The notes under the pieces are model-generated. The model did not search any database and was not told the DNA's origin. It saw only the letters and a list, made by a program, of their open reading frames with translations. Below, one piece after another: positions 1 through 64,000 of a stretch of DNA of 64,000 nucleotides (positions within the stretch are counted from its first letter, which is position 1; each line of letters starts with the position of its first letter). The DNA comes from Nitrospirota bacterium (lineage in GTDB: Bacteria; Nitrospirota; UBA9217), in assembly GCA_963840455.1 (NCBI GenBank), contig CAWIYV010000007.1:96001-160000 (forward strand), written 5' to 3'. The translations under genes and the position numbers were made by a program.

Positions 1-2
1 AG

Positions 3-1262
3 GCGCTCAAGACCACACTGGGCGAGAACCTGGCCATGATCGAGGATTCGGTGGCGTTCCTCAAGGAACACCTGGACGAGGTGATCTACGACGCCGAGCA
101 CTTCTTCGATGGGTACAAGGCGAATCCGGATTACGCCATCGAGACCCTGCTCGCGGCCGAAGCGGCCGGCGCAGACTGTCTTGTGCTGTGCGACACCAAC
201 GGGGGGACCCTTCCGCACGAGGTGGAGGAGATCATCGCCCGGGTGAAGAACATCATCGGTACACCGTTCGGGATCCACGCGCACAACGATGCGGAGCTTG
301 CGGTCGCCAACTCCCTGGCGGCGGTCAGACTCGGAGCGGTGATGGTCCACGGTACGGTCAACGGATACGGCGAGCGGTGCGGCAATGCGAACCTCTGTGC
401 TATCATCCCCGACCTCAAGCTCAAGATGGGGATCGACTGCATCACCGATGGGAGTCTCCGGAAGCTCCGCGAGCTGTCGCGGTACGTCGATGAGCTGGCC
501 AACCTTCCGCACCGGAAGTGGGCTCCCTTCGTGGGGGATAGCGCCTTCGCGCACAAGGGAGGCGTGCACGTGGACGCCGTCGCCAAGGTTCCGCGGTCCT
601 ATGAACACATCATTCCCGACCAGGTGGGGAACCGGCGCAGGATCCTGGTATCCGACCTTGCGGGGAAGAGCAACATCATCCAGAAGGCGTCCGAGCTCGG
701 CATCACCGTCAGGAAGGACAGCCCCGAGCTTGCCGGCATCCTCAAGCGGATCAAACAGCTGGAGAGTGAAGGCTACGAGTTCGAGGGCGCGGAAGGTTCC
801 CTCGAGCTGCTCATGCTCCGGGCGCGACACAGCTACGAATCGGTCTTCGCCATGTTCGACCGCATCGATTACCGCGTGCTGACCGAAAAGCGGAAGGTCG
901 ATCCCAACCCGGTGAGCGAGGCCACGGTGACCGTGGAGGTCAGCGGGCAGGTGGAGCATACCGCAGCGTGGGGGAACGGCCCCGTGAACGCGCTGGACAA
1001 GGCCCTGCGCAAGGTCCTGCCGCGGTATTTCCCGGGCAGGGGGCTGGAGAGCGTCCGGCTGCTGGACTATAAGGTCCGCGTCCTGACCGCGGCCGAAGGC
1101 ACTGCGGCGCGGGTCCGCGTCCTGATCGAGTCGGGCGACGGAAGGTCCAAGTGGGGCACGGTCGGCGTGTCGGAGAACGTCATCGAGGCGAGCTGGCAGG
1201 CGCTCGTGGACAGCATCGAGTACAAGCTCCTGAGGACTGCGAAGAAAAAACGCAAGGCGTGA
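3..1262 (+). CDS. cimA: citramalate synthase (5' partial)
   Basis: DAEHFFDG, LCDTNGG, HAHND, GYGERCGNA and AFAHKGGVH motifs plus a LeuA-type regulatory C-terminus. The frame is open from the window start. Confidence 0.9.
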   Translation, partial: ALKTTLGENLAMIEDSVAFLKEHLDEVIYDAEHFFDGYKANPDYAIETLLAAEAAGADCLVLCDTNGGTLPHEVEEIIARVKNIIGTPFGIHAHNDAELAVANSLAAVRLGAVMVHGTVNGYGERCGNANLCAIIPDLKLKMGIDCITDGSLRKLRELSRYVDELANLPHRKWAPFVGDSAFAHKGGVHVDAVAKVPRSYEHIIPDQVGNRRRILVSDLAGKSNIIQKASELGITVRKDSPELAGILKRIKQLESEGYEFEGAEGSLELLMLRARHSYESVFAMFDRIDYRVLTEKRKVDPNPVSEATVTVEVSGQVEHTAAWGNGPVNALDKALRKVLPRYFPGRGLESVRLLDYKVRVLTAAEGTAARVRVLIESGDGRSKWGTVGVSENVIEASWQALVDSIEYKLLRTAKKKRKA

Positions 1263-1292
1263 AGCATACAAGGCAAGGGGAAGAGGTTTCGC

Positions 1293-1724
1293 ATGATCGA
1301 AGAAGAAGGCATCGTTATCGAAGCAGCTGGCGGTTTGGCGAAGGTGTCCATCCTGGCCAAGAGCGCCTGTGAGAAATGCGCTTCGGCCGGTGTCTGCCAT
1401 CCCGAAGGTGATGACTCCACCATGGAGGCGGCCAATCCTCTGAACGCGAAGAAAGGCCAGAGGGTCAAGGTCGTGCTGGCCCCGCAGGTATTTCTCAAGG
1501 CCTCTATCATCCTCTACGGCATCCCCATGGCCGTCTTTGTCGCCGCCGCCATCATCGGGAAGAATGTGGGATTGAAGTACGGCGGAGAGGCACAGTCGGA
1601 CCTCTGGGCGTTCCTGTCCGGCATGGTCTTCATGCTGGTATCTTTTTTCTTTATCAGGCGCTATAATAAGAAAGTTGAAAAGACCCAGGAATACAAGCCG
1701 GTGATCGTCGAGATCCTCGGCTGA
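1293..1724 (+). CDS. RseC/MucC-family membrane protein
   Basis: MIEEEGIV start, SACxxCxxxxxC motif, two TM segments. Confidence 0.8.
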   Translation: MIEEEGIVIEAAGGLAKVSILAKSACEKCASAGVCHPEGDDSTMEAANPLNAKKGQRVKVVLAPQVFLKASIILYGIPMAVFVAAAIIGKNVGLKYGGEAQSDLWAFLSGMVFMLVSFFFIRRYNKKVEKTQEYKPVIVEILG

Positions 1725-1755
1725 TTACGGGCATCAGGGGAGGCGGACATTTCCT

Positions 1756-2022
1756 ATGGCATTGATCTCCACGAATGAACAGGCAAAGAGGCTGGCGCGG
1801 ACGATCCTTTCCGACATTCTTCTGTACAACCAGGCCAAGGTGAAAGAGGGGATCGAGAGGGACAGCCTCTTCGATGTGCTCTCGGAGGAACTCGCCGAAG
1901 GGAGGAAATATTACGAGAGCATGGTTGAAACAGCTCTCCGCCAGAGCACCAACTTCTTCAACGAGGCGGTCATCGACGTCCTGCTCAAACAGGGAGGGAA
2001 ACACAAGTCCGAAATCTGGTAG
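1756..2022 (+). CDS. small hypothetical protein
   Basis: 88 aa with GGAGG RBS and host-like codon usage, between rseC-like and the EF-G-like gene. Confidence 0.7.
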   Translation: MALISTNEQAKRLARTILSDILLYNQAKVKEGIERDSLFDVLSEELAEGRKYYESMVETALRQSTNFFNEAVIDVLLKQGGKHKSEIW

Positions 2023-2094
2023 CGCCGCGACCGTTGTTCTGCAGCTTATCTGCATATCCCCACAATACAAAATTCTCTTGCAAAGGAGTCGTCC

Positions 2095-4209
2095 ATGCCG
2101 AACTCTGATGTGAAGGAAATCCGCAATATCGCCATACTGTCGCACGGCTCTGCCGGCAAGACCTCGCTTGCCGACGCCATCCTGTACGCCGCGGGGGCGA
2201 TCGACGCACCGGTGAGCGTGGATGGCGGAACTTCCGTGTTCATGCACGAACCGGAAGAGATCGCCCGGAAGATCACGATCACGGCTGCGGTCGGGTTCGC
2301 GGACTGGAAGGGGGTGCGCATCAACATCATCGACACCCCCGGCTACATCAACTTCCTCGAAGAGACGCGGGGAACGCTCCGGGCCGTCGACGGCGCCATC
2401 CTCATCATTTCCGCCATCTCGGGCGTCAAGGCCGAGACCGAGAAGATCTACAAGTTCGCCTGCGACTACGAGATCCCGCGCATCGCCTTCGTGAGCAAGC
2501 TCGACAAGGAGCGCGCCGACTTCTTCCGGGCCGTGGGCGATATGGAAAAGTACTTCTGCAAGAACGCGATCGTGCTCCAGCTGCCGATCGGCCTCGAGGA
2601 CAAGTTCTCCGGCGTCGTCGACCTCATCAGGATGAAAGCGCTGATGTTCGCCCAGGATGGGAGCGGCAAGATCGAGGAGAAGGACGTCCCCGCGGACATG
2701 CGGGACCAGGCAGCGGCCTTCCGGAAGAAGCTGGTGGAGCAGGTTGCCGAGACCGACGATGCGCTGCTCGAGAAGTACCTTGACAAGGGCGATCTTTCCA
2801 ACGACGACGTCATTGCCGGGCTCAAGCATGGAACCCTCGGCGGCGGCCTTCTGCCCGTGCTCTGCGGGTCGCCGGTCAGGAACATGGGCATCCAGCAGCT
2901 CCTCGATATGGTGCTGACCTGCCTGCCGTCGCCAGCAGAGCACGCGCGCATCGTTCAGATCAAGGGCAAAGACCCCAAGACCGGCAATGAGGTCGCCCGC
3001 AAGCCAACAGCGGACGAGCACCTTGCCGCCATCGTGTTCAAGACCATCATCGACCCCTTCGCAGGCAAGCTGTCCCTGGTCCGTGTCCTGTCGGGCACCC
3101 TCAAAGCGGACTCCACGGTCTATAATGCATCGAAGCAGGCCAGGGAGAAGATCGGCTCACTGTTCCACATCCAGGGGAAGAAACAGGTCTCCACCCAGGT
3201 CCTGACGGCCGGCCAGATCGGCGCCGCCGCGAAGCTCAAGGATACGCTCACCGGCGAGACCCTGTGCGCCGAGACGCATCCGATCATTCTGGAATTCGCG
3301 AAGTTCGCGGATCCGGTCATGTCCTACGCCATCGAGCCGAAGTCACGGGGCGATGAGGACAAGGTGAGCATCGGCGTCCATAAGATCCTCGACGAGGACC
3401 GGACGCTCAAGTTCGTCTTTGACGAGCAGACGAAGGAGATGGTCCTCTCCGGCATGGGACAGGTCCATCTCGAGGTGACGATCGAGAAGCTCAGACGGAA
3501 GTTCGGCGTGGACGTGAAGATGAAGACCCCCAAGGTCCCCTACAAGGAGACCATCCGCGCCCGGGCCAAGGCCCAGGGGAAATACAAGAAACAGACCGGC
3601 GGCCACGGCCAGTACGGCGACGCCTGGATCGAGATCGAGCCGCTGCCGCGCGGGACGGGCTTCGAGTTCGTCGACAAGATCGTGGGCGGCGTGATCCCGC
3701 GGCAGTATATCCCGGCCGTGGAGAAGGGCCTGCACGAGGCCCTGCATGAAGGGTTCCTCGCCGGCTATCCCCTCGTGGACATCCGCGCCACGGTGGTGGA
3801 CGGCTCGTACCATACCGTCGACTCGTCCGAGATGTCCTTCAAGATCGCCGCATCCATGGGCTTCAAGAAGGCGATGGAGGCGGCCAAGCCGGTGCTGCTC
3901 GAACCGATCATGAGCGTCGAGGTGGTCGCGCCCGACGATACGCTGGGCGCGGTCATCGGCGACCTGAACTCCCGCCGCGGCAAGGTGCAGGGCGTGGTCC
4001 CGCAGGCCAGCGGCCAGAACATCAAGGCCCTCGTGCCCATGGCCGAGATGCTGTCCTACGCGCCAACGCTGAACTCCCTCACGAGCGGCAGGGGCATGTA
4101 CACCATGGAGTTCTTCGGGTACGAGGACGTACCGAGCCACCTGTCCCAGAAGATCGTGCAGGAGCGGGCCGCTGCCCATCAGGCGCAGAACCACGGCAAA
4201 GAGAAATAA
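2095..4209 (+). CDS. fusA: elongation factor G-like protein (EF-G2 type)
   Basis: 704 aa. Has SHGSAGKT, DTPG, KKQTGGHGQYG, DGSYHTVDSSE and LLEPIM motifs. Switch I is divergent (RKITI) and the gene lies outside the str operon. Confidence 0.85.
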   Translation: MPNSDVKEIRNIAILSHGSAGKTSLADAILYAAGAIDAPVSVDGGTSVFMHEPEEIARKITITAAVGFADWKGVRINIIDTPGYINFLEETRGTLRAVDGAILIISAISGVKAETEKIYKFACDYEIPRIAFVSKLDKERADFFRAVGDMEKYFCKNAIVLQLPIGLEDKFSGVVDLIRMKALMFAQDGSGKIEEKDVPADMRDQAAAFRKKLVEQVAETDDALLEKYLDKGDLSNDDVIAGLKHGTLGGGLLPVLCGSPVRNMGIQQLLDMVLTCLPSPAEHARIVQIKGKDPKTGNEVARKPTADEHLAAIVFKTIIDPFAGKLSLVRVLSGTLKADSTVYNASKQAREKIGSLFHIQGKKQVSTQVLTAGQIGAAAKLKDTLTGETLCAETHPIILEFAKFADPVMSYAIEPKSRGDEDKVSIGVHKILDEDRTLKFVFDEQTKEMVLSGMGQVHLEVTIEKLRRKFGVDVKMKTPKVPYKETIRARAKAQGKYKKQTGGHGQYGDAWIEIEPLPRGTGFEFVDKIVGGVIPRQYIPAVEKGLHEALHEGFLAGYPLVDIRATVVDGSYHTVDSSEMSFKIAASMGFKKAMEAAKPVLLEPIMSVEVVAPDDTLGAVIGDLNSRRGKVQGVVPQASGQNIKALVPMAEMLSYAPTLNSLTSGRGMYTMEFFGYEDVPSHLSQKIVQERAAAHQAQNHGKEK

Positions 4210-4234
4210 CGGGAGACCGCGGAGGCAATTTCCT

Positions 4235-4273
4235 GCCACAAAGACGCGCAGTCCGTCTTTGTGGCTGTTTTTT
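4235..4273 (+). terminator. probable intrinsic terminator
   Basis: GCCACAAAGACG/CGTCTTTGTGGC stem followed by a T-run. Confidence 0.6.
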
Positions 4274-4307
4274 CGGGATCGTCTGCCGGTGACCGGAACG
4301 GAGCATC

Positions 4308-5564
4308 ATGTACAGAAAAGACACCCTTGCCAACGGCATCCGGGTCGTGTCCGAGACCCTGCCGAAAACGCGCTCTCTCTCCATCGGCGTATGGGTGAAG
4401 GTGGGTTCGCGGCACGAGCCGAAAGAGATCGGCGGGGTTTCCCATTTCATCGAACACATGTTCTTCAAGGGGACGCACAAGCGGTCGGCCCGGGACATCG
4501 CCACGGAGATCGACTCACTGGGCGGAGAGATGAACGCCTTCACCTCGCAGGAGAGCACCACGTATTACATCAAGGTCCTCGACGAGCACCTCCCCGTTGC
4601 CGTGGACATCCTTTCGGACATCCTGCTCGGCTCGAAGTTCGATCCGGCAGAAATGGAAAAGGAACGGAAGGTCATCCTCGAGGAGATCAAAGGCGTCGAG
4701 GACACGCCCGACGACTACATCCATGAGCTGTTCACGGCCACGGTGTGGCCCGATAACTCCCTGGGCCGCCCCATCCTCGGCACCAAGGAGACCATCAAGT
4801 CGCTGAAGCACAACGACATCGTGAAGTATATCGAAGACTATTACTCCCCCCGGGAGATCGTGATCTCCGTCGCGGGAAACTTCGAGCACGCGCGCCTCAT
4901 CGAACTCCTGGAAAGCGCTTTCGGCAAACTCGCGAGGACCGGCATTCCCAAGCAGGACGTCGCGCCGTCCTACAACCGTGCCGTGACGGTCAGGAAGAAG
5001 CAGCTGGAGCAGGTGCAGGTCTGCCTCGGCTGCAAGGGTCTGCAGTATACCCACGAGGACCGGTTCGTCGTCATGGCGCTGAACACGATCCTCGGGAACA
5101 GCATGAGCTCGAGGCTCTTCCAAGAAGTACGAGAGCAGAACGCGCTGGCGTACTCCATCTACTCCTATGTCACCGCGTACCGGGACGCAGGGCTCCTGAC
5201 GGTCTATGCGGGCACCGATCCCGCGAACACCATCCAGGCAATCCAGCTCATCGTCAAGGAATTCCGGAAGATCCGGGACGAGGGGATCACGTCCGCCGAG
5301 GAAACGCGGGTGAAGGACCAGATCAAGGGGAACCTGGTCCTTTCCCTGGAGACCAGCAACAGCCATATGGGCCGCATCGCGCGCCAGGAGATCTACTTCG
5401 GAAAGTATCTTTCCGTCGACGATATCATCAGGTCCGTTGACAAGGTCACGGCCGAGCAGGTCCAGCGCCTCGCCGGTCAATTGTTCACACGCGAGAGTCT
5501 TTCGCTCAGCATCCTGGGGCCGTTGAACAAAGTTGACGTGCCGGAGTCGGTGCTGGAAATTTAG
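4308..5564 (+). CDS. M16 family zinc peptidase (cytoplasmic)
   Basis: Inverted zinc motif [19 protein letters not shown]. Confidence 0.9.
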
Positions 5565-5573
5565 ACGCATTCT

Positions 5574-5652
5574 ACCGCAGAGATCGCCGAGAGCGCAGAG
5601 AATCGCTTATATCAAACGAGACTTTCTCCGCGGGCTCTGCGTGCTCTGCGGT
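5574..5652. repeat. 9-nt-periodic inverted-repeat element
   Basis: ACCGCAGAG-ATCGCCGAG-AGCGCAGAG ... CTCCGCGGG-CTCTGCGTG-CTCTGCGGT. Confidence 0.85.
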
Positions 5653-5668
5653 GAGACAGGTTGTTGAT

Positions 5669-6139
5669 ATGTCCGATCATCTTATCGTCGATATACTGCC
5701 GCTCCAGAACGCCGCCGGTCTGCCGGTCCCGCATTACCAGACCGAGCACTCGGCCGGGGTGGACCTTTACGCTGCCGTGGAAGGAGAGCTGGTGATCGGG
5801 CCGGGTACCTGGCGGCTCGTTCCCACGGGCATCGCCGTGGCGATCCCCGAGGGATACGAGGGCCAGGTCAGGCCCCGCAGCGGACTCGCCCTGAAGCACG
5901 GCATAGGCATGCTGAACGGACCGGGTACCATCGACGCGGACTACCGCGGCGAGATCGGCATCATCCTGTTCAACTTCAGCGACAGGCCGTTCCCGGTCCA
6001 TCGGGGGGACCGTATTGCCCAGCTGGTCTTCGCGAAGCTCGCGAAAGCGGGGTTCCGGAAGGTCGACGCTCTGAATGAGACCCGCAGGGGGAGCGGCGGT
6101 TTCGGGCACACGGGGACCAAGCAACATCAAGATCGATAG
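5669..6139 (+). CDS. dut: dUTP pyrophosphatase
   Basis: [23 protein letters not shown] and [10 protein letters not shown] motifs. Confidence 0.95.
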
Positions 6140-6175
6140 TTCACTATTACTTTTCAAGAGGGCGGTGACATTTAC

Positions 6176-7498
6176 ATGCAAAAGATAAGGGAGACATTTA
6201 TGGTCGTGCTGCTGCTGCTGTTCCTGTCAACCTTGGGCTTTGGCCAGGAGATGAGGGTCACGGAGACGATACTGCCCAACGGTCTGAAGGTCCTGCTCAA
6301 GGAAGAGCACAAGTCTCCGGTGGTCACCTTCCAGGTCTGGTACCGGGTCGGGGCGCGGAACGAACGGCTCGGCAAGACCGGCATGTCGCATCTCCTGGAG
6401 CACATGATGTTCAAGGGGTCGAAGAAATACGGTCCCAAGCAGTTCTCCCAGGTCGTGCAGCGGAACGGCGGCAATGACAACGCCTTCACGAGCAAGGACT
6501 ACACGGCGTACTTCGAGAACCTCGCGGCCGACCGCCTCGAGATCGCCATGGACCTCGAGTCTGACCGCATGCAGAACCTCCTTCTGGACCCCAAGGAATT
6601 CCTGTCAGAGCGCGACGTGGTGAAGGAAGAGCGCCGCATGCGGTACGAGGACGACCCCACGCAGACCATGGTCGAGCAGATGATGGCAACGGCGTTCTCG
6701 GCGCATCCCTACCAGTGGCCGGTGATCGGGTGGATGGCCGATATTGGCAACATAACGCGCGAAGACCTGGAAAAGCATTACCGGACCTACTATGCGCCGA
6801 ACAACGCGACCGTCGTGGTGGTCGGCGACTTCGACCCGAAGAAGACGCTTGCCCTTGTGGACAAGTACTTCGGGAGCATCCCGCGGGGTCCGGAGGTCCC
6901 GAAGGTCGGCGCCGTGGAGCCGAAACAGCTGGGGGAGAAGCGCGTGAAGGTCAAGCAGGAGGCGGAACTGCCGGCGATCTATGCCGGTTACAAGGTTCCC
7001 AACCTCACCAGCGCCGATTCCCATGCCCTGAACGTGCTCCAGAGCATCCTGTCGTCGGGAAAGAGCTCGCGGCTGTACCGGTCCCTGGTCTACGACAAGC
7101 AGATTGCCCTGTATGCGGGCGGCGACTATGATGATGTCTCCACGGACCCGAATCTCTTCTATGTCTACGCCGGCATCATGCCGGGGAAGAGCGAAGACGA
7201 GGTCGAGAGGGCCCTTTACGTTGAGATCGACCGGATGAAGAACGAACCGGTCTCGGATGAGGAGCTTCAGAAAGCGAAGAACCAGGCCGAGGCGAGCTTC
7301 ATCATGAGCCAGGATTCGATGTTCTACCAGGCGATGCTGCTGGGCCAGTATGAGACCGTGGCGAACTGGAAGCTTTTGGGCGCTTACCTGGACGGCATCA
7401 GGGCCGTGAAGAAGGAAGATATCGAGCGTGTGGCCAGGCAGTATTTCACCGAGGACAACCGGACCGTGGGTATCCTGGTGCCGGTGAAGAAACCATGA
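6176..7498 (+). CDS. exported M16B peptidase, catalytic subunit
   Basis: Signal peptide, HLLEHMMFKG, NAFT. Confidence 0.9.
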   Translation: MQKIRETFMVVLLLLFLSTLGFGQEMRVTETILPNGLKVLLKEEHKSPVVTFQVWYRVGARNERLGKTGMSHLLEHMMFKGSKKYGPKQFSQVVQRNGGNDNAFTSKDYTAYFENLAADRLEIAMDLESDRMQNLLLDPKEFLSERDVVKEERRMRYEDDPTQTMVEQMMATAFSAHPYQWPVIGWMADIGNITREDLEKHYRTYYAPNNATVVVVGDFDPKKTLALVDKYFGSIPRGPEVPKVGAVEPKQLGEKRVKVKQEAELPAIYAGYKVPNLTSADSHALNVLQSILSSGKSSRLYRSLVYDKQIALYAGGDYDDVSTDPNLFYVYAGIMPGKSEDEVERALYVEIDRMKNEPVSDEELQKAKNQAEASFIMSQDSMFYQAMLLGQYETVANWKLLGAYLDGIRAVKKEDIERVARQYFTEDNRTVGILVPVKKP

Positions 7499-7558
7499 CA
7501 CGGGGACGGGAGACGGGGAGATCGAGACACGGGACGCGGGAACAGGGGACACGGAGAA
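7497..7558. repeat. purine-rich ~8-nt-period low-complexity repeat
   Basis: GACACGGG/GACGGGA/GACGCGGG/GACACGGA units. A similar tract lies at 63882-63930. Confidence 0.6.
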
Positions 7559-7639
7559 ACGACAGATGCGGAATGTAAAAAAGTGCGGGATCGTCGAGAC
7601 GTATGATATTTTCATTCGCAGCGATCATGCTGTTCTCGC

Positions 7640-8926
7640 ATGGGGGTGCCTGCGGTTCACGCCGCCGAACCGCTGGGCAAGCGCATCGTGCTGGAGAACG
7701 GCATGGTCCTCCTGCTCTCCGAGAAGCATGAGCTGCCGGTGGTCACCGTGAGCATGGCCATCAAGGCGGGGGGCGTCGTCGAACCGGCGGACAAGCCGGG
7801 CCTGGCGTCCATCACGGCATCGCTCCTGACCCAGGGCACGAAGTCGCGCACGGCGAACCAGATCAGCCGGGAGATCGACTTCATCGGCGGCTCCCTCTCG
7901 GTCTCAGGCGGGGACGATTTTGCCAGCGCGAACCTTCGGGTGCTGAAGAAGGACGTCGGGAAAGGCTTCGACCTCCTGGCAGATGTGCTGATGAACCCCG
8001 TATTCGACCAGAAGGAGATCGATCGGAAGGTGAAGGAGACCCTGGCTGCGATCCAGCGCCAGAAGGAGGAACCCGAGGTGATCGCCGGCGAGGCATTCAC
8101 CAAGGCGGTCTTCGGGGCTCATCCCTACGGCAGGACGAACGACGACGTGGCCGCATACCTTCCCCGGATCACGAAACGGGACATCCAGGATTTCTACTCC
8201 CAGCGGTACGGTCCGAACGACTGTATCGTCGCCATTGTGGGCGATGTGACCGAAAAAGAGACCGCTGCGCTTCTGCGGCAGCGCTTCGCGGACTGGAAGC
8301 CTGCGGAGAAGGGCGAGCCTCCCCATGCCTCCCCTCCCGCGATCACGTCTCTCGCGGTCAGGAAAATGGACAAGAATATCACGCAGGCGAACATCGCTAT
8401 GGGGCAGGTGGGGATCAGCAGGGAAAACCCTGATTTTTATGCCGTCGTGGTCATGAACTACATCCTGGGAGGCGGAGGCTTCTCTTCCCGGCTCATGGAC
8501 AATATCCGGGACAACCGGGGTCTGGCCTATGACGTGCACAGCAGCTTTGCGGCCCAGAAGGAGCCCGGCGCGTTCCGCGTATGGACGCAGACGAAGAGCG
8601 AGTCGGCGAACGAGGCCATCGCGGAGATCTTCAAGGAGCTGAAACGGATCAGGACCGAGCCGGTATCGGACAAGGAACTGGCCGATGCCAAGGCCTATTT
8701 GACCGGCAGCTTCCCGCTCCGGATGGACACGTCCGCCAAGATCGCCGGGATCCTTACGAGCATCGAGATCTACCATCTGGGACTCGATTATCCGCAGCGC
8801 TACGCCAGCCTGATCAACGGCGTCACGAGGGAAGACATCCTCCGCGTGGCGAAGAAGTACATCGACCCGGACCATATGGTCATGGTCGTGCTGGGGAACC
8901 AGGAAAAGATCAAGCTGAAATATTAG
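7640..8926 (+). CDS. M16B peptidase, non-catalytic subunit
   Basis: M16 fold without HxxEH. ILGGGGFSSRL..IRDNRGLAY motif. Start uncertain. Confidence 0.85.
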   Translation: MGVPAVHAAEPLGKRIVLENGMVLLLSEKHELPVVTVSMAIKAGGVVEPADKPGLASITASLLTQGTKSRTANQISREIDFIGGSLSVSGGDDFASANLRVLKKDVGKGFDLLADVLMNPVFDQKEIDRKVKETLAAIQRQKEEPEVIAGEAFTKAVFGAHPYGRTNDDVAAYLPRITKRDIQDFYSQRYGPNDCIVAIVGDVTEKETAALLRQRFADWKPAEKGEPPHASPPAITSLAVRKMDKNITQANIAMGQVGISRENPDFYAVVVMNYILGGGGFSSRLMDNIRDNRGLAYDVHSSFAAQKEPGAFRVWTQTKSESANEAIAEIFKELKRIRTEPVSDKELADAKAYLTGSFPLRMDTSAKIAGILTSIEIYHLGLDYPQRYASLINGVTREDILRVAKKYIDPDHMVMVVLGNQEKIKLKY

Positions 8927-8947
8927 GATGAGGAGCAGAAGTCAGAC

Positions 8948-9239
8948 TTGAAGCTCCCTGCAGCAAGCTACAGGGAATCTTCGACCCTTAAGGAAGTATC
9001 CTTATTCTCATCGCTCGCTCCTGGATTTAAGCTCCCTACTGCAAGAGGCGTGGAGCTTCGATCCTTAGGGTAGTGTTTATCCTAATCGCTCGCTAACCCG
9101 CAGAAAACTGCGGGGATGCGCTCGCTCCTGGATTTAAGCTCCCTACTGCAGGAGGTGTGGAGCTTCGATCCTTAGGGTAGTGTTTATCCTGATCGCTCGC
9201 TAACCCGCAGAAAACTGCGGGGATGCGCTCGCTCCTGGA
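8948..9239 (-). mobile_element. tandem array of 3 miniature IS200/IS605-like elements (78+107+107 bp)
   Basis: Units read TT(G/T)AAGCTCCC...CGCTCGCTCCTGGA on the plus strand. Units 2 and 3 are near-identical with a 107-bp period. Confidence 0.8.
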
Positions 9240-9291
9240 TTCAGGAGACGGGAGAGCTTCAATACCTTCTGGCTTCTGGCTCCTCAAGCTT

Positions 9292-11049
9292 ATGCCTTCA
9301 ATCAAGATCCTTCCCGACAATCTCATCAACAAGATCGCCGCCGGTGAGGTGGTGGAGCGCCCGGCATCCGTGGTCAAAGAGCTCGTCGAGAACGCCATCG
9401 ATGCCGGCGCCACGGAGATATTCGTCGAAATAGAACAGTCAGGAAAGCGCCTGATCGTTGTTTCGGACAATGGCAGCGGCATGTCACGGGAGGATGCCCG
9501 GACCTCGTTCGAACGGCACGCCACGAGCAAGATAACGTCGGAGTCCGACCTTGAAAGCATCAGGACCATGGGATTCCGCGGCGAGGCGCTGTCCAGCATC
9601 GCGTCTGTGGCGCAGGTGACCATGAAGACCGCGCAGAAAGGCGCGAATACGGGGACCCTGGTCCAGATCGAGGGCGGGACGGTCAAGGCGATTGCGGACG
9701 CCGCGGCCCCGCAGGGGACCACGATCGAGGTGAACCACCTCTTCTACAACACCCCCGCACGACTGAAGTTCCTGAAAAGCGCAGCCACCGAGCTGTCGCA
9801 TGTCATTGCCGCCGTGTCCCACCAGGCGCTTGCCCGTCCCGAGATCCGGTTCCGGCTGACGCACAACAAGACGATGCTGCTTGATCTGCCGATTGCAAGC
9901 AGCATTCGGGAACGGGCGTTCTCGATATACGGGAACGAACTTGCTGACAGCCTCATGGACTTCGCAGGCGGACGAGATAGCGTCCGGGTCTACGGCCTGA
10001 TCGCCAGACCGAACTATACCCGCGGGGACCGGACCTATCAGGAGTTCTATATCAATAACAGATATGTGAAGAACGCATCGCTGACCCACGCCCTGTACGA
10101 GGCATACAAGGAACTGATCATGCGCGACCGGCATCCAGTCGCGTTCGTGTTCATCGATATCGATCCTCTTCTCGTCGACGTGAACGTCCACCCCGCCAAG
10201 GCGGAGGTCCGGTTCCGGAACCAGTCGCAGGTCCACGACCTTGTGCGGGACGTGATCCGTGAGGCCCTGGGGAGCCACGGACGCCCGACTCGGCAGGCGG
10301 ACATCGGCGGCCATGAGAGCGTACAGGGATATACGGACCGGGTGAAGGAGGCTATCGCTGATTTCACTTCCCGTTCGCCGGAATACGGTACCACACACCC
10401 TCTCTCTCCGGGCGAGGGGGCAGGGACCAGGAGCGATGTTCCGCCGCCGCGCCTCCCTGTCGCCGCGTCTTCCCGTGAGCTCTTTCCCTTCGCCCAGGTC
10501 CATGACTCCTTCATCGTCGCGCAGTCGAACGACGGCATGGCGCTCATCGATCAGCATGCCGCGCACGAACGGGTGCTGTTCGAAAAGCTCCAGGACCAGT
10601 ATGCTGCGGGGACGATCCCGGTCCAGGACCTGCTCTTCCCGGTGCAGGTGGAACTCGGCCATGCCGAGAAGGAACTGCTCGCCGAATACCTCCCCGGGCT
10701 GAACCGTCTCGGACTGCTCGTCGAGGATTTCGGCGGGGCCACGTTCGTCATCAAGGCCGTCCCCGCTCTCCTGGCCAATGGGGACCATAAAAGGCTTCTC
10801 ATCGATATCATCGACGAGATCAAGGTCCACGGAAAAAGCGGGAAGATGGATGCGCTTCGCGACGAGGTCCTGAGCGTCATGGCATGCCATCCGGCCATCA
10901 AGGTCCACCGCAGGTTGAGCATGCAGGAGATGGAGGGCCTCATCCGGGACCTCTTTGCCTGCCGCATGCCCCACTCGTGCCCCCACGGCCGTCCGACGAT
11001 AGTGCGGTTCTCGATGGAAGATATCAAGAAGATGTTCAAGAGGACATGA
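9292..11049 (+). CDS. mutL: DNA mismatch repair protein MutL
   Basis: NKIAAGEVVERP, GFRGEAL, endonuclease motif DQHAAHERVLFE, CPHGRP. Confidence 0.97.
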   Translation: MPSIKILPDNLINKIAAGEVVERPASVVKELVENAIDAGATEIFVEIEQSGKRLIVVSDNGSGMSREDARTSFERHATSKITSESDLESIRTMGFRGEALSSIASVAQVTMKTAQKGANTGTLVQIEGGTVKAIADAAAPQGTTIEVNHLFYNTPARLKFLKSAATELSHVIAAVSHQALARPEIRFRLTHNKTMLLDLPIASSIRERAFSIYGNELADSLMDFAGGRDSVRVYGLIARPNYTRGDRTYQEFYINNRYVKNASLTHALYEAYKELIMRDRHPVAFVFIDIDPLLVDVNVHPAKAEVRFRNQSQVHDLVRDVIREALGSHGRPTRQADIGGHESVQGYTDRVKEAIADFTSRSPEYGTTHPLSPGEGAGTRSDVPPPRLPVAASSRELFPFAQVHDSFIVAQSNDGMALIDQHAAHERVLFEKLQDQYAAGTIPVQDLLFPVQVELGHAEKELLAEYLPGLNRLGLLVEDFGGATFVIKAVPALLANGDHKRLLIDIIDEIKVHGKSGKMDALRDEVLSVMACHPAIKVHRRLSMQEMEGLIRDLFACRMPHSCPHGRPTIVRFSMEDIKKMFKRT

Positions 11050-11068
11050 TTATGAGGAGGGAAGTTCG

Positions 11069-11818
11069 ATGATGGACTGGCTGACCAATCCGGAAGCATG
11101 GATCGCACTTCTGACGCTCACAGCGCTCGAGATCGTGCTGGGCATCGACAACATCATCTTTATCTCCATCCTCGTCAACAGGCTGCCGGATCACCAGCGG
11201 CAGAAGGGCAGGGTGCTCGGGCTCGGCTTTGCCATGGTGACGCGCATCCTGCTGCTGCTCTCGATCACCTGGGTCATGAAGCTGACCTCACCGCTGTTCA
11301 CCGTTCTCGCGAAGGATATCTCGGGGCGTGACATCATTCTCATCGGCGGGGGGCTCTTCCTGCTCTGGAAGAGCACCGTGGAGATCCACGAAAGCCTGGA
11401 GGGGGCGGGTGAGGAGCGCACGGCAGGCGCGCTTGCCGGCTTCGCCGCGACCATCGCCCAGATCGCCATCATCGACATCATCTTCTCGCTTGATTCGGTG
11501 ATCACCGCCGTGGGGCTGGCGCAGGACGTAGCAGTTATGATCATCGCCATCATCGCGGCAGTCGTGGTCATGATGTTCGCGTCGAAGGGGATCGGCGAGT
11601 TCGTGGACCGCCACCCGACCATCAAGGTGCTGGCGCTCAGTTTCCTTGTGGTGATCGGGGTCACGCTGATCGCCGAGGGGTTCGGCTGGCACGTGCCGCG
11701 GGGATACATCTACTTCGCCATGGCCTTCTCCACGATTGTGGAGATGCTGAACATCAGGATGCGGAAGAAGGCTCAACCGGTGAAGCTGCATAAGGCAGTC
11801 GTCGACAAGCCCGAATAA
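11069..11818 (+). CDS. TerC family membrane protein
   Basis: LEIVLGIDN and DIIFSLDSVITAVG motifs. Confidence 0.9.
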   Translation: MMDWLTNPEAWIALLTLTALEIVLGIDNIIFISILVNRLPDHQRQKGRVLGLGFAMVTRILLLLSITWVMKLTSPLFTVLAKDISGRDIILIGGGLFLLWKSTVEIHESLEGAGEERTAGALAGFAATIAQIAIIDIIFSLDSVITAVGLAQDVAVMIIAIIAAVVVMMFASKGIGEFVDRHPTIKVLALSFLVVIGVTLIAEGFGWHVPRGYIYFAMAFSTIVEMLNIRMRKKAQPVKLHKAVVDKPE

Positions 11819-11819
11819 T

Positions 11820-12770
11820 ATGCCTTCCGAACAGAAGCCCATCCTCATCCTCGCAGGGCCCACCGCGGTCGGAAAGACCGAAGCCTCGCTCCTGCTCGCC
11901 CGGGAGTGGGGTGCGGAGATCGTAAGCGCGGACTCGATGCAGATCTACCGCGGCATGGACATCGGGACGGCAAAGCCCTCTCCGGAGCAGCGGGCGCTGG
12001 TCTACCACCACATGATCGATATCGTGGACCCTGCCCAGCCCTACAGTGTCGGCGATTATCTCCGTGATGCGCGGAACGCCATCGACGGCATCCTGAAGAG
12101 CGGGGGCACGCCCGTCGTGGTGGGGGGGACGGGCCTGTACATCCGAGCTTTGATGCGCGGGCTGCTGCACGGGCCGCCGGCGGACATGGAGCTGCGGGAG
12201 CGGCTCCTGAGGAAGGAATCCGATAACGGCGAGGGAACGCTCTACGCGGACCTCGTCAGGCTCGATCCCGAGGCGGCCATCAAGATCCACCCGAATGACC
12301 TGCGGCGCACGATCAGGGCGCTGGAGGTGTACTACATCAGGGATCGGAAGCTTTCGGACCTCCAGAAGACCCACGCCTTTCAAGAGAAGACGCATGCGTT
12401 CCGGCTCCTCTTCCTGGTCAGGGGCCGGTCCGAGCTCTACCCGCGCATCGAACAGCGCGTGGACCAGATGATCTCCCTGGGGCTCGAGGACGAGGTCAAG
12501 AGGCTGATCCTGAAAGGGTACAGCAGAGACCTCATTTCCATGCAGGCCATCGGATACAGCCATTTTATCGATTATTTCAACAACCGGGCATCCTTCGAGG
12601 AGACTGTGGACCTTCTGAAGCGGGACACCAGGCGGTTCGCGAAGCGACAGTTCACCTGGTTCAGGCGGGAGCCGGACGCCCGGTGGGTGGACATCACGGG
12701 GCTCGAAACGCCCGGGGAAATAGTGCGGAAGATAAAGAAAACCATTGAAATTCCAGATAACTTGGTATAA
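11820..12770 (+). CDS. miaA: tRNA dimethylallyltransferase
   Basis: GPTAVGKT, DSMQIYRGMDIGTAKP, AKRQFTWFR. Confidence 0.97.
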   Translation: MPSEQKPILILAGPTAVGKTEASLLLAREWGAEIVSADSMQIYRGMDIGTAKPSPEQRALVYHHMIDIVDPAQPYSVGDYLRDARNAIDGILKSGGTPVVVGGTGLYIRALMRGLLHGPPADMELRERLLRKESDNGEGTLYADLVRLDPEAAIKIHPNDLRRTIRALEVYYIRDRKLSDLQKTHAFQEKTHAFRLLFLVRGRSELYPRIEQRVDQMISLGLEDEVKRLILKGYSRDLISMQAIGYSHFIDYFNNRASFEETVDLLKRDTRRFAKRQFTWFRREPDARWVDITGLETPGEIVRKIKKTIEIPDNLV

Positions 12771-12841
12771 GATTGCAAAACTACAAAAATGGTTTGTGCG
12801 GTGCGGGATAATACTCTTGTTCCCGCGCCCCGGAGGATTTG

Positions 12842-13114
12842 ATGGGCAAGTCGCAGGTGAATCTGCAGGACATCTTCTTGAACCAGATGCGCAAGGAAAA
12901 GATCCCCGTGACCATGTACCTGGTGAACGGAGCCCGCATATCCGGGACCATCAAGGGCTTCGATAACTTCGTAATCCTCATGAAGCAGGAGAACCAGCAG
13001 CTCGTTTACAAACATGCCATCTCGACCATCATCCCCGAGAAGCCGGTAGAGCTTCTCGAAGGCATTGAAGCAAAGAAAGAGGCCGACCCGGCATCCGGAA
13101 CGGCGCAAAGCTAG
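12842..13114 (+). CDS. hfq: RNA chaperone Hfq
   Basis: [22 protein letters not shown]. Follows miaA. Confidence 0.97.
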
Positions 13115-13121
13115 ACCTGTT

Positions 13122-13201
13122 ACCGCAGAGCACGCAGAGACCGTTGAGAAAGGATCTTGTTCCGGGCTGTCCTTTCGAGCACGCTCCGCGGTCTCCGCGG
13201 T
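13122..13201. repeat. 9-nt-periodic inverted-repeat element
   Basis: ACCGCAGAG-CACGCAGAG ... CTCCGCGGT-CTCCGCGGT. Confidence 0.8.
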
Positions 13202-13224
13202 TAAACTATTTAAGGACATCAAGA

Positions 13225-14115
13225 ATGGCGAAAAGGACCGCACGAACGGAACAGGCGGCTGTCGGTGTCATCGGCGGCAGTGGCCTCTACGAGATCGAGG
13301 GGCTCACGAACATCAGGTCCACCAAGGTCGCCACACCCTTCGGAAGACCGTCGGACGACTATATCGTCGGCACGCTCCACGGCATGCGGATCGCGTTCCT
13401 CCCGCGCCATGGACGGGGCCACCGCATCATGCCCACGGATATCAACTACCGGGCGAACATCTACGGGATGAAGAAGCTGGGCGTGGAGCGGATCATCTCG
13501 GTCAGCGCCGTGGGCAGCATGAAGGAAGAGATCAAGCCGGGGGACATCGTGGTCCCGGACCAGTTCTATGATCATACGAAGCACCGCCGAAGCACGTTCT
13601 TTGGGAATGGCATTGTCGCCCACGTGGGGATGGCGGACCCGGTATGCGCCGGCCTCTGCTCGGTGCTGATCGATGCGGGGATCAAGGTCGGGGCAACGGT
13701 CCACCGGGGCGGCACCTACCTCTGCATGGAGGGTCCGCAGTTCTCAACCCGGGCCGAGTCCATGACCTACCGCGAATGGAACGTAGATGTCATCGGCATG
13801 ACGAACGCCACCGAGGCCAAGCTTGCGCGGGAGGCGGAGATCTGCTACAGCACCATCGCCTTGGCCACGGACTATGACTGCTGGCACCACAGTGAAGAGG
13901 CCGTGACGGTCGAAGCGGTGCTCGCCGTGATGAAGCACAACATCGAAACGTCCAAGGCCATGATCCGCCGGGCGGTCCAGATGCTGCCAAAGATGCGGGC
14001 CTGCGGATGCGGTGAGGCGCTCCGGAACACCATCATGACGCCGGCAAAGCTTGTCCCGGCGAAGACGAAGAAGGACCTCGCGCCGATCATCGGGAAGTAT
14101 CTGAAAAACAAATAA
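13225..14115 (+). CDS. mtnP: S-methyl-5'-thioadenosine phosphorylase
   Basis: GVIGGSG, RHGRGH, EGPQFSTRAES, TDYDCW. Confidence 0.93.
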   Translation: MAKRTARTEQAAVGVIGGSGLYEIEGLTNIRSTKVATPFGRPSDDYIVGTLHGMRIAFLPRHGRGHRIMPTDINYRANIYGMKKLGVERIISVSAVGSMKEEIKPGDIVVPDQFYDHTKHRRSTFFGNGIVAHVGMADPVCAGLCSVLIDAGIKVGATVHRGGTYLCMEGPQFSTRAESMTYREWNVDVIGMTNATEAKLAREAEICYSTIALATDYDCWHHSEEAVTVEAVLAVMKHNIETSKAMIRRAVQMLPKMRACGCGEALRNTIMTPAKLVPAKTKKDLAPIIGKYLKNK

Positions 14116-14127
14116 CAAAGCTTTTTT

Positions 14128-14204
14128 ACCGCAGAGGTCGCAGAGGACGCAGATGGTTCATTGATATTGAATTCTTTCTCCGCGGTCTCCGCGTGCTCTG
14201 CGGT
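14128..14204. repeat. 9-nt-periodic inverted-repeat element
   Basis: ACCGCAGAG-GTCGCAGAG-GACGCAGAT ... CTCCGCGGT-CTCCGCGTG-CTCTGCGGT. Confidence 0.85.
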
Positions 14205-14235
14205 GAAATGATCTATTATTGTTTTGGAGGTTGTT

Positions 14236-15144
14236 GTGAGTTTGCTCGTCGTGGGCACCGTGGCCCTGGATTCGGTCAAGACGCCCTTCGGGAACGTGGA
14301 CAATGCGCTCGGCGGGTCCGCCACCTATTTCTCCACATCGGCCAGCTATTTCACCGACGTGCGGCTCGTGGCGGTCATCGGCGAGGACTTCCCCAAGGAG
14401 CACATCAACTTTCTCAAGAGCAAGAGCATTGATGTCCGCGGATTGGAGGTCCAGAAGGGCCAGACCTTCCGATGGAAGGGTGAATACGGTTATGATCTGA
14501 ACGAAGCCCGCACGCTTGCCACGGACCTGAACGTGCTTGCCACGTTCAAGCCGACCATCGTGGAGGACTACCGGGGCTCCGATGTGGTGTTCCTCGCGAA
14601 CATCGATCCGGAGATCCAGCTTGATGTCCTCCGCCAGGTAAAACGGCCCAAGCTGGTTGCCTGTGACACGATGAACTACTGGATATCCAGCAAGCTCGAC
14701 GCCCTGAAGCGGACGCTCAAGGAGGTAGATCTCCTGACCATCAATGAAGGTGAGGTGCGGCAGCTCGCGGGCGAGGCCGGACTGGTGAAGGCGGCGAAGG
14801 CCGTCCAGGCCATGGGCCCGAAGACCGTCGTCGTGAAGCAGGGGAGCTATGGGGCGCTCATGTTCCACGAACACAGCGTGTTCAGCGCACCAGCCTATCC
14901 GCTCGAGTCCGTGTTCGATCCCACGGGCGCCGGTGATTCCTTTGCCGGAGGTTTCATGGGATACCTGGCGAACACCATGAACTTCACCGAGACGAGCATG
15001 CGGCAGGCAGTCATTTTCGGAAGCGTCATGGCGTCGCTGAACGTGGAATCCTTCAGCCTTGACAGGCTGCGCAGCCTGGACTACAAGGAGATCGAGGGAC
15101 GCTATCGGGAATTCAAGAAGCTTACGCATTTCGAAGATATCTGA
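14236..15144 (+). CDS. PfkB family carbohydrate/nucleoside kinase
   Basis: GGSA motif and DPTGAGDSFAGG anion-hole motif. GTG start with GGAGG. Confidence 0.9.
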   Translation: MSLLVVGTVALDSVKTPFGNVDNALGGSATYFSTSASYFTDVRLVAVIGEDFPKEHINFLKSKSIDVRGLEVQKGQTFRWKGEYGYDLNEARTLATDLNVLATFKPTIVEDYRGSDVVFLANIDPEIQLDVLRQVKRPKLVACDTMNYWISSKLDALKRTLKEVDLLTINEGEVRQLAGEAGLVKAAKAVQAMGPKTVVVKQGSYGALMFHEHSVFSAPAYPLESVFDPTGAGDSFAGGFMGYLANTMNFTETSMRQAVIFGSVMASLNVESFSLDRLRSLDYKEIEGRYREFKKLTHFEDI

Positions 15145-15201
15145 CATAACGCGTCGCGGGTCCCGGGCCGTATGATCAATCCACAGGGGTAAGGATATTG
15201 T

Positions 15202-16500
15202 ATGTTTACCATCAACAATAGTTTGACCGACCTGAAGGTCAAAGAGCGGAATATCTACAAGATACTGTATTCGATGAACAGCCCCCAGGTGGCGACTCCA
15301 GAGCTGGGTGTCGAAGAAGCGCGGTGTTATGTTCTGTTCTTCAGTGAAGGGCAGAACCTGTCGGCGTACATCGGCCTGTACCTTCCCGGCACCGACAGGA
15401 AGATCTTTTACGCGTATACGTCCAACCCGTTCCCGTTCGAAGCGGGGCCCGAAGTCGAAGTGGAAGCAACGGGCTTCGCCGAGGACATGGGGTTCCTGCT
15501 TGATGAGATCAGCGTGAGCGGCATGCCGGTCGATGACCGCAATCGGTGGATCGAGGAGCAGTACATCTTCGGCTATAAGAAACCGGAGCTTGAAAAAGCT
15601 GCCGTCGAGGTGAAGGAAGAGGAGAAGCCGGTTGCGGCCACCAAGGAAGAGGCCCCCGCGGCTCCGCCGAAAACGGAAACTCTAGCGACCCCTGCTCCTG
15701 CAGAACCTGCTCCCGTAGAACCTGCTGCTGCAGTACCGGCACCTGCTGCCAAGCCGGTGCCTGCTTCGGCGCCGTCCCCGGAGCCTGAGTCGCCTGCAGT
15801 TCCCGTGCTGAATGTTCCGACGCCACAGCCGCAGCAGCAGTCCTATCCCCCGTATCAGCAACAGCCGCAGCAACAGGGGCAGCCTGCGCCGCCTCAATAT
15901 CCGCCACAGCAGCCCCTGCAACAGCCGCCGCAATATCCTCTTCAGCAGGGTCAACCGTACGGCCAGCCGCAGCAGCCCTACGGCCAGCCGCAGCAGCCCT
16001 ACGGTCAGCCGCAGCAGCCCTACGGTCAGCCGCAGCAATACCCTCCTCAACAGGATAAACAATACGGTCAGCCTCAACAACCCTATGGCCAGCCTCCACA
16101 GGCGTATCAGCAGTACCCGCCGCAGGCGCCGCAGCACGGACAGCCGGTCCCGAGCCTGTACCCGCCGCCTCAGCCTCCTCAGCAGGTCCATATTCCGCCG
16201 GCAGCACCGCCGCAGAAAAAGACCGCGCCTGCAGCGCCGCCCAAAGCGCCGGTTGTCAAGAAGAAGGCCCAGAAGTCCGCTTCCCCGCCGCCGCCCCGTG
16301 GAGAAGAGCCCGAGGAAGAGGTGCCCGTCGAAACCGAGATGGTTCCCGCTCCCCAGCGTCCGTCCAGTTTATTCGAGGAGGCCCTCAAGGAAGGGGTGGT
16401 GAAACCGCCAAGACCCAAAGCAGCAAAGGCGGTCCGCAGTGCAGCAGGAGTCGTTGCGAGGGATAAAGAAGCCCTTGCCCGACTGCTTTCGTCATTTTGA
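15202..16500 (+). CDS. hypothetical protein with Pro/Gln-rich disordered linker
   Basis: About 125-aa globular N-terminus, PQQPYGQ repeats, C-terminal helix KEALARLLSSF. Confidence 0.8.
   Translation: MFTINNSLTDLKVKERNIYKILYSMNSPQVATPELGVEEARCYVLFFSEGQNLSAYIGLYLPGTDRKIFYAYTSNPFPFEAGPEVEVEATGFAEDMGFLLDEISVSGMPVDDRNRWIEEQYIFGYKKPELEKAAVEVKEEEKPVAATKEEAPAAPPKTETLATPAPAEPAPVEPAAAVPAPAAKPVPASAPSPEPESPAVPVLNVPTPQPQQQSYPPYQQQPQQQGQPAPPQYPPQQPLQQPPQYPLQQGQPYGQPQQPYGQPQQPYGQPQQPYGQPQQYPPQQDKQYGQPQQPYGQPPQAYQQYPPQAPQHGQPVPSLYPPPQPPQQVHIPPAAPPQKKTAPAAPPKAPVVKKKAQKSASPPPPRGEEPEEEVPVETEMVPAPQRPSSLFEEALKEGVVKPPRPKAAKAVRSAAGVVARDKEALARLLSSF
15964..16040 (+). repeat. 21-bp coding tandem repeat (QPQQPYG)
   Basis: CAGCCGCAGCAGCCCTACGG(C/T) x3 plus a partial copy. 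Confidence 0.9.
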
Positions 16501-16501
16501 A

Positions 16502-16658
16502 TCCAGGAGCGAGCGCATTCCCGCAGCTTGCTGCGGGGTTAGCGAGCGATGAGAGTAAGGATACTTCCTTAAGGATCGAAGATTCCCTGTAGCTTGCTGC
16601 AGGGAGCTTCAATCCAGAAAACTGGCTCGATTCCCGTCGTGTGCTGCGGGGGCTTCAA
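16502..16658 (+). mobile_element. miniature IS200/IS605-like element (111 bp) plus tandem 46-bp derivative
   Basis: TGAA|TCCAGGAGCGAGC, then two hairpins, then GAGCTTCAA. A single-hairpin unit ending GGCTTCAA follows. Confidence 0.85.
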
Positions 16659-16777
16659 CGTCCTGTTCCTGCGCTTTTCCCGGGACGGCTCGAACGATCA
16701 ACGTGAAGAAGGATGAATCCGTAGACATCGAAGGGTCCCTGCGGTTCCGCAGCGGCGCATATCAAAGGAGCAAATGC

Positions 16778-17551
16778 ATGAGAAGATTGTTAGCAACCAT
16801 CCTTGTTCTGGCGCTTGCCGGCTGCGCTACGACCGGCACGACGACGGACAAGACCAAGATGGCTGAAGGATACTATGGACGGGGGCTCTCGCACCTGCAG
16901 AACAAGGATTACGAAAAGGCGCTGGTTGAGTTCCAGCGTTCGATCAATACTGATCCGAAGTACAAGATGTCCTACTATGCCACGGGCATGGTCTACGATT
17001 TGATGGGCAAGTACGGGGACGCTGAAAAGAACTATAAAGAAGCGCTCGATATCGATTCCGAGTTCTCCGACGCTCATAACGCCCTGGGCACGGTCTACAT
17101 GAAGCAGAAAAAGTGGAAGGAAGCCCTCAAATCCTTCCAGCGGGCGCTGAACAACAAATTGTATGCAACGCCGAACATCACTTATGTTAATATGGGCGAC
17201 GTCTATATGACCCTGGAGGATTATCCAAAGGCGGCCGAAGCATATCGTGAGGCAAAACGGTACGCGAGCCAGGATTACATCATTTACCGCCTTGGTATGG
17301 CCCTGATGAAGGCGGGCAGCACGAAAGAGGCCATCGGTGAGTTTCAGGAAGGGGTCACCCTGACCCCGAAGAATTCGGAAATGCGGCTTGCCCTCGCCCT
17401 TGCGCTCCTTAAAGACGGCAACAAACGGTCCGCGCTCGCGGAATTCCGGAAGGTCGTCGAGCTTGATCCGCAGAGCGATAGTGCGAAGGTCGCCAGGGAC
17501 TACATCAGAACGCTGGACCCCGCAGCTGCGAAAAAACAGAAAACATTGTAA
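16778..17551 (+). CDS. TPR lipoprotein, PilF/PilW/Tgl-like
   Basis: Lipobox LAGC, multiple TPRs, upstream of rodZ. Confidence 0.75.
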   Translation: MRRLLATILVLALAGCATTGTTTDKTKMAEGYYGRGLSHLQNKDYEKALVEFQRSINTDPKYKMSYYATGMVYDLMGKYGDAEKNYKEALDIDSEFSDAHNALGTVYMKQKKWKEALKSFQRALNNKLYATPNITYVNMGDVYMTLEDYPKAAEAYREAKRYASQDYIIYRLGMALMKAGSTKEAIGEFQEGVTLTPKNSEMRLALALALLKDGNKRSALAEFRKVVELDPQSDSAKVARDYIRTLDPAAAKKQKTL

Positions 17552-17566
17552 CTCCGAGGAAATAGA

Positions 17567-18529
17567 ATGGGCACATTAGGATCCTATTTGCGATCAGCGC
17601 GGGAAGTTCGGGGCCTGGACCTCCGGGACGCCGCACAGCAGACGCGCATCAGCATCAGCTACCTGAAGGCCATCGAGGATGAGGATTTTTCCAAGCTGCC
17701 TGGCGAGGTCTTCGTCAGGGGATTTTTGAAGAACTATGCGAGGTTCCTCGGTCTTCCTGACGATGAGGTCATGAAACGGTACGGCGAGCTCGGCAAGCCC
17801 CAGTCCGCCCCCGCTTCAGCGCCGGTCCCCGATGCTCCCCGGGTGGAGCAGCAGAGGCACGAGCCTGTGGAGACGCATGCTCCCGGACCGGAGCCTGCGC
17901 ATCCAGGCCGCATGGGGGTGGAGCCGTTCCTTTGGGCCGGAGCTATCGTCATCGGACTGGTTGTCTTCATCCTCACCGCCATGCCCGCGAAGAGGCCTGC
18001 CAATAAAGAGGCCGGTTCCGCTGTCTCGAAGACCACGGCGACCGAGCATGTCCAGACCGCCTTGACCCCGACGGGAATTCCGGAAAAGTTGTACCTCAAT
18101 ATTGTCGCGCTTGAGGACGTGTGGGTGCTTGTCAGGACCGATTCCAGCCCTCAGAAGAAGGCCACCCTGAAGAAGGGGGAGAGCGTGACCTGGAGCGCCG
18201 ATGAACGATTTCTGCTGAGCTACGGCAGCGTGGGCGCGGCGAAACTGGAGCTGAACGGGAAAGAGCTGGTGGTGAACGGACCAAAGAACGCCATTGTGCG
18301 CGACCTGATCATTACCTCGGCAGGGATCGCCTTCCAGAAGGTGGAGTCCGAAAAGCCGAAACCGCTCAAGCCGAAGCCGGTGACCCGGGTGACGCCTACG
18401 GCCCAGCCGCAGCTCACTCCGCAGATACCCATGACTCTTGAACCGCAGGCCCCGGCGCCGCCGGCATCTGAGCCCACACAGGAACGGGCGACTCCCGTGG
18501 CGCCGATCTTCCCGCCCCCCCCGGACTAA
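17567..18529 (+). CDS. rodZ: RodZ-like HTH membrane protein
   Basis: N-terminal HTH (LPGEVFVRGFLKNYARFLGL), one TM, C-terminal DUF4115-like domain. Confidence 0.85.
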   Translation: MGTLGSYLRSAREVRGLDLRDAAQQTRISISYLKAIEDEDFSKLPGEVFVRGFLKNYARFLGLPDDEVMKRYGELGKPQSAPASAPVPDAPRVEQQRHEPVETHAPGPEPAHPGRMGVEPFLWAGAIVIGLVVFILTAMPAKRPANKEAGSAVSKTTATEHVQTALTPTGIPEKLYLNIVALEDVWVLVRTDSSPQKKATLKKGESVTWSADERFLLSYGSVGAAKLELNGKELVVNGPKNAIVRDLIITSAGIAFQKVESEKPKPLKPKPVTRVTPTAQPQLTPQIPMTLEPQAPAPPASEPTQERATPVAPIFPPPPD

Positions 18530-18551
18530 CCGTTCAGCTGCGGGCTGACCC

Positions 18552-18579
18552 TTGACAATAAGGGGTCTTTTGATATGAT
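18552..18579 (+). promoter_or_regulatory. sigma70-type promoter
   Basis: TTGACA-16 bp-TATGAT with extended TG. Confidence 0.55.
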
Positions 18580-18613
18580 CTTGCATTAATCGTTTAAGGA
18601 AAGGGGACCACAT

Positions 18614-19153
18614 ATGAAAAGAACGTTGTCGTTGATAGCGCTTGCAGTGACGCTCATCGCAACGCCGGCTATGGCAAAGGAAGGGTTCTACCTGGGTGTG
18701 AACCTGCTGTTTAACGACATCAGCGGGGATATCAATTCAGGGGACACGTTTGATAGTGGGGACGGATTGGGTCTGCGCGGCGGATATGGTCTGAACCGGT
18801 ATCTTGCGATCGAGGCGGGTATCTGGAAGACGAGGCATGACCTGAAATATGGCGGGAATGCCGCCGACTTGAAGGCGGGAACGCTCGACCTCAAGATCAA
18901 CTTTCCGCTCTCCGGAAGTCATATTGAACCCTATCTGCTGGCAGGTGTAGGGACCTATACCCTCGAGCAGAACGGTTTCTCTGAGGATGGCAAGGGCGGC
19001 CGGATTGGCATTGGTATGGACATCTACCTGTTCCCTGAAATGAACTTCAATGTTGGGCTGACACGGAACAATGTCACTTTTACGCACAATGGCAACGATG
19101 TGGACGGAAAGATCACGACTCTTGATTTCGGCTTCACCTACCACTTCATCTAG
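18614..19153 (+). CDS. small outer-membrane beta-barrel protein
   Basis: Signal peptide, amphipathic strands, C-terminal FGFTYHF. Confidence 0.8.
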   Translation: MKRTLSLIALAVTLIATPAMAKEGFYLGVNLLFNDISGDINSGDTFDSGDGLGLRGGYGLNRYLAIEAGIWKTRHDLKYGGNAADLKAGTLDLKINFPLSGSHIEPYLLAGVGTYTLEQNGFSEDGKGGRIGIGMDIYLFPEMNFNVGLTRNNVTFTHNGNDVDGKITTLDFGFTYHFI

Positions 19154-19175
19154 CGGCTCAGTCGTACATTCACCG

Positions 19176-19201
19176 TAGCCGGCATCACATGATGCCGGCT
19201 A
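19176..19201. terminator. hairpin between convergent genes
   Basis: TAGCCGGCATCA-CA-TGATGCCGGCTA perfect stem. Confidence 0.6.
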
Positions 19202-19642
19202 TTTCCTTTTCCACAGACCGGCCATGTTCTTTACATGGCTTCCTTCCCAGTAGACACGGCCGCATCCCCTGCACTCGAAGAATGTCGTCACTGTTCTCAG
19301 CACATGCTCGGGAACCCGATCCCTTGCAATATCCCTGTCCAGCGGGGAAAGCTGCTGGTTGCAGACAGAACAGCGGGTCAGGAACCCTGCCGCGGGCAGG
19401 GAGAAAGCGTCGAGTACCTGCTGAACCTGGTCATCGACATGGTCGCTCTTGATCAGGATGTGGTTCCGGGCGAGGGGGCGGGCGGCAAGACCAGTGTCGC
19501 GGGTAAGGATGACACGGCCCTGCTCCAGGGCAAGGCGGAGGATCTCATTGTCCGCGAGGGTGTGGTCGTACAGCACATCAAAGCCGAGAAGACGGAGTCG
19601 CTTCGCGAGACTGCCCAGCATGGCATCGGCGATAAAGTTCAT
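19199..19642 (-). CDS. Mut7-C RNase (PIN-like) domain protein
   Basis: FIADAMLGSLAKRLRLLGFD, RCSVCN and CRGCGRVYWEGSH. Confidence 0.9.
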   Translation of the reverse strand: MNFIADAMLGSLAKRLRLLGFDVLYDHTLADNEILRLALEQGRVILTRDTGLAARPLARNHILIKSDHVDDQVQQVLDAFSLPAAGFLTRCSVCNQQLSPLDRDIARDRVPEHVLRTVTTFFECRGCGRVYWEGSHVKNMAGLWKRK

Positions 19643-19688
19643 ATGACCATTTTACCACAGAGGACGGACAGGAGAAGAGGTGGAGGAT

Positions 19689-19792
19689 GCGGATCTGCGA
19701 GGATGAACGCGGATAGGGCAAAGAATATAAGCAGGGTATAACTATAATAAAAGAATTGGTTTTTAATCCGCGTCAATCAGATTTGATCCACG
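19689..19792. repeat. inverted-repeat element (CGGAT/ATCCG variant)
   Basis: GCGGATCTGCGAGGATGAACGCGGAT ... ATCCGCGTCAATCAGATTTGATCCAC around an AT-rich core. Confidence 0.6.
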
Positions 19793-19813
19793 TTCCAAAT
19801 TAGCTCTTCCCGT

Positions 19814-22255
19814 TTATTCGAATCGTTTCAACCGTAGCGAGTTCGTCACCACGCTGACCGAGCTGAAGGCCATGGCGGCCGAGGCGTACATGGGGTTCAG
19901 CAGGCCAGCGGCGCCGAACACGGGATACAGGGCCCCGGCAGCAACGGGAATGCCGATGACATTATAGAAGAACGCCCAGAAAAGGTTCATCCTGATGGTC
20001 CTCATGGTCCGGCGGGACAACCGCATGGCCGTCGCCACTACGCGAAGATCGTCCTTGATCAGGGTGACGTCCGACGCCTCGATGGCAACGTCCGTGCCTG
20101 TGCCGATGGCGATGCCTACGTCTGCCTGGGTGAGGGCCGGTGCGTCATTGATGCCGTCCCCGACCATGGCGACCACGCGCCCCTCGGCCTGAAGCTTCTT
20201 CACCACGTCCATCTTGTCATGAGGAAGAACCTCGGCCAACACCCGGTCGATGCCCAGTTCCTTGGCGATGGCTTCGGCCGTTCGGCGGTTGTCGCCGGTC
20301 AGCATCACGACCTCGAGACCCAGCGCCTTGAGGCCGGCCACGGCCTCTTTCGAGTGCTCCTTCGGCGTGTCCGCAACAGCGATGATGCCCATGGCCCTTC
20401 CGTCGATTGCCACGAACATGGGCGTCTTGCCCTGCGAGGAGAGCCGTGCAGCTTCAGTGGAAAGGGGGCCGAGATCCACCTTCCGGTCCGCCATCAGTTT
20501 CTCGTTCCCCAGAGCGACCTCCCTGCCCATAACCACTGCCTTGATACCGTGGCCGGGAAGCGCCTCGAAATTATCAGACTGCTCGAGCGAGATGCCTTTG
20601 TCCTGAGCGCCCTGGACGATCGCCTCGCCCAGTGGATGCTCAGAGCCTTTTTCCGCTGAACCAGCGAAGAAAAGGATGTCCTTCTCGCTCGAACCATGGA
20701 CCACAACATCGGTCACTTTCGGTTCGCCGCGCGTGAGCGTGCCGGTCTTGTCCAGTACGATGGTGTCGATCTTCTGTGCCCGTTCGAGGCTTTCCGCGTT
20801 CTTGAACAGGATGCCCTGCTCGGCGCCTTTGCCGGTTCCGACCATGATTGCCGTGGGTGTGGCGAGACCCATTGCACAGGGGCAGGCGATGATGAGTACG
20901 GCGATGAAGTTCACGAAGGCAAAGGTGAACCTCGTCTCTGCAGCGCCGACGAAATACCAGATGAGGAACGTCACGATCCCGATGGAGATGACCGTGGGTA
21001 CGAAGATGCTCGAGATGTAGTCTGCCAGCCGCTGGATGGGCGCCTTGGACCCCTGCGCCTCCTGGACCATGCGGATGATCTGGGCCAGCATGGTGTCCTT
21101 GCCGACCTTGTTCGCTTCGAAGGTGAAGGACCCTGTCTTGTTGATGGTCGCACCGATGACCGTGTCACCCGTCTTCTTGTCGACGGGAAGGCTCTCGCCG
21201 GTAAGCATGGACTCATCGACAGACGAATACCCGTTCCGGATAATGCCGTCCACCGGGACCTTCTCGCCCGGCCGGACGATGATAAGGTCTCCTGCCTCCA
21301 CGTCCTCGATCGGGATGTCCTGTTCAACGCCTTCCCTGAGCACGCGGGCAGTGCGAGGCTGGAGGCCCATGAGTTTTTTGATGGCCTCACCTGCACGGCT
21401 CTTGGCTCGCGCTTCAAGAAATTTACCGAAGAGGATCAACGTGATGATCATCGTGGCCGTGTCATAGTAGGCGCCGCCGTGGGCAGCGTAATGACCCAGA
21501 AGGGCGGGGAAGAAGGTGAGCACGACGCTGTAACCATAGGCTGCAGAGGTACCGACGACCACGAGGGTGTTCATATTCGTGCTACCGTGTTTGAGCGAGG
21601 CCCAGGCGTTCTGGTAGAAGTGGCGGCCTGCCCAGAACTGGACCGGCGTGGCCAGAAGGAACAGAATGAACCACATGGTCTGGCGGGGGAATAACGACAG
21701 GCCCGGTACCATGTCCTGCATGCTGCCGATCATGACGAGCGCGGACAGGGTCGCGCTGACGACAAGCTTGGTCTTGAGCTCCCTGAGCTCACGTTCCCGC
21801 GCTTCCTTCTCTATGTCCAGGGCTGAGCGGCCCTCGACCTGCTCGGGTAGCCTGAATCCTTCGCGTTCGATAGCGCGGCGGATGTCACGGAGACCGATCT
21901 GGCCGGGGATGTATTCCACGTCCGCGGTCCCTGCAGTAGGGTTCACCGTGGCCCTGAGCACGCCGTCGATGGCGCCTGCGATACGCTCAAGCTCAGAAGA
22001 TCGCGACACGTCAAGGTCGATGACCGGGATGGTGACCGTCTCCGTGACCGCCTGGTAGCCGGACTCGTGAATGCTGGACACGAACTTCTCGAGACCGGTG
22101 ACAGAAGGGTCGTATTCGATGACCGCCTTCTCGTTCGCGTAGTTGACGTTCGTGCTCTGAACGCCCACGAGCTTCGAGATGTCCTTCTGGATCGCGGCTG
22201 CGCAGTTGACGCAGGTCATGCCTTTGACCGGGATGACGGCTTTCTTTGTTTCCAT
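19814..22255 (-). CDS. copA: Cu(I)-translocating P1B-type ATPase
   Basis: GMTCVNC, TGES, CPC, DKTGT, SEHP, GDGIND, YN and MAFSS motifs. Confidence 0.93.
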
Positions 22256-22413
22256 TGATTTCATATTACCACAAAGCAGCTTTTGGACAAAGGGTGAAGC
22301 GGCTGGAAATGCGGGAATAGAACAGGATTTGATTGCACGGAGAGAGCGAAAGATCGAAGAAACGGGGCTCGGCGTGTTCTTGTTAATCGACAGTAGGGCG
22401 CACTGGCAGGGCA

Positions 22414-23505
22414 CTACTTCCGCTTATAGAACGGCAGTGAAACGATCTTCGCCGCGATCTCCTGGTCCTTCACTTCGATCTCGATCTCCTGGCCGGGCTG
22501 GGCATAGCGGACGGACACGTAGCCGAGGCCGATGTCCTTGCGGCGATGAGGGGAGTGTACCGCGCTGGTAGCAATGCCGATCTCGCGGCTTTCGGAGAAT
22601 ATGGTGGCGCCAGGCTTGGGAAGGCCTTTGTCAAGCAGTTCATAGCCGACGATGGTTTCTTTGACGCCCTCGGTCCTGCGCTTCACGATGGTGTCCTTGC
22701 CAATGAAGTCCTTTTTCAGGTCAACGACTGCCATGAGGCCAGCCTCGATGGGGGTGCGGTTCTCGTCGATGTCGTTCCCGTAGATGACGTAACCTGCTTC
22801 GAGTCGCAGCATGTCCCGGCAGGTCATGCCGCAGGGGAGGAGGCCTGTGTCTTTACCAGCCGCCAGAATTGCAGTCCAGAGGCTTGCTGCCTGGCCTGCC
22901 GGCAGGAAGATCTCGTAACCCCGCTCTCCCGTGAGTCCGGTCCGTGAGACCGTGACGGGTATGCCTGCCAGTGTGATCGTTTTGGCCTGTTTCTGCCTGA
23001 TCTTCTTGAAGTGTTCTCCGGCCACAGATTCCAGCAGCGCGTCGGCCTTGGGGCCTTGCAGGGCGAACTGTGCGAGCGCTCCTGACAGGTCCGTCACCTG
23101 GACGTTCTTGCCGGCGTGGTTCTCGATCCACTTCAGGAGCTTTTCCGTACAAACAGCGTTCGTCGTGACAAGGAACCGCTTGCCCGGCTGAGCTGGCGGA
23201 AGCTTGAAAACGATGGCATTATCCAGGATGCGGCCGGACTCGTTGCAGAAGAGGCCGTACTGGGCCGAGCCGTCGGTGAGCTTGGTCACGTTGCGGGTGA
23301 AAAGCGACTGGAGCAAAGACTCGGCGCCGGCGCCCGAGACCTCGATCCTGCCGAGGAAGCCTACATCGAACAGGCCCGCGGCGGCGCGGACAGCGTGGTG
23401 CTCGTCAGCAGGGTCCCCGAACTGGACAGGCATCATCCAGCCCTGGAACTCGGCCATTTTCGCAGCACACTGGCTATGGATGGAGTGCAGCGCGGTCTGT
23501 TTCAT
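22414..23505 (-). CDS. gcvT: glycine cleavage T / aminomethyltransferase family
   Basis: [31 protein letters not shown]. Slightly divergent. Confidence 0.8.
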
Positions 23506-23559
23506 CGATCTCTCCGATCACCGTACGGGTAATGTCAACCGGCTCAGGAACAGGGGGGG

Positions 23560-24624
23560 TCAATCCTTGATTCTGAAGCGCTCCGGGTCCCGCTTCGGGT
23601 CGGAGAGATGATGGAGGTCCTGGGGCTTGAACGCGCCTTTCTCGGTGATGATCGCCGTGATGTACCGGGCAGGGGTGATGTCGAACGCCGGGTTCAGCAC
23701 GTTCACGCCATCCGGGGCGATCTGCGTCTTGCCGAGCACGTGGGTCACCTCGCGCGGGTCCCGCTCCTCAATGGGGATGTCGAAGCCCGTCGCCGTATCG
23801 TAATCGACGGTCGAGAAGGGGGCCGCGACATAGAAGGGGATGCCGTGCTCCTTGCACAGCACCGCCAGGGGATAGGTGCCGATCTTGTTGGCAACGTCGC
23901 CGTTCCGGGCAATGCGGTCGGCGCCGACGATGGCAACATCGACCATATCGCGGTACAGGAGGTAGCCGGCCATGCTGTCGGTCACGAGCGTGCACGGGAT
24001 CTTCTCCTCCATGAGCTCCCACGCTGTGAGACGCGCGCCCTGGAGCACGGGCCGGGTCTCGTCGATGTAGACGTGGATCTTCTTGCCTTCCTCGACTGCC
24101 GCGCGCATCACGCCCTCGGCCGTTCCGTAGCCCGCCGTGGCGATGGAGCCAGCATTGCAGTGCGTGATGATGTTGTCCTCGTCGGCAATGAAGGCTGCGC
24201 CGAAGGCCCCGATGCGCTTGTTCGTTGCGATGTCCTCATCGAGCATCTTCTGCGATTCCTTCACGAGCAGCTCGCGGATGGCGTCGAGAGGCAGCTCCTT
24301 GTTCTTCTGGACGAACGATTTGATCCGCTCGATGGCCCAGAAGAGGTTCACCGCCGTGGGACGGGTAGCGGCCATTTCGCCGCAGATGGCCTCGAACTTC
24401 GGCCAGAAGTCATCGAAGCCAGATGCCTCGACCTGCTTAGCGCCGAGGGCCAGGCCCATGGCGGCCGAGACGCCGATGGCCGGAGCGCCTCGCACCCAGA
24501 GCTCTTTGATGCCGCGTGCGACAGTCTGGTAGTCCCTGCATTCCTGGTAAACCGTCTCGAAGGGGAGTTTTGTCTGGTCAAGCATCATAACGATGCCGTT
24601 CTTCCACTCTACCGTGGGGATCAT
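23560..24624 (-). CDS. mtnA: methylthioribose-1-phosphate isomerase
   Basis: VRGAPAIG, RPTAVNL, THCNAG, ETRPVLQGARLT, NKIGT. Confidence 0.95.
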   Translation of the reverse strand: MIPTVEWKNGIVMMLDQTKLPFETVYQECRDYQTVARGIKELWVRGAPAIGVSAAMGLALGAKQVEASGFDDFWPKFEAICGEMAATRPTAVNLFWAIERIKSFVQKNKELPLDAIRELLVKESQKMLDEDIATNKRIGAFGAAFIADEDNIITHCNAGSIATAGYGTAEGVMRAAVEEGKKIHVYIDETRPVLQGARLTAWELMEEKIPCTLVTDSMAGYLLYRDMVDVAIVGADRIARNGDVANKIGTYPLAVLCKEHGIPFYVAAPFSTVDYDTATGFDIPIEERDPREVTHVLGKTQIAPDGVNVLNPAFDITPARYITAIITEKGAFKPQDLHHLSDPKRDPERFRIKD

Positions 24625-24666
24625 GAAGGGTCTCCTTTTGGGGATATGAACCGGTTCCGATGTACT

Positions 24667-24695
24667 ACTATAAAGGATGCAAGCGTGGTTGTCAA
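24667..24695 (-). promoter_or_regulatory. sigma70 promoter of mtnA-gcvT
   Basis: TTGACA-17 bp-TATAGT. Confidence 0.6.
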
Positions 24696-24735
24696 AAAAA
24701 ATCGGGGAAAACGCCGATAAAAAGGCGCCCGGTGC

Positions 24736-25644
24736 TTAGGAACAGCGCTGGACCGCCAGCGTCCCCGAGCGGCCGTCCACGATACCCTCCGCCAGGTCGC
24801 ATATGGGCAGGGACGAGGGGTCCTGCAGGAGGCCTAGGACGACGTCGCGCAGCAGCATGGACCGGACACCGCGGGCCTTCGCCTGCCCCAGGAAACGGCG
24901 GAACAGGGAGAGGTATTTCATACCCTCGAGCTCGGCATGGATGGTCAGTACGTTCGGTATGCCGGGCTTGAGCAGGGAAAGATAGTGATCAACGAGACGC
25001 TCCTCGGGATACTCGGGTCTGCCCAGGAGCTCGTCCAACGTCGGCAAGGTGGTCGGGACCTGCAGGGTCTTGAAGGTCCGGCCGCCGCATTGCGGAAAGA
25101 ACGGGTGGGTCCCCCGTGCATCGCTGGCGTAGAGCAGGCCCGCCTCATCATATACGCCGAGGCTCAGCGCGTTGGCCTGCCAGCCTGCTGCGCCCGCTGT
25201 CCGGGCCGGCTCGCCGAAGATGCGCTCGAACTCCTTCCGGGCCTTCCCGAACTCTTCCCGAACTTCGTTCTCGCTCATGTTTACGAGCCCGTCCTGCCAG
25301 CGTATGTGGTCGTAGCAGTGGATGCCCGGTTCGTGGCCCCTGTCCCGGACCTGCCGCATGACGGCCTCGTTCCGCCTGCCTATGTGCGGCCCGGGGAGCA
25401 GCACGCCATTCAGGAGGGTGCGTATGCCGTAGACGCTGACCACGCTGGTCCGCGAGACCTTGGCGAAGAACCCGGGACGGAAGATGCGCTTGATGGCCCT
25501 GCCCGTGTTGTCCGGGCCGAGGGAGAACAGGAAGGTCGCCTTGACGCCGAAATCATCGAAGAGCGACAGGAGGTTCGGCACGCCGATGCGCGTGCCGCGG
25601 TCGGTGTCGATGTCGATCTTGATGGAGAGGAGGGGACTAGTCAT
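24736..25644 (-). CDS. arnD: ArnD-like deformylase (polysaccharide deacetylase fold)
   Basis: KIDIDT.RGT..GVP, GPDNTGR, HCYDH, PTTLPTLDE, TIHAELEG. arn context. Confidence 0.85.
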   Translation of the reverse strand: MTSPLLSIKIDIDTDRGTRIGVPNLLSLFDDFGVKATFLFSLGPDNTGRAIKRIFRPGFFAKVSRTSVVSVYGIRTLLNGVLLPGPHIGRRNEAVMRQVRDRGHEPGIHCYDHIRWQDGLVNMSENEVREEFGKARKEFERIFGEPARTAGAAGWQANALSLGVYDEAGLLYASDARGTHPFFPQCGGRTFKTLQVPTTLPTLDELLGRPEYPEERLVDHYLSLLKPGIPNVLTIHAELEGMKYLSLFRRFLGQAKARGVRSMLLRDVVLGLLQDPSSLPICDLAEGIVDGRSGTLAVQRCS

Positions 25645-25654
25645 TGTGTTTACT

Positions 25655-25713
25655 GGTTAACGCGCGCCTGACGCGCCGCTTTTGGCGCGTTGCTGTCGAG
25701 GCGCAGGTTGGGA
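25655..25713 (-). other. attC site (higBA cassette)
   Basis: R'' TCCCAAC, L'' GCCT(C)GAC / L' GTCAGGC, R' GTTAACC. Confidence 0.85.
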
Positions 25714-25735
25714 CATTTGCATGGATAGAGACGGC

Positions 25736-26053
25736 TTAGATGTGAGCTAAGGCAGGTAATCTTTTTATCTTCTTTATCTCTTTTGCAGTTGATGAGTGGG
25801 TTACATGATATAAATCCCAAGCCAGCTGCAAATTAAGCCAAAACTGCGCCTCCATGCCAAATAATTTCTCCAGACGAAGTGCTGTGTCAGGAGTGATTCC
25901 TCGCTTCGCATGAATCAGTTCATTAACGCGAGGGTATGAAACTCCGAGCTTTTCCGCCAACTCGCTCTGTGTTATTTTCAGAGGCTTGAGAAACTCCTCC
26001 AACAACATTTCGCCGGGGTGCGTCGGCGGACCATATTTAGGTATACGTACCAT
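25736..26053 (-). CDS. higA: HigA antitoxin (cassette)
   Basis: PTHPGEML.EEFL, TALRL, FWLNLQ. Confidence 0.93.
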   Translation of the reverse strand: MVRIPKYGPPTHPGEMLLEEFLKPLKITQSELAEKLGVSYPRVNELIHAKRGITPDTALRLEKLFGMEAQFWLNLQLAWDLYHVTHSSTAKEIKKIKRLPALAHI

Positions 26054-26071
26054 CTTCTTCTCCTTCACTCG

Positions 26072-26365
26072 TCAGTGGTAATCGGTGATTTCTACGTTTT
26101 CCACGCCATCATCCGTCCACACAAAACAAACGCGGAACTGATCGTTAATCCGTATGCTATGCTGACCCTTCCGATCATGTTTAAGGGCTTCCAGTAAATT
26201 CCCCGGTGGAATTTTCAAGGATTCCAGGGAAACAACTCCATTTAGCTGATCAAGTTTTCGCTGTGCTATACGCCAGATTTGCTGCGGACAGGTTTCTCTA
26301 GCTTCTTTGGTGTTTCTTCTGTCAAAGATGTCCTCAGTGCCCTTGTCGCGAAACGATTTTATCAC
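26072..26365 (-). CDS. higB: HigB/RelE-family toxin (cassette)
   Basis: IKSF, PPGN.LEAL..DRKGQHSIRINDQFRVCF, DYH end. Confidence 0.93.
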   Translation of the reverse strand: MIKSFRDKGTEDIFDRRNTKEARETCPQQIWRIAQRKLDQLNGVVSLESLKIPPGNLLEALKHDRKGQHSIRINDQFRVCFVWTDDGVENVEITDYH

Positions 26366-26402
26366 CAGGCGTCCCCATCGGCTTAATCCATCACTACGAT
26401 AG

Positions 26403-26431
26403 ATTATAACGGATACCGTTATATATGGCAA
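26403..26431 (-). promoter_or_regulatory. higBA promoter with palindromic operator
   Basis: TTGCCA-17 bp-TATAAT, overlapped by the perfect inverted repeat TATAACGG-ATA-CCGTTATA (26405-26423). Confidence 0.85.
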
Positions 26432-26445
26432 CAGCTATTTGACTG

Positions 26446-26679
26446 TCATAACCGGCATCTTACTGCACCAAAGATAATACCGAAACCGCCACAAAACAAG
26501 CAGGTTAGTAATGGCGGTGGACCGGCATAAGGATTCGATGCAACATTCATGGCACCAACCTGAATGAGTCGAAGCCAGGCGCCCCCAAAAAATAATGCAA
26601 AGCCAATCAGGGCAAAAAGAAACATCCGCAAATACAATTGTGTTCTCGATTTGGATTCGGAATTATTGTCGCTCGTCAT
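26446..26679 (-). CDS. small two-TM protein (cassette, possibly truncated)
   Basis: GAGG RBS just after an attC R'. Stop codon lies within the GTTATGA junction. Confidence 0.6.
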   Translation of the reverse strand: MTSDNNSESKSRTQLYLRMFLFALIGFALFFGGAWLRLIQVGAMNVASNPYAGPPPLLTCLFCGGFGIIFGAVRCRL

Positions 26680-26695
26680 GAATGTACCTCGCACA

Positions 26696-26753
26696 ATACA
26701 ACGACAGTGCTCACTTGCGTGTGCAGCATGTCAGGTGGAGCACATTGTTAGAC
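26696..26753 (-). other. attC site
   Basis: R'' GTCTAAC, L'' GCTC(C)AC / L' GTGAGC, R' GTTGTAT. Confidence 0.9.
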
Positions 26754-26830
26754 AGTTTCGTTTTGAGGCTACGATTGTCACATGCTTGCCAAAGACATGA
26801 ACCTGCAACGTATAGACTTTTCACTCTCCT

Positions 26831-27202
26831 TTACCAGGTTTGAGTAGCAGAATCGATGGTAACGGCTAAGGTGGCTCGCAGCCAATTGAACTTTGCTTTC
26901 ATGAAATCAAAATCAGGTCCGGATGTGATGAAGGTCGCCTTTCCCTTGATCAAAAACCCGGCACCTGCCCCGTGCAAGCCCTTAACCTTGCTGCTTCCCA
27001 GCGTAATCAACACATTCGGGTTGTGGGCAATGTTAGCCTCTGTCCTATGCATGTAACCCGCAGGAATAAACAATCGTCCGTCTGACGATATTCTGATGTA
27101 GCTATTCCAGGTGTTGACCATATGCGGCCCATCCTTTCCCAATGTCGCAATGGCAACAACCCCATCTTGTTTCATAATTTCCAGCAGTTTTTCCGGGATC
27201 AT
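26831..27202 (-). CDS. pyridoxamine 5'-phosphate oxidase-like FMN-binding protein (cassette)
   Basis: GVVAIAT...PHMVNTWNSY, TEANI, GFLIKG. Confidence 0.85.
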   Translation of the reverse strand: MIPEKLLEIMKQDGVVAIATLGKDGPHMVNTWNSYIRISSDGRLFIPAGYMHRTEANIAHNPNVLITLGSSKVKGLHGAGAGFLIKGKATFITSGPDFDFMKAKFNWLRATLAVTIDSATQTW

Positions 27203-27244
27203 CGTGATACCTCCTATTGTTTCTATTGTTTGGCTCGTTGTTCT

Positions 27245-27316
27245 GTCTAACGTTTGATATGAGGGGTGCACAAAAGGCGCAGCCTTTTGGGCATCCCCTC
27301 GATGGAAGGGCTAGGC
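27245..27316 (-). other. attC site with variant R''
   Basis: R'' GCCTAGC, stem GAGGGGATGCCCAAAAGG/CCTTTTGTGCACCCCTC, R' GTTAGAC. Confidence 0.9.
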
Positions 27317-27718
27317 ATCGCCCGCGGCGTCGAGCATGGGTTTGAATCCGGCGGCAATAAGGCGTCTCCCGTCGAAGGTAGGTGGCTGATGCGCAAACTG
27401 CATGCGTGGATCACTCGTAAGATTCTCCATGCCTGCGTCTCTCGTGGCCTTATCTGGCCACTCTACGAACGACATCACGACGGTTTCGCCCTTACGTGCT
27501 CCTGCAGCTTGAACGAAGGTCCCATACTGTTTGGACTCCTGTCTTGCGTCGGTCGCATGGTACGACGAGGCTTCTGGTCCAGAGTCATCCAGCCAGCACT
27601 CGACCACGCGCGTTGCACCGTACTCTCGTAGTACCTCAGCAGAGATACGCGCCAGTTCCTCGTAGGCTGTTCTGTTCTCGATTGGAACTGGTGCGAGGTA
27701 GCAGTCAATGTAGGACAT
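27311..27718 (-). CDS. DUF1428 (YbaA-like) protein (cassette)
   Basis: MSYID...PVP, GATRVVECW.DD, ETVVMSFVEWPDKATRD, FDGRRLI..GF. Confidence 0.9.
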   Translation of the reverse strand: MSYIDCYLAPVPIENRTAYEELARISAEVLREYGATRVVECWLDDSGPEASSYHATDARQESKQYGTFVQAAGARKGETVVMSFVEWPDKATRDAGMENLTSDPRMQFAHQPPTFDGRRLIAAGFKPMLDAAGDA

Positions 27719-27738
27719 GCGCTGTCTCCTGATGCGAG

Positions 27739-27796
27739 GCCTAACGCGCGCGTGAGGAGCGTGCTTTTCGCGACTCACTCGACGCGCTGGTTGGAC
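27739..27796 (-). other. attC site
   Basis: R'' GTCCAAC, CGCGTCGAG/CTCACGCG stem, R' GTTAGGC. Confidence 0.9.
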
Positions 27797-27803
27797 GGAA
27801 TGT

Positions 27804-28346
27804 TCAATCGACGTAGTAGAACCACCCAACTGATGAAACGATAGAATTGTTGAATTGTATCTTGACGATGTCCTCTCCAGGATCATCGACATTATATACG
27901 GGTATATATTTGAAGATGGCCCCATCCACACTAGTCGGATCTCCGAACTTTTCCTTTATTGTTTTCTCGTCCTGGCCAATAAGTTCTGGCAACAGACCTG
28001 GTCGATTTTCTGTGAGGCGGACGGTAAGTAACATTTCTTTTTTGAAGGAAGGGACATCATAGATGCGTACGACAAGCCCTTTATATGTAAGGGTATGGAT
28101 TTGATCGATTTGTTTAGGATTGTGACGGTTTGTAAGTTGCTCTGTGCTTATAATAGAAGGAGGGCCGAGCTTGGATTGAACTGAACTGGGGCTTTCTCCG
28201 AGATTCTTCATGGGAGCGCTAATCAACTCATTAATGTGCTTAATGAACGCAGCTTTTCTTTCCGCTGGTGTCTCTCGGTGACATGAAATCACGGATAGAA
28301 TGTAGAGTATCAACAGACAAGTAGATAGATATTTGCTTTTGTTCAT
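27804..28346 (-). CDS. hypothetical lipoprotein (first cassette)
   Basis: AT-rich, lipobox-like VISC, two repeated LG.P/FG.P motifs. Confidence 0.75.
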   Translation of the reverse strand: MNKSKYLSTCLLILYILSVISCHRETPAERKAAFIKHINELISAPMKNLGESPSSVQSKLGPPSIISTEQLTNRHNPKQIDQIHTLTYKGLVVRIYDVPSFKKEMLLTVRLTENRPGLLPELIGQDEKTIKEKFGDPTSVDGAIFKYIPVYNVDDPGEDIVKIQFNNSIVSSVGWFYYVD

Positions 28347-28359
28347 CGTAATTATCACA

Positions 28360-28385
28360 GTACAACCAGTTATTATCTGTGGGAC
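28360..28385 (-). other. attI site (core GTTGTAC)
   Basis: The core is complementary (1 mismatch) to R'' GTCCAAC of cassette 1 and lies between Pc and the first cassette. Confidence 0.7.
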
Positions 28386-28387
28386 TT

Positions 28388-28416
28388 ATCGTAGCATAGA
28401 CTAGCCGCTCGGTCAA
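28388..28416 (-). promoter_or_regulatory. cassette promoter Pc candidate
   Basis: TTGACC-17 bp-TACGAT with extended TG, pointing into attI. Confidence 0.65.
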
Positions 28417-29082
28417 CGAAGTAGGAAATAATTGAGGGCCTATTAAATTGATTTTATTACATTTGGGTCAAACGGCTAACATGCACTTTATGGAATATCT
28501 GAAAATCCGAAATAACATGCAAATTCGGAATATCCTTTTGAGGGGGGATAACAGCATGGAGCCCATCCCGAATGACATTCTGACGCAGTTTAATGCAGTA
28601 TTGGCTCTAAAAGCCGTTCCGTCGGCATCGCACGACGATTACCGGAAGTGGTTGCGCTATTTTCTTGATTACCGGCTCAAGTATCCTCCACCGGAGCAGA
28701 GATCGGAGCAGGTACGATTGTTCATCGAGAAGCTCCGCTCGAAAGGCGAGTCCGGCAGGTCCCTAAACGACGCTGCGCATGCTCTCTCGCTCTTCTTCGC
28801 GCTGCGATCGCCACAGGCCGGAACAACTGCTCTCGCAGGGGATCAGATGCGGTCGCTTGGCATCGCCGAGATATCGTCGGTTGCGCGCGGCGTTCCATTG
28901 GCAAAGCAGGGTGCGCGGGAAGTCGATTCCGGCGGGTATGTCGCGGCAGCGGCAGGAAAGATGCCGCAAAACAGGGGCGGCAGGAAATATAACGAGTGGT
29001 GGTCCCTGGAAAGGGCAAGATCGCCTGAATGGGATGCTGTCGTCATCGATAGGCTGGCAGGAGAGATCAAAGCGCGGCACTA

Positions 29083-29167
29083 TTTAAGCTCCAAAATGAA
29101 AGAGCATAGAGCTTCGATTCTCAAGGTGTAAGCATAATCGTATCCGCTCGCTCCGCTCACTCCAGAA
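29083..29167 (-). mobile_element. degenerate miniature IS200/IS605-like element (85 bp) in intI
   Basis: Removal restores CAC TAT TCG CGT (H-Y-S-R). Confidence 0.8.
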
Positions 29168-29594
29168 TTCGCGTAAGACGCTGAAGGCCTATGCCGGCTG
29201 GTCGCGAAAGTTCCAGATCTACCTGAAGAACAAGCCGCCCCAGGACCTGTCAGCTGATGATGTGAAGTCCTATCTGACCCATCTCGCCGTCCAGTGCAAA
29301 GTGTCGGCGTCTACCCAGAACCAGGCCTTCAACTCGCTCCTGTTCCTATTCCGGCACATACTGAAGCGGGACTTTGGCGACCACAAGGACATTCCGCGAG
29401 CAAAGCGTTCGAGCTATATCCCCGTGGGGCTCACGCGCCAGGAGATCGATTCGGTCCTTCAGCATCTGACGCCCTCCTCTGACCTGGTCGTGAAGCTCCT
29501 GTACGGGTGCGGCCTGCGGCTTTTCGAGTGCGCCAAGCTTCGTCTCGAAAATTTCAATATCGAGGCAACATGGTTGCCCGAATAATAAGATTTC

Positions 29595-30071
29595 ACCGCG
29601 AAGGCGCGAAGGACGCGAGGACGTCCATAGGAGGGACCCAGTGAGAGATATCGAAACTATCGCCTCAAAGATCGTTGCAGCTGCAATGAAAGTCCATACT
29701 GTTCTGGGCCCAGGCTTGTTGGAATCAGCCTATCAGAAATGTATGCAATATGAATTGCAGAAAGACGGGTTAAAGGTAGCGTGTGAAGCGGCTTTGCCGA
29801 TCGTTTATGAAAAGATAACCATTGATGCGGGTTATCGAATTGATATGATGGCAGATGACATGATTATCATCGAAAATATAACGGTGGAAAAACTGCTGCC
29901 GATCCATGAGGCTCAATTGCTGACATATTTGAAGCTGAGAAGCTGCAAGCTGGATTCCTTCTTAACTGGAATGTACCGCGTAGGAAAGATGGTATCAAGA
30001 GGATGGTCAACAATCTATGAAGGTTGCGTCTCAATGTTAAGGTTTCCTCGCGTTCCTTGCGCCTTCGCGGT
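29595..30071 (+). mobile_element. GxxExxY module bounded by 26-bp inverted repeats
   Basis: Left arm ACCGCGAAGGCGCGAAGGACGCGAGG, right arm CCTCGCGTTCCTTGCGCCTTCGCGGT. Confidence 0.75.
29641..30020 (+). pseudogene. GxxExxY family protein (frameshifted)
   Basis: VHTVLGPGLLESAY, YRIDM, HEAQLLTYLKL. A 1-bp deletion lies near 29952, and the shifted frame gives GFLLNWNV...GIKRMVNNL*. Confidence 0.88.
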
Positions 30072-30145
30072 AATGAATTGTCTGGCTTCGTTTCGCATGC
30101 CTTCCGCCACCTATCTCCTGCAGGCCAATTACGATATCCGCACCA

Positions 30146-30257
30146 TTGAAGCTCCTTGCAGCAAGCTGCAGGGAGTCTTCGATCCTCAAGGTTATAATAT
30201 TTATTCTAATCGCTCGCTCACCCCGCAACTGTCTACAGGGCTTGCTCTCGCTCCTGA
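30146..30257 (-). mobile_element. miniature IS200/IS605-like element (112 bp) in intI
   Basis: Removal restores ACC ATT CAG GAA (T-I-Q-E). Confidence 0.88.
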
Positions 30258-30440
30258 TTCAGGAATTGCTCGGCCATACCGATGTCCGGACCACGATGAT
30301 CTACACGCACTGCGTGCCGAGCAGGACGATCAAGGAACTGAAAACCCGCTCGATTTCTGAGCGGGCCTTTGGCGGAGCATAACGTGGTTGAAGCCCCGAT
30401 CAAGTTCGGGGTTGGCTCTGCGGCGACAATGTTAAAACAA

Positions 30441-31478
30441 CTAATCCAGCTGCAGGCCGGGCCGCGCGAGGTGATAGTCCAGGGTCTTCCGGAGCGCAGC
30501 CGTGAGGTCCGTGGTCGGCTTCCAGCCGAGGTACTGTTCCATGTTCCTGATGGACGGCACGCGGGTCTGGATGTCCTGGTAGCCTGCGCCATAGTAGTCG
30601 CCCGAGCTCACGGTCACGATCTTCACCGCGTCGGCCATCTTCGCATAGGCGGGATAGGTCCTGATGAGCTTGATGAGCGTCTCGGCAAGCTCCTTGATGG
30701 ACATGTCGTTCTTCGGATTGCCGATGTTGAAGATGCGTCCGTCGGCCGCATTGTCCCTGTTCTCGATGATGCGGTCCAGCGCGTCGATGCCGTCATCGAT
30801 GTAGGTGAAGCTGCGGCGCTGGGCCCCGCCGTCCACGAGCTGAATGTCCTTGCCGCGCAGGATGTTCCCGATGAACTGGGTGAGCACGCGCGAGCTGCCT
30901 TCCTTGGGCTCCAGGATGTTGTCCAGCTTCGGGCCGATCCAGTTGAAGGGCCGGAAGAGGGTGTACCGGAGACCGTGCTTCATGCCGTAGGCGTGGATCA
31001 CGCGGTCCATAAGCTGCTTGGAACAGGAGTAGATCCACCGTGGCTTGTTGATGGGCCCCAGGACGAGGTTCGAGGTCTCTTCGTTGAACTCGGCGTCAGC
31101 GCACATGCCGTACACCTCGGAGGTGGAGGGGAAAACCACCCGCTTTTTGTACTGAACGCATTTCCGGACGATGTCGAGGTTCGCCTCGAAGTCCAGTTCG
31201 AAGACCCGGAGCGGGTCCAGCACGTAGGTCGCGGGCGTCGCGATGGCCACGAGCGGGATGGCCACGTCGCATTTCCGGACATGGTACTCGATCCACTCCT
31301 TGTTGATGGTGATGTCGCCCTCGACGAACCGGAACCGGTCATGGCCCAGGCACTGGTCCAGCTTGTCGCTGGCCATGTCCATGCCGTACACCTCCCAGTC
31401 CCTGTGCTTCAGGATGTGCTCGGTCAGACTGTTTCCGATGAATCCGTTCACGCCGAGGATGAGAACTTTGAGGCTCAT
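30441..31478 (-). CDS. arnA: UDP-glucuronate decarboxylase (ArnA C-terminal domain, stand-alone)
   Basis: LGVNGFIG, PLVAIATP, PSTSEVYG, RWIYSCSK, RPFNWIGP. Confidence 0.92.
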   Translation of the reverse strand: MSLKVLILGVNGFIGNSLTEHILKHRDWEVYGMDMASDKLDQCLGHDRFRFVEGDITINKEWIEYHVRKCDVAIPLVAIATPATYVLDPLRVFELDFEANLDIVRKCVQYKKRVVFPSTSEVYGMCADAEFNEETSNLVLGPINKPRWIYSCSKQLMDRVIHAYGMKHGLRYTLFRPFNWIGPKLDNILEPKEGSSRVLTQFIGNILRGKDIQLVDGGAQRRSFTYIDDGIDALDRIIENRDNAADGRIFNIGNPKNDMSIKELAETLIKLIRTYPAYAKMADAVKIVTVSSGDYYGAGYQDIQTRVPSIRNMEQYLGWKPTTDLTAALRKTLDYHLARPGLQLD

Positions 31479-31508
31479 GAGGGTCTCCTGATAAACATGC
31501 TTGTTGAA

Positions 31509-31554
31509 TTCAGAAGCGAGCGCATTCCCCGTAGCTTGCTGCAGGGAGCTTCAA
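31509..31554 (+). mobile_element. 46-bp single-hairpin mini-IS derivative
   Basis: TGAA|TTCAGAAGCGAGCGCATT-CCCCGTAGCTTGCTGCAGGG-AGCTTCAA. Confidence 0.8.
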
Positions 31555-31577
31555 TGAATCTCGTAATTTTATGAGCG

Positions 31578-31650
31578 CGTCATTCCCGTGCAAACGGCGA
31601 TCCAGTCATGTATCAATGATCCTGGCTTCCCGCTTCCGCTGGAATGACGA
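31578..31650. repeat. REP-like palindromic element (GTCATTCC...GGAATGAC family)
   Basis: CGTCATTCCCGTGCAAACGGCGATCCAG ... CTGGCTTCCCGCTTCCGCTGGAATGACG. Confidence 0.7.
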
Positions 31651-31723
31651 GAAATATATCGATCAGTATGCATCAGCGGCTTTTCTCTGTGTCCCCGGTG
31701 GTGAACGTTGTCAGGTTTTATCT

Positions 31724-32656
31724 TCAGTCGTGTGGTCTCCCGAGTACCACACCAGTCCTTAGGTCATGGGTCACATCGGCAGCGGATTCTTCGTGGTCGC
31801 CTTCCCACTGGTACCGGGTGATCTCGAGCGACCCTGAACCTGTTGCCACGCGGAGCGGATCGGCCGAAAGGACCGTTCCCGGCTTTCCCTCTCCCCGGCC
31901 GAGCGGCTTTGCCTGCCAGATGAAGAGCCGCTGTTCGTTGAACTCGGTGAACGCACCGGGGTAGGGGTGGGTCACGGCGCGGATGAGATTATATATCCTT
32001 TCAGCGCTCTGTGTCCAGTCAATACGGCCGTCCTCCGGCCTGCGGCCGCCGAAAGAGGTGGCCTGCGACTCGTCCTGCCGTATCCGCGGGGTCGTGCCCG
32101 CCTTGATGGCGTCGATCTGCCGCTCGAGCACCTTCCGCGCGGCAAGGGTCACTTTGTTGAAGACGTCGAAGGCCGTATCGTCCGGACCGATGGGCACCGC
32201 CTCCTGGTCCACGATGTCGCCGGCGTCGGCCCGCTTTACCATGGTATGGAGCGTGGCGCCGGTCTCGCGTTCGCCGTGCAGGACCGCCCAATTGATCGGC
32301 ACCCGGCCGCGGTATTTCGGGAGCAGCGACCCGTGCATGTTGTAGGCGCCGAGGCGGGGGATCGACAGGACCTTCTCGCTGATCATGTTGCGGTAGTAGA
32401 ACGACAAGATGATGTCCGGCCTCATGCCCCTGATCTTCTCCGTCCATACCGGCGTGTTCACCGATTCCGGCGTGTGGACCGGGATGCCGTTCGCGAGGGC
32501 AAGGGCGGCCACGGACCGGAACCAGATCTCTTCCTTCGGATTGTCCTCATGGGTGAAGACGCCGACAATGTTCTCACCCCGCCGGATGAGCATGTCGAGG
32601 CATTCGTAGCCCACGTTGTGGTAGGCGAAGACGAGGATGGAAGGGCGGTCAGGCAT
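31724..32656 (-). CDS. UDP-L-Ara4N formyltransferase (ArnA N-terminal domain, stand-alone)
   Basis: VFAYHNVG, SFYYR, NMHGSLLPKYRGRVPINWA, RAVTHPYPGA. Confidence 0.92.
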   Translation of the reverse strand: MPDRPSILVFAYHNVGYECLDMLIRRGENIVGVFTHEDNPKEEIWFRSVAALALANGIPVHTPESVNTPVWTEKIRGMRPDIILSFYYRNMISEKVLSIPRLGAYNMHGSLLPKYRGRVPINWAVLHGERETGATLHTMVKRADAGDIVDQEAVPIGPDDTAFDVFNKVTLAARKVLERQIDAIKAGTTPRIRQDESQATSFGGRRPEDGRIDWTQSAERIYNLIRAVTHPYPGAFTEFNEQRLFIWQAKPLGRGEGKPGTVLSADPLRVATGSGSLEITRYQWEGDHEESAADVTHDLRTGVVLGRPHD

Positions 32657-33590
32657 CGATGTCCTCGTACACCTCGCGGACCACGAAGCGCGGCCGCCTG
32701 CGGACCTCCTTGTAGATGCGGCCGATGTACTCGCCGATGATGCCCAGGCCCATCATAGCGACGCCAACAAGGAAGTAAAGGATGGCGAAGAGGGTGAACA
32801 GCCCCTCTGCCTCGGGGCCCACGATCAGTCGGCGGATGAGGAGGAAGACGACGAAGAGCAGGCTCAGGACGGCGACAACGATGCCGAAGACCGTGAAGAC
32901 CTGGAGCGGCACTACCGAAAAGCCGGTCATGAGGTCGAAGTTGAGCCGCACGAGGTCGTAGATCCGGTACTTGGACTCGCCGGCCGCGCGGGCGGCATGC
33001 TCAACCTCCACCTCCGCGGGGCTTGCCGAATAGCTGTAGGCAAGCGCAGGGATGAACGTCGAGGTCTCGCCGCTGGCCACGATGGCCTCGACGATGTTCC
33101 TCCGGTAGGCCCGGAGCATGCAGCCCTGGTCGCGCATGCTGATCCGGGTGATCTTGGCGCGGATGCCGTTGATGATCCGTGACGCGTATTTCCGGAAGAA
33201 GGTGTCCTGGCGGTTCTTCCGGTAGCCGCCCACGGAGTCGTGGCCCGCCTCGATGGCTGCGAGCAGCTTGGGGATCTCCTCGGGCGGGTTCTGGAGGTCG
33301 GCGTCGAGTGTCACGACCACGTCGCCGCGCACCCGTTCGAAGGCCGCCATGATGGCCATGTGCTGGCCGAAGTTGCCGTTGAAGTCGATGACCCGCACCT
33401 GCTTCGGTCGCTGCTTGTGGAACTCCTTCAGCATCTCGCCGGAGCGGTCGCGGCTGCCGTCGTTCGTGAACAGGACCTCCCAGGTCTTGCCGGTCTTGTC
33501 CATGGCCGCCGTGAGGCGCGTGAACAGTGCCGCAAGGTTGTCCTGCTCGTTGTAGACGGGGATGACGATGCTGACATAGGGTTTTGCCAT
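32649..33590 (-). CDS. arnC: undecaprenyl-phosphate Ara4FN transferase (GT2)
   Basis: IPVYNE, NFGQHMAIMA, DADLQNPPEEIP, two C-terminal TMs. Confidence 0.92.
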   Translation of the reverse strand: MAKPYVSIVIPVYNEQDNLAALFTRLTAAMDKTGKTWEVLFTNDGSRDRSGEMLKEFHKQRPKQVRVIDFNGNFGQHMAIMAAFERVRGDVVVTLDADLQNPPEEIPKLLAAIEAGHDSVGGYRKNRQDTFFRKYASRIINGIRAKITRISMRDQGCMLRAYRRNIVEAIVASGETSTFIPALAYSYSASPAEVEVEHAARAAGESKYRIYDLVRLNFDLMTGFSVVPLQVFTVFGIVVAVLSLLFVVFLLIRRLIVGPEAEGLFTLFAILYFLVGVAMMGLGIIGEYIGRIYKEVRRRPRFVVREVYEDIDA

Positions 33591-33656
33591 GGTTCCTGTC
33601 TCCACAATATAAGAACGACAACCTGATGCCAGGGAACTGTGAAGGCCAAAAAGAGG

Positions 33657-33733
33657 GCCGCACTGAGGCGCGAAGAGCGCGAAGGTTTGACCCAGGAATC
33701 AGTTTTTCTTAACGTCCTTGGCGTCTTTGCGGT
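33657..33733. repeat. periodic inverted-repeat element (AAG variant, like GxxExxY flanks)
   Basis: GGCGCGAAG-AGCGCGAAG ... CTTGGCGT-CTTTGCGGT. Confidence 0.7.
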
Positions 33734-33768
33734 AAATCGAATTTCCTGAGCCGGTCATGCATGAGACA

Positions 33769-34941
33769 TCAACTTTTAATCTTGAATAGGTCCTTCATCG
33801 CAACGATGACCCGGTCCTGGTCCGCGTCGGTCATCAGCGGGAAGAGCGGCAGGCTCACGATGCGGTCCGAGATGGTCTCGGCGACCGGGAAGTCGCCGTG
33901 CTTGAAGCCGAACTGCTCACGGTAGTAGGGATAGAGGTGCACGGCGCGGTAGTGCAGCCCGGTGCCGATGTTCCGGTCCTTCATACCCTGCATAAAGGCG
34001 TCGCGGTCCATCTTCGCGGCGTCAGGATTGATGAGCGGCGTGTAGAGGTGCCAGGCATGAAGATGCGGATACGCTGGCGCCGTGGTGAGGGTCCACTGTG
34101 GCCACCCGGCGAGGAGCCTGTGATAGCGGAGCGCGAGCTCAGTGCGGCGTTTGATAAAGCCATCCAGCTGCTTCAGCTGATGGAGCCCCAGGGCCGCCTG
34201 GATGTCCATCATGTTGTACTTGTATCCCGGCGCGATGATCTCGTAGTGCTGGCTGCCCTTCTTGCCAAAGCGGTTCCAGGCCTCGCGGTCCATGCCATGG
34301 AAACGGAGCAGGGCCACGTCGCCGGCCATCTTCTCGTCCCGCGTGGCAACGCATCCGCCCTCGCCGGTGGTCATGTTCTTGTTGGGGTGGAAGCTGAAGA
34401 CCTGGATGTCGCCGAAACTGCCGATGCGCTTTCCCCTGTACTCAGTGCCGATAGCGTGGGCCGCGTCCTCGATGACCCGGAGGTTGTGCCGCTTCGCGAT
34501 GTCATACAGCGGGTCCAGGTCAACAGGGAGGCCGGCGAAGTGCACCGGCATGATGGCGCGCGTGCGCTTCGTCACGGCCTTTTCGACCGACCTCACCTCC
34601 ATATTATAGGTCCCGGGCTCAACGTCCACCAGCACCGGCTTCCCGCCGGCAAGGACGATGGTGTTCAGCGTGGCCGCGAAGGTCATGGGCGTGGTGATGA
34701 CCTCGTCCCCGGGCTGGAGCTTCAGAGCGGTCAGCACGAGGTGGAGGCCCGCAGTTGCCGAGGTGAGGGCGAGGACCTGCGGAGCGCCGAGGTAGGCCTT
34801 CAGGTCGTCCTCGAACTGCTTGACCCTCGGACCCGTGGTGATCCACCCGGATTTCAGGCACGATACGACCTCGTCGATCGCTTCCGGGGAGATCGAGGGG
34901 CGGGAGAAGGGAAGAAATTCTTCTGGTTTGTTTTCTGACAT
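33769..34941 (-). CDS. arnB: UDP-4-amino-4-deoxy-L-arabinose aminotransferase
   Basis: FLPFSRP, SGWITTGP, EDAAHA, SFHPNKNMTTGEGG, GTGLHY. Confidence 0.92.
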   Translation of the reverse strand: MSENKPEEFLPFSRPSISPEAIDEVVSCLKSGWITTGPRVKQFEDDLKAYLGAPQVLALTSATAGLHLVLTALKLQPGDEVITTPMTFAATLNTIVLAGGKPVLVDVEPGTYNMEVRSVEKAVTKRTRAIMPVHFAGLPVDLDPLYDIAKRHNLRVIEDAAHAIGTEYRGKRIGSFGDIQVFSFHPNKNMTTGEGGCVATRDEKMAGDVALLRFHGMDREAWNRFGKKGSQHYEIIAPGYKYNMMDIQAALGLHQLKQLDGFIKRRTELALRYHRLLAGWPQWTLTTAPAYPHLHAWHLYTPLINPDAAKMDRDAFMQGMKDRNIGTGLHYRAVHLYPYYREQFGFKHGDFPVAETISDRIVSLPLFPLMTDADQDRVIVAMKDLFKIKS

Positions 34942-34985
34942 CGTAATCCTCAAGAACAAGGAGCCGGCCGACAAAAAAAGGATTT

Positions 34986-35060
34986 ACCGCAGAGAGCGCG
35001 GAGCGAGCTGAGAGAGAATGGAGCAGATAAAAAACTCTGCGATCTCTGCGTGCTCTGCGG
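34986..35060. repeat. 9-nt-periodic inverted-repeat element
   Basis: ACCGCAGAG-AGCGCGGAG-CGAGCTGAG ... CTCTGCGAT-CTCTGCGTG-CTCTGCGG. Confidence 0.85.
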
Positions 35061-35082
35061 AGAAAAAGGATATTTAAGTGTT

Positions 35083-35448
35083 TCAGCTTCTCGTGACGAA
35101 GTACACGCCCACGCAGATGATCAGGATGCCGGTGATGCGCGTGAGCGAGAGGTTCTCCTGGAACAGGTAGTAGCCCGCCACGGCGTTCACGATGTAGCCC
35201 ACGCTCAGAAGGGGGTAGGCGAAGCTCACCTCCACGCGAGACAGGACCAGGAGCCACACGCCGACGCTCACGACGTAGCAGGCCAGGCCGGCAAGGACAA
35301 AAAGGTTTCCCGCGACCATGAACCCGATGGGGACGATATTGGCCCAGATGAACTCGAAGTGTCCGATGCGGCGCATGCCCTCTTTCAGGAAGAGCTGTGC
35401 AGCTGCGTTCAGCATCACACCGAGCATGATCAGCGGCAGATAGTTCAC
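35083..35448 (-). CDS. ArnE/ArnF-like SMR/EamA flippase
   Basis: 4 TMs, AQLFLK, VSFAYPLLSVGY. Confidence 0.85.
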   Translation of the reverse strand: MNYLPLIMLGVMLNAAAQLFLKEGMRRIGHFEFIWANIVPIGFMVAGNLFVLAGLACYVVSVGVWLLVLSRVEVSFAYPLLSVGYIVNAVAGYYLFQENLSLTRITGILIICVGVYFVTRS

Positions 35449-37148
35449 GGGGATTCCTCCCGGTTCACCAGGGTCACGTGCTGGGGGGTAGGGGACTCCT
35501 CAACGATGTGATAGTGACCCAGCCCGCTATTCACGAGTCTAACATAATTTTCCTTATTCGTCACCAGGAAGACTCGGTTCGGGCCGTTCCATCGCCGCCA
35601 GAACTCATCTTCATTAATCATCCAGCTGCTCGTGTCCTCGACCTTGGTCCCAAAATCCAGCTCCCCGGTCCATTCAACGACGGTGATCCTCCGTTCAAGG
35701 TACACCGGGAGGTCCTGATAGTACGTACGGTAGCTCATGACCTCGTCTTCCGGCCTGAGCAGCGGCTTCAGCAGAAGCGACTCATCCTTCAAAGAACGCA
35801 TGTCGAGATGGGGCATTGCCGTGTTCGCGGTGATCAGGAATAGGCTTGTTGCGGCAATGAGCGCTGCGAGCGATCGCTGGATGCCGTATTGTTTTTTCAG
35901 GAACCAGGTGATTGCGACGCTTGCAAGAAGGATGACGATGAGCGCCACCGAGTAGGGTCGGAACACTGCAACGTCTATCTCAGGCCGGAACCGCGGAAGG
36001 AGCGCCAGGGCCGCGGCAAGGGCCAGGGCCAGGAAGAAAAGGCCGACGTAGGCGACCTGGAACCCGGGGATCGCTCCCTGTTCCCAGGCATCGGCAAGAT
36101 ACTTCCCGATGATCAGCGCGAGAGGCGGGAACACCGGCAGGATATAGGGAATCAGTTTGGAGCTCGATGCGGAGAAGAACAGGAAGATCAGGCCGGCCCA
36201 GAGCAGCAAGAAGACCGTCTCCCGGTGCAGGTGCCGGTCCTTCCAACGGGGGAGCACCCGCCGCACAGCCTGGACCAGGAACGCGGACCAGGGGAAGAGA
36301 CCTCCCGCAAGCACGGGGATGAAGAACCAGAAGGGCTTGAACCGTCCGTGCACCTTGGTGAGGTACCGCTCGAAATGTTCATGGATGAAATAGAAATTGA
36401 AGAACTCGGGATTCGCCCGCTGCACGAGGATGTGCCAGGGCGCCGCGATCAGCAGGAAGAGGGCGATTCCCGAGGGAAGATACAGTGAGCGCAGGATGCT
36501 CCACTGGTTCATGATGAGCATCCAGACGAAGATGATCATCCCCGGGATAGCGACGCCGATCAGACCCTTGGTCAGCATGGTCAGGCCGCAGCCTGCGTAG
36601 AAGACGTAGAGCAGCGCGCGCCGCTTCCATCCGTCCGGTTCGCGCAGGGCGATCAGGAACGCGCAGAGCGACAGGGTGAGCAGTGCCGTTACCGGCAAGT
36701 CGAGAATAACCGTCCTGCTCAATGCGTAGTAAAGGACGCTCGTTGCCAGGACGATCGCCGACAGAATGCCGGCGCGGCGGCTGAAGAGCTTCGTCCCGGC
36801 CATATAGAGGGAAAGGCAGCCCAGGAGGGCGAAAAAGGCCGGAACGAGACGCACCGACCATTCGGACAGGCCGAAGAGTTTGATGGACAGCGCCGTGATC
36901 CAGTAGACGAGCGGGGGCTTCTCGAAGTACTTGACGCCGTTCAAGCGCGGGGTGAGCCAGTCGCCGGTAACGACCATCTCCCGCGGGATCTCGACATAGC
37001 GGCCCTCATCAGGCACGGACAGGGGGCGGCTGCCGAGGAACAGGGCAAAGAACAGCCCGATCATGACGATAAGGATGACGATGTCCCGCGGTTGGGTACC
37101 AGTCCGAAGATCTTTTACGGCATCGGTTTCACGGGTTCCAGTTGGCAT
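35445..37148 (-). CDS. arnT: lipid A 4-amino-arabinose transferase (GT39/83)
   Basis: PDEGRYVEIPREM, YFEKPPL, TKG, SSKLIPYILP. Confidence 0.9.
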   Translation of the reverse strand: MPTGTRETDAVKDLRTGTQPRDIVILIVMIGLFFALFLGSRPLSVPDEGRYVEIPREMVVTGDWLTPRLNGVKYFEKPPLVYWITALSIKLFGLSEWSVRLVPAFFALLGCLSLYMAGTKLFSRRAGILSAIVLATSVLYYALSRTVILDLPVTALLTLSLCAFLIALREPDGWKRRALLYVFYAGCGLTMLTKGLIGVAIPGMIIFVWMLIMNQWSILRSLYLPSGIALFLLIAAPWHILVQRANPEFFNFYFIHEHFERYLTKVHGRFKPFWFFIPVLAGGLFPWSAFLVQAVRRVLPRWKDRHLHRETVFLLLWAGLIFLFFSASSSKLIPYILPVFPPLALIIGKYLADAWEQGAIPGFQVAYVGLFFLALALAAALALLPRFRPEIDVAVFRPYSVALIVILLASVAITWFLKKQYGIQRSLAALIAATSLFLITANTAMPHLDMRSLKDESLLLKPLLRPEDEVMSYRTYYQDLPVYLERRITVVEWTGELDFGTKVEDTSSWMINEDEFWRRWNGPNRVFLVTNKENYVRLVNSGLGHYHIVEESPTPQHVTLVNREESP

Positions 37149-37211
37149 GGGGGAAAGTCTAGCGTGTCAGCGTCACGGATCTGGATGGAAGCGGCGACGA
37201 TCCAGGGCCCT

Positions 37212-37240
37212 ATAATATCGTTGAACTGTTCGGTTGTCAA
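37212..37240 (-). promoter_or_regulatory. sigma70 promoter upstream of arnT
   Basis: TTGACA-17 bp-TATTAT. Confidence 0.6.
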
Positions 37241-37242
37241 TT

Positions 37243-38913
37243 CTATTTCAGACGGATCATATCCGAAGAAAGAGGCTGCGGATGCTGGCCGGGGTGGGGT
37301 GATCGATGATAGAGCGTGAAGTGGTCTTTGGGGAGTTCCTGGGGCCTGATGCCTTCCCACAGGATATGCCAGTTGTGGCTTGAAGCGGTATCTATCCTGT
37401 CCCGGTCGAGTCCCACGAGCAAGAGGTCGCAGGGAACCGTGGTCTCGAACTCGAGAGGGCGGACCTGGACACCTGAATAATATTCCAGCATGGCGCGCTC
37501 CGATTCACCGATCCCGTAGGATGCAACGCATTGATACTGGTCGGGCAGTTTTTCGCGGAAAGAGGTGAAGACATCCCGGTAGCTCGTCTGCCCCTCGAAC
37601 CAGGGGAGCCAGAGGGTCATGGCGAGCCCCCAGGCGAACATCATCCCGGCGGCCCAGGAGACCGGAAAGGGAACGTTCTGCCGGAACAGCCTCTTCACGC
37701 CGGCCAGCCAGAGCGCGGTGATGAGCACGGCGCTGCCGAGAAGCAGCACGTCCAATGGCCGGTAATGGACGGTGCTCAGGGGAAGCTGTCGGGCGAGTAC
37801 CGGATGTCCGCATATCCGCGCCAGCCAGATCAGCCAGAGCGCCAGCCCCAGAAGGCCGAACAGGACCGTGATGATCCGATGGATGGATCCGGTAATTCGG
37901 TCCGGCAGTCTTTCGATGCCAGCGGCAGCCATCACGGTCATCGGCAGGAGGAAAGGAAGTGCGTAGAGCTCGCGGTTGCTTGACGAGGCGCTGAGCACCG
38001 CAAACAACACCAGAAGCGAGGCGAGGGGAAGTTCATAGACCGCGTGCTCCCGCATCTGTCTGCGGAAGGACCATAATGACCAGAGCGCCAGCGGGAGCAC
38101 GGGAAATGCGAGCCAGGTCAGGTTCAGGAGATAGTACCAATGACTGTCCCCGCTGCCGGCACGGGCGAAGCCGAGGAACCGTCCCAGGTTCTGGTACCAG
38201 AACCATTCCACGAAATACCCGCGGGAGCGGAGAAAGAGGGCCGCCGGCCAGATGACCAGCCACGGCAGGGCCGCAATGACCGCGACGCCGAGCGCCCTGG
38301 CGTACGCCTTTCTGCGCCATGCCGGGAACAGGAGGGGGAGTGCCAGCGCTGTGGCAGCGATCACGCCCGGCGCGAGCAGGCCCTTTGCCAGAAACCCGAT
38401 GCCCAGGCCGGTGCCGCTCCAAAAGCCTCCCCAGCCGGGACGCCGCCTGCTGATGGCAAGCCCGAAATAGGACGCTGAGAAACCGGTCAGGAGGGCCACG
38501 TCCGTGATCGTTTTGTGGGCAGGCATCTGGAGCAGCGTACATCCCATTAATATGAGGGGAGCGGTCCAGGCCGCGTCTGCCCCGGCGATCTCATGCGTGG
38601 TGAGAGCCAGGAAGAGCAGGGTCAGAAACATCCATGCGATGTTGACAAGCCGGACCGCGTCGTGAGGTGCCAGCAGTGAAGAGAAGAGCGATCCCGACAG
38701 GGCGGCGCTCAGGTAATAGAGGGGCGGCTTTTCGAGGAACGGCAGTCCGGCCACGGACGGCACGACCATATCCCAGGTCTGCATGATATGGTGGACAATG
38801 CCAAAGCTGTAAGGCTCGTCGGCCTTCCAGGGATCGCGGCCGATCAGGCCGGGAAGCATCCACAAGAGGAACAGGAATGCCAGGAGTATTTTCGGGACCT
38901 TTTTCACGGGCAC
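37243..38913 (-). CDS. second ArnT-like GT-C glycosyltransferase
   Basis: RDPWKADE, FLEKPPLYY, AKG, RELYALP, many TMs. Start uncertain. Confidence 0.8.
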   Translation of the reverse strand: MPVKKVPKILLAFLFLLWMLPGLIGRDPWKADEPYSFGIVHHIMQTWDMVVPSVAGLPFLEKPPLYYLSAALSGSLFSSLLAPHDAVRLVNIAWMFLTLLFLALTTHEIAGADAAWTAPLILMGCTLLQMPAHKTITDVALLTGFSASYFGLAISRRRPGWGGFWSGTGLGIGFLAKGLLAPGVIAATALALPLLFPAWRRKAYARALGVAVIAALPWLVIWPAALFLRSRGYFVEWFWYQNLGRFLGFARAGSGDSHWYYLLNLTWLAFPVLPLALWSLWSFRRQMREHAVYELPLASLLVLFAVLSASSSNRELYALPFLLPMTVMAAAGIERLPDRITGSIHRIITVLFGLLGLALWLIWLARICGHPVLARQLPLSTVHYRPLDVLLLGSAVLITALWLAGVKRLFRQNVPFPVSWAAGMMFAWGLAMTLWLPWFEGQTSYRDVFTSFREKLPDQYQCVASYGIGESERAMLEYYSGVQVRPLEFETTVPCDLLLVGLDRDRIDTASSHNWHILWEGIRPQELPKDHFTLYHRSPHPGQHPQPLSSDMIRLK

Positions 38914-38986
38914 GTGATGGTTCAGGATACGATCCTGAGAGCGGAAGCGCACGCGCCGGCAGGCCGGCGAGTGAGGAGGCAGGGCT

Positions 38987-39015
38987 ACTCTATAAGGAAG
39001 GAGGGCATCTGTCAA
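38987..39015 (-). promoter_or_regulatory. sigma70 promoter candidate
   Basis: TTGACA-17 bp-TAGAGT. Confidence 0.5.
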
Positions 39016-39054
39016 TCTGCTCCAGCACCGGGGGGATAGAGCATGATGGACCTG

Positions 39055-39738
39055 CTACGTGGCTGGTCCCTGTGACCTCATCTCGCAGGCCATGTGGCGG
39101 ATGACCTTGCCCTGCACCATGTACACCACCATCTCGGCGATGTTGGTGGCGTGATCGCCCACGCGCTCCAGGTACTTGGTGATGTAGGTGAGGCGTACGG
39201 CGCGGGCGATGTTCTTGGGGTCCTGCAGCATAAAGAGGAGCAGCTCGTTGAAGATCTGCTGGTTCAGGTTGTCCACGAAGTCGTCGGCAGCGCATACCTT
39301 CATGGCCAGGTCCGAGTCCTTCTCCACGAAGGCATCGAGACTGTCCTTCAGCATTTTCTGCGACGCTTCGGCCATGCGCGGAATGTCGATATAAGGCTTG
39401 AGTTGCGGCTCGTCGAGCAGTTCCAGGGAGCGCTCGCAGATGTCCACGGCCAGGTCGCCCATGCGCTCCAGGTCCGTGATGATCTTGATGGCCGTGGTGA
39501 TGAACCGCAGGTCGCTTCCTGTGGGCTGCCAGATGGCCAGGAGCCGGATGCACTCCTCCTCGATCTCCACGTCGTGCGTGTTGATGACGGTGTCGCCGTC
39601 GATGACGGCCAGCGCCAGCTGTCGGTCGCGCTCCACCAGCGCCTTGATGGACTTCCGGATGGCGTCCTCCACCAGGCTGCCCATCCTGAGTACCCGGTCC
39701 TTCAGGTCCGAGAGGTCGTGTTCCAGTCTTCTTACCAT
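39055..39738 (-). CDS. phoU: phosphate signalling protein PhoU
   Basis: QPTGSDLR, DLERMGD, LERVGDHATNIAE. Confidence 0.95.
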   Translation of the reverse strand: MVRRLEHDLSDLKDRVLRMGSLVEDAIRKSIKALVERDRQLALAVIDGDTVINTHDVEIEEECIRLLAIWQPTGSDLRFITTAIKIITDLERMGDLAVDICERSLELLDEPQLKPYIDIPRMAEASQKMLKDSLDAFVEKDSDLAMKVCAADDFVDNLNQQIFNELLLFMLQDPKNIARAVRLTYITKYLERVGDHATNIAEMVVYMVQGKVIRHMACEMRSQGPAT

Positions 39739-39812
39739 GAGGGCCTCCTTTTTCAATTTCCGGATCTCGGATTTATCAATCCCCATTCAGGAATCCGCGA
39801 TCCGCAATGCTT

Positions 39813-40577
39813 CTACCCGAACCTTCCCGTAATGTAATCGTCGGTCTGTTTCTTCTCCGGCGTCGTGAATATCTTCTCTGTCGTGCCGAACTCGACGAGT
39901 TCGCCGAGGTACATGAAGCCCGTCATGTCCGAGACCCGCGCTGCCTGCTGCATGTTGTGGGTCACGATGATGATGGTGACGTACTGCTTGAGCGATGCGA
40001 TCAGCTCCTCGATCTTAGCCGTCGAGATCGGGTCGAGCGCCGAGGTCGGTTCGTCAAAGAGCAGGATGTCGGGCTCCACGGCCAGCGCCCGGGCGATGAC
40101 CAGGCGCTGCTGCTGGCCTCCTGAGAGGTCGTAGGCGCTGTTGTTCAGCTTGCCGCGGACCTCGTCCCAGAGCGCCGCCTGCTTCAGCGCCCGCTCGATG
40201 CGGTCCACCAGCTCCGACTTGGTCCGGATCCCTTTCAAACGGAGGCCGTAGGCGATGTTCTCGGCAATGGACATGGGGAAGGGCGTGGGCTTCTGGAAGA
40301 CCATGCCGATCCTGCTCCGGAGCTTGATGAGGTCCTCTGCGTCTGACAGGATGTTCCTTCCCTCGAAGATGATCTCCCCCTCGTAGCGGTGGCGGGGGTA
40401 GAGGTCGTGCATACGGTTGAAGCACCGGAGGAGGGTCGTCTTGCCGCAGCCAGAGGGCCCGATGAGCGCGGTGACCTTCCGGTTCTGGATCGGCAGCGAG
40501 ACGTCATGCAGGGCACGGACAGCGCTGCTGTAGAAGAAATTGAGGTTCCTGACCTCGAGTTCGAGCGCCTGCGTCAT
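39813..40577 (-). CDS. pstB: phosphate ABC ATPase
   Basis: [32 protein letters not shown]. Confidence 0.96.
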
Positions 40578-41416
40578 TTCTTGTACCTCCATTTCAGGAG
40601 CGCCCGCCCCGTGATCGTGAGCCCGAGGATGAACAGCGTGATGACGAACGATGCTGCCCACGCCTGCCGGTGCCAGTCGTCATAGGGGCCCATGGCGTAC
40701 TGGAAGATGGTGACCGTGAGCGATGCCATGGGGCCGTTCATGTTGGTGGAGAAGAAGGAGTTGTTAAAGGACGTGAAGAGCAGCGGCGCGGTCTCGCCCG
40801 CCACCCGGGCGATGGACAGCAGGATCCCGGTCAGGATGCCCGTGGCTGCCCCGCGGTACACCACCTGGACGATGACCTTGTAGTACGGCGCGCCGAGCGC
40901 GAACGCGGCCTCTCGGATGGTCCAGGGCACGAGCGAGAGCATGTCCTCGGTGGTCCGGAGCACGACGGGGACCATGATCATTGCCAGGGCGACGGCGCCG
41001 GCCCAGCCGCTGAAATGATGGAGCGGCCGAACGAGGATAGCATACACGAAGGCGCCGATGACGATGGATGGCACGCTAACCATGATGTCTGCGAGGATGC
41101 TGATGACCCGGGCGAACGTCCTGCCACGGGCGTACTCGGCAAGGAACGTCCCGCCCAGCACGCCCACAGGAACGCCGATCAGCGTGGCGGCAAGCGTGAT
41201 CATCAGCTGGCCGACGAAGGCATGCCGGAGGCCGCCGCCTGCAACGCCGGCAGGCGCGGAGTCGTTGATGAAGAGGTCAAGCCGGAGCGCACTGATGCCG
41301 TTCGTCAGCACGTCGCCCAGAATGAAAACGAGCCAGAACAGGCCGAAGAGGGCGGCGAGTCCGCTCAGGGTGAGCGCGGCATAGTTCTGTATCTTGCGGG
41401 TCTGTTCGCGGGTCAT
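40574..41416 (-). CDS. pstA: phosphate ABC permease
   Basis: [20 protein letters not shown]. Confidence 0.95.
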
Positions 41417-41445
41417 AGGTTCTTAACGGCGATCAAGTGCATGTC

Positions 41446-41526
41446 TCTCGCAAAGCCGCAAAGCTCGCCAAGAAAACCAAAGATAGGTCTCCGTATTCCC
41501 TTTGCGACCTTTGCGTCATGGCGAGA
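41446..41526. repeat. periodic inverted-repeat element (AAG variant)
   Basis: TCTCGCAAAG-CCGCAAAG-CTCGCCAAG ... CTTTGCGAC-CTTTGCGTC-ATGGCGAGA. Confidence 0.75.
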
Positions 41527-41541
41527 CAAAAGCTTTTGCTC

Positions 41542-42486
41542 TTATCTCGAATACTTCCTCTCCGCCCGGAGCAGGAAGATCTTCGCCACGGCCAGGGTGA
41601 TGAAGCTCAGGCCGAAGAGCACCAGCGCCAGGTAATAGAGCGACGACAGGTAGATATCACTGTCCGCCTCGGCGAACTCGTTCGCCAGGGTCACGGTGAT
41701 CGTCGAGGCCGCATCGAAAAGCGACGTGGCGATCTTGTGGCTGTTCCCGAGCACAAAGGCCACGGCCATGGTCTCGCCCAGCGCCCGCCCCAGGGACAGC
41801 GCCACGCCGCCGAAGACGCCGAGCTTGGAATAGGGCAGCACCACGTCCTTCACCACTTCCCACTGCGTTGCACCCATGGCATAGGCCGACTCCTTCACCA
41901 CTGACGGCGTCAGGTTGAAGGCGTCGCGGGAGATGCTGGCGGTAAAGGGGATGATCATGATGGCCAGGATCACGCTTGCCGTCAGCAGGTCGATGCCCAT
42001 GGGCGTTCCGTGGAACAGCACGTTGAAGACCGGCAGCTTACCGAAGGAGTTTTTCATGAATGGTTCGATGTGCTTCGCCATGAGCGGGGCCAGGGTGAAG
42101 AGCCCCCACATGCCGTAGATGATGCTCGGGATGGCGGCGAGCAGTTCGATGGCCGCGCCGATGGGTCCCTTCAGGATGTTCGGGGCGATCTCGGTCACGA
42201 AGATGGCGATGCCCACGGCGGTCGGGATGGCGATCAGCAGGGCGAGGAAGGTCGTGACCATGGTCCCGTAGACCGCGCTTGCCGCTCCGAAGACCTGTTT
42301 CACCGGGTTCCATTCGACCGTGAACAGGAACTGGAAAAAGCCGAACTTCCGGACAGCGGGCCAGGACTCCCACAGGAGCGTTGCCAGGACCCCGAGGATC
42401 AGCAGGATGACCGTGAATGAAGCAAGACCCGTCAGACCGGAGAACAGGAGATCGGCGACGTTCCGTTTGTATACGGGTTTGGCCAC
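41542..42486 (-). CDS. pstC: phosphate ABC permease
   Basis: ELLAAIPSIIYGMWG, GRALGETMAV. Confidence 0.95.
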   Translation of the reverse strand: MAKPVYKRNVADLLFSGLTGLASFTVILLILGVLATLLWESWPAVRKFGFFQFLFTVEWNPVKQVFGAASAVYGTMVTTFLALLIAIPTAVGIAIFVTEIAPNILKGPIGAAIELLAAIPSIIYGMWGLFTLAPLMAKHIEPFMKNSFGKLPVFNVLFHGTPMGIDLLTASVILAIMIIPFTASISRDAFNLTPSVVKESAYAMGATQWEVVKDVVLPYSKLGVFGGVALSLGRALGETMAVAFVLGNSHKIATSLFDAASTITVTLANEFAEADSDIYLSSLYYLALVLFGLSFITLAVAKIFLLRAERKYSR

Positions 42487-42597
42487 GAGGGAGTACCGAG
42501 CCTTTCCTCTTGCTGCGACGTGAGGGAATAATAAAGCCGGCCAGACATAGTATACATGCCCGGCCCGCCGGTTTCAACCGGAGAGCGCTGTGTTCTG

Positions 42598-43608
42598 CTA
42601 CTGGATGCCGTTGGCCTTCCAGTAGCCGCGGACCTTGTCCTTCAGCGACTTCGGCAGGGGAACGTAGACCAGCTCCTTCGCCTTGGCATCGCCGTTCTGG
42701 AAGGACCAGTCAAAGAACTTCACAACCTTTTTGTTGCTGTCCGTCTTCTCCTTTGCCAGCAGGATGAACGTGGCGCCGGCGATCGGCCAGGCGTTCTTGC
42801 CCGGTGCGTTGGTCAGCCAGAGGTAGAAGTCCTGTTTCGGGTCGAAGGTGCCGGTCTCGGCAGCGTTCTCGAAGCTCTCGAAGTTCGGCTCCACGAAGGC
42901 GCCGGCCTTGTTCCTCAACTTCGTATGCACCATCCTGTTCTGCTTGGCATAGGCGAATTCCACATACCCGATGGAGTTTGGCGTCTTGATCACATAGTTC
43001 GCGACGCCTTCGTTCCCCTTGCCGCCGATGCCGACCGGCCAGCTGACCGAGGTGCCGCTACCGACCTTGTCCTTCCAGGCCGTACAGACGCCGTTCAGGT
43101 AGTCCGTGAAGATGGCCGTGGTGCCCGAGCCGTCGGAGCGGTGCACCACGGTGATGTCAGCGTCCGGCAGTTTCAGGACCGCGTTCATGGCCGCGATCTG
43201 CTTGTCATTCCACTTCTTGATGTCGCCCAGGAATATCCTGCAGGCCGTGTCTCCGTCGAGCTTCAGTTCTCCGGCCTTGATGCCCGGGACATTGACGACG
43301 AACACGACGCCGCCGACCACAGCCGGGAACTGCAGGAGCTTGCCCTTGGCCAGTTCCTCCGGGGTGAGCGGTTTGTCCGAGGCGCCGAAGTGCACGGTCC
43401 TCTCGGTGATCTGTTTGATCCCGCCGCCCGAGCCGATGGACTGGTAGTTGAGCTGCATGCCGCTCACCTTGCTGTATTCGAAGGCCCAGGCCGAATAGAC
43501 CGGGTAGGGGAAGGTGGCCCCGGCGCCGTTTAGGGTCTCCGCTGCCCGGCTTGCGGTCGCGTACAGGATTATCAGCGTCACGAGCAACGTCAGTACGATC
43601 TTCTTCAT
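42598..43608 (-). CDS. pstS: phosphate-binding protein
   Basis: GAGATFP, YQSIGSGGG, FGASD, RSDGSGTT. Confidence 0.96.
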   Translation of the reverse strand: MKKIVLTLLVTLIILYATASRAAETLNGAGATFPYPVYSAWAFEYSKVSGMQLNYQSIGSGGGIKQITERTVHFGASDKPLTPEELAKGKLLQFPAVVGGVVFVVNVPGIKAGELKLDGDTACRIFLGDIKKWNDKQIAAMNAVLKLPDADITVVHRSDGSGTTAIFTDYLNGVCTAWKDKVGSGTSVSWPVGIGGKGNEGVANYVIKTPNSIGYVEFAYAKQNRMVHTKLRNKAGAFVEPNFESFENAAETGTFDPKQDFYLWLTNAPGKNAWPIAGATFILLAKEKTDSNKKVVKFFDWSFQNGDAKAKELVYVPLPKSLKDKVRGYWKANGIQ

Positions 43609-43644
43609 GGGTATATCTCCTCCTTTGAATTTTATCATGGATTC

Positions 43645-43700
43645 TTTATAACGGAGGATTATTACAGGAATGTTACAGGACCGTGAAAACACGGTTACAG
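43645..43700 (-). promoter_or_regulatory. Pho boxes and -10 of pstS
   Basis: Four 11-bp-phased units CTGTAAC/TTTTCAC/CTGTAAC/CTGTAAT, then 10 bp to TATAAA. Confidence 0.85.
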
Positions 43701-43981
43701 ACACGGACAAGCACCTTCGGCCTTTCCCGGAGAAAAAGTGAAAGGAATTGAAACGGTTTCGGCTGGGGCGCAAAGGCTTGCGCACGAATAGTGATGGCCG
43801 CAAAGAAAGCAGGCTGACTGTACGGAGCCCAGTCCTCCCGGGAAACATACGACAGGGGGACGATAGAACCGACACGGTGTCGCGGAGACGTCAAGGGACG
43901 ATGCTGTCCTGCCTTGCGCTTCCTGCTGCTGAACAGACATTCCCCTTGCTCCTGCCCTGCATTTCCCGTAATATCGTTGTT

Positions 43982-44680
43982 ATGGAGCTCAAGAGCCGGA
44001 TCCTCGTGGTGGACGATGAGCAGGACATCCTGCAGCTCGTCACCTACAACCTGAAGAAGGAAGGATACCTGGTGGAGGAGGCGCATACCGGGGACGCGGC
44101 GCTCCGGATGGTGCGCGAGCGGCCCTACCAGCTGATCCTGCTGGACCTCATGCTGCCTGGGCTCTCAGGCATGGAGCTCTGCCGCATCTTCAAGAACGAT
44201 CAAGGGACCGCCCACATCCCCATCATCATGCTGACCGCGCGGTCCGAGGAGATGGACAAGGTGATGGGCCTCGAGACGGGCGCCGACGACTACATCACCA
44301 AGCCCTTCAGCGTCCGCGAGCTCATGGCCCGCGTCAAGAGCGTGCTTCGCCGCGTTGGAGGAACCCTCGCGGGCAGGAAAGTGCTCCGCGCCGGCGGCAT
44401 CGAGGTTGACCTCGAGCGCCACCGCGTCAAGGCCGGGGAGCAGGTCGTGGACCTCTCCCCGACCGAGTTCCGCCTGCTCCGCTTCCTGATGGAGCGGAAA
44501 GGCAAGGTCTTCAGCCGCGACCAGATCCTTGACGCGGTCTGGAAGGGCGAGTCCTTCGTCGAGTCCCGCACGGTTGACGTGCACATCCGGCGGCTCCGTG
44601 CGGAACTGGACAAGGCCGGTGTGGGCAGCGCAGTCGAGACCGTGCGGGGCGTAGGCTACCGGTTCAGCGACGAGGGATGA
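43982..44680 (+). CDS. phoB: PhoB-type response regulator
   Basis: REC plus OmpR winged helix (RTVDVHIRRLR, ETVRGVGYRF). Divergent from pstS. Confidence 0.9.
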   Translation: MELKSRILVVDDEQDILQLVTYNLKKEGYLVEEAHTGDAALRMVRERPYQLILLDLMLPGLSGMELCRIFKNDQGTAHIPIIMLTARSEEMDKVMGLETGADDYITKPFSVRELMARVKSVLRRVGGTLAGRKVLRAGGIEVDLERHRVKAGEQVVDLSPTEFRLLRFLMERKGKVFSRDQILDAVWKGESFVESRTVDVHIRRLRAELDKAGVGSAVETVRGVGYRFSDEG

Positions 44681-44681
44681 A

Positions 44682-44991
44682 TCCAGGAGCGAGCGCTTAG
44701 CGAGCGATTAGGATAAAGACATTACCCTGAGGATCGAAGCGCCATGCAGTATTCTGTAGGGGGCTTCAATCCAGGAGCGAGCGCTTAGCGAGCGATTAGG
44801 ATAAAGACATTACCCTGAGGATCGAAGCGCCATGCAGTATTCTGTAGGGGGCTTCAATCCAGGGGCGAGCGCTTAGCGAGCGATTAGGATAAAGACATTA
44901 CTCTGAGGATCGAAGCGCCATGCAGTATTCTGTAGGGAGCTTCAATCCAGGAGAGAATGCATTCCCTTCAGCGTGCTGAATGTTGCTTTAA
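44682..44991 (+). mobile_element. tandem array: 3 x 88-bp mini-IS units plus a degenerate ~46-bp unit
   Basis: AATCCAG recurs at 44680, 44768, 44856 and 44944. Units end GCTTCAA. Confidence 0.85.
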
Positions 44992-45152
44992 TGCTCGCAT
45001 CAAAATGTCAGGATGACCGATAGCACCTATCTGTTTCTTCCCCACATCACTCCTCTCTTCTCTCTCTCGCAAAGAGCAGCGAAATTGTGTTATAGTATTT
45101 CCAGTGCGCGCAACGCTACGCTGTCTCAAATAGCCTTCCCGCGAGGTGGTCC

Positions 45153-45722
45153 ATGAACCGTGTCATCGAATCCATCAGAAAACGAAGGTCCATACGTGCC
45201 TATGACGCGAAGCCCGTGCCGCGGGAACTGGTGAACACGGTCATCGAGGCTGGGAACGAGGCGCCATCGGCCATGAACAGCCAGCCCTGGAGGTTCGTGG
45301 TGGCCGAGGACCCGGCGGTGAAGAGGAAGCTGCTCGGCGCGGCCCTGCCGCAGGCAAAGAAGATCACTGAGCAGGTGAAGGACGTGGATCCGGAGCGGTA
45401 TGTGATGATCAAGAAACGCTACGCGGAGCTGCCGGACCCGGTCTACTACTCTGCGCCCACGGTCATCTTTGTCATCGGCAACGGACGGTACGCAGCGCAC
45501 TCCTGCCCGCTGGCGTGCGAGAACATGATGCTCGCGGCCCATTCGCTCGGCCTCGGAAGCTGCTGGGTCGGTTTCGGCGCCATGGTGACCGAGGACGGTT
45601 CGGTGCGGAAGCTTCTGGACCTGCAGGAAGGGGACGCGATCTTCGGCCCCATCCTGCTCGGCTATCCGAAGGGCGAGGCCATGCGGCCGCCGAAGAAGGA
45701 ACCGAAGGTGATGTGGCTCTGA
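45153..45722 (+). CDS. nitroreductase family protein
   Basis: RRSIRAY, APSAMNSQPWRF, GLGSCWVG. Confidence 0.92.
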   Translation: MNRVIESIRKRRSIRAYDAKPVPRELVNTVIEAGNEAPSAMNSQPWRFVVAEDPAVKRKLLGAALPQAKKITEQVKDVDPERYVMIKKRYAELPDPVYYSAPTVIFVIGNGRYAAHSCPLACENMMLAAHSLGLGSCWVGFGAMVTEDGSVRKLLDLQEGDAIFGPILLGYPKGEAMRPPKKEPKVMWL

Positions 45723-45822
45723 CCCTGGGGCAGAGCCTTAGGGTCAAATGCCTCATACAGTGAAAAAATAATCCTACCGCCAAGACGCCAGGGACCCGCA
45801 GTATCCGGCCGTATGTATCGAT

Positions 45823-46986
45823 ATGAAAAAAGACGCGACGACTATATTCGGGCCCCGGATGACCGCCCGGAAGGACCTCCAGCCCACGCCGGAAGAGCTG
45901 GACGCCTTCCTAGAGCAGATGAAGAAGCAGGGCACCCTGATGCCGCTTGTCAAGGGCCTTGCCAGGCTCCGGCTCTTGCTGATCGATATCGATGCCTTCG
46001 AACAGCGACGCAGGTTGGACCCCGGGCAGCAGGACCTCCATGATCGCATGGTGTTCGGCATCCTTCTGCATACGCGCTTCATCAACGAAGATCTCCTGCA
46101 GGCCGTGACCCTGTTCCACTATCACCTCCGCGCGCTGGCGTCGCTGGATCTCGAAAGCCCCGTTGAGTTCATCGTCGCAGCGGAGCGGACGATGAAGAAA
46201 CTGAACAGGAAGAAGATCGACCACGCGCTCAGGATGGTGCGGCTTACGGAAATGATCGAAGAGCGAAAGAAGATGATCGCCGGCATCGAGGCCCGGAGGG
46301 CCCAATTGAGCGCCGAGCTCCGGAGCATTGCCTGGTATGTACAGGACAATCTGGTCGCGACGGAGATGCTTTGCCGGAAGTCGATCGTCATTCTTGTCGA
46401 GATCGGTCTGGAAAAACAGAAAGAAAGTGAATTGATCGAGGCCATCAGGAAGCAGTTCAAAAAAGAGCTCAGTGCATCCCTTGGTGTCCGCCAACTCACC
46501 ACAGACGCTGTGGCAAAGGCGAAGCACGTGGTCGATCGGCTGACGCACAAGCTGTCAAGGCTGATCCGGGACGATGTGTACCATTTATCGCAATTATATG
46601 AGGTGATCCATGACCGCATGCAGGTCGCGGCGAAGGAACTCGGCGGTTTCCTGACCGGAGCGGCGTGCGTGCAGGGCAATAAGAGACAGGACAGCATTGA
46701 GCTCTTTCAGCGGATCGGGGAGGTCCTCGTCTCGCTCATTACCGACTATCCCCGGGAGCTGAAGCCATACAAGTCCGCTGTGGACACGACGACCAACGCG
46801 CTCGTTCTGGAAAAAAGACGCGAAATGGTAGATCATCTGCTCGAGCAGGTCGGGATCGAGCGGAGGAGGAGGTCGGATCGCAGAACAACGCCGGACCGGA
46901 GAAAGCGCCAGGACCCGGATTACCGGGGGTCAGAGCGGAGGGTCCTTCGGGACCGGCGGACTCGGGCAGGACGCAGGGGGTCGTGA
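45823..46986 (+). CDS. hypothetical helical protein with Arg-rich ERR/DRR tail
   Basis: 387-aa ORF in a co-directional cluster. Confidence 0.7.
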   Translation: MKKDATTIFGPRMTARKDLQPTPEELDAFLEQMKKQGTLMPLVKGLARLRLLLIDIDAFEQRRRLDPGQQDLHDRMVFGILLHTRFINEDLLQAVTLFHYHLRALASLDLESPVEFIVAAERTMKKLNRKKIDHALRMVRLTEMIEERKKMIAGIEARRAQLSAELRSIAWYVQDNLVATEMLCRKSIVILVEIGLEKQKESELIEAIRKQFKKELSASLGVRQLTTDAVAKAKHVVDRLTHKLSRLIRDDVYHLSQLYEVIHDRMQVAAKELGGFLTGAACVQGNKRQDSIELFQRIGEVLVSLITDYPRELKPYKSAVDTTTNALVLEKRREMVDHLLEQVGIERRRRSDRRTTPDRRKRQDPDYRGSERRVLRDRRTRAGRRGS

Positions 46987-47046
46987 CCGGCTGTTGGAGT
47001 TTCTTTTTCATTGCTCAAATGCTTGTCGGGAAACAGAGGTGCTGTA

Positions 47047-47583
47047 ATGACGAAACGGTCCCTTCCCTTGTCCAGGGTCTATGGCCTGCTCGAACCGGGG
47101 CCGGTCGTGATGCTTACGACTGCCGGCAGGGGGCAGGCGAACATCATGACCATGTCGTGGCACACCATGATGGAGTTCGAGCCGCCGCTGGTCGGCTGCG
47201 TGATCAGCAACCGGAACTACACCTTTGGCATCCTGAAGAAGACGGGGGAGTGCGTGATCAACATCCCGACCAGGGAGCTGGTGAAAGAGGCCGTCGGCTG
47301 CGGGAACACCTCGGGCCGGACGATCGACAAGTTCAAGGCCTTCCACCTCACGCCGACAGCTGCCACAGTCGTCAAGGCGCCGCTTATCGACGAGTGCTAT
47401 GCCAATCTTGAATGCAGGGTCGTTGATGCGAGCATGGTACACAAATACAATTTCTTTATCCTTGAGGTGCTCAAGGCGTGGATCGACCCGTCAAAGAAGG
47501 ACCCCAGGACGATCCATCATCGCGGCAAGGGCATGTTCATGATCGGCGGAAAGACGATCAAACTACCTTCCAAGATGAAGTAA
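47047..47583 (+). CDS. flavin reductase-like protein
   Basis: NIMTMSW, ECVINIP, GNTSGRTIDKF, APLIDECYANLEC. Confidence 0.9.
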   Translation: MTKRSLPLSRVYGLLEPGPVVMLTTAGRGQANIMTMSWHTMMEFEPPLVGCVISNRNYTFGILKKTGECVINIPTRELVKEAVGCGNTSGRTIDKFKAFHLTPTAATVVKAPLIDECYANLECRVVDASMVHKYNFFILEVLKAWIDPSKKDPRTIHHRGKGMFMIGGKTIKLPSKMK

Positions 47584-47616
47584 TTTCACTCCTGAGCAGT
47601 ACAAGGAAGGCTGGCC

Positions 47617-47994
47617 ATGACGTCCCGGAAAAGACATCGTCTTGCAGCTGCGCTGGCGCTGGCAATAGGGTTGATGACCATCGTCGAAGGGGGGAGCGTC
47701 CTGCTCGGCATTGAGACCAAGCCGTACCACGTCCTTCCCTGGCTACTTCGCTATAACGTAGTAATGGGCTTCCTATCTCTGGCAGCGGGCATCGGCATGT
47801 GGATGGAGAAGAACTGGGCTGGAGTGCTTGCGAGGACGATCCTTGTCTGCCACGGGGCGGTCTTTCTTACGCTCGTTGGTATGCAGCTGCTCGGAAAGAG
47901 CGTGGCTATGAACAGCATCGGGGCGATGCTGTTCCGGACAGGGATATGGATCGGGATCAACTTCATGATCAGAGGGAAGGAAGAGAAGGGATAG
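47617..47994 (+). CDS. small membrane protein
   Basis: Four hydrophobic segments. Confidence 0.7.
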   Translation: MTSRKRHRLAAALALAIGLMTIVEGGSVLLGIETKPYHVLPWLLRYNVVMGFLSLAAGIGMWMEKNWAGVLARTILVCHGAVFLTLVGMQLLGKSVAMNSIGAMLFRTGIWIGINFMIRGKEEKG

Positions 47995-48183
47995 TATTCC
48001 AGGATTCCAGGCCTAACCCCGGACAACCTAAATAAAAATGTCGGAAGCGATGATAGAAAACTTCCGACGTCGAGGGAGGCTGATAGATCGGACCCGCGAG
48101 TATGGAGAGGCTGTCAGCCTATAAAGCCGATGTACCCCAATGCTTCACGACTCATTCACGGCGGATGAGAGAGGTTTGCACGA

Positions 48184-48531
48184 ATGAATGAGCAGGAGAT
48201 CGAACAGATCAGGCAAAAGCTCCTTTGTCTTCGAGCCGAGCTTCTCACTTTTGAAGGATCATCGAGAGAGGCGACCCAGCCGGCGGAACTTGATCAAGAC
48301 GGCATGGGCAGCCTTTCGCGCAGGGCTGCCATGCACATGCAGCAAAAGGCCCAGGAAGGCGCCATGCGGCGCAAGCGTCAACTCCAGAAAATTGACGGCG
48401 CTTTGCGTCGTATAGAAACCGGAGAATACGGCAGGTGTTTTATATGCGAGGAGAAAATTGATGCTTGCAGTCTTTCCAATGACCCGACAAGCACTCGCTG
48501 CGTGAACTGTGTCGAAAGCTCGTCGTCCTGA
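48184..48531 (+). CDS. TraR/DksA C4 zinc-finger protein (divergent)
   Basis: ALRRIETGEYGRCFICEEKI ... CVNC. Confidence 0.85.
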   Translation: MNEQEIEQIRQKLLCLRAELLTFEGSSREATQPAELDQDGMGSLSRRAAMHMQQKAQEGAMRRKRQLQKIDGALRRIETGEYGRCFICEEKIDACSLSNDPTSTRCVNCVESSSS

Positions 48532-48943
48532 CTAGGAAGCCATTAGGGCCAGGTCTTGCGGTTTGACCTTTTGCTTTACGAGTTTATCTTCCGGTTCAAG
48601 GACGCATCCCTCGTTCGATCATCGGATGCAGAGGCTTGCGCGCGGATCGTGATTGCCGCAAGGAAAGCAGGCTGGCGTTACGGGGTCTAGACCGCGCAGC
48701 TCCGACGGGAAATGGGGAGGGCATCGTAAAGGTCGCAGTGTTGAAGTCCGAGGACGGAACGGCTGCGTGGTGGTGTTTCTTAAAGAGCGATAAGCCGCCG
48801 GGAAACGACAGGAAGGCGCCGGGGTCAGTCCTTGATCCCGGATTTTATTTTTTTATGATTGTGTCGACAGGGGAGAACGTGAGGATTCAAACTACGTTCA
48901 TGCCAAGGGAACATCGGGATCTCTTCCGCAACATGTTCTCTTA

Positions 48944-50695
48944 TCAAGAGACAAATATCCTTACCTTTATCCCTTTCCCATAGGTACTTTCGATCCGCAT
49001 ATCCCATCCATGGGCTTTGACCAAGTGCTTCACGATAGCGAGGCCCAGCCCTGTGCCGCCCATGGTGCGCGAACGGGCCGGGTCAACGCGGTAGAAGCGC
49101 TCTCCAAGCCGGGCCAGATGCTTCTCCGGCACGCCGATCCCCGTGTCCTGCACGAACAGGCTGGTCCTGCCGCCCATTTCCTCGATCCCGAACGCCACCG
49201 ATCCCTTTTCCGTGAACTTGATCGCGTTGTCCACGAGGTTGGTCATGATCTGGATCAGCCGGTCCCGGTCTGCCTGGAGCATGCCTGCGTCCGGGGGGAC
49301 GGACACGTTCAGCGCGAGGCCTTTCTTCTCCGCCTTGTTCCGGAGCAGGGCCGTGACCGCTTCCGCCACGTCCCCGAAGGCAACATCTGTCTTCTCGACT
49401 GCGATCGCGCCCAGCTCGATCTTCGAGATGGTCATGAGGTCGTCGACAAGGCTGTTGATGCGCTCGCTGTTGGCCTTGATGGTCGCGACGAACTCCCTGC
49501 CGTGCTCCCGGTCCTCCAGCGCGCCTTCGAGCAGGGTCTCGGCGAATCCCTGAATGGCAGTAATGGGCGTCTTGAGCTCGTGTGACACGTTGGCCACGAA
49601 ATCCTTCCGCATCTGTTCGAGCTTCTTGAGCTGCGTGATGTCATGGAGCGCGATGACAACGCCCCGGTAGCGGTCCTCGCGCATGGACTCCTGCAGGATG
49701 GGAAGGGCAGTGGCGTAGACATGGAGCTGCCGGGGAAGGGCGATGTCGATCTCTGCCGATGCCGGGCGATGCTGCTCGTGCGCCTCGCGCACGATGTCGG
49801 CCAGCTGGTGATTGCGCACCACCTCGAGGAACGGCTTGCCGCTGATGTCCCCGCCCGTGCCGAACATTTCGTGGAAGGCCCGGTTCGCCAGATCGACCTT
49901 GCCGGCCTGGTTGAGCAGCAGGACCCCGTCGGATATGCCGAGGAGGGCGGTCTCGAACCTCGCCTTCTCGTCGTGAAGCGATTTGACCTCGCTCTGGAGC
50001 GACAGGGACATGTTGTTCAGGCTGCCCGCGATCTCCTCGTACTCACCGGACTCCGGCAGGAACAGGCGTCGTCCCAGGCCGCCCTGTGCGATCGAGGTGG
50101 CGAAATCGCGGACCTGCAGGGTGAGCCGGCGCAGTCGCTCGATCTGCCAGAAAACGACGAGGCCCATGACCGCAAGAACGGCGACGACCACAACGATGAT
50201 GCTCATGCGCATCCGCCGGATCGAGGCGTTGACGTCGCTTAAGCTGACGCTCAACCGAATGAAGCCCTGCGGCCGATCGTCCCGGACGATCTTCTTTGCC
50301 ACGTACAGGAGGTCGGTCTTCAGGGTGTTGCTCGTGCGGATGTCCATGCCGCTCCCCGTGAGGTCGGCCTGCTCGATCTCGAGGCGGCCGCGGTGGTTCT
50401 CCATGGTCGAGGAAGCATGGTCGGAATCACCGAGTACCCTGCCGTCCGCCGCAATGATCGTGACGCGCGCATGCGCGACCGACTTCAACTCGGAGGCGAG
50501 GTCGTCGAGCGGGGAGGATGAAGTGAACTGTACTTCGCGCGCGATCAGTTCAGCATGAACCTCCAGCGAGTCACGGAGCGAATGGATCGCGTTCTCGTGA
50601 ACAGACCGCGTAACCGACAGCTCAATGACGAGCACGGAGACAGCCAGGATGGCGGCGAAGAGCAGGAACATCTTTTTAAAAAGACCAGGTTTCAT
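48944..50695 (-). CDS. phoR: PhoR-type sensor histidine kinase
   Basis: TM-HAMP-PAS, RKDFVANVSHELKTP, FYRVDPARSRTMGGTGLGL. Confidence 0.88.
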   Translation of the reverse strand: MKPGLFKKMFLLFAAILAVSVLVIELSVTRSVHENAIHSLRDSLEVHAELIAREVQFTSSSPLDDLASELKSVAHARVTIIAADGRVLGDSDHASSTMENHRGRLEIEQADLTGSGMDIRTSNTLKTDLLYVAKKIVRDDRPQGFIRLSVSLSDVNASIRRMRMSIIVVVVAVLAVMGLVVFWQIERLRRLTLQVRDFATSIAQGGLGRRLFLPESGEYEEIAGSLNNMSLSLQSEVKSLHDEKARFETALLGISDGVLLLNQAGKVDLANRAFHEMFGTGGDISGKPFLEVVRNHQLADIVREAHEQHRPASAEIDIALPRQLHVYATALPILQESMREDRYRGVVIALHDITQLKKLEQMRKDFVANVSHELKTPITAIQGFAETLLEGALEDREHGREFVATIKANSERINSLVDDLMTISKIELGAIAVEKTDVAFGDVAEAVTALLRNKAEKKGLALNVSVPPDAGMLQADRDRLIQIMTNLVDNAIKFTEKGSVAFGIEEMGGRTSLFVQDTGIGVPEKHLARLGERFYRVDPARSRTMGGTGLGLAIVKHLVKAHGWDMRIESTYGKGIKVRIFVS

Positions 50696-50762
50696 GACGA
50701 TCACGGATCATTATACCATAAACCGCGGCACAATCCTCTCCTAGCTGTGGTAAACTAAAACC

Positions 50763-51965
50763 ATGATCGTCATCGAGCCATACAGGGGGAAGCCCGTCAC
50801 AGAGCAGCGTGTGGAGATCGTTGAACGAAAGGGCACGGGCCACCCGGACTACCTCTGCGATTCCATGATGGAGGCGGTCTCCATCGCATTGTCCCGGGAA
50901 TATATGAAGAAGTTCGGGGCAATCCTGCACCACAACATCGACAAGGGACTCCTGGCCGCGGGCCGGGTCGAGAAGCTGTTCGGCGGCGGGAGCGTGCTCG
51001 CTCCCATGGAGCTGAACATCGGCGACCGGGCAACCTTCGAGGCCGGAGGAACGAAGGTGCCAGTCGTTGACATCGCGGTCGCCGCGGTGAAGGGATGGCT
51101 CAAAAAGAACATGCGGTTCGTGGACCCGGACAAACATCTGCGATACCGTGTGCTGCTGTCACAGGGATCGGAGGAATTGACCGATATCTTCGCCCGCTCA
51201 GGGAAGATATTGGGCGCGAATGACACCTCGGCAGCGGTCGGGTATTACCCCTTAAGTCCCACCGAGGAGGCGGTGCTGTCGCTCGAGCGCCACTTGAACT
51301 CGAAGGCGTTCAAGAACAAGTATCCCGAGACCGGCGAGGACATCAAGGTGATGGGGCTCAGGACCGGCAGGGACCTGGACCTGACCGTGGCCATGCCGCT
51401 TGTCTCCCGCTTCGTCTGGAACGAAAAAAGCTACTTCGAGCGCAAAGAAGTGCTTCAGAAAGAGATGAAGAGCTACGTACGCAGGTTCGAGGAATTCAGT
51501 AAGGTCCTGGTCCACTTCAACACGCTCGATGAACCGGGCCGGGGCCTGAACGGCGTGTACCTGAGCCTGCTCGGCACGTCGGCCGAGGACGCGGACTCGG
51601 GGCAGGTTGGCCGGGGCAACCGCGTGAACGGCCTCATCTCGCTCAACCGGCCCATGGGGACCGAGGCGGCGGCAGGCAAGAACCCGGTGAGCCACGTCGG
51701 CAAGATCTACAACGTACTGACGCACCGCATCGCGAAGAAACTGTATGAGAACATCAAAGGCTGTCGGGAGGTGTATGTCCTGATGCTCAGCCGGATCGGC
51801 ACGCCAATCAACGAGCCGCAGGTCGCGACCGCCCAGGTCCTGCTGGAGAAGGGGAGACGGGTCAGCGATATTGCCAAAAGGGCCGAGGAGATCATCGGCC
51901 GGGAGCTCGGGTCCATAAATAAATTTTGCATGGAATTGAGCAGGGGGAAGTATCCGATCTGCTGA
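50763..51965 (+). CDS. archaeal-type S-adenosylmethionine synthetase
   Basis: VERKGTGHPD, HHNIDK, ANDTS, GEDIKVMG, GRGNRVNGLI, GKNPVSHVGKIYN. Confidence 0.9.
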   Translation: MIVIEPYRGKPVTEQRVEIVERKGTGHPDYLCDSMMEAVSIALSREYMKKFGAILHHNIDKGLLAAGRVEKLFGGGSVLAPMELNIGDRATFEAGGTKVPVVDIAVAAVKGWLKKNMRFVDPDKHLRYRVLLSQGSEELTDIFARSGKILGANDTSAAVGYYPLSPTEEAVLSLERHLNSKAFKNKYPETGEDIKVMGLRTGRDLDLTVAMPLVSRFVWNEKSYFERKEVLQKEMKSYVRRFEEFSKVLVHFNTLDEPGRGLNGVYLSLLGTSAEDADSGQVGRGNRVNGLISLNRPMGTEAAAGKNPVSHVGKIYNVLTHRIAKKLYENIKGCREVYVLMLSRIGTPINEPQVATAQVLLEKGRRVSDIAKRAEEIIGRELGSINKFCMELSRGKYPIC

Positions 51966-51982
51966 AGTGAAGGGAGGGAAAT

Positions 51983-52396
51983 ATGAGATTCGTATTGAAT
52001 GTCGCTCTGATGCTGTTGTTCCTTTCGGGACCTGCGCTGGCAGATGAGCAGGCCGCTGCAAAACGGTTTGTCGCGACCATCGACAAGGACGGGTATCAAC
52101 GCGTGGAGATGACGGCAGGAGAGTATTATTTCGATCCTTCGGTCGTGGTGGTGAAGGTAAACGTGCCGGTGGAGCTCACGATCAGGAAGACCGGCGGCAT
52201 TACGCCCCATACCATTGCCATGAAGGCACCTGAGGCGGGCCTCGATTTTACGATCGATATCTCGAAAGACCCGAAAAAGATCTCGTTCATGGCGACGAAG
52301 ACCGGCACCTATCCCTTCGAATGCACCGAGCGGTTCCTGTTCTTCAAGAGCCATAAGGACCGGGGCATGCACGGTGCGCTCGAGGTGGTGGAGTAA
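51983..52396 (+). CDS. exported cupredoxin-domain protein
   Basis: Signal peptide, PH motif, C-terminal C...H....M copper ligands. Confidence 0.8.
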   Translation: MRFVLNVALMLLFLSGPALADEQAAAKRFVATIDKDGYQRVEMTAGEYYFDPSVVVVKVNVPVELTIRKTGGITPHTIAMKAPEAGLDFTIDISKDPKKISFMATKTGTYPFECTERFLFFKSHKDRGMHGALEVVE

Positions 52397-52459
52397 GGAC
52401 AGGAGTCAGGAGTCAGAACAACACCTTCTGCCGCAGCTGTTATTTCAAACCAAGATACA

Positions 52460-52891
52460 ATGATCGACAAAGAGTTCATCGCCTATTTCAAGCTTGCCCA
52501 CGGATTCTTCAATCTCTCCATGCTGGCTTTGTTCTGCTTCCAGGCCTGGATGGGCTTCCTGATACGGCAGGCGAGGACAACGGGGGCGCCGACGCCGCTC
52601 GACGCCGTCCGGAGGCACCGGAAAGCAGGGCCGGTCTTCGCGCTGTGGGGGGTGTTGGGATTTATCTCCGGGATGACGGTGGCGGTGCTCGACAAGGGCA
52701 GGGTGATCGAGTATCCGCTTCATTTCCTGACGGGCCTGTCCATCGCGCTGTGCATCGGCGGGGTCTACGCCGTCTCGCGCAGGATCCGGGCTGGCGAGCA
52801 GGCCTTCCGGAACATTCACTTCGGCCTGGGCCTGCTCCTGCTGGCCTTGTATGTCATCCAGGTCATGCTGGGCCTCAGCATCCTGCTATGA
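52460..52891 (+). CDS. 4-TM His-containing membrane protein (DUF4079 / cytochrome b561-like)
   Basis: One His per TM region. Confidence 0.65.
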   Translation: MIDKEFIAYFKLAHGFFNLSMLALFCFQAWMGFLIRQARTTGAPTPLDAVRRHRKAGPVFALWGVLGFISGMTVAVLDKGRVIEYPLHFLTGLSIALCIGGVYAVSRRIRAGEQAFRNIHFGLGLLLLALYVIQVMLGLSILL

Positions 52892-53037
52892 TCAGGGACC
52901 ACGTTAGGAATAGACGATACACATTATTGACCGCAGAAAGATTATGATACGTATGAGGAATGATGGATGGCCTTGAGCCGCTTCATATTTTCATCATACG
53001 TTAGCAGCGAAAGTCTGTGTTGAATTGGTCCCTCGCA

Positions 53038-53150
53038 TTGAAGCTCCCTGCAGCTCGCTTCAGGGAATCTTCGATCCTCAAGGTGGTATTATTTATTCTG
53101 ATCGCTCGCTAACTCCGCAGCAAGCTACGGGGGATGTGCTCGCTCCTGGA
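53038..53150 (-). mobile_element. miniature IS200/IS605-like element (113 bp)
   Basis: Both hairpins present. On the minus strand it follows TGAA and ends GCTTCAA. Confidence 0.85.
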
Positions 53151-53157
53151 TTCATCC

Positions 53158-55416
53158 TCAGGCTCCTTTCTTGTCCAGCACCTCGCGGACCTTCAGCAGC
53201 AACTCGGTGGGGGACACGGGTTTGGAGATGAAGCTTATGCCTTTCTCCAGGATCCCCTCATTGCTGATCATGTCGGCGCTGTAACCGCTCATGAACAAGG
53301 CCTTGATCCCCGGCCTGGCGCCCCGGATCTCATCATAGGCAGCCTTCCCGTTCTTCCGGGGCATGATGACATCGAGCAGCAGCAGGTCGACCCTGTCCCG
53401 GTTCTCTCCGAAGACCCGCACCGCGTCGTCACCGTCCTTTGCCTCGATCACCTGGTATCCGAACTCCATCAGCACCGACCGCGTAAGGCTGCGGATCATT
53501 TCGTCATCCTCGGCCACGAGGACGGTCTCTGTTCCGCCGGACAGCGCCACGTCGGCACGGCGGGAGGGACCTTCTGCGTTCTTCGGGGTGAGCGGGAAGT
53601 AGAGGTGGAAGGACGTGCCCGCGCCCGGTGCGCTTTCCACGTCGATGAATCCCCGGTGCTGCTTGATGATCCCGTAGACCGTGGCAAGGCCGAGCCCGGT
53701 CCCTTTCCCCATCTCCTTGGTCGTAAAGAAGGGTTCGAAGATTCGTTCCCGAGTCCGTTCGTCCATACCGTCGCCGGTGTCGGCGACCGTGATCCTGACG
53801 TAGGGGCCAGGCTGTCCGTATTGCTGCGCGGCGACGAACTCGGCGTCCAGGTCCGCGACCGCGCTGGTGATGGTCAGCCTCCCGCCGCGCGGCATGGCGT
53901 CCCGGGCGTTCGTCACCAGGTTCATCAGCATTTGCTCGACCTGGATGCTGTCCGCCAGGACCGTCGTGTTCCCGTGTGTCAGTTCCGTCCTGAGCTCGAT
54001 GTCCTCGCGGATAAGCCGTTTCAGCAACTTTTCCACGCGCATGATGATGCCGTTCAGCTCCAGGGGGAGAGGATTAACGACCTGCTTCCTGCTGAAGGTC
54101 AGGAGGCTCTGGGTCAGTTGGGCGGCGCGCTGCGAGGTGGTGAGGATGCTCTCTGCGTAGGTGCGGAGTGGATCGGTCGGCGCCAACTTCATCTGCAGGA
54201 GGTTGCCGTACCCGATGATCGCGGTCAGGACATTGTTGAAGTCATGGGCCACGCCGCCCGCCAGGAGGCCGACGGCCTCCATCTTCTGGGAATGCCGGAG
54301 CTGGTCTTCAAGCTTCAGGCTGTCCGTGACATCATTGGCCAGGACGATCTCGGCCCGCCTGCCGCCGAAGTCCACGGTGTGAGAAGTGATCTCGACGTAG
54401 ATGAGCGAACCGTCCTTCTTCCGGTGACGCCAGACGCCGGCCTTGTCCATGCCTGTTGTGACGCGGGAAACGTTCTCCATGAGCGGAGAGACGTCCTCGG
54501 CGGGACGGATGTCCTTGATGGTCATGGACAGGAACTCGTCGCGGGTGTAGCCGTAATGATTCATGGCGGCGTCATTCACCGTCAGGAACCGGTAGGTCTC
54601 GATATCGTAGACCCACATGGGGTGGGGATTGCTCTCGAACAGGATCCGGTACTTTTCCTCGCTTTCCACGATGTGCCGCTGGTGGCGCTGGATGTTCCGG
54701 GAGAACAGCATGATGCCGCCCGTCCCGATGAGCCAGAGGAGCGTGTGGCTCATCAGGAGCGTCTTCTGCTCCTTCGCCTCGGCCTCGAAGTGGGGCCGCA
54801 GCGGGACCGAAATGCTGATGCCGCCCCGGATGTCTCCGACCTTGTAGCCCTGGTGGCCATGGCACTTGAGGCATGCCTCCTCGGTCATGAATGGCCGCAT
54901 GATCCTCATGTAAGGCTCGTCGCTGAGGGTTGTCTCGCTGCTCAATTCCTTTACCCCCCGCTCGAACTCCTGGAGGGCTGTTTTTTCCCAGGCATCGGGC
55001 CGGTTGACCGGATTGACGTAATTGAGGCTCGTGAGGTGGCTGATGATGGGCAATGCGGAACGCTTGCTGATCAGTTCGAAGACCTGGCGCGTCATCCAGG
55101 CGGGGTTCACAAGCGTAAGCTTCCTGCCCGTTGTCGTCGTTATGTCGCGCTCGGCGACCGTCAGATAGGGATTGGGCTGCAGGGTATCGGTGATGGGCAC
55201 GTACACGCCGCCGTGAAGAGTGCCCCAGCGCCGGAACTCGATCGTCAGGTCGTAGAACGACCGGGCGATGAGACGGGCCTTTTCGATGTTGTTAACATGG
55301 GTGACCTGCCAGTTCCAGGACAGGGAGACGAACATGAGCACGGACCAGCCTAGGATGAGCAGCAGGATGTACTTCTTCGTGCGCAGGGTCCATCGTTTTT
55401 TTGGGTTTTCGGCCAT
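53158..55416 (-). CDS. hybrid sensor kinase with periplasmic haem-c (DUF3365-like) domain, PAS, HisKA, REC
   Basis: [31 protein letters not shown]-terminal REC. Confidence 0.9.
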
Positions 55417-55585
55417 AGGTGGCTCAATAGTAACATATTGTCCGGTCAAATGCCATGGTCATAGCGGCCTGCCGCATCCTCGGGCAGCCGCCATGGTGTT
55501 CGAAAACCGTGCATATGCCACTTTTCCTGCCCTGCCGCGCCGACAGGAAAGTAGCCAAGAGGTTGATACTCCTGCACAAGACCTT

Positions 55586-55601
55586 TGGCAGGGAAATTGC
55601 T
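55586..55601 (+). promoter_or_regulatory. sigma54 promoter
   Basis: TGGCAGGGAAATTGCT (-24 GG / -12 GC). Confidence 0.75.
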
Positions 55602-55641
55602 TTTAACTCATACAGGGCAGATGGTGAAGAATGAGCATAGC

Positions 55642-56424
55642 ATGGACATGATCACAGGGCATAATCAGGAGGCCACAGAAGCTGGATTGCCGTCGGTCCT
55701 CGCCGGCAAGGGGAGAACCGTCTTCCTACCGGTAGCAGCAGGGGTGAATGTCGATTGTGCATGCTGTGGGACACACGCCCCGTGTCCCCACGCGCTTCCC
55801 ACTGTGCTGGAAGGCAGGGCGCTCGAACCCGATGAAGCCCTCGACCGGGTCATCCCCATGATGGAGCATCGGGGCCGTGTTGACGAACTGTGCATTGCCG
55901 GTCCCGGTGAAGCGCTGGTCAGCCCGGCAACGAGGGTCGTTCTCCGCGTGCTTACATGGCGGTATTTCGGCATCGTCCGTGCAGTCTGGACCAATGGTCT
56001 CCTGCTCGCCGAACAGCTTGATGAACTGGCCAGGCTCGGACTGAACAGTGTCATCATTACCATCAATTCCTATGATCGGCTGACCGCTGAGCGCCTGTAC
56101 GCGCGGGTCACCTACCGGGGAAGAAGTTACGTTGGCAGGGCGGCAGGGGACCTTCTTCTCGAAAAGCAGTGGCTCGGCGTGTCCCTTGCGAAGGACCACG
56201 GTCTTCACGTCATGGTGCACTCGGTCCTTGTTCCCCGGGTGAACGAGACGGACCTCGGTCAGATCGCAAACAGGGCGAGCAGGCTCGGCGCCGACGGCAT
56301 GGTCCTGACCTCTCTGGGCGGACCTCAGCTGGAAGACCCGGACAACAGGCATGTCAGCACGCTGCTCCTAGCAAAGCGCCGGGAACTGAGCGCCTATATT
56401 CCGCAGGTGGAATTCATTTCGTAG
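55642..56424 (+). CDS. degenerate NifB-like radical SAM protein
   Basis: LPVA..VNVDCACC, IAGPGEAL, TNGLLL, ITIN, SVLVPRVN. The first Cys of CxxxCxxC is replaced by Val. Start uncertain. Confidence 0.75.
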   Translation: MDMITGHNQEATEAGLPSVLAGKGRTVFLPVAAGVNVDCACCGTHAPCPHALPTVLEGRALEPDEALDRVIPMMEHRGRVDELCIAGPGEALVSPATRVVLRVLTWRYFGIVRAVWTNGLLLAEQLDELARLGLNSVIITINSYDRLTAERLYARVTYRGRSYVGRAAGDLLLEKQWLGVSLAKDHGLHVMVHSVLVPRVNETDLGQIANRASRLGADGMVLTSLGGPQLEDPDNRHVSTLLLAKRRELSAYIPQVEFIS

Positions 56425-56685
56425 AACAGCTTCATCGAGCATACTGCATGCCCGGAGTTCCCCGTTCCACATCCCGGACATGCATTGTGTTTTCCTCCCT
56501 CTCCCCGATCCAACGACTTCCTGCAATCAATGCTGTGCCCCATCGCTATCCGGGTGCTCAGGAAAGCATCAGGTGCTGAAATCATTTGCGTTGTGCGCGC
56601 CGGTTCATGACGACGTTGCAGCGGTTCAGGCGTGAATGACACAGAAAAGGCCTGATAGTCTTGCATTATCGCATTCACCGGATTT

Positions 56686-56701
56686 TGGCACGGCTGATGC
56701 A
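56686..56701 (+). promoter_or_regulatory. sigma54 promoter
   Basis: TGGCACGGCTGATGCA. Confidence 0.8.
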
Positions 56702-56833
56702 ATAGGTCTGAACAAGGAGGTTGTTCCAGCGACAACTTGATGTAGAAAGGCTCCGGAGGTCTTTCATCATTTGCAGCACCGCCTGCATCGCAGGCAGAAT
56801 AAACCCGCAAGGGATATCGAGGAGGAGAAGACA

Positions 56834-57955
56834 ATGAAGAAGATCGTATCAGTTGTATGTCTGGCGCTGCTCGGCGCCACAGCCGCCTTTGCGGAAGACG
56901 CGAAGCCGGCAGGATTGAAGCCCGATGACGTGAAGAACGCGTTGGGCGTGAGCTTTTATCTGCAGGGCAGCTATATCTACAACGGGAATGCAAGCCAAAT
57001 GACAACCGGCTCGGGCGAGAACGACCTGCGCTGGCTGGACCACAGGGCCAACAGCTTCACGCTGGACCTCGCTCAGATCGTCATACTGAAGGACCCGACG
57101 GCCCCCGGGACCGCCGGCTTCAAGATGAAGATCTCGGCCGGCGAGTGGGCGAAGTTGATCCACGCAACGGGCTTAGGCGACGCTGCGCCGGGTACGAATC
57201 CTGATTCCTTCGACCTTACCGAGGCATACCTGAGCTATATTGCCGGCGTCGGCAAGGGGCTCCGGTTCGACTTCGGTAAGATGGGCACCTTTGTCGGAGC
57301 GGAAGTGCTGGAGGCGAAGGACAACCCGAACTATTCACGCTCGTTCCTGTTCAACTACGCCGAACCGCTCACCCACACGGGTTTGAAGATGGGTTACTCT
57401 TTCACCGATGCCGTAAACGCCGCATTCTTCGTGGTGAATGGCTGGGACAACGCGACGGACAACAATAAAGCAAAGACCTACGGCCTGAGCATCGGCCTGA
57501 CCCCCGCCGAGGTGTTCTCGGCGAGCATTAACCTGCTGCAGGGCGCCGAACAGACGGATAACAGCAGCAACATGCGGACGCTGATCGACCTGGTGGCAAC
57601 GGTCAAGCCGACCAAGAAGCTGGCGATCATTCTGAACTATGATGACGGCAAGGAGGAAAAGGCGGTCGCCGGGGCCGATGCCAAGTGGTCGGGTCTCTCG
57701 TGCATTGTGAAGTACGACATCACCGACAAGTACAGTTTCGCGCTCCGGGGCGAGACGTTCGACGACAAGGACGGCTTCCGTACCGGCACTGTGCAGAAGC
57801 TGAAGGAAGTGACTGCTACGTTCGACGCCAAGCTGGACGGCGGCCTGATCCTGCGGCCTGAGTACCGGCATGACTCATCTGACAAGCAGTCCTTTGACAA
57901 CGGCACCAAGAAGACCCAGGACACCATCGCGCTGGGTTTGATGTACAGCTGGTAA
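56834..57955 (+). CDS. outer-membrane beta-barrel porin (BBP2/OmpL-like)
   Basis: Signal peptide, NPNYSRSFLFNYAEPLTHTG, VNGWDN, EYRHD, terminal YSW. Confidence 0.85.
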   Translation: MKKIVSVVCLALLGATAAFAEDAKPAGLKPDDVKNALGVSFYLQGSYIYNGNASQMTTGSGENDLRWLDHRANSFTLDLAQIVILKDPTAPGTAGFKMKISAGEWAKLIHATGLGDAAPGTNPDSFDLTEAYLSYIAGVGKGLRFDFGKMGTFVGAEVLEAKDNPNYSRSFLFNYAEPLTHTGLKMGYSFTDAVNAAFFVVNGWDNATDNNKAKTYGLSIGLTPAEVFSASINLLQGAEQTDNSSNMRTLIDLVATVKPTKKLAIILNYDDGKEEKAVAGADAKWSGLSCIVKYDITDKYSFALRGETFDDKDGFRTGTVQKLKEVTATFDAKLDGGLILRPEYRHDSSDKQSFDNGTKKTQDTIALGLMYSW

Positions 57956-57992
57956 GGAATAACGATCGTACAGCTAGAAAAGGAGAAATGCC

Positions 57993-59962
<1,970 letters not shown>

Positions 59963-60006
59963 TGCATCAATTTCCCCCATACCTCCCTGATGTGGCGGGA
60001 ACCGTG

Positions 60007-60039
60007 GGCCGGCAGGAGAGATCCTGCCGGCCTTTTTTT
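60007..60039 (+). terminator. intrinsic terminator
   Basis: GGCCGGCAGGA/TCCTGCCGGCC plus T7. Confidence 0.9.
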
Positions 60040-60182
60040 GCATTACCCTTTCCCCATCTTCGGGAATACTGACCGATGTCCAACTGTATATGGCTAATTA
60101 TTCACCACTTGCCCACGAAATAGTCTTTTCGTTTTCCCATGCCTGGCTTGATCAACATCACCTTGCTCAGCGAATCATTAAT

Positions 60183-60237
60183 AATCAATCTGTTATGCTT
60201 TGAAAGACGATGTCTATTAATTGGCATATGCCTTGCT
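60183..60237 (+). promoter_or_regulatory. IHF site and sigma54 promoter
   Basis: AATCAATCTGTTA (WATCAANNNNTTR) and TGGCATATGCCTTGCT at 60222-60237. Confidence 0.85.
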
Positions 60238-60295
60238 ATTAGCCAAGTAGAAAACTGAACGAAGCTCGTCATATTAGTTTAAGGAGGATACTGTT

Positions 60296-61648
60296 ATGGA
60301 AAGGCTCTCATTGAAAACGGTCTTGTTGCTACTGGCCTTGTTCGTGTCAGTGGCAGGTATCATGGCTGGCAGTGCCATCGCCGAAGAGGCAGCGGCCCCG
60401 GTTGCAGTATCGGCATCGGTGCCTGCGCCGCCGAAGATCGACACGGGCGACACGGCGTGGATGATCGTGGCGACGGCACTCGTCATGCTCATGTCCATAC
60501 CGGGGCTGGCGCTCTTCTACGGCGGTCTGGCGAAGACCAAGGACACCCTGAACACCATGGCAATGACCTTTGTCACATTCTGCATCGCCAGTCTGCTCTG
60601 GGTTGTCTACGGGTATTCATTCTCCTTCGTTGGCGACATCGGCAGTGTTATCGGCAGCGCATCGCGGCTGTTCCTGAAGGGGATAGGGCCAAACAGCATC
60701 TCGGACCTGGCGAAGACGATCCCTGAGTACATCTTCATCGCGTACCAGCTTACCTTCGCGGCGATCACTGTGGCGCTGGCGAGCGGCGCTTATATCGAAC
60801 GCATGAAGTTCTCGGCCTGGGTGCTCTTCACGGTGCTCTGGTTCACCGTGGTCTACCTTCCGGTGGCCCACTGGGTCTGGGGAGGCGGATTCCTGGCGAA
60901 GCTCGGCGCGCTGGATTTCGCCGGAGGAACGGTCGTTCATGTGAATGCGGGCATCGCGGCGCTCGTGGGCGCCCTCATCCTCGGAAAGCGGCGCGCGAAG
61001 GCGATCATGCCGGGCAACCTGACGCTCGTCGTGACCGGCGCGGGGCTCCTATGGTTCGGCTGGTTCGGGTTCAACGCAGGGTCGGCGCTCGCGGCCAACG
61101 GGCTCGCTGGAGCGGCCTTCATCAACACCAACACTGCGGCAGCGGTCGCGGCGCTTGCCTGGATGTTCGTGGAATGGATGCATTCCGGCAAGCCAACGGT
61201 CCTGGGTCTCGCCTCGGGCGCGGTGGGCGGCCTGGTCGCCATCACCCCGGCGGCGGGCTTCGTGAACATCGGCGGGTCCATCATCATCGGCATCGCGGCG
61301 GGCGTGGTACCGTTCTATGCAGTGGCGAAGCTGAAGCCCCTGCTCGGCTATGACGACACGCTCGACGCCTTTGGCATCCATGGCATCGGCGGCACCCTCG
61401 GTGCGGTCCTGACCGGCGTGTTCGCCGACCCGGCGATCAACGAGGCCGGGAAGGGCCTGCTGTACGGGAACGCGGGCCAGCTCTGGATACAGATCGTGGC
61501 GGTCCTGGCCACGCTGGTCTACAGCGGCATCATGACGGCAATCATCTTCTTCATCATCAAGGCCGTCGTCGGTCTTCGGGTCGACACGGAAGAGGAGACG
61601 ATCGGGCTCGATGAGACCGAGCACGGAGAGCGGGCGTACAATTCATAA
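60296..61648 (+). CDS. amtB: ammonium transporter 2
   Basis: PGLALFYGG, DFAGGTVVH, WFGWFGFNAGS, DDTLDAFGIHG. Confidence 0.96.
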   Translation: MERLSLKTVLLLLALFVSVAGIMAGSAIAEEAAAPVAVSASVPAPPKIDTGDTAWMIVATALVMLMSIPGLALFYGGLAKTKDTLNTMAMTFVTFCIASLLWVVYGYSFSFVGDIGSVIGSASRLFLKGIGPNSISDLAKTIPEYIFIAYQLTFAAITVALASGAYIERMKFSAWVLFTVLWFTVVYLPVAHWVWGGGFLAKLGALDFAGGTVVHVNAGIAALVGALILGKRRAKAIMPGNLTLVVTGAGLLWFGWFGFNAGSALAANGLAGAAFINTNTAAAVAALAWMFVEWMHSGKPTVLGLASGAVGGLVAITPAAGFVNIGGSIIIGIAAGVVPFYAVAKLKPLLGYDDTLDAFGIHGIGGTLGAVLTGVFADPAINEAGKGLLYGNAGQLWIQIVAVLATLVYSGIMTAIIFFIIKAVVGLRVDTEEETIGLDETEHGERAYNS

Positions 61649-61733
61649 TAAATTCGTAAGGCGCCAGGTGAATGGCTAAGACGGTTGACATCGTTCAACC
61701 ATTATGCCTGCCCCCTCACGGAGCTTACTATAA

Positions 61734-62081
<348 letters not shown>

Positions 62082-62108
62082 TCCGGCTGAATGCAGGAAA
62101 CAGAATAA

Positions 62109-62142
62109 GGCCCGGCAGGAGAACCTGCCGGGCCTTTTTTTC
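62109..62142 (+). terminator. intrinsic terminator
   Basis: GGCCCGGCAGG/CCTGCCGGGCC plus T-run. Resembles the terminator after the first glnK. Confidence 0.9.
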
Positions 62143-62469
62143 ATCTCACTGACGTCGGTTCATTGCGTCAGTTGTGCCGAAGGTGCGGGTTCTGAGACTG
62201 CCCGTTGCGCAGCCCGGGCCCTCTCATGTTCCATGCATTCGGTGGTCATGAGCATCCCGGACAAGGACATCACCATCCTTGAGAGTGAAGGCAGTTTTTT
62301 TTGCAGCAATACGCCAGGAGCGGACCGTCCGAACCTGCCCATAAATTACTCACCTGCCTCATGATTCATCATGCTGTACGTGCGTAGCCCGTGCTATCTG
62401 GGTGCTCTGTACCGGTCAAGGATGAATGAAATCAAATAGTTTCCCATGATTCAAACCTGCCTGTTCTCA

Positions 62470-62485
62470 TGGCACATCACTTGCT
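62470..62485 (+). promoter_or_regulatory. sigma54 promoter
   Basis: TGGCACATCACTTGCT, with an IHF-like AATCAAATAGTTT about 40 bp upstream. Confidence 0.85.
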
Positions 62486-62541
62486 TAATTATTAGGATGA
62501 TGCGCAACTGCTGTTCATTTTTCCCTGAAGGAGACTTACGC

Positions 62542-63873
62542 ATGATGACCCCGTTGAGCAAGGTTTCGGCAGTGGTTTTCCTCATCGTTCTCGCCCTGGC
62601 GCTTCTGCCGGCGCCGGTCCTGGCAGAAGAGGCCGCGGCCGCTGCGACCAGGATCGACACGGGAGACACGGCGTGGATACTCATCTCGACGGCGCTCGTG
62701 ATGCTCATGACACCGGGGCTCGCCATGTTCTACGGCGGCATGGTGCGGAGCAAGAACGTGCTCGGCACCATCATGCACAGCTTCATTGCCATTGCCCTCG
62801 TGAGCGTGCAGTGGGTGCTTTTCGGATATTCGCTTGCCTTCGGACCCGACGTGAACGGCCTGATCGGAAACCTCAGCTGGGCCGGCCTTGCGGGCGTCGG
62901 GACTGCCCCGAATGCCGACTACGCGGCTACAGTGCCGCACCTTGCGTTCATGGCCTACCAGATGATGTTCGCCGTCATCACGCCGGCGCTCATCAGCGGT
63001 GCGTTCGCGGAGCGGATGAAGTTCTCGGCCTACCTTGTTTTCACCCTGGCCTGGACCACGATCGTCTATGATCCGGTGGCGCACTGGGTCTGGGGTGCAG
63101 GCGGCTGGATGAAAGGCCTGGGCGTGCTGGACTTCGCCGGAGGCATCGTGGTCCATGCCACGTCAGGGTTCTCGGCGCTGGCCGCTGCGCTCTACATCGG
63201 AAAACGGAAGGGCTTTCTGCAGGAGTCCATGCCGCCCCACGATCTTCCCCTGACCGTGTTCGGCGCCGGCATCCTGTGGTTCGGCTGGTTCGGTTTCAAC
63301 GCCGGCAGCGCGCTGTCGGCGGGCGGCCTTGCCACGGTCGCGTTCGTGACAACCCATCTGGCAGCGGTCGCGGCGACCCTCACCTGGACCCTGGTGGAAT
63401 GGTATCATCGCGGGAAGCCGACCATGTTCGGCGCTGCCACCGGCGCCATCGCCGGTCTTGCCACGATCACTCCCGCGGCAGGCTTCGTGAGCCCCATGGC
63501 GTCCCTAGCCATCGGCGCCAGCGCCGGCCTGCTGTGCTACACGGCCCTGAACGCCAAGGTGAAGTTCCGGTACGATGATTCGCTCGACGCCTTCGGCGTG
63601 CATGGTGTCGGCGGCACGCTCGGCACGGTCATGGCGGGCGTCTTCGCGTCAACGGCCATCAATGCCGGCGGGGCGGACGGACTTTTCTTCGGCAACCCCC
63701 GCCAGCTTGCCATCCAGGCGGGCTCGGTGCTGCTTATTGCCGCTTACTCCTTCGCGGTCAGCATAGGGCTGTTCAAGGTGCTTGATATGACGATGGGGCT
63801 GCGGGTCGCCAGGGACGAGGAGATCGAGGGGCTCGATATCACCCAGCATGGGGAGCAGGGGTATATGCACTGA
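62542..63873 (+). CDS. amtB: ammonium transporter 3
   Basis: PGLAMFYGG, DFAGGIVVH, WFGWFGFNAGS, DDSLDAFGVHG. Confidence 0.96.
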   Translation: MMTPLSKVSAVVFLIVLALALLPAPVLAEEAAAAATRIDTGDTAWILISTALVMLMTPGLAMFYGGMVRSKNVLGTIMHSFIAIALVSVQWVLFGYSLAFGPDVNGLIGNLSWAGLAGVGTAPNADYAATVPHLAFMAYQMMFAVITPALISGAFAERMKFSAYLVFTLAWTTIVYDPVAHWVWGAGGWMKGLGVLDFAGGIVVHATSGFSALAAALYIGKRKGFLQESMPPHDLPLTVFGAGILWFGWFGFNAGSALSAGGLATVAFVTTHLAAVAATLTWTLVEWYHRGKPTMFGAATGAIAGLATITPAAGFVSPMASLAIGASAGLLCYTALNAKVKFRYDDSLDAFGVHGVGGTLGTVMAGVFASTAINAGGADGLFFGNPRQLAIQAGSVLLIAAYSFAVSIGLFKVLDMTMGLRVARDEEIEGLDITQHGEQGYMH

Positions 63874-63881
63874 AGAACCAA

Positions 63882-63995
63882 CAGGGGGACAGGGGGACGA
63901 GAGAACGGACACGGAGACGAGGGGGGAGGGCAAGAGCTTAAGAGCGTAAGACCTCCTTCGTACCTTCCTATCTTCCTACCTTTTTACCTTCGGAC
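63882..63995. repeat. purine/pyrimidine-skewed ~8-nt-period repeat tract
   Basis: GGGGGACA/GGACACGG units followed by TACCTTCC/TATCTTCC/TACCTTTT units. Confidence 0.55.
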
Positions 63996-64000
63996 TTTCG

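Follow-up and report, generated by a model that had tools for sequence, protein, structure and literature searches.

The short repeats analysed here, present as 269-315 units in 226-268 loci of a 4.03-Mb Nitrospirota genome, are very probably PATEs, an already known kind of element: gene-less derivatives of the IS200/IS605 type that move as single-stranded DNA. A genome-wide nhmmer search returned 280 matches at E<1e-5, and this abundance is far beyond chance. The 142 full-length copies yielded a 112-nt consensus, in which most positions are 80-99% conserved. The termini are not inverted repeats. Each element carries two nearly identical subterminal hairpins on the same strand, both with an 8-bp stem and a CTTG loop; hairpin 1 starts 18 nt inside the left end and hairpin 2 stops 8 nt short of the right end. 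Immediately 5′ of the hairpins stand the tetranucleotides CATT (left) and GATT (right). Most structural features expected of a non-autonomous element of the originally proposed IS200/IS605 type were borne out: the lack of inverted termini, the same-strand hairpins, the TGAA flank, precise empty sites, a guide match and a lagging-strand bias. Since flank and element both finish in AA, the position of the ends is uncertain by 2 nt, or by 3 nt where a T comes next.

A size series made by loss or fusion of hairpins had been proposed, and the sequences bear it out. In the 46-nt form the two near-identical hairpins are fused into one; the 78-nt form arose by a deletion between two AGCGAGCG direct repeats flanking hairpin 1, and in the 88-nt form hairpin 1 has been excised. 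Other modular variants also occur, some with extra modules of 42 nt and 24 nt. About 24 of the 142 copies have a twin at least 96% identical at another locus. In hairpin 1, 111 broken pair cells were counted against 17 compensated ones; this copy-by-copy decay fits selfish DNA rather than structures selected in place.

In the window, i.e. the whole 64,000-nt stretch of DNA under analysis, all seven loci and 13 units that had been claimed are present, and their left flanks (TGAA at six loci, CGAA at one) were confirmed by sequence at each locus. Three head-to-tail units on the minus strand occupy 8948-9239. The 5′-most is a 107-nt unit (9133..9239) with its TGAA left flank at 9240-9243 (minus-strand reading) and a TTAAA-type right end in which GCT replaces the GATT guide. 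The array-internal 107-nt unit (9026..9132) is 97% identical to its neighbour and has a right end of the same TTAAA type. The array-terminal 78-nt unit (8948..9025) lacks hairpin 1 by the deletion between AGCGAGCG repeats and retains the canonical right end, GATT-hairpin-AGCTTCAA. On the plus strand, a young, near-consensus 111-nt unit (16502..16612) lies between TGAA (16498-16501) and an older insertion, a 46-nt degenerate remnant (16613..16658, plus strand) whose ortholog in the sister species G003 is the left portion of a degenerate ~116-nt copy occupying that site. A solo 46-nt terminal-only form (31509..31554, plus strand) follows TGAA and combines 18 nt of the left end, a single fused hairpin and 8 nt of the right end. 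The plus-strand array at 44682-44991 contains three 88-nt units without hairpin 1, 96-100% alike (44682-44769, 44770-44857 and 44858-44945), and ends with a 46-nt degenerate unit (44946..44991). Its first unit follows a TGAA in which a response-regulator-like gene terminates (..VGYRFSDEG-stop). As originally noted, two loci thus use a TGA stop codon, that of the upstream gene at 16498-16500 and at 44678-44680. A 113-nt unit (53038..53150, minus strand) also has a TGAA left flank. A repeat search and the nhmmer profile recovered every unit of the window except the degenerate one at 16613-16658, that at 44946-44991 giving a weak match to the left-end profile only (E 0.0025), and found no further copies in the window at E<0.01.

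The two other units of the window interrupt a decayed integron-integrase gene (28448..30379, plus strand), whose fragments best match TIGR02249 (134.7 bits over profile positions 15-145 and 28.4 bits over 283-302). Both are on the minus strand: an 85-nt degenerate unit (29083..29167) with a CGAA left flank and a TTAAA right end, and a 112-nt unit (30146..30257) with a TGAA left flank. A GxxExxY gene, itself frameshifted, is inserted in the same pseudogene (~29640-30030). As had been claimed, removal of the units restores the integrase frame at both places, giving ..RHY/SRKT.. at the first and ..DIRTI/QELLGH.. at the second.

The predicted insertion 3′ of TGAA is seen throughout the genome: TGAA precedes 129 of the 178 left ends that have no other unit in front. 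Right ends (n=276) finish in TTCAA in 183 cases and in TTAAA in 52. In other genomes, TGAA precedes 32 of 50 full copies and TCAA ends 39 of them. For IS608, the guides and sites are described as GL AAAG with CL TTAC and GR GAAT with CR TCAA, and the structures include the pairs A+16:T-3, A+17:T-4, C-3:G-35 and T-4:A-34 (PMC5934647, PMC3201880). Under this rule the consensus guides of our element complement TGAA and TCAA at 6/6 paired positions; where the left and right guides differ by C versus G, the two sites correspondingly have G versus C. CATT and TGAA co-occur in 65 of the 142 copies, GATT and TCAA in 68. For a 7-copy IS200 in a relative, whose ends had been defined independently, the rule gave the correct prediction (AATA/TTAT and AATG/TTAC); it held at seven of eight ends inspected by eye. 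Units of the TTAAA subfamily break it at their own right end.

The ends might also be those of a MITE whose parent, a DDE cut-and-paste or IS110-type element, would have TGAA(T) as its target and duplicate AA or AAT; we consider this very unlikely, the least probable of the readings weighed here. Such a duplication is formally possible because flank and element both end in AA and the next base is T at 134 of 212 non-tandem right ends. However, where the downstream base is C (65/212), the element's first T is kept, as in TGAA/..TCAA/CG at 16502, and AA is preceded by G in the left flank and by C at the right end, which limits a duplication to 2 bp at most. Furthermore, the element has no terminal inverted repeats, the guide-rule match and the strand bias described below are not expected for DDE elements, and a sister IS200 of the same architecture has a TTAT left flank and a TTAC right end, which leaves no room for a duplication. 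An AA duplication of 2 bp would remain compatible with the sequence of our element, and exceptions show no covariation in either direction.

Skew could be called at 212 loci (13 others were not callable); at 144 of them the top strand coincides with the G-rich strand, which is the lagging-strand template, and at 68 it does not. Compared with the 52.9% of intergenic TGAA sites on the G-rich strand, this gives p = 1e-5; among loci between divergent or convergent genes the split is 68 to 30 (p = 1.6e-4). The direction is that reported for IS200/IS605 elements (PMC5027513). None of 32 arrays is of mixed orientation. Preservation does not systematically favour the 5′-most unit of an array (18 versus 15), so repeated insertion is not the sole route to arrays.

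Arrays, modular variants with the extra 42-nt and 24-nt modules, a high copy number, a mostly intergenic location and a mild excess of loci co-oriented with the upstream gene (133 versus 92) would also suit a REP/BIME-like repeat, that is, extragenic palindromes tolerated by the host and spread by RAYT or recombination, which would act in mRNA stability or termination and lack defined transposon ends. We regard this as very unlikely. The ends are fixed and asymmetric, with a fixed flanking TGAA; the hairpins are direct, not inverted, and arrays never mix orientations; some insertions lie inside coding sequence; and decay proceeds without compensatory change. Moreover, no RAYT gene flanked by the repeat was found in the genome or the sampled loci, and Rfam gave no match in the window.

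The empty orthologous sites that a mobile family should leave had been proposed as a check, and sister species do have empty or older-state sites. The site of 53038..53150 is empty in G003 (..CGTAT/TCATC..), with no bases gained or lost. The copy at 16502..16612 is absent from G003, which shares the neighbouring older copy, and in G004 the same site is empty (TGAA/C). The whole 8948-9239 array is missing in five sister species. Species differ, then, in presence and absence of copies, and these differences include re-insertion at an already occupied TGAA.

The family had also been predicted to be non-autonomous and mobilised in trans. The first part stands, the anatomy being that of a non-autonomous IS200/IS605-type element. 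A search for an autonomous tnpA element, or any Y1 transposase, with the same ends was negative in the genome, in the genus, and in the sampled loci, including 70 from other genomes, so the second part stays an inference, the putative source of the enzyme being an IS200 clade that shares the GCAGCTTGCTGC hairpin. In this genome (100% complete by marker genes, 14 contigs), PF01797 matches two broken genes only: an IS200 copy with an in-frame TAG, a different right-end hairpin and a left end that is not definable, and a remnant of a long Y1 type. Both are more than 5 kb away from any unit, and a PF07282 search of the genome for TnpB gave no match. First-look repeat candidates, which are not copy numbers, amount to 53-174 in each of the other five genus genomes versus 274 here. 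In the genus, among the 150 of 347 Y1 matches listed, the only TnpA of canonical length (G004:C84) belongs to the same unrelated IS as the broken IS200 copy, the rest being long Y1 proteins of ~290-350 aa. None of 29 Y1 loci from the bacterial family has the element's ends, and none of the 70 loci with the exact 20-nt left end adjoins a canonical TnpA (five protein queries). IS200 copies from the same bacterial family have CCCAGCAGCTTGCTGCTGGG and CCTCGCAGCTTGCTGCGGGG hairpins with the same 18/8 spacing and other guides and targets.

Alternatively, the same kind of element could be moved by the long Y1 proteins, which measure ~290-350 aa, combine an HUH/Tyr core with a C-terminal helix-turn-helix and would act as a RAYT-like enzyme kept by the host. 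These are the only widespread Y1 genes in the genus among the matches listed and make up all listed Y1 matches in four of five sister genomes (2-17 listed per genome); they keep the NHVHLL and GRYK motifs, and this genome has two remnants of the type. In one of the 70 loci the left end lies ~50 nt behind a long Y1 gene. Repeat copies differ between G000 and G003, neither of which has a TnpA matching the element. We nevertheless find this route unlikely. No repeat hairpin, left end or right end occurs within 1.5 kb of the sampled long Y1 genes (L030-L037), such genes are also present in genomes of the bacterial family with no detected copy (G009, G013, G019), two genomes with copies (G018, G020) have no Y1 match among the matches listed, and G000, with the most copies, has no intact long Y1 gene.

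If the repeats are PATEs mobilised by a canonical TnpA, this Y1 HUH transposase, supplied in trans, would bind the two top-strand subterminal hairpins and cleave at two places: in the flank, 3′ of TGAA and 18 nt ahead of hairpin 1, and at the terminus, 3′ of TCAA and 8 nt past hairpin 2. The cut sites would be found by DNA-DNA pairing, CATT with TGAA and GATT with TCAA, and not by protein contacts. Once excised as a single-strand circle, the element would integrate 3′ of another TGAA on the lagging-strand template, and no target duplication would arise. Because TGAA would survive the insertion, the same site could be hit again, producing head-to-tail arrays. Right ends without a guide (GCT for GATT, TAAA for TCAA) are probably not cuttable, and such units may travel with the next unit as a composite element.

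Several known systems resemble this family. REP/BIME repeats with RAYT (TnpA-REP), described by Ton-Hoang et al. (2012, PMC3333891), are likewise intergenic hairpins in very many copies with a relation to the ends of IS200/IS605, and they too involve Y1 enzymes; in our element, by contrast, the two hairpins are direct, the ends are defined and asymmetric and a target flanks the unit, and no flanked RAYT gene was found. Another is a multi-copy IS200 of a relative in the same bacterial family (G053; L009, L060-L065), which has nearly the same hairpin (GCAGCTTGCTGC core, CTTG loop), the 18/8-nt spacing and the same pairing rule. Unlike our element, it encodes a TnpA (157.6 bits to PF01797, no internal stop) and has the guides and sites AATA/TTAT and AATG/TTAC; its terminal and internal sequences are unrelated (no nhmmer match), and the 112-nt element has 0 matches in G053.

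IS608 of Helicobacter pylori, a member of the IS200/IS605 family, is a further such system (He et al. 2011, PMC3201880; Morero et al. 2018, PMC5934647). As described there, it also has subterminal hairpins, with a left site in the flank, 19 nt before the hairpin (18 nt here), and a right site inside the element, 10 nt after the hairpin (8 nt here). In both elements the right end is TCAA, guide tetranucleotides 5′ of the hairpins complement the cleavage sites in the same register, both sites have T at position 1 and A at position 3, the right-end hairpin is followed by AG, and insertion is oriented to the lagging-strand template. In contrast to IS608, our element has no tnpA or tnpB, its target is TGAA and not TTAC, the third guide base is T and not A, and the predicted 8-bp stems are perfect, with no extrahelical T seen.

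The closest counterparts are the PATEs of Haloquadratum walsbyi, ORF-less derivatives of the IS200/IS605 type (Dyall-Smith et al. 2011, PMC3119063). Compared with the elements of that account, ours have a bacterial host (Nitrospirota), unrelated sequences, a TGAA target, head-to-tail arrays with a distinct internal-junction subtype, and no parent IS identified with the same ends. The shared features described there are lack of inverted termini, near-terminal palindromes of similar sequence, no evident target duplication, a length too short for a transposase and a high copy number. Both also have a terminal-only form produced by deletion between the palindromes (52 bp there, 46 nt here), and both contain other small repeats inserted into the palindromes. 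Finally, the H. walsbyi PATEs show strain- or species-specific insertions despite the lack of an intact IS200-type transposase, as is the case here.

The window carries a gene-less repeat at seven loci, comprising 13 units; these numbers and the unit sizes of the original prediction were confirmed on reading each locus. A repeat search of the window links the seven loci to one another in both orientations, and a profile search found no further window copies at E<0.01. When a profile of five window copies was run against the whole source genome (G000, 4.03 Mb, with the window at C7:96001-160000), it gave 280 matches at E<1e-5, 164 of them covering the full profile. A strict count (E<1e-8) yields 269 units at 226 loci, and a loose count (E<1e-3, overlaps removed) 315 units at 268 loci. 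Approximately 0.7-0.8% of the genome consists of these repeats, and even close relatives differ in them at the species level; therefore, they bear on annotation, on breaks in assemblies and on the calling of pseudogenes.

The consensus, 112 nt in length, was derived from 142 full-length matches of 105-116 nt each. Its order is TCCAGGAGCGAGCGCATT, hairpin 1 (CCCCGCAGCTTGCTGCGGGG, consensus 19-38), TTAGCGAGCGATTAGAATAA, a variable stretch of 8 nt, CCTTGAGGATCGAAGATT, hairpin 2 (CCCTGCAGCTTGCTGCAGGG, consensus 85-104) and AGCTTCAA. Both hairpins are on the same strand, one subterminal at each end. DNA folding supports them, with a z of -2.75 for the copy at 16502, and decayed copies do not fold in this way. 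Terminal inverted repeats are absent: reverse-complementing the left end (TCCAGGAGCGAGC..) does not give the right end (..CAGGGAGCTTCAA). Subterminal hairpins on the same strand, a lack of inverted termini and a fixed 5′ tetranucleotide, all expected of an IS200/IS605-type element, were thus recovered across the family. No Rfam family matches the window. A second, unrelated repeat family of CGCAGAG-like 9-nt units in inverted pairs is present at 5572-5687, 13120-13155, 14126-14239 and 34984-35096. The window also contains three tandem paralogous genes at 58791-63672, spaced by 2111-2222 nt and 60-83% alike in DNA, which may be ammonium-transporter genes, judging from a GLDFAGG-like motif.

The preference for TGAA holds genome-wide, as TGAA precedes 129 of the 178 left ends without an upstream unit, followed by CGAA (11) and TGGA (9). 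In other genomes, TGAA is found 5′ of 32 of 50 full copies. The right ends finish mostly in TTCAA (183/276) or TTAAA (52/276), and the base 3′ of a non-tandem right end is T (134/212) or C (65/212). Three comparisons with sister species of the genus, at 53038, 16502 and 8948-9239, fix the ends of the element. Empty orthologous sites had been suggested as a check; such sites were found, and those at 53038 and 16502 carry TGAA. First, the 53038 site is empty in the sister species G003 (..CGTAT/TCATC.., the slash marking the insertion point), where the flanks are 94% identical; adding the element to this empty sequence gives the filled site base for base. Second, another sister species, G004, has an empty 16502 site (TTCTGAA/CGACC) at the same gene's stop codon. 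In G003, this site holds one degenerate copy of about 116 nt, and in the source genome a near-consensus 111-nt copy lies exactly between TGAA and a remnant of that old copy (the 46-nt unit at 16613-16658). Finally, the three units of the 8948-9239 array are missing as a whole in all five sister species, even in G003 with its 96% flank identity. The gene with the TGA stop targeted at 16502 contains 21-nt tandem repeats (15826-16089) encoding a Gln/Pro/Tyr-rich stretch.

Two units lie in the dead integron integrase of the window, and excision of each of them restores a conserved motif of this pseudogene. Given this neighborhood, the units might be taken for attC sites of the nearby integrase. 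This was rejected on anatomy: the units are not palindromes overall, copies are scattered over the entire genome, and intI itself is interrupted by two of them. A GxxExxY-family gene (TIGR04256, 91.8 bits), frameshifted near its own 3′ end, is inserted midway in the same pseudogene, at about 29640-30030.

Filled sites differ from empty ones by exactly the element. With AA at the end of both flank and element, the boundary is defined only to within two bases, and the sequences therefore leave room for a 2-bp AA duplication. Exceptions to the AA of the flank or of the terminus show no covariation and are uninformative in this respect. The first T of the element is not a duplicated base, since it is retained when the next flank base is C. 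A sister IS200 of the same design, with a TTAT flank and a TTAC end, leaves no room for duplication. A miniature derivative (MITE) of a DDE transposon, expected to have terminal inverted repeats plus a target duplication, was rejected as a candidate, as the element has no inverted termini and a duplication of AA at most.

The family can be seen as a natural test of the guide/cleavage pairing rule of IS608. In that element, guides of four bases located 5′ of the hairpin foot are described as reading the cleavage sites: the left guide AAAG reads the left site TTAC, and the right guide GAAT reads the right site TCAA (PMC5934647, PMC3201880). The structural pairs reported are A+16:T-3, A+17:T-4, C-3:G-35 and T-4:A-34, together with a T-4/A-2 contact at both sites and triplets made by the AG 3′ of the right hairpin; the left site is located 19 nt upstream of the left hairpin, and the right site 10 nt downstream of the right hairpin (PMC5934647, PMC3201880). 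As applied here, the rule pairs guide positions 1, 2 and 4 with site positions 2, 1 and 4, respectively, the last pair being one that we infer from the published IS608 sequences. The element consensus has CATT at hairpin 1 with the TGAA flank, and GATT at hairpin 2 with the TCAA end, complementary at 6 of 6 positions; the C/G difference between the guides is mirrored by a G/C difference between the sites. Both sites have T at position 1 and A at position 3, AG follows hairpin 2, and the hairpin spacings are 18 nt on the left and 8 nt on the right. As a control, we used a seven-copy IS200 of a relative, with ends known independently, whose identical copies are preceded by TTAT and have TTAC as their last bases. 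For these sites the rule predicts the guides AATA and AATG, which this IS200 indeed carries, and its spacing is likewise 18/8. Overall, the rule was true at 7 of the 8 ends inspected by eye. It is broken by the TTAAA/GCT subfamily (37/142 copies) at its own right end. Two related lineages sharing hairpin and spacing carry different guides and, as predicted, different targets.

Which enzyme moves the element was addressed by a search for its transposase. The source genome contains two broken PF01797 genes. One of them belongs to an IS200 copy on contig C10 and has an in-frame TAG. This IS200 follows the guide rule at its right end (GAAA/TCAT), and its left end could not be defined. It was rejected as the parent because its right-end hairpin (CCCCCGGC..GCCGGGGG) and flanks are unrelated to the repeat; it may still have acted as a helper in the past. 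The other is a 71-aa remnant of the long Y1 type (about 290-350 aa, an HUH/Tyr core with a C-terminal helix-turn-helix), and a protein search revealed a further remnant of 26 aa. No TnpB was found in the source genome, no IS is common to its contig ends, and pairing of left and right ends 125-6000 nt apart returned only ordinary genes or nested variants of the repeat. Among the 150 of 347 matches listed, the only canonical-length TnpA in the genus is that of the same unrelated C10-type IS, of which G004 has an intact copy, and all others from the genus are of the long Y1 type; the long Y1 genes sampled are not flanked by the repeat. An nhmmer search of 29 Y1 loci with the element gave nothing. 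A further 40 IS200 loci were fetched, bringing to 69 the loci scanned for the element ends or hairpin. No element ends accompany a Y1 TnpA among the family matches listed (150 of 347) or in the 69 scanned loci, and of the loci from other genomes with the exact 20-nt left end (at least 70), none of the 70 listed adjoins a canonical TnpA by five protein queries. The autonomous tnpA element with the same ends anticipated in the original prediction was not found in the source genome, the listed genus and family matches, or these 69 + 70 loci. The gene-less IS200/IS605-type anatomy fits a non-autonomous repeat, which would be mobilized in trans; the expected partner with the same ends is the part that did not materialize in the samples searched, and its absence there is not absence in nature.

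The nearest approach to a partner is an IS200 clade from other genera of the same family, which shares the GCAGCTTGCTGC hairpin core and the spacing. Since hairpins are recognized by the enzyme and cleavage sites by the DNA itself, we infer that the enzyme of this clade could in principle move the element. The same situation of a missing enzyme was described for the palindrome-associated transposable elements (PATEs) of Haloquadratum (Dyall-Smith et al., PMC3119063), and the puzzle recurs here, with no intact cognate TnpA found and copies that look recently mobile. In one locus fetched from a relative of the same bacterial family (L067, G053:C2:813400-814600), a short element without genes, belonging to a sister family, lies at about 990-1140 of the locus; it begins after TTAT and ends in TCAC, and one of its hairpins matches the hairpin 1 consensus exactly.

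The orientation of the copies is biased relative to replication, the direction of which was taken from GC skew; the skew is coherent along large contigs. At 144 loci the G-rich strand carries the top strand of the element, and at 68 the other strand does, with 13 uncallable. The G-rich strand has the leading-strand sequence and serves as the template of lagging-strand synthesis. In a crude ORF map of the source genome, 61.5% of genes are on the leading strand. Neither gene orientation nor target supply explains the bias, because it persists between divergent or convergent genes, a gene-neutral setting (68 versus 30, p = 1.6e-4), and because 52.9% of intergenic TGAA is on the G-rich strand, against which background the bias has p = 1e-5. 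The insertion orientation of IS200/IS605 elements has been reported to match the lagging-strand template (PMC5027513). With GC skew as a proxy for replication direction, the active strand of the present element is biased toward this orientation as well.

The proposed size series, generated by loss or fusion of hairpins, was borne out by the anatomy of the short forms. In the 46-nt form, a single fused hairpin is enclosed by 18 nt of the left end and 8 nt of the right end, and the source genome contains 31 pairs of left and right ends 40-49 nt apart. The 78-nt form has a deletion between the two AGCGAGCG repeats flanking hairpin 1, and the 88-nt form is without hairpin 1. At the other extreme, 12 copies of 152-159 nt (for example, C10:155239-155391 and C11:456211-456364) carry directly after hairpin 1 an extra module of about 42 nt, which is GC-rich and partly palindromic itself. 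Another four length variants have a 24-nt insert, single or doubled, in a hairpin loop. This 24-nt sequence occurs 11 times in the source genome at up to three mismatches, each time outside the window. Six occurrences are in hairpin loops (C14:506918, C14:263148, C10:59381, C9:40760, C8:59076 and C7:65760), where the insert splits the loop of hairpin 1 or 2 precisely between ..CAGC and TTGCTG..; the other five, likewise after GC, are at unrelated sites (C9:237301, C9:123432, C11:213913, C11:753182 and C13:85951). One element, C14:216537-216697, contains a nested double copy. The 24-nt sequence may be a very small mobile insert with a preference for such palindromes, resembling the SMR-A repeats of the Haloquadratum PATEs.

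Units also form arrays, which are head to tail throughout. REP/BIME sequences with RAYT (PMC3333891) are single short palindromes in inverted pairs, with a Y1 gene flanked by them. This candidate was rejected, since the hairpins of the present repeats are in direct orientation, none of 32 arrays is mixed, and no hairpin-flanked Y1 gene was found in the source genome or among the Y1 loci sampled. The next unit follows directly after 28 of 37 TAAA-ending units versus 5 of 134 TCAA-ending units (p = 2e-19). In the TAAA-ending units, GCT replaces the guide GATT, converting the right end into a long perfect stem. Such right ends would stay uncut, and a unit of this kind would move together with its neighbor, which would account for the all-or-none presence of the 107+107+78 array (8948-9239). 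Adjoining array units are 65% to 99% identical. Arrays probably arise both by repeated insertion at the surviving TGAA, as shown at 16502, and by local duplication or composite transposition. A rule that the newest unit is always the 5′-most in an array was unsupported (18 versus 15). Beside the 8948-9239 array and in the opposite orientation, a 23-nt stretch at 9240-9262 (TTCAGGAG..GGGAGAGCTTCAA) resembles the first 8 and the last 13 bases of a unit joined together, and may be an extreme deletion remnant.

The mean pairwise identity of the 142 full copies is 0.80. About 24 of them have a twin of at least 96% identity at a different locus, the best pairs being 98-99% identical; the only 100% pair lies within a duplicated contig end. 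In hairpin 1, 111 pair cells are broken versus 17 compensated, consistent with decay without compensation. By BLAST, the family occurs in each of the five remaining genus members and in 14 of the 24 genomes from the bacterial family; the 16 genomes searched outside this family but within the phylum gave no match. Apart from two cases, the listed records with an exact match to the 20-nt left end carry the names Nitrospirae, Nitrospiraceae or Nitrospiria (MAGs). A Planctomycetota match (L103) was rejected as a copy, being a chance 20-mer within a coding region. A viral collection contained no match to the 20-nt left end. In a Chloroflexia-labelled genome, three element copies (L180-L182) are found within 19 kb of a 4.18-Mb contig (G077:C8:55201-74089), and no copies elsewhere in that genome at E<=0.001. 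This segment was either acquired from a Nitrospirota donor or reflects a chimeric assembly.

Taken together, the repeats are real, and the interpretation in the original prediction is supported and sharpened. PATEs were described as elements without inverted termini, with near-terminal palindromes, making no target duplication and too short for a transposase (Dyall-Smith et al. 2011, PMC3119063). The units studied here, 46-159 nt in length, are likewise too short for a transposase, with near-terminal palindromes and no inverted termini; the AA at flank and end is compatible with duplication as well as with its absence. The element is thus a PATE, of the non-autonomous IS200/IS605 type, a class already known. 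A literature search of incomplete coverage found no IS200-type MITE in Nitrospirae, which leaves room for an earlier description of the family. Its movement would involve strand-specific cleavage and excision as a single-strand circle.

A bolder reading, which we put forward tentatively and consider rather doubtful, is that the element is a "guide-swapped hitchhiker". It would keep only the hairpin recognized by an IS200 TnpA clade, combined with its own guides CATT and GATT and a target, TGAA, unlike that of any autonomous IS using the same enzyme; TGAA is often a stop codon plus one base. It would have stayed mobile in the genus without a matching resident canonical TnpA, through an enzyme that arrives on other mobile DNA or is a non-canonical Y1. 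If so, target choice would evolve on a non-coding passenger, independently of the transposase, and arrays would come from repeated strikes on a target that insertion leaves intact.
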